From the NCBI RefSeq assembly GCF_902652985.1, contig NC_047016.1, positions 53,754,001 through 53,818,000 of the forward strand: a stretch of DNA of 64,000 nt, in the 5' to 3' direction. The first letter of the stretch is position 1. Each line of letters opens with the position of its first letter. Shown piece after piece: positions 1-64,000 of the stretch. This DNA comes from Pecten maximus (Eukaryota). A model generated the notes under the pieces. That model ran no database searches. It was not told the origin of the DNA and saw only the letters and a list, made by a program, of their open reading frames with translations. The translations under genes were made by a program, and so were the position numbers.

Positions 1-142
1 AAACTTCAGTTTCCTAAAATTGAGCTTGCCTTTTCAAAGCCTACACATGTACAGAGCATGAGAGCAAAACCGGTACTAATTATAACCCTCATCTCCTTTT
101 TAAATTTTTACATCTATAATGAATTTATGAATAATATATTAC

Positions 143-274
143 ATGTTCCCTCCAGGAGTTGCGTGATTTCCTCCATGGCTGGCATGTCCTGTATTGCTTG
201 GTTGATCTTCTTCCTTATGACCGTCATGGCTGTGTGCCATTCTTTGTCGCAGTGACGGCGATTAATCAGCCAAT
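143..274 (-). CDS. CDK5RAP3: CDK5RAP3 (C53/LZAP) internal coding exon; gene continues left of the window
   Basis: Minus strand ttgtag|ATTGG...GGAACAT|gtaata, 132 bp, phase 1/1. Translates (D)WLINRRHCDKEWHTAMTVIRKKINQAIQDMPAMEEITQLLEGT, closely matching human CDK5RAP3 as I recall it (DWLVDRRHC..W...IREKINAAIQDMPESEEIAQLLSGSY). Confidence 0.93.
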
Positions 275-834
275 CTACAAACATTAACTCATCTTACAAA
301 TCTAAATACAAATCTATAGAAACCATGTCTTCATATAATCTTAAAAGAGTTGGATGGTCCAAGCCACCACATCCAATGCATGCAAGGTCTTCAACTCTTG
401 TTCTTAGATTTATGAACTTTTGAATGTGGTATAGCTCTAGAGTCTCCTGTGTACTTGGGGAGGAAAACTTTGATAACTCTCAGTTTATCTTTAGGTATAT
501 GTATTTGACACCCCAGAATTAGTTTTGACTCTTGGAATTGCAAAGGTGTCTACATGACATAGTTTTTGACGACCATTCAGATTTGTGATTTAATTTTTAA
601 ATTAGCTTAATATATATCAGAGACCAACAGAAAGCTTTTGGAGAAGGCCTAGGATGTGATAAAACTGGCATGGGTTGATCACTACTTTATAGGTTTGGTG
701 AAGGTCTAGGGAGGAGTGTGATTAAACTGGTCTAGACTAATCACCAGTTTACAGGTTTTAGTTTCCGTCTAAATATTACATTTTCTCTATTTATCCTGGT
801 AAAAAATTAACTAACCCTTGCAATTTTTACTTAC

Positions 835-907
835 CCAATAATTTGTTGAAATGTATGTCAATTGGAATGTTCTCTGCTGCAGATGTTTGATTTTGCGAGG
901 TTGCCAT
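835..907 (-). CDS. CDK5RAP3: CDK5RAP3 first coding exon
   Basis: ATG at 907 gives MATSQNQTSAAENIPIDIHFNKLL+G|gtaagt (73 bp, phase 1), which splices in frame to 274-143. PIDI..KLLD matches the CDK5RAP3 N-terminus. An acceptor ttttag| at 931-930 implies an upstream non-coding exon. Confidence 0.9.
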
Positions 908-1243
908 TTTTGTATCTAACTGTTGATATCTAAAACGATACAGATGTTATCTCAAATTATTCGTGAGTAAATATAAACACTGCCCGTTCAGATATGTTTA
1001 ATGCTTTGAATTATTTGAATATACAAATTAATCTTAATTGGTTAGTTTTTGGTAACGAAGACTTGGCTTTGGATGTAAATGATTATGTGTTCGAAAATGT
1101 GCAGGTTTTTATCAAATCCAGCAAGAAATTTAAAACATGCAAGTCTGTCTTTATATCACTATTTACATAATTATGTAAAATTGACTTATTTAAACATTGA
1201 CTCTGTAAATGTCGATGTCATCAATTGTGTAAAATGTTTTGTT

Positions 1244-1463
1244 TGTTTTTGTTTTTTGTTTAACGTCCTATTAACAGCCAGGGTCATTTAAGGACGTGCC
1301 AGGTTTTAAAGGTGGAGGAAAGCCGGAGTACCCGGAAAAAAAACCACCGGCCTACGGTCAGTACCTGGCAACTGCCCCACGTAGGTTTCGAACTCGCAAC
1401 CCAGAGGTGGAGGGCTAGTGATAAAGTGTTGTGACACCTTAACCACTCGGCCACCGCGGCCCC
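1244..1463 (-). mobile_element. tRNA-derived SINE (V-domain-like), full length
   Basis: Minus strand GGGGCCGCGGTGGCCGAGTGG (A box), GTTCGAAAC (B box), GGTTTT..CCGGGTACTCCGGCTTTCCTCC core and (AAAC)n tail. 12-bp TSD AAATGTTTTGTT at 1232-1243 and 1464-1475. Confidence 0.93.
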
Positions 1464-2039
1464 AAATGTTTTGTTGATAGGAGATGGCTTCATAAGTTGG
1501 CATAACTTGTGCCAAATCCTTTTTGCCTATTTTGGACAATAAATATGTTTAAAGCAAAAAAAGACACTTAATGGTTATCGGTACCATAGGATACCTAATA
1601 AAATTATATAGGTCATTTTACAATAATTTTCAACTCATCAAAACATTAGGCTATTTCTGGTAATGTATCATTTGTGTATATATATAAATATCGTAGCCTT
1701 CAATATATTATCAGTATTTTAGTTACATGCACAGAGAAACAGTAATCAGCACAACATATATACCGTTCAGATATATTAGCCGAGACCTAGTTAAGGTCAT
1801 ATGTGACATCAGATGTGAGTATACAATAAAAAAAAGTGTAGCTGTCATGTTTAGGGCCATGACCGCTACTGTTGTTTCCAGTATGGGCTGTTATGTGTTT
1901 CATTAACACAGCTATATCTTATTAATATATATAACATTCATAAAAATTAAAATGCTTAACAAATAAAAATGACGTACCCACTTACACTTTACCTCTATTT
2001 CACCACCAGCTGTTCAGTTTTCAACGTGTTGTTTACTAA

Positions 2040-2210
2040 AAATATCTACCTTCCGATTGAAGAGCTCTTACTTTCGGCGCGTTCGAATAAAACTTCACAA
2101 TGCATTCGAATATAAATGTTTACAGCTACCGGTAAATCCGCGGAAATTCTCGCGAATCCATGCTGGCACTGGTTGGCCGTTCAGTTTATTTAATTGATAG
2201 GCTAATTGTC
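2040..2210 (-). promoter_or_regulatory. Possible CDK5RAP3 promoter / non-coding first exon
   Basis: Locally CpG-rich patch with CGGAA (ETS-like) and TCTCGCGA motifs (2141-2156) and a possible donor AAG|gtagat near 2050. The assignment is inference only. Confidence 0.35.
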
Positions 2211-3366
2211 GTGTAGTTATGCACATTCACTGTTAACATTTCTATAGGTACAATGTAGTTGTTTTTACTGTTTCACCTTATATATTTCCAAAGTTTGGCC
2301 TGGATTCAATATTCTATTCAGTTTTAGTACCGTAGAGTACAACGACAAAAAATACATTCTGGTAAACAGTGTATGTAAGATCACAGCATGAATCAAAATA
2401 AATAATTGTCCTCTATAACATAATGGGTTTATGAAAAATTACCACAATGATAATTTTGACACGATAAAAATAAGAAATTGTTCGTATCAAGGGCGTAGCT
2501 GCCATCTGAGACTTGTATACGTCTCTGCTGCCATGTAAATATAAACCCGGTCATGCACATCATTTGCCTACACTGTACGTACACATCTCGATCTGTACGT
2601 TTGTATGTGTATTAAAGTCGAGACATTTTAACCTTCGACTTTTGTTCTTAATAGTTAAACATTTTGAGTCGTCAGATTATGAAGCTATAGGTACATATGT
2701 GTATGATATACATCGACTCATCCTGATAAATATTCTATCATAATGATAATTGTGTTTCTGTGAAAAGTTCTCTGTATGAAATTATGAATTAACCTTCATC
2801 AAAAGAAGTTACATTCATTCAGTTTTCTTCGTGAATTAAAAGTACACTAGTACATGGTTTTTATACCAATATCGATGAATTGATGGACCAAGATCTCGAA
2901 TATAACGACACGATCGTCTTGATTTAGTTATAAATTTAACTTTAAAAAATTGAATTGGTCGATAGCCCATGCTGCTGAAAGAGTAGGCGATGGTATCTCT
3001 GGAATGACGTACAGTACCAATAACCGAATTTCCATCTCGTGTCCGCTTCAGTTTGTCACGGTATCAAGTGTAAATACAAGTAAAATGTTTTCCTTGTCTG
3101 ACATAATACTTTCTTTTTGTTTGTAACCTTTCTTACAAACGTGGATGAACCTGTGACCGACTATATAGGGTGGTACTATTAATTGTAGCTACTCTCAACA
3201 TATATATATATATGCTACAGTGCCGATAATCTATACACTGCAAGTCACAAACCATACATAAAACTGCACACACTGATTAAAATCTGTCTAATTAACACCA
3301 ACAAATGACAAAAATGATAATAGTGTCCTACTAATGATCATGTTAAGACCCAAAGTTATATTCCAC

Positions 3367-3466
3367 CACAGGTGCCTGACTCGTTTTATAAAATAATAAC
3401 ATGTAGAGTACATATAAATATGTACTCTACATGTTATTATTTTATAAAACGAGACAGGCACCTGTG
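3367..3466. repeat. 100-bp near-perfect palindrome
   Basis: 49-bp arms (CACAGGTGCCTG...GTACATAT / ATATGTAC...CAGGCACCTGTG), 2-nt loop, one mismatch. Confidence 0.95.
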
Positions 3467-5534
3467 ATTCCACCCATAGTGACCTGTGATGTTGATATTT
3501 GATTGGCAGACGAGTCGATGACCATTATGAAAATAGATAGAGTGTATACATGTACATGTATAGGCGACAGTTTAGAATGATGCCGGAGACTTGTTCCACT
3601 GACGAGCCAGTCGTGAGGGGTAAGTGGTAAAGTCGACGAGTACAGGTATAAGTGTATACGAGATTTGTTTTTCCTGTGTGATAAAAGCAGTTATTTTTTG
3701 TCAGTGTGTTGTTAATGTGAGCATTTGTACTCAATGTACCGAAACATACATACATGTACATGTACCTTAGCGCAAGTGGGTCGCCTAATTTGCGTGTCCC
3801 ACGAAAAAGTCGACGCGACAGGTTGGTAGAGGCGCGCGCGGAGCACGAAAGAATTTCTACGGGATGTGATTAATCATTTTCCCACTTTAGATTTATAAGA
3901 TAAAATTAGAAGTTCAAACTGTTTGAGGGTTGTAATAGCATGAAGTTTTAATATAGGGTATTATATAGCAATATACAACAGCATATCCATTTGTTAAATC
4001 GATCATAATTACTATTTGTCGGCACTTTAGATTGACGATAAGTTCCGAAAAAAAAACTGGATGTCAAGTAGGTTCCGAAGGCAAATTATTCGTTTTCTTT
4101 GTGTGAAGAAAAATAAATACCCGAATGGATAAACAAAATTAAGACACCAATAAAATCACTTCAATTACGGGATCCTCCTCATTTCGCCGACATTGTTTTG
4201 AGAGCGTGTGTCATTTTTTACTATCAAACCTTGAGCCGAATCCTAGATTTTTCAGCTATATGATTTAGATATGAATATTGATTCATTTTACACGTGCACA
4301 TTTGTGTATACAACCAATAATATACTAATGATATTATTTTCAGACATTTGCACCGATAAGTACACCATACTCAGTTAAATAATTTTAAAGTAAAATACAT
4401 TTAAACTAAATTGAATTGAAACAATTAACGATTTATGTTTTTACTTTAAGGTATTTTGTGTTTTTCCCCGGAGGTTTGTGCGGGTTACATGTGAAAATAT
4501 CGACAGAATGACCAATTGTCTTCGTTGTCTGTTTCTCCTGACCTCGTCAACAATGATAAATAACATTGATGCATTAATTCATTCAACAAAAAAATATCAC
4601 AGTAAATGTTATATAAATATTATCGGGTTTGTAGGTGGTTTGGTTTTCTGTCGTAAGATTCTGGTGTAATATGTATCAGTTCACACATTGTTTCACATCA
4701 TGTATAAAGGGAGATATATTTAAAATAATTATTGAGCGCGTGAGAAATTATTTTATAAAAGACTCATTCAGTGCAGAGACCTATATATAAAAATAAAATA
4801 TATAGGTCCCTTTTCAATGAGAAAAAAAATGTACTAAGGTTGACCTCGGAGAGCCTATAGTGTTAGCGGTCCTTCAAAAAATAAATAGCGTCGAACTTAT
4901 AATGAAACCACTTATCATTTCTGCGATATTTACTTCCTTTAATAAATTGGTATTATTCTATTTTACGATATAGGCGTGATACGTTAAGCCCTTATAGGCC
5001 GTTTCAATAAAATATGTTCCCCCGTGTCAGGAGACTTTAAAAAACTCACACAATAGTTTCGACTGAGGCATTGTACATATAAACCCCAGGGGTTAATCTC
5101 AGAATCGCCAGCAAGATTTTTTTAATCAAATTGTTTTCATAACCCGGATGTACATATGTATATTTCGATAACTATTATCATGAGCAATAAATCGAGGTCA
5201 TGTCAGGTGTTCAATATAAAAACCTCGTATCTTTCAATCATCAGTGACTTGCTTTGACGATTAAATGCTCGGAAATTTACACCGTAACTATAAACATCAA
5301 CATTTGTATAGTGTAACTATAAACGAGAGTGGGTTTAGAGCTGTCCAATCAGATTATTTCACACTTTAATTGCAAGCTTCCATTTTCACTTAATTTGTCT
5401 CGAATGTGTTAGATTAACGTATGTTTATAAAACCATATATAACAGGTAAACTTCGCGACAAAACATTGACCATAATGATACTAAAAACTGTAACTCGTAA
5501 TTAACATAACTCCATTATCCACAGGTATATCGTA

Positions 5535-5748
5535 ATGGCTCTCAGTTTTAGACAACATATAATCAGTCGGTGGACTTGCTTGGTGTTATGTGCCCTTGGA
5601 TTTCTGTGTTACTGTGTGGCATTCGTTATTCCGTATTGGACTTATATCCGGACGGACGGTCACATACTCCAGTATGGAATATTCACAGTCTGTATCATTA
5701 CAGCACGAAGCCAGGCGTGTGGAACAGTCTCACCGGAGTCAGTCAACG
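5535..5748 (+). CDS. Claudin/PMP22/EMP-superfamily tetraspan protein, coding exon 1
   Basis: Acceptor ccacag at 5519-5524, ATG at 5535, TM1 followed by a W-x-YGIF-x2-C-x8-C signature like the claudin W-GLW-C-C motif; donor G|gtaaga (phase 1). Confidence 0.85.
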
Positions 5749-6681
5749 GTAAGACATGATATTTTATCCAGAAACTCGTAATCCGAACAGGATTTTTTTT
5801 TTTTTTTTTTTTTGATAATCCGGAAATCTTTTATGCCAGTTACTTTATTTCATTTTTGTATATATCTGGAAATACGTGCTACAGTTTTATCTTTACCAAT
5901 TTGTCCTTTTTATCCTCATCTAGTGTATACTTTATGTACGTGGTGAATGTATTGGTTTATCTTTATAAGTAAGGAGAGAAAATAAAAAAGAAATAAGAAG
6001 ATCGTAGATAACACAGCTGTTTGACAATACATGATATAAATTAGTTTGGTAAACCGTATAACGATATATTCTTCAGTCGGACGAACTGTTATAATTCACA
6101 TGAATGGTAATTAATACTTTCAGAGAAACTGTTCTTGCTGTGTAAACCTTTCTTTTTTGTTTCGTGTATTTGTTTCTCGTGATTTTATTCAGACGGTGAT
6201 AAATATACCATTTTTATGAATATTTCAGCAATGTTTCATAATTATGGAACATATCGTCCTCATATATCTGTACTCTCGTTCTTAGTTCTTCGTTCATACA
6301 CAAAATATCAACTCGATCACAATTTTCTATTTTCGTGTTCTTGACTTGAATCAAATGAGATCATGAAAATGAATTTCTCATGAAATAATAAAAACAGTGC
6401 ACGCTCTCAATAACTAGCATACTCGCGTAAACCGATAACATGATTTATATATTAATTAATAAGTAATGAGATTATTGGGGTTTTTTTTCTTTCTTTTTTG
6501 TTACTTGTTGAAACATTCGGAGTGAGGTTTCTATAAAAAAAACTAGTGTGTGTCAATATAAAAAAACGGTATCTAGGACGGAAATGTCTATTGCCATTAG
6601 AGTATTCATTGACAGGTCATTTACTTAGTTTAAATCCCAATTTAATTCTGGATTTATTTCACATTTGACAAATGTATGTTA

Positions 6682-7290
6682 ACGACACACCTGAGTGACA
6701 TGTAATATGTATGATTACGACACACCTGAGTGACATGTAATATGTATGATTACGACACACCTGAGTGACATGTAATATGTATGATTACGACACACCTGAG
6801 TGACATGTAATATGTATGATTACGACACACCTGAGTGACATGTAATATGTATGATTACGACACACCTGAGTGACATGTAAGATGTATTATTACGACAACA
6901 TACATACTACAGGTCACTCAGGTGTGTCGTAAACATACATACTACAGGTCACTCAGGTGCGTCGTAAACATACATACTACAGGTCACTCAGGTGTGTCGT
7001 AAACATACATACTACAGGTCACTCAGGTGCGTCGTAAACATACATACTACAGGTCACTCAGGTGTGTCGTAAACATACATACTAGATGTCACTCATGTGT
7101 GTCGTAAACATACATACTACAGGTCACTCAGGTGTGTCGTAAACATACATACTAGATGTCACTCATGTGTGTCGTAAACATACATACTAGATGTCACTCA
7201 GGTGTGTCGTAAACATACATACTAGATGTCACTCATGTGCGTCGTAAACATACATACTAGATGTCACTCATGTGTGTCGTAAACATACAT
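6682..7290. repeat. 35-bp minisatellite with an internal orientation switch
   Basis: ~6 units of ACGACACACCTGAGTGACATGTAATATGTATGATT, then from ~6897 ~11 units of the reverse complement. Confidence 0.95.
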
Positions 7291-7312
7291 GTACATACTT
7301 CATGTTTTACAG

Positions 7313-7459
7313 GTCTGTTCGTGGCCTCTCAGGTTTTTGCCACACTGGCTCTACTCTCCTATTTTGTGTCTATCGCCAGTTGTAGCCTGACCTTTTGTGG
7401 GCCCTACCCATGGAGTCGTTACTTCCTATTCGTGTGTGGAGGATCGGCTTTGGTCACAT
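7313..7459 (+). CDS. Claudin/PMP22-like protein, coding exon 2 (TM2 and start of TM3)
   Basis: ttttacag|GTCTG...ACAT|gtaagt, 147 bp, phase 1/1; encodes LFVASQVFATLALLSYFVSIASCSLTFCGPYPWSRYFLFVCGGSALVT. Confidence 0.85.
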
Positions 7460-7688
7460 GTAAGTCCATGGCTTTATGGCGTTTTTACACGTCTCTCATC
7501 TGTAATAACCACCATTGTGTAGATATAAAATAGTATGGTTTCTTTCACTGCAACCGCAATCTAATTACATAGTAGACAATAACAAGTCCTATACCAGAAA
7601 GAAAATCCAACTACGCCATTAAGTAATGTCGGGTAGAAACCTACCTTTCCCTTCATCAGACTTGACGAAGGAAATTCTAAAGCGAGTG

Positions 7689-7933
7689 GTTTGTTTGGGG
7701 TTGTTTTTTGTTTTTGTTTTTTGTTTTTGTTTAACGTCCTATTAACTGTCAGGGTCATTTAAGGACGTGCCAGGTTTTGGAGGTGGAGGAAAGCAGGAGT
7801 ACCCAGAGAAAAACCACCGGCCTATGGTCAGTACCTGCCAACTGCACCACGTAGGTTTCGAACTCGCAACCCAGAGGTGGAGGGCTAGTGTTAAAGTGTT
7901 GGGACACCTCAACCACTCGGCCACCGCGGCCCC
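7689..7933 (-). mobile_element. tRNA-derived V-type SINE
   Basis: Same family as 1244-1463; flanking direct repeat TAAAGCGAGTG at 7678-7688 and 7938-7948. Confidence 0.92.
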
Positions 7934-8475
7934 TCATTAAAGCGAGTGCCACAGACACTGTACGACGTTTATCATATACCCAAGAAACACACAAACCCAT
8001 AGATACGTGTAGCAATGACAAGTGTGTTGGTGACCACACGAAGTTTAAGTTAGTGCTACTTTAAAAGAGACAGCGCAAGTTGAAAAACTTCCAATTCGGA
8101 AATTTTAAGTAGATATATACGTGTCTGTAATCTGAAATTGTTTCTGAAATATCCTCAAAACATTACAGAATGCTTTAACTTGCACTGTCGCCTTTAAGTT
8201 TAAAGCCACCTGTAAGAGTCATTGGAATCTTAACTGAATCTGATGGGGTTTTAGTATATTTGTGCCCAGTGTTATGATGGTTATGAATATTATAGATGAT
8301 GACGATGATTTTTTTTTAACTTGGTTCTTGAAGTCTTTATCATATTCGACTCCGGTGACTTTGAAAACAGTTCAAGGTCAATTATTAAAATGGAGAAACT
8401 TTAAAGCATTGCATAGCAGGTACTTTCTAACCAAACATCAGCAAAATTTCAATACTTTTTTTTTTTATTTTGTAG

Positions 8476-8960
8476 CCCTATTTGGTGGAATCATGACGGC
8501 GCTATACATCATGTATCATTTGGGGATGACGTCATCGCGACAATATGGATTTTACATAGCTACCGGAAGTCTTTCCCTGACATTGATCATCGGAGTTTTT
8601 GCGTTACTTGTCGGTAAAGCTACAACACGTCCGAAGGCAAAAATGTCGAATGAAAACTATCTAAGTCCGATGTTTGTCAAAAAATCGCGGAGATCGAAAT
8701 CACATCCATCAACTTCAGCCGCTCCTTCTACATCTTCAGCCAGCGTGAAAGTTACCTCCCCTTTCAGGGTTTCCATCACGGAGCCAGTGACGTCACCACA
8801 CGACAGGAGGATGACGGTTTCCACAATACACGGTTCATTGGAGTCGTATCCAGCCGAGGAGGCTGTTTCTACATCTCAAATCGGGATACCGATTTTCAAA
8901 CAAACCTCACGAAACAAAAGAAATGTGAACGGACGTGCTCGCGGATTAACAGATTTTTAG
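8476..8960 (+). CDS. Claudin/PMP22-like protein, last coding exon (rest of TM3, TM4, Ser/Thr-rich tail)
   Basis: ttttgtag|CCCTA acceptor. The three exons sum to 846 nt (281 aa + stop) in frame. YGFYIA motif before TM4; C-terminus ...GLTDF. Confidence 0.85.
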
Positions 8961-9315
8961 TGCAGCAATCATAAAGCATTCATGATGACCGCGAACGTAA
9001 GAAGTCACGTGACAAGTTTATACTGACACCTGTTGGTGTAAATCTTCTGACACTGATATTGATATTGGTATCTTATGATTTCAGGGCCAGATGGTATTGG
9101 CAGTCCTTTGAGCTCGCATGTCGATCGCTAAGAGTAGATGTCTGGACAGTATATTCTGCTATTAGACATTAATATACGTCGATTCGATTTCAGATGTCAT
9201 TTTAACACTTTATCAGCTATCGCCAAACGCTAAATGTTTGTTTGTGTTTAACATCTTTGCTACAGCGATTTGTAAGGTCAAATGACTACAGACCCGTGTC
9301 GGAGATCCGGACACC

Positions 9316-9792
9316 TATGGCAAGCCGTTTTAACATTTAATCCCATTTCCTCTTAAGGGGATGTTTTTTCACTTAAGTGAAAAAGGAATTTCACTTAAGT
9401 GAAAAAAAAACATAATGCAAATAATTTATTCACCTTAAGGTGAAAAGAATTTCACTTAAGTGAAATAAAACATAATGCAAATAAATGTTAATATCCCTTA
9501 AGACAAAAAGAATTTCACTTAAGTGAAAAAAAATTATGTGCACACATAATGCAAAATACTTGTCCCTTAAGTGAAATTCTTTTCATCTTAAGGTAAATAA
9601 AACTGACCATATGTCCATAAAGTCACTCTGTCCTCCTATCCTACCCATGGTATAATGGAATGAACCCCTTGGACCTGTCAACTAAGAAACAGCGTGAGTA
9701 AACTTTAACTTTGATACGTTCTTATCACTTATCATAAGGGAAATAAATAAAACATATATTTAATGGAATTAAAACATAAGTGAGGCGACACC
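9316..9792. mobile_element. Copy-1-specific segment with repeated TTTCACTTAAGTGAAA palindromes (MITE-like)
   Basis: Absent at the paralogous site (~31545), bounded by GACACC direct repeats, begins TATGG. Confidence 0.5.
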
Positions 9793-10097
9793 ACCAGAGA
9801 ACAGAAGGACCGAGGAGAGAGGAAGGGAAGAACGTGATCAAGTTCCATGTGAAATGAACAGAAACTGATCGTTTTGTTGGGCAGTAAGGAAGTCTGAAGA
9901 ATTTTATACCCGATGTAAATGTCACCAGTTTGAAATATATCATTTCCTGTTATATATACCGAGTGGGTTGACTCATGGGGTTATAACACATTGCTACGGG
10001 AGACCTTGGCTACTATCAACAATAAATCTATACAGTAGTCCTTCTATAAATCTGTTAATGGATTATCATTTGTGTAACTATATATCATAAGGATTTT

Positions 10098-12487
10098 TAT
10101 TGTACTGATACACGTGTTTAGTGCACCGATACACGTGTTTAGTGCACCGATACACGTGTTTAGTGTACTGATACACGTGTTTAGTATATTGATACACGTG
10201 TTCAATGTACTGATACACGTGTTTAGTATATTGATACACGTGTTCAATGTACTGATACACGTGTTCATTGTACTGATACACGTGTTAAGTGTATTGAAAC
10301 ACGTGTTTAGTGTATTGATACACGTGTTTAGTATAGTGATACACGTGTTTAGTGTACTGATACACGTGTTTAGTGTACTGATACACGTGTTTAGTGTACT
10401 GATACAAGTGTTTAGTGTATTAATACACGTGTTTAGTGTACGGATACACCTGTTTAGTGTACTGATACACGTGTTAAGTGTACTGATACACGTGTTTAGT
10501 GTACTGATACACGTGTTTAGTGTACTGATACACGTGTTCAATGTACTGATACACGTGTTCAATGTACTGATACATGTGTTTAGTGTACTGATACACGTGT
10601 TTAGTGCACCGATACACGTGTTTAGTGCACCGATACACGTGTTTAGTGTACTGATACACGTGTTTAGTGTATTGATACACGTGTTCAATGTACTGATACA
10701 CGTGTTCATTGTACTGATACACGTGTTAAGTGTACTGATACACGTGTTTAGTGTACTGATACACGTGTTCAATGTACTGATACACGTGTTTAGTGTACTG
10801 ATACATGTGTTTAGTGTACTGATACACGTGTTTAGTGCACCGATACACGTGTTTAGTGCACCGATACACGTGTTTAGTATACTGATACACGTGTTTAGTG
10901 TATTGATACACGTGTTCAATGTACTGATACACGTGTTCATTGTACTGATACACGTGTTAAGTGTATTGAAACACGTGTGTAGTGTACTGATACACGTGTT
11001 TAGTGTATTGATACACGTGTTCAATGTACTGATACACGTGTTCATTGTACTGATACACGTGTTAAGTGTATTGAAACACGTGTTTAGTGTACTGATACAC
11101 GTGTTTACTGTACTGATACGCGTGTTTAGTGTACCGATACACGTGTTTAGTGTACTGATACACGTGTTTAGTGTACCGATACACGTGTTTAGTGTACTGA
11201 TACACGTGTTAAGTGTACAGATACATGTGTTTAGTGTACTGATTCACGTGTTTAATGTACTGATACACGTGTTTAGTGTACTGATACGTGTTTAGTGTAC
11301 TGATACACGTGTTTAGTGTACTGATACACGTGTTTAGTGTACTGATACGCGTGTTTAGTGTACCGATACACGTGTTTAGTGAACTGATACACGTGTTTAG
11401 TGTACTGATACACGTGTTTAGTGTACCGATACACGTGTTTAGTGTACTGATACACGTGTTAAGTGTACAGATACATGTGTTTAGTGTACTGATTCACGTG
11501 TTTAATGTACTGATACACGTGTTTAGTGTACTGATACGTGTTTAGTGTACTGATACACGTGTTTAGTGTACTGATACGCGTGTTTAGTGTACTGATACAC
11601 GTGTTCAATATACTGATACATGTGTTTAGTTTACTTATACACGTGTTAAGTGTATTGAAACACGTGTTTAGTATACTTATACACGTGTTTAGTGTATTGA
11701 TACACGGGTTTAGTGTACTGATACGTGTTTAGTGTACTGATACGTATTTAGTGTACCGATACACGTGTTTAGTGTACCGATACACGTGTTTAGTGTACTG
11801 ATACACGTGTTAAGTGTACAGATACACGTGTTTAGTGTACTGATACACCTGTTTAGTGTACTGATTCACGTGTTTAATGTACTGATACACGTGTTTAGTG
11901 TACTGATACACGTGTTTAGTGTACTGATACACGTGTTTACTGTACTGATACGCGTGTTTAGTGTACTGATACACGTGTTTAGTGTACTGATACACGTGTT
12001 TAGTGTACTGATACACGTGTTTACTGTACTGATACGCGTGTTTAGTGTACCGATACACGTGTTTAGTGTACTGATACACGTGTTTAGTGTACTGATACAC
12101 GTGTTTAGTGTACCGATACACGTGTTTAGTGTACTGATACACGTGTTAAGTGTACAGATACATGTGTTTAGTGTACTGATTCACGTGTTTAATGTACTGA
12201 TACACGTGTTTAGTGTACTGATACGTGTTTAGTGTACTGATACACGTGTTTAGTGTACTGATACACGTGTTTAGTGTACTGATACGCGTGTTTAGTGTAC
12301 TGATACGCGTGTATAGTATACTGATACGCGTGTATAGTATACTATTACACTTGTTTATTGTATTGATACACTTGTTTAGTGTACTGATACACGTGTTTAG
12401 TGTACTGATACACGTGTTTAGTGTACTGATACGCATGTATATTATACTGATACACTTGTTTAGTGTACTGATACACGTGTTTAGTGT
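10098..12487. repeat. 21-bp minisatellite (TACTGATACACGTGTTTAGTG), ~110 units
   Basis: Directly visible tandem array; source of the spurious ISTLNTC / VLIHVFS ORFs. Confidence 0.97.
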
Positions 12488-13961
12488 TTTACCTACCCTC
12501 CCAGCCCTAAACTTTGTTTACACCTTTGGCCTTTAGAATCACCGATCACCCTACAAGGTCGAAACAGTTATGCTTTGTATTTTAGGTATTTAATCTTTTA
12601 GTGTTTGTCTTTGGAACAATCATTTCGAAAGCTGATTTGGTGGGTGGAGTGGAAATATATCAATGGCAACAGTTGTCTGGCCTATTGGCACAAACATAAC
12701 AGCACAGACTTTTCTTAGACATACCTACCGTCCGCGATGTAATCGCACCACCCACCTCAGATCCTCACTCTAGTACGATACTGACCGATCTGTCGTGTGT
12801 ATGACTGGTAGGAGTTTATAGATTAGCCGTAAATGGAAGGATACAACTATTTAGGTGTTGGGTTATCAATCAGTAAACTTATACACAAATAAACATTGAC
12901 CTCTCATCATGCCCTTTAAAAATTCAACCTCATTATCAATGGTGCCTACAAACAGAAACATGCAAACTACAGAGATCATATGTAAAACATGGAAAGAAGA
13001 CTTGGAGAATGAACATATCTATCTAAAGTGAAGATGTTTTTCTCCGAAACAGATGGATGCTTTATATTGCTTGCAAATAAAGCTTTTTAAAGCTGAACTA
13101 CTCTCTGTACAGCTAGATACCGATATCCAAAAGAATCACAGTAGAAAAAGTGTAAAAAAAAAATTAAAATATACATATAGACCTTTCGAATGATTCAAGA
13201 CCAGGTATCCCGGGAGGGTGAACGTCTCCTTCTTCATCGACAACACAGTGATGTAAATCTAGGTCATATTGTTTTTTTGTAATTAATACTTCATTAAGAG
13301 AATATAATATGAAAAATTAAAAATGAAACTAATTTGTGTACTGTGCTCTGATTGTGTGTACAAATATCCCTTATATTTTCATTGTAAAACCGTCTATTTC
13401 ACTGTGAAAAAAAAGTTATAAAGCTAAATAAATAAGGTATGATTTATTTCATACACAAAACAAAACACGATAACAAAAAAGTTAGTACACAATGTAACGT
13501 ATGGAGTTTAGGACGAATAAGACTGTTTCATCCTTTTAGGACTCACAGGGTTAGGATTTAAGTGCTGAACTCCTCAAGGGAAGTGATGGAAACTCAAAAT
13601 GGGTTCAAAAATATCAAAATAAGGAAAGACAGCTTATTATCCCCAAAGATACTTCAATTACAGTATCTATAGATACCGTATAATCTGTAACAAACAAATT
13701 AAAAATTTCCCAATTGTCATCTCGTCCACTAAAATCACTTATCAACATTGTTAATAATGTTATCCGAATTGACTTCTTAGGCATTTATTATCTCGCCTAC
13801 TATAAGTGTAGATAATATCTTTACGGATTCCATGAAGGTGACGGAGTACACGTAATGCTGAAACGTTATACACTTTTGTGACATGTAAACCTATACTGTC
13901 AGCGTTGTTACAAATCAGCTTGTTACCAGGGATAATTGTAACCCTCTGACATAATCAGTAG

Positions 13962-13962
<1 letters not shown>

Positions 13963-13994
<32 letters not shown>
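13963..13994. repeat. (TA)n microsatellite
   Basis: (TA)16; a shorter paralogous tract lies at ~33307-33332. Confidence 0.95.
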
Positions 13995-13998
<4 letters not shown>

Positions 13999-14249
13999 CA
14001 GTATTGGTTAATGAACAGAGGTAAGCGAACGTCCGGTAGGTTAGTCCTAGTACGGATTATCGACCCGAGTAATCTATAAACCACGAACCTACAATAACTC
14101 GTTATACTGAACACACTTTGTAAGATATAGATTTTTCTTTTTCAATTTCTATAATATTGAAAGGTCAAATGTCAACTGTATTGCTTTGGAAAATAATTTG
14201 TTAACCTTAACTGAGGAGTATATCTATGTGAGTCACATTATCCATAATG

Positions 14250-14757
14250 TGATGAGGGATGAATCTATATGAGACGTATACTGATGAGGGATGTATCTAT
14301 AGAAGTTATAAACTGATGAGGGAGCGAATCTATAGGAGTTATAAACTGATGAGGGAGTGTATCTATAGAAGTTATAAACTGATGAGGGAGTGTATCTATA
14401 GAAGTTATAAACTGATGAGGGAGTGTATCTATATGAGACATATACTGATGAGGGAGTGTATCTATATGAGACATATACTGATGAGGGAGTGTATCTATAT
14501 GAGACATATACTGATGAGGGATGTATCTATATGAGACATATACTGATGAGGGAGTGTATCTATATGAGACATAAACTGATGAGGGATGTATCTATATGAG
14601 ACATATACTGATGAGGGAGTGTATCTATATGAGACATATACTGATGAGGGAGTGTATCTATAGGAGTTATAAACTGATGAGGGAGCGAATCTATATGAGA
14701 CATATACTGATGAGGGAGTGTATCTATAGAAGTTATAAACTGATGAGGGAGTGTATT
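14250..14757. repeat. 33-bp minisatellite (CTGATGAGGGAGTGTATCTATAGAAGTTATAAA and a variant)
   Basis: Visible tandem array of two interleaved unit variants. Confidence 0.95.
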
Positions 14758-16184
14758 GTTCAAGTTACTTTGACAATAGAGTGATGAGGGGGTGTTTTAA
14801 TTTGAGACACATTGACCTGACAATAAAGTGACGACGGACATATCTGTTTGACTCCCCAATCTCTTAGATGAAATTCAACTCTTTTTTTTCTTCTTTTTTT
14901 GACATCCACTTGCTTATTTCCAAACAGCTTTCAACTGGTTGGGATGTGCATCGTCCAATCTTACTGATATTTCATATTTTAAAAATACAGAACTTTATAA
15001 AATAGAACAATTAAAACTAGACTGATAAATCGTTTGCTACTGCCAAAGTAAGCGATGATTTGTAATGTATTTACAATAACAATTAGCATTTCATTTATTG
15101 ACGGGAAGATGTGTGATGCTTCAATCAGCTGACAACCATAAACAGCAATATGTATTAATTTCACTAGACCTGTATTAACTAATTACTGATACACAGTAAG
15201 ACGATTATCACTTATCATCATTAAACTTCTACAGTTGTACATAATTAGTCTAGAATATATCTTCTTACATTTGGGTGTGAAATCCAATTGAAATTGGATA
15301 TTATACAGAAATTGTTTTGTCTGCAGTGCATGATTCTAAATGTCGGTTAATGCTCTGTGAGATAAGATGATTTTAACATTGAAGTGTTACTGTCGAGCTT
15401 AAGTTACGAAAAGCAGAATTTGTTTATTATATAATAAGCACACAATGTTAGCGTGTTGACTAATTAACATATTAAAAGTAATGGTGGTTTCCGTTACTAG
15501 ACCTACTACTTGTAATTAGCGTTCTGTTACACCAGTTTTAAAGATGCTATATGTCCAGTAATGAATAATTATGATTGATTGGGAAAAAAACCAAAAAAAC
15601 CCATACAAAACAAACAAAACAAAATAAAAAAGTTATAAGCTACACTTGTATGGCATATTTTGTGATAATGCCAAAAATCAAATGTCTCGTGTTATTACCA
15701 TCCTGAATCAATAATTGATTTCACCCTAAGAAATTCTAACGTGATCCAGCCCTATATTTTGTCTGTAACTTTCTGTCCAGTTAGCAGTCATTATTAGAGT
15801 AGTGTTATCATAATTTTTCATTTTCGGTGCTACTTCTATTTATAATACAGTGTGGGTGTCACTAAATGCAGGAGCTGTTTATATACGGTCAGCAATGCAG
15901 CTTAATTAAGATTGAACATTACATACATGAACAAGTACCTCTGCAATATACACATAAACACTTGAACAATACTTTTGTTCATGTCTCTGTGTTACTGTTC
16001 ATGTTCTGTTCCCTACTAATTCTTCTCGCATCACCACTTAAGTTCTTCAGGATCGAATTACGCCACTAATAATCAGTTGTCATGGGTGTCTTCATGTAAA
16101 GTACGACTTGATGTAAACTATTTATTTTACAACAATTGCGAAACAAGTTATATCAACTTATATCAATCACGCTTGTTGGCCCAG

Positions 16185-16275
16185 ATGGAAGCGTACGAGG
16201 GTCTTTAATGCAAAGAAACTAGAGTACCCGGAGAAAACCCACGTGGTCGGGCAGGTGATCCCATACCTTTTCACT
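16185..16275 (-). mobile_element. Fragment of a second V-domain-type SINE family
   Basis: Minus strand GTGGGTTTTCTCCGGGTACTCTAGTTTC core with flanks that differ from the main family; paralogue at ~35670-35755. Confidence 0.55.
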
Positions 16276-16690
16276 TTCAGTACTATTTATATTATTGTAT
16301 ACGTAAGTACAATAGATAGAAATAAATACTACCAGTAATTAAAATATCAGAACACAAAGGCTGCTATCAGAACAACATACGAGTTCCTACACAGACAAAA
16401 CAATGCCTACCATAAGGCAAGTTAATACTGTATGTTCCATAGTAATACTAACCTCGATGTAAAATGTTCCTACAACTAACTGTGTTAAAGCTTTAGAAAC
16501 AAGATACATATTAAATATATATCTTTCAGACAATGATGATAGGTATAGGTTATGTAGTAATCACAGAGCAGTTGATTAGAAAAGGTCCATGGCTCCTCTA
16601 TTCTTCTCAATTGCACTTTTTCAGCAACGGAAATCACTAATGAGGTCAATACGCAAAATGTTCTATAAGAATAAAAGCAAAGTCCAAACA

Positions 16691-17948
16691 TTATACTTCA
16701 TCAAATGTCTGTGAAAAAGCCACGCCGCCCATGACTGACGTCATCAAGAACATAATAAGAAAAAACAAACAAAACAAAGGGACGTCAAGTCTCGGCAGCA
16801 CGTCTTTAAGGCAAGCACGTGTCTCTGTTCCATTTCTGTCTTTTACCGTGAATGATTGCACACTGATATCACTCACGTTATCCGAATCTTTAATGTCAGG
16901 ACTACTGACTTTGGATTGCTTCCCTTGTTTACAGGATATAAACACTTTAGAAATACACGCCGGTACTGGCCTTGCTCCATACTCGATGTAGAGACGAACT
17001 TGTATGACTGTTACCAGGACGATGATGACACTAAACATCAGAAGTGCGAGCAGGTAGATCGTCAGGTAAGATACATCTATTGAGCTATGAGGAAGTTCGG
17101 AACTGATAATTCCCAGAAACACAGCGTACGACAGGTACACGGTCACACAGAAGGAATTCTTCTCTCCAGATGAAAGTGGAATTAAGAATACACAGACGTT
17201 TAGAAAGGCCAGGAGGATGACGGGAGAAATGATCGTCAATATAACGAATTTCGGCCGCCGCTGTAGACATAATGAATAAAATTACAAATGAATTAGATTC
17301 CAAATCAAGTTCAGCACTTTCAATCTCAGAACTCACCAATTTCCATTCGACATTTTCTTCGAAATACTTAATGTTGATTGATTCTGGTGTTGTAATAAAG
17401 GCGACTTTGGACGAAGGCTCATCCCAAATTTCGAATTCCATATGGCAGGTCTGTGTATCGAACGGGTAATACGTTATATCGACTTCACACGTCACAACGA
17501 AACTGTCGGCTGGAAACCACTCAACCTTTCCATCTGCCATGATCTCAGCTTTTGAAGCCAACTGGGAAAGCATATTTAATCTCCCAAAAGTATTGATAAG
17601 GGCAATATTCGGCTGCCAGATTGAACTCCCATCAACATACACATGCGACACATTACCAAAATCAGACCCGTTCCAGGCTAAAGACTCGTCTATCCAGCGT
17701 ATGCTAAACCATCCGGATATTACAAGTCTCTGTGCCTTTTCATCGAATTCGTTTATCGAATTCAGCAGGAACATCATGGACACAGGTATGGTGTCACTTT
17801 GGTTGATAACAGGCCGGATTCGATTGTCATAGCCATTGAAAATATGTTTGTAAACATCCTTCACATCTTGTAAAGTTGGTGACGAGATGGTGACGGTTAC
17901 CATTAATACCAGTAAGAACCAAGTCAATAGATTGTCTGTTGGTTTCAT
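16691..17948 (-). pseudogene. Intronless nAChR-like (Cys-loop pLGIC) gene A with +1 frameshift just before TM1
   Basis: Signal peptide MKPTDNLL..., GYDNRIRP, WQPNI, Cys-loop CEVDITYYPFDTQTC, M2 SGEKNSFCVTVYLSYAVFL and TM4. Span is 1258 nt (one extra base); TAAAATTAC at ~17277-17285 corresponds to TAAGCTAC in paralogue A'. Could be a sequencing error. Confidence 0.85.
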
Positions 17949-18667
17949 GTTCTTCAGTACTCTACAAACCAACACCCACAACGTCTGTGATTAATTCTGA
18001 AGCTGCTGTAGCGAATTCCCCTAGTAAAGGGATGATTATACGTGGTATTAACACGTGCATATATTTGGTTTAATACCAGAACTGTTTTAAGCCGTGATTT
18101 CGTTGAGGGGTGTGAAGTAAGAATTTAATTATATGTTGTAAATGTTTAATAGCAAAGCGTCTATTACCGGTTTAATACACGCGTATACCCCACACTAACA
18201 CGTTCGTTTTGTACATTAACAACGTCAGATCAGAGAACCGTGAGATTACTGATGTTTTATATCAATAAACACGATTGTCCTGTCATACCTGTGTGTCTCA
18301 TTAACGTTCGAACTGGTAAATTATTTGTCACCCTAGACATTAATTGTCATTCTCTCGACGCCACCACAGTCTCTATCTCGTTTCCTCGGGTCTCATGTCC
18401 ACGTCATATCTCACCTTTACACTGACACATAAATACCAAAAAAGTAAGACAAATACCTTATTAGAGATACAATACAGCTGGTTGCTAAGGAGAGTGTTAC
18501 ATCGCAAAATAACCCATCCATGACCAATGTTGGTTATTGATTAAAGGAACTAACTCAGGCTTTTAAGAATTGTAGATTTATGGATGGAGACCATGGGAAG
18601 TTTTCAGGTTGGTCGAAATCATGTTGAAATAAATATTCTATTTGATTGTGCGATGCAAGTCGAACCT

Positions 18668-18879
18668 GGTGGTCGAATGGTTAAGGTGTCCCGACACTTT
18701 ATCACTAGTCCTTTACCTCTGGGTTGCGAGTTCGAAACTTACGTGGGGCAGTTGCCAGGTACTGACCGTAGGCCGGTGGTTTTTCTCCGGGTACTCCGGC
18801 TTTCCTCCACCTCCAAAACCTGGCACGTCCTTAAATGACACTGGCTGTTAATAGGACGTTAAACAAAAACAAACAAACC
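18668..18879 (+). mobile_element. tRNA-derived V-type SINE, slightly 5'-truncated
   Basis: Same family, plus strand, with A/B boxes and an AAAC tail. Confidence 0.92.
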
Positions 18880-19733
18880 AAATCAAACCTATTATATACT
18901 TGTTCATATTCGATGTGGTTCCACTATTCTAATTATTTTACTATGATGATGCAACAGCTGGATGTAGAAGGCCTTAACTTTCATCAAGTTTTGTATAGTT
19001 AGAGACTTAGTAAGTAAATAACATCAAAAATATCAAGTTTCAATACCTTTCCGTGGAAAGTTTTACGTATATTGTTTAGATCCGGAAAATGTTGTTATTC
19101 AAATAGAATGTCGGTTTCAAAACACCTACGGATCCATTGGCATACAGAACACTTGGTTTTGCCTTTACACTTCAGTTCATGATTTTAAAAGGGATTAGCA
19201 GCTTGGGATATAAAATGATTATTTAACACGTCAGTTTTCGTTGATGATGACGGCAAATTAATTGACATGTTGAATTTTTGATTTAGTGTGGATAAGTATG
19301 TTAGCATTCAAGCATCCGATAACTTTACCCTTCTATGGAAAAGGTATTAAGTTTCCTGATTCTAAAATGAAGAAGGTTTATGATAATCCAGGTAGCTCTA
19401 CCTGCTTATTTTCCTATCTTTTGCGATGAAACAATGACCACCCAAATAAGGTGCTGGCGTGATAGATGTTATTTACCTGGATACAAACCTGCCTCGTTAA
19501 TACTGGATTTTTAACCTTAAAAGCATGATTTACTGCTGATTCACATCCTTAAGAAAAGCATACGTCGTATGGATTGTATAAATGTCACACGACATATTAA
19601 CACAATTCAATACAAACTGGAAGTTAGATACGATAGAGCCAAAATCATGAATTAAAATGCATCACAAAGCTGTTTCCTCTTTCTAGGACTTCTACGTGAT
19701 TTTAAGAACCTAAGGATTTGATTCCTAGTAGGC

Positions 19734-19968
19734 TTTTGGTTTGTTTTGGTTTGGTTTGTTTTTGTTTAACGTCTTATTAACAGCCAGGGTCATTTAAGGA
19801 CGTGCCAGGTTTTGGAGGTGGAGGAAAGCTGGAGTACCCAGAGAAAAACCATAGGCCTATGGTCAGTACCTGGCAACTGCCCCACGTAGGTTTCGAACTC
19901 GCAACCCAGAGGTGGAGGGCTAGTGATAAAGTGTCGGGACACCTTAACCACACGGCCACCGCGGCCCC
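19734..19968 (-). mobile_element. tRNA-derived V-type SINE
   Basis: Same family; TSD CCTAGTAGGC / CCTAGGAGGC. Confidence 0.92.
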
Positions 19969-20139
19969 CTAGGAGGCGACCGGAAAAAAAAACACGAAAG
20001 TGGTCAGAAGGGATGCGTATATTATGAAGCGTCAATTAAAATACGGCACAAAGAACTAAAACAGTAATGTAGCTGTTTCTTACTATGTTCCGCCCTTCTT
20101 GGATAATTCATAAATATTATGGTGGGAGGTACAATGTTG

Positions 20140-20466
20140 AAATACAGTGAAGGCAATCGAAATCTGCCAAAGATGATATGGAAATACGGAAAAGGACATT
20201 CAAATCTGACAAAAATAATGGGGAAATTTATACAGAAAAAGAAATTCAAATCTGCCACAAATACTATGGAAATACAGGAAAGAAATTCAAATTTGCCAAA
20301 AATGATGTGGAAATACAGAAAAGGAAATTGAAATCTGCCAAAGATAATATCGAAATACAGGAAAGAAATCTAAATCTGTCAAAAATGATATGGAAACCAG
20401 AAAATGATTTAAATCTGTCAAAGATAATGTAAAAATACAAGGGAAAGAAATTCAAATTTGCCAAAA
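20140..20466. repeat. Degenerate ~42-bp tandem repeat (AAATCTGCCAAAGATGATATGGAAATAC...)
   Basis: ~8 diverged units; paralogue at ~39620-39935. Confidence 0.8.
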
Positions 20467-21756
20467 TTGCTTTATTCCTCGTGTTGCATGATGAATTACA
20501 TTCACAACCATTAAAGGTTACATAAAAAATATACATCAGACATAGCATATCGACATTACAAGATCGTTCCTTAACTTGCTTTTTGTCCGAGACAAGTATG
20601 GTTTGTGTTTTCCTTTAAAATAACAAAATTAAAGGTAGGCAGTTGTTTTTATGATAACAAAAGTTTACTAAGCCTGATGAACGAGTTCTATATGACAAAA
20701 TTCAGTCTCTTGAATGTTTGAACTCTTCAATATACTATTTCATATTAAGCCAATTTTTAGATCTGAATACATGGTTTACACTTAAAATAAATCAATATAA
20801 ATATTCTTCTCTGCTGTAAATAGCTATTTTATACTCCAGTGAAGTACACTTGTTATTGTAAAATACGATCAAATCTAATCTTATTATTCTTAAGTTCCAC
20901 TTTCCTCTGCTCTACTGTTCAACATCTTAAAATAATTCGAAAATGATTGAAAGAGATTTTATCACAATTCTACAAGGTTCATTCTCAAGTGTAAGTCCCT
21001 CATCACAAACACAATACCCAAAGGGACATTTCACTAATGCATTGTTCAAACACATACTATGCAATGTCATAGAAACATCTACCACGGCGTCCATAATGTC
21101 ATTGATTCACACAAACGAAGAATAGTCCGGAATAACCCGAAGTCTAAATCTTTTTGTAACGGCCATAACTCAGTACACAGAAACACCCCATGTTTTCCTT
21201 TATCGGGTCTCTACCAGATGTAAATGTACTATTTTCGTTAACTTAGGCAAGAAATCTTAACAGCGATAAAATTGTATGGATTCTATATGTTAATGTATGA
21301 CTACAATACTCCTGCATTGATTTCACATCCATTTAGATGTAAAACAAACAGACAAATGATCGTTTTTTTATATTTGAGAGACGGCCGCCATTTTGGAAAC
21401 TTACTTTAAATTCAACTGCGTTCCATTATAGAGTACCGTACATTTTAGATACAACTGGTACGATCCTGATCAAGGAATATTAAGATAATAGGTCACATGA
21501 ACCATACATAAAACAATACAAATTCCGAAAATCGGATTTTGCCACAACGTCCATAACCGTCATCATAAATGTGAATATACCATAAAGTCAATAGTTATCG
21601 ACGTAATGCATTGCAACATGGAAAGGTCATAATACTCGTAGCTATCGTTGCCCTCGCAATACTTTACAAAGAACGAGAATTGACCACAACGCTAAACTTG
21701 GTCATCACAACACCTCACAAAGAAAGGTATAAATATAGGCTGATATGAAATCCACT

Positions 21757-23007
21757 TCATATGGAATGTGAGTAGGATATGGCGCCGATAGTCGACGTCA
21801 TAACGCACAAAATGACCAGGAACAAAAAGAACAAAGGAATGTCAAATTTCGGCAGGATGTCCTTTAAGCAAGTTATCGTCTCTTTTTCGTTTTGATTGTT
21901 AAATTCAAACGGTTCCACAACGTTTTCCGTCGTGACGTCCAAATCATTATTGTCCTGGGGAGTTACTTGAGATCGAGTTCCATTTGTGCAGAAGCCACAT
22001 ACTTTTAAAATTGATGCCGGAACTGGTGTTTCTCCATACTCGATAAAGAGACGAACCTGTATGACTGTTATCAGGACGATGATGACACTGAAAACCAACA
22101 GTGCGAGCAGATATATGGCCAGATAGGACACGTTTTTGGAGTTGGGTGGGAGCTCTGAGCTGATTATTCCTAGAAACACAGCGTATGACAGGTACACGGT
22201 TACACAGAACGCATTCTTCTCTCCTGAAGATAAGGGAATTAGGAATACACAGATATTGAGAAACGCCAACAGGATAACGGGAGCGATCAGTGTCAGGATA
22301 ACGAATTTAGGTCTCCGCTGTAGGAGCAAGAAATATTGTACAGATGAAATCGGTACTCCGTACTCCATTTCCAAGTTTTTTACAACAGAACTCGTCAGTC
22401 TCCATTCCACATTTTTCTCGAAATAACTCGTATCAATTGATTTTGATGTTGCCATGAGCACCACTTCGGAGGTAGGAGCGTCCCACATTTCGAATTTCAA
22501 AGAGCAGCGTTGTGTATCAAAAGGGTAATACGTAATATCGACTTCACACTTCACAACGAAACTGTCAGATGGGAACCATTCGACTTCCCCATTGACGTTG
22601 ATCACAGCCCTTGTCGCAAACTGGGAAAGCATGTTCATTCTACCAAAGGAATTCAAAAGGACAATATTCGGCTGCCAGATTGATTTCCCATCAACATATA
22701 CATGCGACACGTTACCAAAATCAGACTTGTTCCAGGTTAAAGATTCGTCTACCCACCGTATGATAAACCAACCTGCGATTACAAGTTTCTGTGACTTTTC
22801 ATTGAATTCGTTTATCGAACTCAGCAGAAAGGTCATAGACACAGATAAGGCCTCACTTTGGTTGATTAAAGGCCGGATTCGATTGTCATAACCATTGAAA
22901 ATGTGTGTGTAGATATCCCTCACATCTTGTAACGTTGGTGACGAGATGCTGACATTTGTCATCAATGCCAGCAATAACCAGGTAAATAGGATGTCCGCTG
23001 ATGTCAT
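21757..23007 (-). CDS. Intronless nAChR-like pLGIC subunit B (416 aa, non-alpha, intact)
   Basis: Signal peptide from MTSADILF, Cys-loop CEVDITYYPFDTQRC, four TMs, M2 GEKNAFCVTVYLSYAVFL; no vicinal CC in loop C. Confidence 0.93.
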   Translation of the reverse strand: MTSADILFTWLLLALMTNVSISSPTLQDVRDIYTHIFNGYDNRIRPLINQSEALSVSMTFLLSSINEFNEKSQKLVIAGWFIIRWVDESLTWNKSDFGNVSHVYVDGKSIWQPNIVLLNSFGRMNMLSQFATRAVINVNGEVEWFPSDSFVVKCEVDITYYPFDTQRCSLKFEMWDAPTSEVVLMATSKSIDTSYFEKNVEWRLTSSVVKNLEMEYGVPISSVQYFLLLQRRPKFVILTLIAPVILLAFLNICVFLIPLSSGEKNAFCVTVYLSYAVFLGIISSELPPNSKNVSYLAIYLLALLVFSVIIVLITVIQVRLFIEYGETPVPASILKVCGFCTNGTRSQVTPQDNNDLDVTTENVVEPFEFNNQNEKETITCLKDILPKFDIPLFFLFLVILCVMTSTIGAISYSHSI

Positions 23008-23559
23008 ACTCAGTACAACTCTACACATCAGGTATCTGTCAGGAATTTGTAAATCTGATGAAGAGATAAAACTGACTTTACTTATGTACAATGTGTTACT
23101 GAGAAAGAAAGTCACCCATAGGTTGTACCTATTCATTTATAATCAATAACACAACTGTCTGAAGTTCTATCTCACGGTCTTACAACGTAACAGAGCGTAT
23201 AATGTACTAATATACTCATAGCTAAAAGTCCAAGTACCTAATTAAAGATGAAACAAAGCTTTTAATTGATAAATCAATACTGTTTACGAAGATATAGTCG
23301 TGTTCATCATACACGTGGATACCTCAAACGCTAAGCGCGTTACGTTGGAGGTAGGCGTTAAAGACCACGATGGAAATGAGATTAAGGAGAGTTTGAAATA
23401 CTATCTGCGTGAATACAGCAAAAAGATCATTACAACGTGTCTATGGGGCTTGTTACACGTGAGATGATAAAGACATGGGATTCTCCCTCGCATGATTGAT
23501 GCTTGTTTTGTCCCATTTTATCAAACTCACAGCATGAATAGACACTCAAATCTAATAAC

Positions 23560-23900
23560 TGTATCATCATATCTCTCAAGCTTGTTATGTATTCTCATAT
23601 CTCTAAAGCTTGCTATATATCCTTATATCTCTATAGCTAGCTTGCTTTGTATCCTCATATTGATATCGCTAAAGCTTGCTATGTATCCTCTTGTATCTAT
23701 AGCTTGCTATGTATTCCCATATCTCTAAAGCTTGCTATGTATCAGCATGCATCTAAAAAAATGCTATGTATTACAATATCTCTATTGCTTGCTATGTTTT
23801 ATTATCTCTCTATTGCTTGCTATGTACCATCATGCCTCTAAAGCTTCGCTATGTATTATAATATCGCTAAAGCTTGTATCTCTATTGCTTGCTATGAGAC
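23560..23900. repeat. Short, degenerate 28-bp minisatellite
   Basis: ~12 diverged AAAGCTTGCTATGTA... units; paralogue of 43766-48200. Confidence 0.85.
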
Positions 23901-25463
23901 CTTGTATCTCCTTATATCTTATATCATATTGACTCTGGCTGTTAAAAAGGACGTTTAACAAAAATAAACCAAATCTATTCTCATATATCTAATACTGGGA
24001 AGCTGCAATGTATCCTTATATCTCTAAATCCAATTTGAAGTTCGCGAATTTAAATCATATACTCCAGAACATTAACACTGAAGCCTATGGGAAAACTATT
24101 GGTTGTTTGGTTCCGACTATGGTGATCATTTACCCAAGGGGCATATATACATGTAGTCAGTAGGACACCGTCCCGCGATACTTTAATGTATTAGAAATCG
24201 TCCGTTATTATGATGTCCTGATCAACTTAAAATAGTGCCAGCCATCATGAACATATGATGATATGGATACTTATAAAATTCAATGTTAACATGCTTTAAC
24301 TGTAATGCTTCATTGTAATGAAATTGAATTGAGATGTAAACATCAGAAAATAATAATATCAAAAAGATAGTCGCGTTTGTAAGTTTACCAGTTCTGAGCT
24401 TACCTTTTCTAAGTGAAACTTGGCATGACTTGACACTCGGTGAATTTTTAAACAACGTGTATACCATGGCGTCTAAGTTGGAAACAAGAGACGAGGCGGT
24501 GTATACTCCGTATCGACCAACGGAATATTATATGTAATAACTTGTATAAATCAGTCAGTTTCGATACCGTTTAATTGATTGTGAAGTCACAGATTATAAT
24601 TGTCTTTTTTTTTTTTGTAATCGATTCAGGAATATCTCCTTTCCCTTCATGCGTCACTCGATATATCACCTGATTACAACGTAAACAACTTGTCTCTTGG
24701 TTTATATTGGTCCAATCACAGGCGATCGATTTAAAGGAAATGATTTGCTGTAACAGCGATACACATTGACAAGGTATGCCATCAGATAGGTGCCAACCTT
24801 TTTAATGAAGTTTGTTTTTACTGAAACGACGCGCGCTCTGCGTAAAGTACGACAAATTGATGTAGAATGACGTCATGATATGGGAAATAACATTTGTATA
24901 CGATACCCCCAATAAGTTATTAAAAGAGGTAAACATATACACCTTATTAGCACTGTACGTTCTGTAATTATAAAACGTGTTTCTCGTTTTATATGCATAA
25001 CACACATCGCTAATTAGAAATGGACAAAAGAAATTTTTAAATTAATTAGTCTGTTTGAGTCATCTCTGAAATAGATTAAAAACGATCAACACTAACATCG
25101 AATGTACATTCAGAATGAATGAGAAACGAAAACGATTTTTAATTCAAATTCTGTTCAAGCTTGACTTAGAAAAGACTAAATGTTGAAAAGAATACTGCTC
25201 CTTTTTGGCGCATGAATCTGTGCTTTATTTCATAGCATCTTACAATTACTGGTTGAATTTCTTTGGAGTATTTTTCTGAAAATAAAAGATAAAAATAGAA
25301 GAAAAATTAAATTTAAAAAAATCAGTAATTCGCTAATTCATTCTGTGTTTAAATTTCATAACAGGATATTTTTCGTAATGGTCTTTGTAAATATCAATTC
25401 AATGACAAGCTATATCTTTAATTATGGTCTATGCGAAAATTCAGTGAGTAACTTAAGTAAGGT

Positions 25464-25860
25464 AAATGACCATCAAGTGACGAACTATGTTTTTAATTGT
25501 GGTGAAGGTAAATGAACATCTAGTGACGAACTACATTTTTAATTCTGGTGTATTTATATGACCATCAAGTGACGAACTATATTTTAATTACAGTGTATGC
25601 ATATGACCATACAGTGACGAACTGCAATTTTATTACGGTGTATGTAAATGAACATCTAGTGACGAACTACATTTTTAATTATGGTGTATGTATATGACCA
25701 TCAAGTGACGAACTATATTTTAATTACAGTGTATGTATATGACCATACAGTGACGAACTACAATTTTATTACGGTGTATGTAAATGAACATCTAGTGACG
25801 AACTATATTTTTAATTATGGTGTATGTAAATGACCATCCAGTGACGTACTATATTATTAA
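25464..25860. repeat. 45-46-bp minisatellite (AAATGACCATCAAGTGACGAACTAT...)
   Basis: ~8-9 units running directly into the 35-bp array; a shorter paralogue lies at ~52545-52752. Confidence 0.9.
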
Positions 25861-39449: not shown

Positions 39450-41188
39450 CTAGGATGCGACCGAAAAAAAACCCACGAAAGTGGTCAGAAGGGATGCGTA
39501 TATTATGAAGCGTCAATTAAAATACGGCACAAAGAACTAAAACTGTAATGTAGCTGTTTCTTACTATGTTCCGCCCTTCTTGGATAATTCATAAATATTA
39601 TGGTGGGAGGTACAATGTTGAAATACAGTGAAGGCAATCGAAATCTGCCAAAGATGATATGGAAATACGGAAAAGGACATTCAAATCTGACAAAAATAAT
39701 GGGGAAATTTATACAGAAAAAGAAATTCAAATCTGCCACAAATACTATGGAAATACAGGAAAGAAATTCAAATTTGCCAAAAATGATGTGGAAATACAGA
39801 AAAGGAAATTGAAATCTGCCAAAGATAATATCGAAATCTAAATCTGTCAAAAATGATATGGAAACCAGAAAATGATTTAATTCTGTCAAAGATAATGTAG
39901 AAATACAAGGGAAAGAAATTCAAATTTGCCAAAATTGCTTTATTCCTCGTGTTGCATGATGAATTACATTCACAACCATTAAAGGTTACATAAAAAATAT
40001 ACATCAGACATAGCATATCGACATTACAAGATCGTTCCTTAACTTGCTTTTTGTCCGAGACAAGTATGGTTTGTGTTTTCCTTTAAAATAACAAAATTAA
40101 AGGTAGGCAGTTGTTTTTATGATAACAAAAGTTTACTAAGCCTGATGAACGAGTTCTATATGACAAAATGCAGTCTCTTGAATGTTTGAACTCTTCAATA
40201 TATTATTTCATATTAAGCCAATTTTTAGATCTGAATACATGGTTTACACTTAAAATAAATCAATATAAAATATTCTTCTCTGCTGTAAATAGCTATTTTA
40301 TACTCCAGTGAAGTACACTTGTTATTGTAAAATACGATCAAATCTAATCTTATTATTCTTAAGTTCCACTTTCCTCTGCTCTACTGTTCAACATCTTAAA
40401 ATAATTCGAAAATGATTGAAAGAGATTTTATCACAATTCTACAAGGTTCATTCTCAAGTGTAAGTCCCTCATCACAAACACAATACCCAAAGGGACATTT
40501 CACTAATGCATTGTTCAAACACATACTATGCAATGTCACAGAAACATCTACCACGGCGTCCATAATGCCATTGATTCACACAAACGAAGAATAGTCCGGA
40601 ATAACCCGAAGTCTAAATCTTTTTGTAACGGTCATAACTCATTACACAGAAACACCCCATGTTTTTCTTTATCGGGTCTCTACCAGATGTAAATGTACTA
40701 TTTTCGTTAACTTAGGCAAGAAATCTTAACAGCGATAAAATTGTATGGATTCTATATGTTAATGTATGACTACAATACTCCTGCATTGATTTCACATCAA
40801 TTTAGATGTAAAACAAATAGACAAATGATCGTTTTTTTTATATTTGAGAGACGGCCGCCATTTTGGAAACTCACTTTAAATTCAACTGCGTTCCATTATA
40901 GAGGACCGTACATTTTAGATACAACTGATACGATCCTGATCAAGGAATATTAAGATAATAGGTCACATGAACCATACATAAAACAATACAAATTCCAAAA
41001 ATCGGATTTTGCCACAACGTCCATAACCGTCATCATAAATGTGAATATACCACAAAGTCAATAGTTATCGTCATAATGCATTGTAACATGGAAAGGTCAT
41101 AATACTCGTAGCTATCGTTGCCCTCGAAATACTTTACAAAGAACGAGAATCGACCACAACGCTAAACTTGGTCATCACAACATCCATT

Positions 41189-42439
41189 TCATATGGAATG
41201 TGAGTAGGATATGGCGCCGATAGTCGACGTCATAACGCACAAAATGACCAGGAACAAAAAGAACAAAGGAATGTCAAATTTCGGCAGGATGTCCTTTAAG
41301 CAAGTTATCGTCTCTTTTCCGTTTTGATTGTTTAATTCAAACGGTTCCACAACGTTTTCTGTCGTGACGTCCAAATCATTATTGTCCTGAGGAGTTACTT
41401 GAGATCGAGTTCCATTTGTGCAGAAGCAACACACTTTCAAAATTGATGCCGGAACTGGTGTTTCTCCATACTCGATATAAAGACGAACCTGTATGACTGT
41501 TATCAGGACGATGATGACACTGAAAACCAACAGTGCGAGCAGATATATGGCCAGATAGGACACGTTTTTGGAGTTGGGTGGGAGCTCTGAGCTGATTATT
41601 CCTAGAAACACAGCGTATGACAGGTACACGGTTACACAGAACGTATTCTTCTCTTCTGACGATAAGGGAATTAGGAATACACAGATATTGAGAAACGCCA
41701 ACAGGATAATGGGAGCGATAAGTGTCAGGATAACGAATTGAGGTCTCCGCTGTAGGAGCAATAAATATTGTACAGATGAAATCGGTTCTCCGTACTCCAT
41801 TTCCAATTTTTTTACAACAGAACTCGTCAGTCTCCATTCCACATTTTCCTCGAAATAACTCGTATCAATTGATTTTGATGTTGGCATGAGCACCACTTCG
41901 GAGGTGGGAGCTTCCCACATTTCGAATTCCAAAGAGCATTGTTGTGTATCAAAAGGGTAATACGTAATATCGACTTCACACTTCACAACGAAACTGTCAG
42001 ATGGGAACCATTCAACTTCCCCGTTCGCGTGGATCCCAGCCCTTGTCTCTAACTGGGAAAGCATGTTCATTCTACCAAAGGAATTCAAAAGGACAATATT
42101 CGGCTGCCAGATTGATTTCCCATCAACATATACATGCGACACGTTACCAAAATCAGACTTATTCCAGGTTAAAGATTCGTCCACCCACTGTATGTTAAAC
42201 CAACCCGCGATTACAAGTTTCTGTGACTTTTCATTGAATTCGTTTATCGAACTCAATAGAAAGGTCATGGACACAGATAAGGCCTCACTTTGGTTGATGA
42301 GAGGCCGGATTCGATTGTCATAACCTTTAAAAATGTGTGTGTAGATATCCTTCACATCTTGTAACGTTGGTGACGAGATGGTGACATTTGTCATCAATGC
42401 CAGTAGGAACCAGGTAAATAGGATGTCCGCTGATGTCAT
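41189..42439 (-). CDS. Intronless nAChR-like pLGIC subunit B' (416 aa, non-alpha, intact)
   Basis: Paralogue of B with 27 aa differences by manual alignment; Cys-loop CEVDITYYPFDTQQC; M2 SEEKNTFCVTVYLSYAVFL. Confidence 0.93.
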   Translation of the reverse strand: MTSADILFTWFLLALMTNVTISSPTLQDVKDIYTHIFKGYDNRIRPLINQSEALSVSMTFLLSSINEFNEKSQKLVIAGWFNIQWVDESLTWNKSDFGNVSHVYVDGKSIWQPNIVLLNSFGRMNMLSQLETRAGIHANGEVEWFPSDSFVVKCEVDITYYPFDTQQCSLEFEMWEAPTSEVVLMPTSKSIDTSYFEENVEWRLTSSVVKKLEMEYGEPISSVQYLLLLQRRPQFVILTLIAPIILLAFLNICVFLIPLSSEEKNTFCVTVYLSYAVFLGIISSELPPNSKNVSYLAIYLLALLVFSVIIVLITVIQVRLYIEYGETPVPASILKVCCFCTNGTRSQVTPQDNNDLDVTTENVVEPFELNNQNGKETITCLKDILPKFDIPLFFLFLVILCVMTSTIGAISYSHSI

Positions 42440-43117
42440 ACTCAGTTCAACTCTACACATCAGAAATCTGTCAGGAATTTGTAAATCTGATGAAGAGATA
42501 AAACTGACTTTACTTATGTACAATGTGTTACAGAGAAAGAAAGTCACCCATATATTAAACCTGTTCATTTATAACCAATAACACAACTGTCTGAAGTTCT
42601 ATCTCATGGTCTGACAACGTAACAGAGCGCAAAATGTATTAATACACTAATAGCTAAAAGTTCAAGTACCTAATTAAAGATGAAACAAAGCTTTTAATTA
42701 ATAAATCAATACTGTTTACGAAGATATAGCCGTGTTCATCATACACGTGGATACCTCAAACGCTAAGCGCGTTACATTGGAGGTAGGCGTAAAAGACCAC
42801 GATGGAAATGAGATTAAGGAGAGTTTGAAATACTATCTGCGTGAATACAGCAAGAAGATCTCTACAACGTGTCTATGGGGCTTGTGACACGTGAGATGAT
42901 AAAGACATGGGATTCTCCCTCGCATGATTGAAGCTTGTTTTGTCCCATTTTACCAAACTTACAGCATGAATAGACACTCAAATCTAATAACTGTATCATC
43001 ATATCTCTCAAGCTTGTTATGTATTCTCATATCTCTAAAGCTTGCTATATATCCTTATATTTCTATATATTGCAGCTTGCGTTTTATCCTCACATTGATA
43101 TCTTTAAAGCTTGCTAT

Positions 43118-43765
43118 GGTAGCACACCACAGTAAGACAGCCTGGCCATGGGCAATTTTTTTGTTAAGCAAATAACTCCTGTATTATGATATGTATAAAA
43201 AATGAAAAAATAAATGTACACTATAATTGGTATATCCAGTATGAAGTAGTACATACAGGCTTCACATTTATTAAAACAAAAATCAATAAATTGGTTCCGG
43301 ATTTTAAATATCCGGATTTTCCGAACGTGTGTTTACACAGGAAATTTAGTTTTGCCTACAGCGCAAAATGGAAGCCCACAGAAAAGGTAAGATAGCGGAA
43401 AAACTTAATTTACAACATATGTCCAAACAAGATTAATTCTGTCTTTGGGATAGAGATATTTAATTTTAAATAGGTTTCAGAAAAAAAATTGTGTAGAGAA
43501 TTGTGCCATTTTGGGTCAAATATCATAATATTTTGCAATTTTTGAGAATTTTTTAAGCTGTTACCATGGTATTCACAGCTTTAAAATCACAGAAAATATC
43601 AGTTTACTTATCCTTCAGAGCTCTATTAAAATTGCAAATGTTGTACAGATTTCAAATATATATACTTTATTAGAGGTTATATGTAAGGTTAACTGGCAAT
43701 GTTTACATATCTAAAGCATGTGCCATATTTTTCAGAATTTGGCATTTTTACTGTACACTGCTACC
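43118..43765. mobile_element. Non-autonomous DNA transposon (MITE), copy 2 only
   Basis: Imperfect TIRs GGTAGCAcaccACAGTAA / TTACTGTacacTGCTACC and a 3-bp TAT duplication inside a minisatellite unit. GG..CC ends with a 3-bp TSD fit PIF/Harbinger or Zator; not resolved. Confidence 0.75.
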
Positions 43766-46700
43766 TATGTACTCCCATATCTCTTAAGCTTGCTATGTAT
43801 TCCCATATCTCTAAAGCCTGCTATGTATTCTCATACCTCTAAAGCTTGCTATGTACTCCCTTACCTCTAAAGCTTGCTATGAACTCCCATGTCTATAAAG
43901 CTTGCTATGTACTCCAATGTATATAAAGCTTACTATGTACTTCCATATCTCTAAAGCTTGCTATGTATTCTCATACCTCTAAAGCTTGCTATGTATTCCC
44001 ATATCTCTAAAGCTTGCTATGTACTCCCATATCTATAAAGCTTGCTATGTATTCTCATACCTCTAAAGCTTGCTATATACTCCCATATCTCTAAAGCTTG
44101 CTATGTACTCCCATATCTCTAAAGCTTGCTATGTATTACAATATTTCTATTGCTTGCTATGTACTCCCATATCTCTAAATCTTGCTATGTACTCCCATAT
44201 CTCTAAAGCTTGCTATGTATTCCCATATCTCTAAATCTTGCTATGTACTCCCATATCTCTAAATCTTGCTATGTATTCTCATACATACAAAGCTTGCTAT
44301 GTACTCCCATATCTCTAAATCTTGCTATGTACTCCCATATCTCTAAAGCTTGCTATGTACTCCCATATCTCTAAAGCTTGCTATGTATTCTCATACATCT
44401 AAAGCCTGCTATGTATTCCCATATCTCTAAAGCTTGCTATGTATTCTCATGCCTCTAAAGCTTGCTATGTACTCCCATATCTCTAAAGCTTGCTATGTAC
44501 TCTCATATCTCTAAAGCTTGCTATGTATTACAATATCTCTATTGCTTGCTATGTACTCCCATATCTCTGAAGCTTGCTATGTACTCCCATATCTCTAAAG
44601 CTTGCTATGTATTCTCATACCTCTAAAGCTTGCTATGTATTCCCATATCTCTAAAGCTTGCTATGTACTCCCATATCTATAAAGCCTGCTATGTATTCCC
44701 ATATCTCTAAAGCTTGCTATGTATTCTCATGCCTCTAAAGCTTGCTATGTACTCCCATATCTCTAAAGCTTGCTATGTACTCCCATATCTCTAAAGCTTG
44801 CTATGTATTACAATATCTCTATTGCTTGCTATGTACTCCCATATCTCTGAAGCTTGCTATGTACTCCCATATCTCTAAAGCTTGCTATGTATTCTCATAC
44901 CTCTAAAGCTTGCTATGTATTCCCATATCTCTAAAGCTTGCTATGTACTCCCATATCTATAAAGCCTGCTATGTATTCTCATACCTCTAAAGCTTGCTAT
45001 ATACTCCCATATCTCTAAAGCTTGCTATGTACTCCCATATCTCTAAAGCTTGCTATGTATTACAATATTTCTATTGCTTGCTATGTACTCCCATATCTCT
45101 GAAGCTTGCTATGTACTCCCATATCTCGCAAGCTTGCTATGTACTCCCATATCTCTAAAGCTTGCTATGTACTCCCATATCTCTAAATCTTGCTATGTAC
45201 TCCCATATCTCTAAAGCTTGCTATGTATTCCCATATCTCTAAAGCTTGCTATGTAGTCCCATATCTCTTAAACTTGCTATGTACTCCCATACCTCTAAAG
45301 CTTGCTATGTACTCCCATATCTCTAAAGCTTGCTATGTACTCCCATATCTCTAAAGCTTGCTATGTACTCCCATACCTCTAAAGCTTGCTATGTATTACA
45401 ATATCTCTATTGCTTGCTATGTACTCCCATATCTCTAAAGCTTGCTATGTACTCCCATATCTCTAAAGCTTGCTATGTACTCCCATATCTCGAAAGCTTG
45501 CTATGTACTCCCATACCTCTAAAGCTTGCTATGTATTCCCATATCTCTAAAGCTTGCTATGTACTCCCATATCTCTAAAGCTTGCTATGTATTCCCATAT
45601 CTCTAAAGCTTGCTATGTACTCCCATACCTCTAAAGCTTGCTATGTATTACAATATCTCTATTGCTTGCTATGTACTCCCATATCTCTAAAGCTTGCTAT
45701 GTACTCCCATACCTCTAAAGCTTGCTATGTATTCCCATATCTCTAAAGCTTGCTATGTACTCCCATATCTCTAAAGCTTGCTATGTACTCCCATATCTCT
45801 AAAGCTTGCTATGTACTCCCATATCTCTAAAGCTTGCTATGTATTCCCATATCTCTAAAGCTTGCTATGTACTCCCATACCTCTAAAGCTTGCTATGTAT
45901 TACAATATCTCTATTGCTTGCTATGTACTCCCATATCTCTAAAGCTTGCTATGTACTCCCATATCTCTAAAGCTTGCTATGTACTCCATATCTATAAAGC
46001 TTGCTACGTACTCCCATATCTCTAAAGCTTGCTATGTATTACAATATCTCTATTGCTTGCTATGTACTCCCATATCTCTAAAGCTTGCTATGTACTCCCA
46101 TATCTCTAAAGCTTGCTATGTACTCCCATATCTCTAAAGCTTGCTATGTATTCCCATATCTCTAAAGCTTGCTATGTACTCCATATCTATAAAGCTTGCT
46201 ATGTACTCCCATATCTCTAAAGCTTGCTATGTATTACAATATCTCTATTGCTTGCTATGTACTCCCATATCTCTAAATCTTGCTATGTACTCCCATACCT
46301 CTAAAGCTTGCTATGTATTCCCATATCTCTAAAGCTTGCTATGTACTCCTATATCTCTAAAGCTTGCTATGTATTCCCATATCTCTACAGCTTGCTATGT
46401 ACTCCCATACCTCTAAAGCTTGCTATGTATTACAATATCTCTATTGCTTGCTATGTACTCCCATATCTCTAAAGCTTGCTATGTACTCCCATATCTCTAA
46501 AGCTTGCTATGTATTCCCATATCTCTAAAGCTTGCTATGTACTCCATATCTATAAAGCTTGCTATGTACTCCCATATCTCTAAAGCTTGCTATGTATTAC
46601 AATATCTCTATTGCTTGCTATGTACTCCCATATCTCTAAAGCTTGCTATGTATTCCCATATCTCTAAAGCTTGCTATGTACCATCAAGCCTCTAAAGCTT

Positions 46701-48200
46701 GCTATGTACTCCCATATCTCTAAAGCCTGCTATGTATTCTCATACCTCTAAAGCTTGCTATTTACTCCCATATCTCTAAAGCTTGCTATGTATTCCCATA
46801 TCTCTACAGCTTGCTATGTACTCCCATGCCTCTAAAGCTTGCTATGTATTACAATATCTCTATTGCTTGCTATGTACTCCCATATCTCTAAATCTTGCTA
46901 TGTACTCCAATACCTCTAAAGCTTGCTATGTATTCCCATATCTCTAAAGCTTGCTATGTACTCCTATATCTCTAAAGCTTGCTATGTATTCCCATATCTC
47001 TACAGCTTGCTATGTACTCCCATACCTCTAAAGCTTGCTATGTATTACAATATCTCTATTGCTTGCTATGTACTCCCATATCTCTAAAGCTTGCTATGTA
47101 CTCCCATATCTCTAAAGCTTGCTATGTATTCCCATATCTCTAAAGCTTGCTATGTACTCCATATCTATAAAGCTTGCTATGTACTCCCATATCTCTAAAG
47201 CTTGCTATGTATTACAATATCTCTATTGCTTGCTATGTACTCCCATATCTCTAAAGCTTGCTATGTATTCCCATATCTCTAAAGCTTGCTATGTACCATC
47301 AAGCCTCTAAAGCTTGCTATGTACTCCCATATCTCTAAAGCCTGCTATGTATTCTCATACCTCTAAAGCTTGCTATTTACTCCCATATCTCTAAAGCTTG
47401 CTATGTATTCCCATATCTCTACAGCTTGCTATGTACTCCCATGCCTCTAAAGCTTGCTATGTATTACAATATCTCTATTGCTTGCTATGTACTCCCATAT
47501 CTCTAAAGCTTGCTATGTACTCCCATATCTCTAAAGCTTGCTATGTACTCCCATATCTCTAAAGCTTGCTATGTATTACAATATCTCTACAGCTTGCTAT
47601 GTACTCCCATACCTCTAAAGCTTGCTATGTATTCCCATATCTCTAAAGCTTGCTATGTATTCCCATATCTCTAAAGCTTGCTATGTACTCCCATATCTCT
47701 AAAGCTTGCTATGTACTCCCATATCTCTAAAGCTTGCTATGTATTCCCATATCTCTAAAGCTTGCTATGTACTCCCATACCTCTAAAGCTTGCTATGTAT
47801 TACAATATCTCTATTGCTTGCTATGTACTCCCATATCTCTATTGCTTGCTATGTACTCCCATATCTCTAAATCTTGCTATGTACTCCCATATCTCTAAAT
47901 CTTGCTATGTATTCTCATACCTCTAAAGCTTGCTATGTACTCCCATACCTCTTAAGCTTGTTATGTATTACAATATCTCTATTGCTTGCTATGTACTCCC
48001 ATATCTCTAAATCTTGCTATGTACTCCCATATCTCTAAAGCTTGCTATGTACTCCCATATCTCTAAAGCTTGCTATGTACTCCCATACCTCTAAAGCTTG
48101 CTATGTACTCCCATATCTCTAAATCTTGCTATGTACCATCAAGCCTCTAAAGCTTGCTATGTACCATCATGCCTTTAAAGCTTCGCTATGTATTATAATA
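43766..48200. repeat. 28-bp minisatellite (AAAGCTTGCTATGTACTCCCATATCTCT), ~155-160 units
   Basis: Homogeneous array with a periodically recurring variant unit (TATTACAATATCTCTATTG). Confidence 0.97.
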
Positions 48201-49456
48201 TCTCTATTGCTTGCTATGAGACCTTGTATCTCCTTATATCTTATATCATATTGACTCTGGCTGTTAAAAAGCATGTTTTACAAAAATAAACCAAATCTAT
48301 TCTCATATATCTAATACTGGGAAGCTGCAATGTATCCTCATATCTCTAAATGTAAATTTGAATTTACATATAATATTAACACTGAAGCCTATGTGAAAAC
48401 TGTTGGTTGTTTGGTTCCGACTATGGTGATCATTTACCCAAGGTGGATATATAGTCGGTAGGACACAATCCCGCGATACTTTAATGTATTAGAAATCGTC
48501 CATTATTATGATGTCCTGATCATGTTTAAATAACGTTAGCCACCATGTGCATATGACAATATGGATACTTGAAACCATGTTTATAACGCTATAATGGTAA
48601 CATGATTAACTGTAATGTTTCATTGTAATGAAATTGAATTAAGACGTTAACATCAGAATATAATAATATCAAAAAGATAGTCGCGTTTGTAAGTTTACCA
48701 GTTCTGAGCTTACCTTTTCTAAGTGAAACTTGGCATGACTTGACACTCGATGAATTTTAAAACAACATGTATACCATGGCGTCTAAGTTGGAAACAAGAG
48801 ACGAGGCGGTGTATACTCCGTATCGACCAACGGAATATTATATGTAATAACTTGTATAAACCAGTCAGTTTCGACACCGTTTAATTGATTGTGAAGTCAC
48901 AGATTATAATTGTCTTTTTTTTTTAAAGCGATTCAGGAATATCTCCTTTACCTTCATGTGTCACTCGATATATCACCTGATTACAACGTAAACAACGTGT
49001 CTTTTGGTTTGTATTGGTGCAATCACATGCGATTGATTTACAGGAAATGATTTGCTGTAACAGCGAGATAGGTGCCAACCTTTTTAATGAAGTTTGTTTT
49101 TACTGAAACGACGCGCGCTCTGCGGAAAGTACGACAAATTGATGTGGAATGACGTCATGATATGGGAAATAACATTTGTATACGATACCGCCAATAAGTT
49201 ATTAAAAGAGGTATAGCACTGTACGTTCTGTAATTATAAAACGTGTTTCTCGTTTTATATGCATAACACACATCGCTAATTAGAAATATTTACATTTCCA
49301 CTGTGTGTTCTCTATATGAAGGTACTAACAAAATAAGTGTTCATTCCTAGGTGAACAATTAACCTGCCGCGTATGAATACATAAAGTACATTGTTGACAA
49401 GTGTGACTATAAACTCGCGTTTGATTACACATGAAATAATGTTTTATCAACATTAA

Positions 49457-49458
<2 letters not shown>

Positions 49459-49487
<29 letters not shown>

Positions 49488-52136
49488 GTTTTATTTGCAC
49501 ATTAGAGGCCTCCAGCCCACAGTACCATTTCAATATACAATAAATTTTTGACGTCACATAAAATATATATACAATTGTAATATGATATAATTACATTTTC
49601 CAATGCTCAATATTTCATTTCATCTTGGAATTACACTGTACTTCAGTTAATTCATGCTATCTATAGACTATTCTGGTTTCACAAATGGATATTGACTTCT
49701 GTCTCTTAAAATGTCATATTAAGTTAAATGTTTGTTGTAATTGATCATGAGTAATTCCAGAATTAGTTGTTTTACTGGCATAATGTCTGAGGACTATTAT
49801 GTCATGGTTAATATTTCATTTTTAACATCATTTGCCTTCTTAATAAAGATTGCAACATTTCTCAATATTAAGTTATCATCTGACCCGAGTAATTTCACCA
49901 AGTTACCTAGGGAAGGGTTTACATAGCACCAACGGGGAATGAATGCAACTCGTATATCCCTCAGTATTGGGCACTTCAACATAAAATGAAGTTCATCCTC
50001 CACCTCCTTAGAATTACAGATTTTGCACAGCCTCTCCTCACGTGGAATGCCTATTTTCCTACCTAGATCGATTTCTAGTCTGTGTGTGGAGCAGCGAAGA
50101 TTGGCAAGGGCATACCTTAAGGTGAACGACATGTTACTTAAATATTGCTCTGTCATAATATATGGTTTGATTTTGCAGTAAAAATCACACTTTGACGAGT
50201 TATGAATGTATTCTGACCATTTTTGTAAATTGATGTCACAGAGTCGACGCCTGAACAACTCCATAAATGTCTTGACATCACCCACATATTGGAATTGCCA
50301 CACTAATCCAAAACCATTGCTAAAAAGGAGGTGTTTGATTTTGGTGCACCATGTAGTTTTTCCATGTTGATCCAGGTTGTGGAGCATCATATAACATTGT
50401 TTAGGGAGACGATTTTGGTCCATTTTGAATAGACGCAATAAGTACTTAATAGGTTTACACATGTACTTCACACACAACTCGTGACGTCCACACTCTCCAA
50501 TGGCTATATTATTATTGGTGTTGATACCAGTACATAGGATCCATTTACAGAATCTTTGATGGACAGCTTCTATGTCCTTTTGGTATTCAGTTCCCCATAT
50601 TTCAGCTCCATAGAATAGGATCGGAGAAATCATGGAATCAAATAGTTTGAATGCCACCTTGGGATCTCTTCTACCAAGTTTCACGAGACAACTTTTTACC
50701 ATATTTAATGCCTTGGACGCTTGTTGGGCAAGCGTTTTACATGCTTTACTCCATTTCAGACGACACGAGAAGAGAAGCCCTAGATATTTATAGTAACTAA
50801 CATTTGTGATGGTGTTACCATTATAAAACCACTTTTCAGATGCTGAGAGATGTCCACCATTTTTAAACACAATCACATTGGTTTTATCCAAGTTGACCTT
50901 CATATTCCACTTCTTGCAGTATTTTGCCAGAATGTCAAGTTTTCTCTGTAGACCAATAACCGTATCACTTATCAGTACTAAGTCATCTGCGAATAGCAGG
51001 TGGGTTAAGTTTCGGAACACTTCTGATACACAGATCCCTGTACGATACTCAAATTCCTCATTTAGCATGTGTGAAAGTTCGTTAATATAAATGGCAAATA
51101 GTAGTGGACTTAAAATACATCCTTGCCTCACTCCAGAACTACAATCAAATGGATGTGATAACGAGCCGTCAGACAGTTTAACTTCAGCCTTAACATTCGA
51201 GTACATGTCATGTAGCACAGATAATATCCGTCCATGTAGATTGTTGTGTATCATTGCATAGAATAATTTATTTTGGTCGACACAGTCAAATGCTTTGGCA
51301 AAATCTACAAATGCACATAAAACTTATTTCCTTTTTTAGAAAGGTATTTCTGTACTAAAGATTGTAGATTGAATATTTGGTCCACTGTTGAGTAACCTTT
51401 GCGGAAACCGGCCTGCTCTTCCGGTAGAATATTGTTCCTTGCTGTCCAGTTAGTTAGACGAGCACATACAATTTTGTAAATATTTTACTCATCACTGATA
51501 ATAATGATATTCCTCTGTAGTTGCCAGTGTTATTGACATCGCCTTTTTTAAATAACGGAATAATGATACCTGTGTACCAAGCTTTTGGGACTTTGCCATT
51601 ACTAAGGATAAGATTGAAAAGTTTACAAAGTAATTTGCTCATACCTATATGTAGAGTTCTTTTGTAGAATTCTCCAGGAATGGCATCCTCACCGGGTGAT
51701 TTACTGTTTTTCAGACTTCTGACTGCGGCCGTTACTTCACCATCCGTTATATTGTCATTAAGTGGTGAATTTAAGTTGGAGGCAACACACGACTCACAGT
51801 GTTGATTATGCTCACATAGAAAGTCTGACACACTCGTGGTGAATTCATCTTCAACAGATTGACCTACTGGATTCAGAAGATCTTTAAAATAATTTCTCCA
51901 ATCACTTGGGTTGATATTGTTAGTGACAAAGTCCCCTCGTTTGAGAATACACTTTATTTTATTCCAGAAAACACAAGAGTTTTTGTTACTTGCAGATGTT
52001 ATAAGCTCACTTTCAAGTGTTGCATTGTAGTCTTTGCGTTTACTCTGGCACATAGATTGATATGATTTTTTGGCATTGATGTACTTTTCAAGGAATTCCG
52101 GACTATTAGTCTTTCGAAAGTCATTTAAAAGTGTTA
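49459..52136 (-). mobile_element. 5'-truncated non-LTR retrotransposon (LINE, RTEX/CR1-group-like), frameshifted RT ORF
   Basis: RT motifs KSPGED, NYRGISLL, QAGFR, FVDFAKAFD, GVRQGCILSP and LFADD; C-terminal CxxC..EDELHF..C. AATAAA plus (ATT)n tail; 11-bp TSD CAACATTAAAA at 49448-49458 and 52137-52147. Two frameshifts between ~51300 and ~51475. Confidence 0.93.
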
Positions 52137-52765
52137 CAACATTAAAACTTGTTAATAATTGTAAAATTGAAGACAACATTTCAATATTTTTCTTTTATGA
52201 TGATTAAAATAATGAATTTGTATGGAACTATATTTTGTGTACTTGTGAACTTGATTACCTTTCCCGCCAAATTGGAACTATCTGTTATGCGGTTACATCG
52301 ATCAATCAGCTGTTTCGTCACTACGTATAACGAACGTAGAATACTGTTTCTTATGACGTTGAAAAGTAGTTTTGAAATGTAAACATATGAAATAATTGTT
52401 ATTTTTTGTTGTTCACTGGTGTAGGAACAGCATTTTTTGACAGATATTATAACATGACGCGCTAACTAATTTATTCTGTGTTTAAATTTCATGACAGGAT
52501 ATTTTTCATAATGGTCTATGTAAATATTATGGTCTAGGGTAAGGTAAATGACCATCAAGTGACGAACTATGTTTTTAATTATGGTGTATGTAAATGAACA
52601 TCAAGTGACGAACTATATTTTAATTACGGTGTATGTAAATGAACATCTAGCGACGAACTACATTTTTAATTATGGTGTATGTAAATGGCCATCAGGTGAC
52701 GAACTATATTTTTAATTACGGTGTATGTAAATGACCATCCAGTGACGAACTCTATACAGGTTATA

Positions 52766-52944
52766 GGGACCAACCAATCAATTGTTTTTCCATAGACTTT
52801 AGTGTTAACGTTTTGGAGTACGTCATTAAAATTATTGAATTCAATATGACAATTATGGTTTATAACAAAAGTTGAGGGTCTCATATAAAACGTAATAAAA
52901 AAAACTTTTCAAAAGTGTATTTTATCAATTGGTTGGTTGTTCCC
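52766..52944. mobile_element. Short MITE
   Basis: TIRs GGGACCAACCAATCAATTG / CAATTGGTTGGTTGTTCCC flanked by TATA on both sides; inserted in the first unit of the next minisatellite. Related end fragments at ~24060-24120 and ~48375-48425. Confidence 0.75.
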
Positions 52945-52969
52945 TATACGCCGATTGTTGCGTCTCTAT

Positions 52970-54718
52970 CTATACAGTTTATACAGAGATTGATGTGTCT
53001 CCTTCTATAAAGGTTATACAGGGATTGATGTGTCTCCTTCTATAAAGGTTATACAGGGATTGGTGTGTCTCTTATCAAGGTTATACAGGGATTGATGTGT
53101 CTCCTTCTATATAGGTTATACAGGGATTGATGTGTCTCCTTCTATATAGGTTATACAGGGATTGATGTGTCTCCTTCTATAAAGGTTATACAGAGATTGA
53201 TGTGTCTCCTTCTATACATGTTATACAGAGATTGATGTGTCTCCTTCTATACATGTTATACAGAGATTGATGTGTCTCCTTCTATAAAGGTTATACAGGG
53301 ATTGATGTGTCTCCTTCTATAAAGGTTATACAGATATTGATGTGTCTCCTTCTATACATGTTATACAGGGATTGATGTGTCTCCTTCTATACATGTTATA
53401 CAGAGATTGATGTGTCTCCTTCTATACATGTTATACAGGGATTGATGTGTCTCCTTCTATACATGTTATACAGAGATTAATGTGTCTCCTTCTAAAAAGG
53501 TTTTACAGAGATTGATGTGTCTCCTTCTATACATGTTATACAGAGATTGATGTGTCTCCTTCTATACATGTTATACAGATTGATGTGTCTCCTTCTATAC
53601 ATGTTATACAGAGATTGATGTGTCTCCTATAAAGGATATACAGATATTGATGTGTCTCCTTCTATAAAGGTTATACAGGGATTGGTGTGTCTCCTATAAA
53701 GGTTATACAGGGATTGATGTGTCTCCTTCTATACAGGTTATACAGAGATTGATGTGTCTCCTTCTATAAAGGATATACAGATATTGATGTGTCTCCTTCT
53801 ATAAAGGTTATACAGGGATTGGTGAGTCTCATAAAAAGGTTATACAAGGATTGATGTGTCTCCTTCTATACATGTTATACAGAGATTGATGTGTCTCCTT
53901 CTATACAGGTTATACAGGGATTGATGTGTCTCCTTCTATACATGTTATACAGAGATTGATGTGTCTCCTTCTATATAGGTTATACAGAGATTGATGTGTC
54001 TCCTTCTATAAAGGTTATACAGGGATTGATGTGTCTCCTTCTATAAAGGTTATACAGAGATTGATGTGTCTCCTTCTATAAAGGTTATACAGAGATTGAT
54101 GTGTCTCCTTCTATAAAGGTTATACAGGGATTGGTGTGTCTCCTATAAAGGTTATACAGAGATTGATGTGTCTCCTTCTATAAAGGTTATACAGAGATTG
54201 ATGTGTCTCCTTCTATACATGTTATACAGGGATTGATGTGCCTCCTTCTATAAAGGTTATACAGATATTGATGTGTCTCCTTCTATAAAGGTTATACAGG
54301 GATTAATGTGTCTCCTATAAAGTTATACAGGGATTGATGTGTCTTCTATAAAGGTTATACAGGGATTGATGTGTCTCCTTCTATAAAGGTTATGCAGATA
54401 TTGATGTGTCGCCTTCTATAAAGGTTATACAGGGATTGATGTGTCTCCTTCTATAAAGGTTATACAGGGATTAATGTGTCTCCTTCTATACAAGTTATAC
54501 AGGGATTGGTGTGTCTCCTTCTATAAAGGTTATACAGATATTGATGTGTCTCCTATATAGGTTATACAGAGCTTGATGTGTCTCCTTCTATACAGGTTAT
54601 ACAGAGATTGATGTGTCTGCTTTTATGCATGTTATACAGAGATTAATGTGTCTCCTTCTGTAAAGGTTATACAGGGATTGATGTGCCTCCTTCTATACTG
54701 GTTATACAGAGATTGATG
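52970..54718. repeat. 35-bp minisatellite (GGTTATACAGGGATTGATGTGTCTCCTTCTATAAA), ~50 units
   Basis: Visible tandem array, unrelated to the other 35-bp family. Confidence 0.97.
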
Positions 54719-54974
54719 TTTTCAGTTCTGTTAGCGATTGATTTCCCTTATTTTAACTATATATGGGTTATATAATTAAATAACACAAACTTAAATATTA
54801 CTACAATTACTGAATAATATAGCATACTTATGAAAATTACCAGTTAGGTAACCCTGCGGGTCCACAGCGTACAATAAATAACTACAGTCTATCACCTATG
54901 GGCCTCCATACCTATAGAAAACGCATACGCTTACTTCACACTAAATGCATGACAATAACTCGCCCGTATACAAC

Positions 54975-56605
54975 GGTGTCATCCTGTTTCTCCCAAAACT
55001 GAAAAATACATATCCTGTTACTCCCAAAAACGTATGTAAACAATATAGGGGGAGTGTTGTTTTAACAGTTAAGTTAACTGCTAGCTGTACAGGTAAATCA
55101 ACGTTCCTGTTACCTGTACAGGTAGAATTAAGGTGTCTATTACTGAATGTACCAGTTGACAAATAAATAAAAATAATAGATTGATCCATATATTCACAGA
55201 TGGTTGAATTTAAAAATAATACGTGTAATTTAATAAGAAATAGATAGATAAAAATAAAAAGTTATGTATGTAATATATTTATGATATATTTATAGAAGTG
55301 ATTATAATTGACTTCTTTTAGATTTATCCATATACTCATAGATGGTCTGAATTTAAAATAAACGTGGAATTTACTAAGAAATAAATAAATAAGAAATTAT
55401 GAATATAATAAATTTATTGAAGTATTTATAAATGACTTCATTTAGATTTGTCCATATATTCATAAATGGTTTGAATTTAGAAATAAAACGTGCAATTTAA
55501 TAAGATGATAAATTAATAAAAGTTATTTATACTTTAACATTTTTCATATAATTGACTTATTTTCATATGTATCCCCCATATTATAAATTATCAACTTCAG
55601 GAGAGGTGTCACTAATTAGGCTATGTTCATCTTCAGGAGATCTGCTATCTGTACCAATTAAGCTATCTGTCCAATCTAAGAAGAGTTGTAAACCAAACCA
55701 ATGTGGGGGTGGGGGTGGGGGTGGGGAGGGGGGCTGTATGGTGGTAGGACATGGTGAAGAACAACTACAGAGACACTATATGCTACTGGAGATGCTCTGA
55801 TAAAGACTGCTCTGCAACCATCAATACTACCAATGGTATTCCTGTAAAATTCGGTCATCAACACAACCACCCACCTAACCATGTCTAGGGGGAAGTTCAG
55901 AAGATAATGAACAGCATCATGAAGAGGTATAGGAAGAAACTCAACACATACCCGCCATCTACAACGAAGAAGTATCCAAACTACAGGACTGGGCAGCTGT
56001 CAGACCACTACAACGGCGACATCGACTACATCAACTATGGCGAGCGAGCAACATATTTATTACATATGGAGTGAAATAAAACATACTACATATATGTAAT
56101 TACATAAAGTTCTGTTAACAATGTATCATCCTTGCTATAAATTCAACTTTTGTTATACAGTACAAATATTATACAGATAAAGTAAACTATTGGTTTAGTT
56201 ATGATATAAATAGTGTTCATTTGTGATATATGTATGAATGTATATATGGTGCTTATTATATTGTATTTTGAAGATAATATAGTGCCTATTAGTTATCCAT
56301 TGTATAAGTATCATATCACCAGTAAAAAGTACATATATGTGTGTAATACATTATTTTTAACTTTTTAAAGTTTAGAATATGCTTGACATTTATATTCACA
56401 TATACATGTATATGATTTTGTCAATGAAATAATATGTAATTAAAGTATAACATTTAATTGACATTTTTGTAGTTCTATCACCTATCTACATGTATTTACC
56501 TGGATTTTGCAATAATTAATAATTAGACCCCTGTGTAAACAAATCCTGTTTCTCCCAAAAAAAATTTACCTAGATTTTAAGTTTTGGGAGAAACAGGATT
56601 AAACC
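54975..56605 (+). mobile_element. Mutator/MULE deletion derivative with FLYWCH remnant
   Basis: TIRs GGT.t.ATCCTGTTTCTCCCAAAACT; 8-bp TSD TATACAAC at 54967-54974 and 56606-56613. 55751-55888 encodes ...CYWRCSDKDCSATINTTNGIPVKFGHQHNHPP. Confidence 0.8.
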
Positions 56606-56941
56606 TATACAACTAATACATGACTGATATACAAATATCTTGCTTATTGATACTATAGTTACCATTATAACATATAGATAAAAACAATAACTAGTTATAG
56701 AAATTCAAACATACACGTAAACAATTCAGTCACGCACGAGTGGACCGCACCATTTATAAATGCTTGACCGGTCTCCTACAGGTAAATACTATAATCCAAT
56801 CGGATAAATACATGGGCAATATAAACCAAAAAAGGGGCAAACACTTACCACAGTCAGCTTTCTGTGCTTTCACTCATATGAGACAAATATAACAACGTCT
56901 CCAATACCTCGAACAATCCTCCGTCCAGAGCGTGTCTTACC

Positions 56942-58133
56942 TATGGAACGGAATTCAAGTAAATATTACACTATCCGTTTTTGTATTGTTGTGTGCAACA
57001 TTGACATTGTGTTATGCGAGCTGAACCTTATCATTTCCTTTATTATCAATCATGTATTCAGTGTTAAGATTGCATATTGCAGTTTGTATGGAACGCCGGT
57101 GCGCAATGCTAATTGCTAATTGCGAATTGCTGATTGCGAATTGCGAATTGCGAATTGCTGATTGCGAATTGTTAATTACGAATTGCTGATTGCGAATTGC
57201 TAATTGCGAATTGCTTTTATATATATTCCAATGTCAATTGCTGATATGCAACACAGTTTTAGGGGCTTCTTCTGCAGTAGTTTCTCTTGCAAGCGCATCC
57301 GGTCACGAGTTTTTTTCGCGGGGAAGAATGGAGTGCAGTTCATGCCACATGCAAATGTTACAACAAGCGAAGTTTTGCCACAACTGTGGCCTTCTGTGTG
57401 TAACCAGCTTTAGTGTGCTGCTTGTTTCTCTTTCATTTAAAGCAGGTTAAATATTGGTTACTGAAACAGTGTCGCCTTTTTCCCGTTTTATAGCTTAAAG
57501 CCAGTAGGCCTATATGAATCACAACGCCAAGTACACATTCAGGCCACTGCCTGACGGCTTTCAGTGCATTTGTTTGTGAATTCAGAATATACCCTTTGTC
57601 TTGCCTATTACAGCAAAAGCTATAGAATCGATTGATCACAGGGTCGACAATTTTGAGGTTGGAGATTGTAGGCTTAAAGCTTACTTACAAGGAACGTTCG
57701 GCATCAAATAGTTTCCAATAGTTGTTGTTCTGTCGTATTGGCGCAATTCGCATATCAGCAATTCACATTGGATATATATATACATGTATATAAGCAATTC
57801 GCAATTAACAATTAGCTATTCGCAATCAGCAATCAGCAATCAGCAATTAGCATTGCGCACCGGCTTTCCATAAGTTTGATTATTCCAGTCGTCAACATTG
57901 TCATTACGAGTTTGCATTGCGCAATCGGTATTCGCTAGGTCAACATTCAGTATTGCATTATCGGCATTCGCGTTCACTTTTTGATTGTTGGCGATCTCAT
58001 TCTTTAGTTCCTCATTATGCAGTATGGGGGCGCTGCGGTGTTTTATATCGATAATTCGCATAACACAATGTTAATGTTGCACACAAGAATGCAATAACGG
58101 ATAGTGTAATATTTACTTGAATTCCGTTCCATA
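56942..58133. mobile_element. IS3EU-type MITE (outer)
   Basis: ~75-bp TIRs TATGGAACGGAATTCAAGTAAATATTACACTATCCG...; 6-bp TSD CTTACC at 56936-56941 and 58134-58139. Confidence 0.85.
57087..57872. mobile_element. IS3EU-type MITE (inner, nested)
   Basis: TATGGAACGCCGGTGCGCAATGC...GCATTGCGCACCGGCTTTCCATA, long TIRs built of 7-bp TTGCGAA subrepeats; 6-bp TSD AGTTTG at 57081-57086 and 57873-57878. Confidence 0.85.
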
Positions 58134-58209
58134 CTTACCGATCGTCCCTCATCTGGTATCTATCGCGCCTTATCTAAAACACTTACCTGACAGAGAGGTC
58201 CGACTTATA

Positions 58210-59058
58210 GGTAGCGCACCACTAAATACAAACCCTACATACATACATTGTACCACATAAAAACACCACACAATACTTACCATATTTACCCATCGAGTTA
58301 TGCGAGCGTGACACAGTTAATGTTGGTGTATCTCAGTATAATTATAAATAGATTACAGAACTTTATTAGACATTTTCCCCAATTCACTTTGTCCGTGGTC
58401 TACGATAGCGCCTTCTTTACCTTAACCAAGGCCCATGTTCATTTCAGTGTATTGTAGTAAGTACACATAGAAAATTTGAAAAGCCCTGACAATTGTTTGG
58501 AAAACTCACCATTCCCGACACCATCTGTAGTCATTTCTTCTCACACTCTACGGTAACAGTATATATAATTGCTCAATTCTGAAAGAATATGCTATTTTCA
58601 TACAGGTTTGGATAAGTATACTTATTTTTCTATGTTTTTCGGACCTATAAATACGATGGTAACCACTTTCCAAAACATTAAATAGCATAATATTATGATA
58701 TTGACCCAAAATGACACAATTCTCTACACAATTTGTTTTCTGAAACGTATTTGAAATTAGATATCTCTATCCAAATGACAGAATTAATATCGTTTTGGCA
58801 TATATTCATGATCAAGTTTATTCTTACCTTATTTGTAACCTACCGTTTTCCTCTGTAGTCAAAACTAAATTTCCGGTGTACCTGGAAATTTAAAATTTGG
58901 GAAAAATATATTTATTTATTCTTTAACAAATGTGAAGCCTGTACATGCTGCTTGATAATGGATATGCCAATTATAATAAACATTTCATTTTTCATTGTAT
59001 GCATATTATATAGGAGGTTTTTGCTTAACAAAAAAATCACCCATGGCCAGACTGTTTA
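58210..59058. mobile_element. Diverged relative of the 43118-43765 MITE in inverted orientation
   Basis: Begins GGTAGCGCACCAC; ~58660-59056 is a diverged reverse complement of ~43135-43560. Confidence 0.65.
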
Positions 59059-59172
59059 TATGCGATAAATATGAAATACTAACAAGAAGGGGGGAAATCA
59101 CCTATTACGGATATGTAATATGTAACGTTTTACAGCAATCTTTTCAACTCTTTACAAGGGGACGTACATACA

Positions 59173-60349
59173 TCACGGTCTCATTGCTGACGCCATGACA
59201 CACAAGACAACTAGGAATATACAAAACAGCGTGACGTCAAGGATTCGTAACATGGCCTTCATATAAACACATGGCCTCCTTCTCCTCCAATGTTTCCACG
59301 TCATCATCTTTAACGCAATATGGATCAGTAATGGTAGCTTGAGATCGGGTTCCACGTGTGCAGAAGCCACACACTTTCAAAATGGATACCGGGACTGGTG
59401 TTTCTCCATACTCGAAATAAAGCCGAACTTGTATGACTGTTACCGGAACGATAATGACACTGAAAACCGTAAGTGTGAGTAGATACATGGCCAGGAAGGA
59501 AACGTTTGGGGAGTTGTGAGGAAGTTCGGAGCTGATTATTCCTAGAAACACAGCGTATGACAGGTACACCGTCACACAAAATGAATTCTTCTCTCCTGAA
59601 GACGCCGGTATGAGAAACACGCAGACATTTAGAAACCCCAGTAGGATTACGGGGGCGGAGATAGTCGAGATAATGAACTTTGGCCTCCGCTACAAATGAA
59701 AAAATCAAAATCGTCCGCAATTTATTTTGAAATCCAAAACATAGAACATCTTACCATATTACCTGCCATTCGACCATACGAGTTTCATATTATTTTTTCA
59801 CTATATGATGTGGTTTCACCATTATAATAAATCGATGTTATATGATGAAAAAACACCATTATGACAACACTTCGCCATTATATGACAGCATTTCACCATT
59901 ATATGACAACACTTCACAATTATATGACAGAGCTTCATCATTATATAACAGCACTCCGCCATTATATGACAACACTTCGCCATGATACGATTTCACCATT
60001 ATATAATAGGAAGATATGCTAAGGAGGAAGCGCTCACATCATATAATGACAATATCGCATCATATAGTAGCAAAGTGATATCATATAATGACAATATCGC
60101 ATCATGTAATGGTGATATGATATCATATAATAGTAAAATCAAATCATATAATCAACATTTATCAAATAAGGCATCTTAGGCGTTCCATATTCCTATTGCT
60201 TTGATTTAAAAAGGAACGATTCGTTTGTCGTAACCATTGAAAATATGTGTGCAGACATATTTCACATTTTGTAGTGTATGTGACGAGATGGTGATAATCA
60301 TTATTAATGCCAGTAAGAAGCTGTGTAACAGGGTGTCCTCTGATGCTAT
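59173..60349 (-). pseudogene. nAChR-like gene C, decayed, most of the extracellular domain deleted
   Basis: 60349-60213 encodes IASEDTLL...HIFNGYDKRIVP (ATA in place of ATG). 59690-59173 encodes RRPKFII...SGEKNSFCVTVYLSYAVFL...TM3, with TM4 in another frame. The ECD is replaced by ~520 bp of unrelated DNA. Confidence 0.85.
59790..60189. mobile_element. IS3EU-like MITE remnant with inward-facing ~21-bp subrepeats
   Basis: CATTATATGACAACACTTCGC units followed by inverted CATCATATAATG units; ends GGCGTTCCATA, the exact reverse complement of the start of the 57087 element. Left end not defined. Confidence 0.55.
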
Positions 60350-61884
60350 ACTTAACAACACATCAAAAACGTCTGTATCCTTTCCTGATGTTCCTGTAAT
60401 GTGTTAGAAAGACAAGTGAACACGAGATCAGTCTGTATCTATTGTCTTATCAGCATAGTTATATAAACGAGTTTAAAAATTCAACATGGTAAATAGTATC
60501 ATAAGGGAGATAACTCCGGCTATGATTATGTATCTGATAAGGACGATAAAAGTATGACCTTTTTGATTGGTTTAAAAGGTGTAGTCACATTATATGATGG
60601 GATACTATTTAAGATATGAACGACGTACTCGGAAAAAACTTATACATTCAGCTATCGGTTTGGTTGTCGGTGAATTTTCTGAAGTTCATAACAATTTTAT
60701 TTAATTGAAATTAATGCTATAAAATTATTTCTAGAAATTGATGCTAAAATAAGATTTTAATGGAAGACGTTTAATATAAGATCGTTCTCAAACTAAGTCT
60801 ATGCTCTTGTTATGGTCTAGTGGTATTAGTAATTTCAATGAATATGAATTCTATTGACCTGGACATAAAGTCTTACATCAGCAATCTCACATGCAATCAG
60901 TGAGATTAAAACTGATCTCTGCTCTCCGATTGTATTCTGGGGAGTTAGTTATATCCGGGTGGGGGGGGGGGGGGGGGGGGGGGGGGCTCTCAATCATAAC
61001 ACCATACAAACGTCGCATTCCAGAGCATGGATCTGATTCACGATTAATATAAAAGCTCGATATATTCTAAACTAAAACTCGGCGTTTAATTATGTATGAA
61101 CAGAGTATAGTAGGATGCTGCAGCGGTATGTGACGATATGGGAAATAGTTTAATTAGGAATGAACGAACCGAAATGATTCTTATGCATAATATATAACAC
61201 TTAGATTTACCTGTCTTAATGACTTCCCCATATGAATTAGATCATATTGTTGATAACCTTAATGTACTGTAGTCATTATAACGGGTAATGATACACGTTT
61301 GACCTTATCATAGGTACAAATTGAAACACGGATGAGTATCCTCATGGAAATGAATATTTCTCAATATAATTCAATATGAAAATGGGCATAAGGCAATTTT
61401 AATGTCACCTAAAAGTATAACAAGAGTCAATATCAATATTTAATACCAGCTTTGAATACATCATAGTCAACATTGACATTAAAAAGTAAAATTCCAAAAG
61501 TGTGTTGATAACAAATGAATAACAAATTGTCTGCACCACAATAATTTTTCCTTATTTATTACGAAGTGTTAATAGTAAATTTGTCATTTGCATCATCAAC
61601 AAAAAAAAACGATAAAAAAAAACCCATTTTACTTTAATGACAAATCACGGTGATTTGTATTCTTATATAATTAAGTTGGTTTCATTTGGCTCTATTCTGT
61701 AGATACGTATTCAGATAAGTCTGTAGATAAGACTTAATTAACCGCCACACAATAGCGAGCTGAAACCTATGCCATGAGCCTATAATTAATACCTCACTAT
61801 CAATATACATCCTTTAGTCCATAAATCTTTTAATATAGGATTATTCACATCAAACATGAATGTAATGTTACAATTTATTTGATC

Positions 61885-61975
61885 AGTGACACGGTTCATT
61901 TGAATAGTAATACGGTTCATTTAAATAGTGATATAGTTCATTGGAATAGTGACACGGTTCATCTGAACAGTGCCA
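61885..61975. repeat. Short 21-bp tandem repeat (AGTGACACGGTTCATTTGAAT)
   Basis: ~4 units. Confidence 0.8.
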
Positions 61976-63004
61976 CGTACATGATGTTTCTTGAAATGCA
62001 ACATTGACATCTATGAAATTGATTATTAGTTATGGCACGTTGGCATGTAGACGTTGACATGCCTTTCGAAACTGCTGTATAATGTCCCTAATATCACTGA
62101 AAATCCAAGAGGGAAAAGACAGCTGTATGATACAGTTTGATTCAATACAAGGCTCGAGTTCATCTTCTCTCAGTTTGCATCGATATCTGCTAATATCTTG
62201 TATGTCGTGTGTACGTTCCTTCATCAAATATAATTTACGAATTAAAGTTGAAAAAAACATGATTGAAACTATTTACAAAAACCTTCGACAATTTCTTTTT
62301 ATTAGCATTCATAAAAATTTGTGTTTCGGAAAACAATAAGGATGTTCAAAGTCCAAAGAAACGTCACACACAATTCTAACACCAGCAAAGTGTGGCATGC
62401 ATGCATCTGCAAATAATTGACTCGAATAGACAATTACAAGATATGTAACAGCGACATAAAACATTTCACAACATTTTTGGTTTGTTCCAACATACTACCT
62501 ATTGACAAGTACAAACAAACACCATTTGGAACTATGAAGCTATTTACAGTTTATATACAATTTTCTGCCATGGACAAATATCAAGCAACAATTTTGTATC
62601 AGCTTACAAAGCTAAAAGACTTTTTGTAAGTGCAATAATCAATATCTTCGAAACGTCATGAAAATACCGGGTTAGATAGCATGACCAGTTTCCCTTTTAA
62701 CGTAACGAACACTGAGATAACATTAGTAGTGTAACTGCTATACTTGATAAAACTTGATAATAGAAACTAGAGAATTATCAAAGAGCTCGCTAATTGTATA
62801 ATCCATGTTCAAATTTTGATTGGCTGATCATTATAATACAAGCTACAGTATTAAAAATATTATAAATTTTAGTTGTACGTTACACTTTCATTGATAGGAT
62901 GCAATAAAGTCGAGTATGTGAATACTTAACGGCGTTCATATAACCCGCCACAAGTGCCCATCAGGAATAAAACGTTAGAAAACATCTCAGATGTCAATTA
63001 TATT

Positions 63005-63206
63005 TAATAACGCGCATGATTAATTAAATTGAAAACACTGCCTCCGCTTGGGATCGGACCCGGGACCTCTGGCTTACTAGTCTTACGCTCAACCGATAGA
63101 ACTAAAGAGAACAGCTTTGAAGCCGAGCGGTAAATTGCGGCTAATATTTATCAGGGTTGCATTATCCCCTTCCAGGCAAGAACTCGTCTTCGAGTTTTCC
63201 AGGGGT
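63005..63206 (-). mobile_element. LTR/TRIM remnant with a tRNA-like sequence inside the LTR (Helenus-like)
   Basis: Minus strand: purine tract GGAAGGGGATAA (63173-63162), then TGCAACCC (LTR-like start at 63161), then a tRNA-Thr(AGT)-like block at ~63110-63039 with A and B boxes. Confidence 0.55.
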
Positions 63207-64000
63207 AATTCAATTCAATTTATTTATTCCAAATGCAACACAGCATATAGGATAACACAATATTCATATATATGTATACATATTGCAACTTGAATGACAA
63301 GATGGCGGAGGGCCCAACACAGGCAATATACTTACGACACATAATAATGAATAACATAATGATTTTGAAAACTTGTAACTGATGCATAACAATTACAGCG
63401 TTTACGTATTGCATGCCTATGACGTCATGACAGTATGACGACATAATTTAAACATGTACTATTCAATATAAATAACATACTTTCTAAATATATACAAGAA
63501 CACTATATATGAAAACTGTGATCATAATTTCCAAAACGCATTTAATTTAATTACTTACAAGGAGAGTTTTTCTTTCTGCAGTGACATGTAACAAAAATTT
63601 ACCCAATCTATTCAAAGTTTTAACACTTTTACTGGAAAATAATTCTATCAGTTTATAAACACTTGGACGAGAATAATAATACTTTTTGATGTATGTTTTT
63701 CTTAGTTCAGAATATGCAGGACAAAGAAGCACAAAATGTACTTCGTCCTCGACGTCATTTTTGTCACAAACTGTGCAAACTCTTTGACTTCTAGTATTTT
63801 ATTGTAGCGCCCAGATTCAATATTTAGACTGTGTCCTTGCATACGGAATTGACTCAATAACTTTTTAAATTTATAATTAATTGGCTTAACAAGATAAAAT
63901 TGAGTATTGAAGGTATCCACAATATGTTTGTATTAATAACATTTCGACGATATATCAAACGCACTGCGTAATTCTTGAATAAATACATCATGAACACGCT
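63207..64000 (-). mobile_element. 3' end of a second LINE (RTEX/CR1-group-like), frameshifted
   Basis: HSLNIESGRY...C..CDKNDVEDEVHFVLLCPAYSELRK C-terminal domain, 3' UTR, AATAAA and (TTGAA)n tail; runs off the window. Confidence 0.88.

What the first reader, a model, noticed from the sequence alone, without database searches (positions are those of the whole stretch)
16691..60349. Tandem array of five intronless, ACh-site-deficient Cys-loop channel genes: candidate bivalve chemoreceptor system
Seen in sequence: five co-oriented loci with uninterrupted coding regions (A 16691-17948, B 21757-23007, A' 36172-37427, B' 41189-42439, C 59173-60349) in different states of birth and death. The four with an ECD keep the Cys-loop and the loop B and D tryptophans. 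They lack the loop C vicinal cysteines and the loop A tyrosine (WQPNIALIN / WQPNIVLLN versus canonical WxPDxxLYN). M2 is cation-type ([G/E]EK, 9'L, 13'V) and the M3-M4 loop is short. Established: intronless nAChR-like genes are expanded in bivalves, and cephalopod chemotactile receptors are tandem, intronless, nAChR-derived channels that lost acetylcholine gating. Inference: this cluster may encode sensory channels for non-ACh environmental ligands.
Basis: partly seen in the sequence, partly recalled or inferred. Interest (0 to 1): 0.78.

Follow-up and report, generated by a model that had tools for sequence, protein, structure and literature searches.

The report
Scallop orphan nicotinic-like channel gene array
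This is a tandem cluster of intron-free, nicotinic-receptor-like ion-channel genes in a scallop, one more example of a gene expansion already described in bivalves, and nothing yet shows that these channels are chemoreceptors.

Summary
On the minus strand lie five Cys-loop receptor loci at the stated coordinates (Pfam PF02931+PF02932). They lack the loop C Cys-Cys and the loop A Tyr. They keep the Cys-loop, the loop B and D Trp and a cation-type M2.

Corrections:
- A/B and A'/B' are two copies of a ~20 kb, 95-96% identical tandem segmental duplication.
- Only C is clearly dead: ATG lost, 556 nt of the extracellular domain replaced, frameshift before M4.
- A and A' each carry one homopolymer 1-bp indel. 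A's is absent from an independent short-read contig, and without it A reads 418 aa open.
- dN/dS is 0.25-0.37.
- A sixth, intact member (D) lies 1.7 kb beyond the window.

The window matches the Pecten maximus chromosome record. The genes form a scallop-specific clade (100/100) with arrays in three other scallop genera. The genome holds at least 94 further open single-frame relatives. None of the 23 sampled has the loop C Cys-Cys or loop A Tyr, so "ACh-site-deficient" is generic here.

B is 24-27% identical to α7, β2, Alpo4 and cephalopod CRT1/CRB1 alike. Tissue expression could not be tested. The chemoreceptor idea is open but unsupported. The scan noted two similar arrays in this genome before.

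The parts
16691..17948 (-). Gene A: non-alpha nAChR-like subunit. The assembly shows a +1 frameshift at 17278. The gene is probably intact in the animal.
   Evidence: It appears as two ORFs, 17085-17981 and 16691-17239, carrying PF02931 and PF02932. The extra base lies in an A4 run. Run X1's contig over 17050-17861 leaves one base out at 17278. Without that base the frame is open for 418 aa.
21757..23007 (-). Gene B: intact, 416 aa, single exon, non-alpha nAChR-like cation-channel subunit.
   Evidence: ORF. Pfam E = 2.7e-47 and 8.2e-12. Best solved relatives are human alpha3, Torpedo gamma, beta2 and alpha7, with E from 3e-45 to about 1e-42. AlphaFold2 model pLDDT 83.3. Structure match to beta2 Z 31.0 and alpha7 Z 30.8.
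36172..37427 (-). Gene A': copy of A. The assembly shows a -1 frameshift at 36286-36287 just before M4. M4 is still readable, without stops, in the shifted frame.
   Evidence: Pfam. A-A' dN/dS is 0.25. The indel could not be checked against reads.
41189..42439 (-). Gene B': intact copy of B, 416 aa. It differs from B by 27 amino acids, including G262E at M2 -2'.
   Evidence: B-B' dN/dS is 0.37.
59173..60352 (-). Locus C: pseudogene remnant. It has ATA instead of ATG. It keeps a signal peptide and the first ~44 codons (60218-60352). Most of the extracellular domain is replaced by about 526 nt with 21-bp repeats. M1-M3 lie at 59338-59691, and M4 is in another frame.
   Evidence: (79% identity over residues 226-353, 1 TAG).
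7303..25021 (.). Copy 1 of the tandem segmental duplication. It carries A and B.
   Evidence: Self-BLAST:
- 14244-21712 matches 33713-41182 at 96.3%.
- 21750-23683 matches 41182-43118 at 95.3%.
- 7572-9093 matches 29715-31222 at 94.9%.
- 23560-25021 matches 47908-49287 at 85.4%.
29015..49287 (.). Copy 2 of the tandem segmental duplication. It carries A' and B', and also a 28-bp satellite at 43765-48218.
20455..21756 (-). Possible 3' untranslated region of B (inference). AATAAA lies on the minus strand at 20476-20471.
   Evidence: Contigs of runs X6 (20473-21040, depth 56) and X10 (20706-21355) lie here. DNA runs show ordinary depth over the same stretch. Sequence. The kind of run (RNA) is only the tool's guess, and the strand is unknown.

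Best explanation
The window carries most of a six-locus, co-oriented tandem array (A, B, A', B', C in the window; D 1.7 kb beyond it). The genes are single-exon and encode non-alpha, nicotinic-receptor-like subunits of cation-selective pentameric ligand-gated channels. They belong to a subfamily restricted, as far as sampled, to scallops.

How the array grew (inference from the tree): by DNA-level tandem duplication in the scallop lineage. The latest step is a ~20 kb segmental duplication that made A'/B' from A/B. The same satellite families (35 bp, 21 bp, 33 bp) recur around and inside both copies. This suggests unequal recombination but does not prove it.

State of the genes:
- B, B' and D are intact.
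- A is very probably intact, because its frameshift is missing from short-read contigs.
- A' is uncertain.
- C is dead.

How the proteins work (inference from family knowledge): the pore and the gating interface are conserved. The principal face lacks the loop A Tyr and the loop C Cys-Cys and second Tyr, so a homomer could not form a canonical ACh site.

What they most likely are: orphan subunits. I see two options.
- About 45%: they form channels, among themselves or with other orphans, gated by something other than ACh. An external chemosensory version accounts for about 12 of those 45 points.
- About 35%: they serve as complementary or structural non-alpha partners of alpha-type subunits. 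This would fit the retained loop D Trp.

The confidence given below is for the identity and the evolutionary account, not for a ligand.
For: Family:
- Pfam PF02931+PF02932.
- Best solved relatives are nAChR subunits, E from 3e-45 to about 1e-42.
- Model pLDDT 83.3, with Z 31.0 to beta2 and Z 30.8 to alpha7.

Scallop-specific clade:
- Of the 16 hits in the word search, 11 are named scallop proteins at 54-68% identity, 10 full-length and one 239-aa fragment. They sit on one contig per species: 4 Mizuhopecten, 4 Ylistrum, 2 Argopecten and 1 Pecten maximus.
- The next hit drops to 42%.
- The clade has 100/100 support. D pairs with an Argopecten protein at 100/99.

Genome context:
- 100 scored matches of 280 candidates, and 94 of the 100 have no stop inside.
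- Outside this array the best is 37% identical.
- No further copies of A' exist anywhere in the assembly.

Duplication.

Selection:
- dN/dS is 0.25 (A-A'), 0.37 (B-B') and 0.28-0.31 for older pairs.
- Regional identity among 14 subfamily proteins: Cys-loop 0.91, M2 0.91, M1 0.84, M3 0.85, against loop C 0.29, loop F 0.41 and loop E 0.45.

A's frameshift: absent from run X1's contig, and the frame is then open for 418 aa.

Site residues.

The phenomenon is in print: Jiao et al. 2019, PMC6896357.
Against: - No proof of transcription. No listed holder is on record as RNA. The two runs laid as 'RNA?' are guesses. One of them also has low-depth contigs on intergenic DNA.
- The cluster of the self-match to B holds one member on one contig. 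So no near-identical protein from any transcript assembly is in that collection.
- A and A' are frameshifted in the assembly as it stands.
- The two 96%-identical copies could in principle be an assembly artefact (two haplotypes laid in tandem). I had no control stretch for depth, so I could not exclude this. Against it: another individual's contigs differ from copy 1 by only about 1.2% (13 of 1063), well below the 4% between the copies.
- B and B' differ by 5 amino acids within residues 130-138 (loop E). The scan gives P = 0.017 for a 9-codon window but 0.06 and 0.15 for 12 and 15 codons. This hints at divergence of the binding face rather than plain conservation.
Confidence: 0.8

Rival explanations
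1. The subfamily forms peripheral chemosensory channels, in mantle edge, tentacles, gill or larvae, gated by environmental non-ACh ligands. This would be a bivalve parallel to the cephalopod chemotactile receptors.
For: - The array shares single-exon, tandem, nAChR-derived genes and loss of alpha-type ACh residues with the receptors described in review PMC11526382 (passages).
- The binding loops are the most variable parts, while the pore and Cys-loop are conserved.
- Five B/B' replacements cluster in loop E.
- Preprint PMC13174522 (passages and section 3.4.4 read) reports a 'CR-like' clade that includes bivalves. It raises an ionotropic chemosensory role for divergent molluscan nAChR clades.
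Against: - The shared features do not discriminate. All 23 of 23 other paralogues sampled lack the loop C Cys-Cys and the loop A Tyr. At least 94 open single-frame relatives exist in the genome.
- B is 24% identical to CRB1 and 26% to CRT1, against 27% to alpha7 and 27% to Alpo4.
- No chemotactile-receptor chain is among the best 60 of 109 sequence matches in the solved-structure search.
- dN/dS in the extracellular domain (0.22-0.38) does not stand apart from the rest of the protein (0.21-0.36), with no sign of positive selection at gene level.
- Loops C and F are the variable ones in this superfamily generally (recalled).
- There are no tissue data.
Confidence: 0.12
2. The proteins are ordinary non-alpha (complementary or structural) subunits. 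They co-assemble with alpha-type subunits into ACh-gated heteromers, as vertebrate beta, gamma, delta and epsilon subunits do.
For: - The complementary-face loop D Trp is kept in 11 of 14 subfamily proteins. The loop B Trp is kept in 14 of 14.
- The principal-face loop A Tyr and loop C Cys-Cys are lost. This is the pattern of non-alpha subunits (family knowledge, recalled).
- NCBI's automatic names for the relatives are 'beta-3-like' and 'non-alpha-2-like'.
- Purifying selection is seen.
Against: - The other complementary-face loops are poorly conserved: loop E 0.45 and loop F 0.41.
- D, P0008 and P0009 have lost the loop D Trp.
- It is hard to see a need for over a hundred accessory subunits per bivalve genome; in C. 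gigas 33 of 132 nAChR genes are alpha-type (Jiao et al. 2019).
- No partner has been identified.
Confidence: 0.35
3. The array is mostly evolutionary debris: recently duplicated, weakly or not expressed copies on their way to loss. Under this reading the frameshifts in A and A' are real.
For: - C is clearly dead.
- A and A' are frameshifted in the assembly.
- B-B' coding identity (96.0%) is no higher than the flanking non-coding identity (95.3-96.3%).
- Jiao et al. 2019 report more intron-poor than intron-rich nAChR genes with no or low expression.
Against: - dN/dS is 0.25-0.37 for the young pairs.
- A's indel is absent from short-read contigs.
- After A's and A' 's single indels there are no further stops.
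- Orthologous lineages are kept across four scallop genera.
- M1-M3 and the Cys-loop are 84-91% identical across the subfamily.
Confidence: 0.1

Closest known systems
Intronless, tandemly arrayed nAChR gene expansion of bivalves (Jiao et al. 2019, BMC Genomics, PMC6896357)
   Same: The genes have single-exon coding regions and sit in co-oriented tandem arrays. Duplication is lineage-specific, the binding residues diverge, and some copies have decayed. A scallop (M. yessoensis, 138 genes) is in that paper's census.
   Different: That paper does not treat Pecten maximus or single out this subfamily.
Vertebrate non-alpha nAChR subunits (beta2, beta4, gamma, delta, epsilon)
   Same: The fold and cation-type M2 match. 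There is no loop C Cys-Cys. The loop D and loop B Trp are kept. Beta2 is the best structural match at Z 31.0, with 24% identity.
   Different: The scallop genes are intronless. They have a short M3-M4 loop of about 63 residues. Loop A has lost both the Tyr and the Asp of the WxPD motif in 14 of 14 subfamily members. Partners are unknown.
Cephalopod chemotactile receptors (octopus CRT1, squid CRB1)
   Same: They are nAChR-derived, intronless, cation-channel genes that have lost ACh-type residues (review PMC11526382, passages). The fold match is Z 24.0 for CRB1 and Z 23.3 for CRT1.
   Different: Identity is only 24-26%, no higher than to alpha7, so no specific kinship is shown. No sensory expression or ligand is known here. 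No tree with receptor sequences could be built here.
Alpo4, orphan nAChR-like receptor of the annelid Alvinella pompejana (eLife 2023, PMC10338036)
   Same: It is a lophotrochozoan nAChR-like subunit without the loop C Cys-Cys, and its ligand is still unknown after screening (passages). Z 25.5, 27% identity.
   Different: It comes from a different phylum and clade. The paper describes Alpo4 as keeping the key aromatic residues.

Membership tests
Cys-loop (pentameric ligand-gated) cation channel, nAChR-like | Ligand-binding domain plus four-helix transmembrane domain | tested here: met
   PF02931 and PF02932 are above cut-off in B, B' and A'. The model has a beta-sandwich plus helices 233-256, 263-285, 295-324 and 381-415. 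Z is 31.0 to beta2 and 30.8 to alpha7.
Cys-loop (pentameric ligand-gated) cation channel, nAChR-like | Cys-x13-Cys loop with the FPFD-type core | tested here: met
   CEVDITYYPFDTQxC is present in A, A', B, B' and D. Identity across the 14 subfamily proteins is 0.91.
Cys-loop (pentameric ligand-gated) cation channel, nAChR-like | Cation-type M2 (Glu at -1', no Pro-Ala-Arg) | tested here: met
   SSGEKN, or SSEEKN in B', followed by ...YLSYAVFL. That this motif implies cation selectivity is recalled.
Alpha-type (ACh-binding principal face) nAChR subunit | Vicinal Cys-Cys at the tip of loop C | tested here: not met
   0 of 14 subfamily proteins, and 0 of 39 aligned rows, have Cys-Cys there.
Alpha-type (ACh-binding principal face) nAChR subunit | Aromatic box: loop A Tyr, loop B Trp, two loop C Tyr, loop D Trp | tested here: not met
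   - Loop A Tyr: 0 of 14.
- Loop B Trp: 14 of 14.
- Loop D Trp: 11 of 14.
- First loop C Tyr: present in B and B' but not in A, A' or D.
- Second loop C Tyr: falls in a 3-residue gap against alpha3.
Sources.
Bivalve intronless tandem nAChR expansion (Jiao et al. 2019) | Single-exon coding region | tested here: met
   The frame is open from the signal peptide through M4 in B, B' and D.
Bivalve intronless tandem nAChR expansion (Jiao et al. 2019) | Tandem, co-oriented arrays from lineage-specific duplication | tested here: met
   Six loci lie on one strand within about 50 kb. The scallop-only clade has 100/100 support.
Cephalopod chemotactile receptors | Membership of the receptor clade | tested here: inconclusive
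   No receptor sequences could be obtained for a tree. Structure-based identity is 24% (CRB1) and 26% (CRT1), against 27% for alpha7. No such chain is in the 60 rows shown of 109 matches.
Cephalopod chemotactile receptors | Expression in a peripheral sensory epithelium | not testable with these tools
   Runs and samples are coded. No listed holder is on record as RNA.
Cephalopod chemotactile receptors | Gated by poorly soluble environmental ligands, not by ACh | not testable with these tools
   This needs electrophysiology.

The most novel reading that the evidence does not exclude
Scallops evolved, independently of cephalopods, their own family of nAChR-derived environmental sensors. In this reading the scallop-only subfamily (A, B, D lineages, kept in four genera) forms channels whose conserved pore is driven by fast-diverging binding loops. 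One example is the five replacements in loop E between the young copies B and B'. The channels would be tuned to waterborne or contact cues such as predator or algal compounds.
Probability: 0.12. Interest if true: 0.7.

Novelty: new member of a known kind. Interest (0 to 1): 0.3.

Why it matters
If these channels proved to be gated by environmental ligands, bivalves would offer a second, independent case of neurotransmitter receptors turned into chemoreceptors. That would help explain why bivalve genomes hold 99-217 nAChR-like genes (Jiao et al. 2019).

As it stands, the array is one ordinary example of that known expansion. Its practical value is as a compact, well-defined candidate set for deorphanisation: B, B', D and probably A. 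It also warns that single-base frameshifts in this assembly can be artefacts.

Tried and rejected
Phylogeny against the cephalopod chemotactile receptors:
- It was not possible, because no tool gave me their sequences.
- The primary papers were not held: van Giesen 2020 (PMC7605239), Allard 2023 (PMC10228259) and the Current Biology primer (PMC11055638).
- I used structure-based identities instead.

dN/dS with orthologues and synteny in other scallops:
- Only paralogues within this genome were used. Synteny rests on the shared contig lengths.

Expression:
- The single run search found no holder on record as RNA.
- The single read-laying run gave contigs only, with guessed library kinds and coded samples. 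It yields a hint of a transcribed stretch downstream of B and four small contigs on B's extracellular domain, but no tissue.

Other steps:
- Foldseek against the PDB listed only nAChR chains in the rows shown and did not help with the chemotactile receptors.
- The literature search for scallop tentacle or mantle nAChR expression listed nothing relevant among 15 of 30 papers.
- I did not use the protein atlas, because the family is known.

Rejected reading: that A is a pseudogene.

Considered: that the duplication is a haplotype artefact. It is not excluded but is disfavoured.

Supplements were closed and I did not ask for them. Jiao et al.'s Table S1 (per-gene expression, including M. yessoensis) and the MolluscaGenes supplementary clade lists could bear on expression and on 'CR-like' membership.

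Full report
**What is there.**
- B (21757-23007) and B' (41189-42439) are uninterrupted 416-codon genes, running from a signal peptide through M4.
- A (16691-17948) is split into two open frames.
- A' (36172-37427) loses its frame just before M4.
- C (59173-60352) is a remnant.

Pfam finds the neurotransmitter-gated channel ligand-binding domain (PF02931) and transmembrane region (PF02932) in B (E = 2.7e-47 and 8.2e-12), B' and A'. It finds one domain in each piece of A and PF02932 in C's 59237-59620 piece.

The best solved relatives of B by sequence are human alpha3 (3e-45), Torpedo gamma, beta2, alpha6 and alpha7, followed by 5-HT3A. An AlphaFold2 model of B (mean pLDDT 83.3) matches beta2 (Z 31.0), alpha7 (Z 30.8) and muscle subunits best.

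The alignment to alpha3 and my alignments confirm them:
- the Cys-loop CEVDITYYPFDTQxC;
- the loop B Trp (FExW) and loop D Trp (GWF);
- loop A WQPNIALIN / WQPNIVLLN, without the Tyr and without the Asp of the WxPD motif;
- no Cys-Cys in loop C, which is three residues shorter than in alpha3;
- M2 SS[G/E]EKN..., with Leu at 9' and Val at 13' by my count;
- an M3-M4 loop of about 63 residues.

One nuance: B and B' keep a Tyr at the first loop C position, while A, A' and D do not. So the 'ACh-site deficiency' is that of a non-alpha subunit. The principal face is degraded and the complementary-face Trp is kept.

**Birth and death, re-examined.**
- A's lesion is one extra base in an A4 run at 17278. 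A' 's lesion is one missing base in a T run at 36286-36287.
- I laid Logan contigs of four runs on 17050-23007 at 98% likeness. The DNA run X1 has an 886-nt contig over 17050-17861, with one other difference, that leaves out exactly one base at 17278.
- That contig is too close to A to come from A', which differs by about 4%.
- With that base left out, A is open for 418 codons.
- All four runs also insert an A behind 20798. So small indel differences between this assembly and reads occur here.
- After A' 's shift, M4 reads on without stops in the new frame. I could not test A' against reads.
- C is truly dead. It has ATA for ATG. B's CDS nt 133-688 are absent, and about 526 nt with 21-bp repeats stand in their place. 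There is also a frameshift before M4, and a TAG was seen.

**Duplication.** Self-comparison shows one tandem segmental duplication:

| Copy 1 | Copy 2 | Identity |
|---|---|---|
| 14244-21712 | 33713-41182 | 96.3% |
| 21750-23683 | 41182-43118 | 95.3% |
| 7572-9093 | 29715-31222 | 94.9% |
| 23560-25021 | 47908-49287 | 85.4% |

So A/B and A'/B' are the two copies of a block of about 20 kb. A and B themselves are older paralogues, about 79% identical at nucleotide level.

The same satellites recur in or beside both copies:
- 35 bp at 6672-7290 and 25862-28796;
- 21 bp at 10096-12487 and 31657-32499;
- 33 bp at 14250-14756 and 33588-34240.

Unequal recombination between repeats is a plausible origin (inference).

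A haplotype artefact is not excluded. However, contigs of another individual (X4) differ from copy 1 by about 1.2% (13 of 1063), against 4% between the copies.

**Selection (NG86 dN/dS).**

| Pair | dN/dS | dS |
|---|---|---|
| A-A' | 0.25 | 0.096 |
| B-B' | 0.37 | 0.080 |
| Older pairs (A-B, A-D, B-D and their copies) | 0.28-0.31 | - |

- The extracellular and transmembrane halves give similar values.
- B and B' differ at 50 of 1251 nt, in 27 replacement and 19 silent codons.
- Five replacements fall in residues 130-138 (loop E). The scan gives P = 0.017 for 9-codon windows but 0.06 and 0.15 for 12 and 15 codons. This is suggestive only.
- Across 14 subfamily proteins:

| Region | Mean pairwise identity |
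|---|---|
| Cys-loop | 0.91 |
| M2 | 0.91 |
| M3 | 0.85 |
| M1 | 0.84 |
| Loop A | 0.73 |
| Loop D | 0.59 |
| Loop B | 0.58 |
| Loop E | 0.45 |
| Loop F | 0.41 |
| Loop C | 0.29 |

**Where it belongs.**
- The word search (16 hits among 8000 scored candidates) returned the window's own products. It also returned a Pecten maximus protein on a contig of 55,138,983 bases, the same length as the contig of the self-match. So the window is from that species' chromosome record.
- Scallop relatives of 54-68% identity sit together on one contig per species: 4 Mizuhopecten yessoensis (one a 239-aa fragment), 4 Ylistrum balloti and 2 Argopecten irradians. NCBI names them 'beta-3-like' or 'non-alpha-2-like'.
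- The next hits drop to 42%, 32% and 28%.
- In the window's own genome the window is C2:53754001-53818000.
- A sixth member, D, lies at C2:53819662-53820906 on the same strand. It is intact, 416 aa and 62% identical to B, and has lost the loop D Trp.
- Outside the array the best relative is 37% identical.
- A DNA search with A' found only the array's own loci.
- A maximum-likelihood tree of 39 proteins gives the scallop clade 100/100. It pairs D with an Argopecten protein (100/99), and pairs A with A' and B with B' (100/100 each).
- So the array predates the split of these genera and kept duplicating.

**How special are the features?**
- One search scored 100 of 280 candidates. 94 of the 100 have no stop inside the match, and most lie in open frames above 400 aa.
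- Many are in arrays of their own, for example C10 29.12-29.19 Mb, C19 8.32-8.38 Mb and C17 17.99-18.02 Mb.
- Of the 23 paralogues I aligned (L007-L030 without L015), 0 have the loop C Cys-Cys, 0 have the loop A Tyr, 19 keep the loop B Trp and 2 keep the loop D Trp. All have GEK or GER in M2.
- These 23 were picked as the best matches to B. They are therefore biased toward B-like, intronless genes.
- Even so, the traits that prompted the chemoreceptor idea describe the whole intronless expansion in this genome, not this array in particular.

**Literature.**
- Jiao et al. 2019 (PMC6896357; abstract and parts 1-2 of 3 of Results read) describe 99-217 nAChR genes in five bivalves, including a scallop. 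The genes are mostly intronless and tandem. In C. gigas 33 of 132 genes are alpha-type, and only 13 of those 33 keep complete binding sites. Expression is diverse, with gill highest, and more intron-poor genes are silent.
- A review (PMC11526382, passages) states that chemotactile receptors derive from nAChRs, are intronless and respond to hydrophobic molecules instead of ACh.
- A 2026 preprint (PMC13174522, passages and section 3.4.4) places a mostly cephalopod CR clade and a broader 'CR-like' clade, which includes bivalves, within molluscan nAChRs. It already raises a chemosensory role for divergent clades.
- The Alpo4 paper (PMC10338036, passages) shows a lophotrochozoan orphan without the Cys-Cys tip that is still without a ligand.
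- The jingle-shell tentacle paper (PMC11682238, passages) says chemotactile receptors are known only from cephalopods.

**Relation to the chemotactile receptors.** Structure-based identities of B:

| Solved chain | Identity to B |
|---|---|
| alpha7 | 27% (31% over the extracellular domain alone) |
| Alpo4 | 27% |
| muscle epsilon | 26% |
| octopus CRT1 | 26% |
| 5-HT3A | 25% |
| beta2 | 24% |
| squid CRB1 | 24% |

B is therefore equidistant from all of them, and no specific kinship with the chemotactile receptors is shown. A proper tree could not be built.

**Expression.**
- No listed holder of the stretch is on record as RNA.
- Two runs that the tool guesses to be RNA were laid.
- X6 has a 569-nt contig at depth 56 on 20473-21040 and four contigs of depth 4-17 on B's extracellular domain (22422-22881). 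It also has 151-nt and 272-nt contigs at depth 2-3 on A and on intergenic DNA.
- X10 has a 651-nt contig on 20706-21355 and otherwise only high-copy repeats.
- DNA depth there is ordinary.
- On the minus strand AATAAA lies at 20476-20471, where X6's depth stops. This fits a ~1.3 kb 3' untranslated region of B, but strand, library kind and tissue are unknown.
- The cluster of the self-match to B has one member on one contig. So no near-identical transcript-derived protein is in that collection.

**Verdict.**
- The identity is secure: a scallop-specific, purifying-selected array of orphan non-alpha nAChR-like cation-channel subunits, grown by tandem and segmental duplication.
- The array is a member of a published expansion.
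- The chemoreceptor reading remains a hypothesis without discriminating evidence.
- This scan has already noted two similar arrays elsewhere in this genome. One of them was followed up, with the same conclusion.

Noticed in passing
beyond the window: G000:C2:53819662-53820906 (-), locus L004:1498-2745: A sixth, intact member of the array (D, 416 aa, 62% identical to B) lies 1.7 kb past the window's end. It has Met instead of the loop D Trp and pairs with an Argopecten protein in the tree.
   Followed up: yes
window 17278 and 20798: Short-read contigs disagree with the assembly by single bases. One A is left out at 17278 (run X1), and an A is put in behind 20798 (all four runs). Single-base frameshifts in this assembly should not be read as pseudogenisation without read support.
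   Followed up: partly
window 1235-1463, 7706-7933, 18668-18889, 19738-19968, 29830-30055, 38145-38366, 39226-39449: An interspersed repeat of about 220 bp, 90-93% alike between copies. Summed contig depth over it is in the hundred-thousands in every run laid. Two inverted copies flank 1 kb between A and B, and likewise between A' and B'.
   Followed up: no
window 43765-48218: A 4.4 kb satellite of 28-bp units (159 copies) with strong GC skew (-0.43). It is present only in the second copy of the duplication, just upstream of B'.
   Followed up: no
window 49797-52179 (-): Two open frames of 485 and 241 aa. The first has a reverse-transcriptase domain (PF00078, E = 1e-19). This is a retroelement inserted between B' and C.
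   Followed up: partly
window 8262-8960 (+): A 232-aa open frame with no Pfam match, inside the duplicated block 7572-9093. No frame of 150 aa or more is listed in the second copy (29715-31222).
   Followed up: partly
window 20455-21756 (-): Contigs of two runs guessed to be RNA pile up downstream of B's stop. They end at a minus-strand AATAAA (20476-20471). This may be B's 3' untranslated region.
   Followed up: partly
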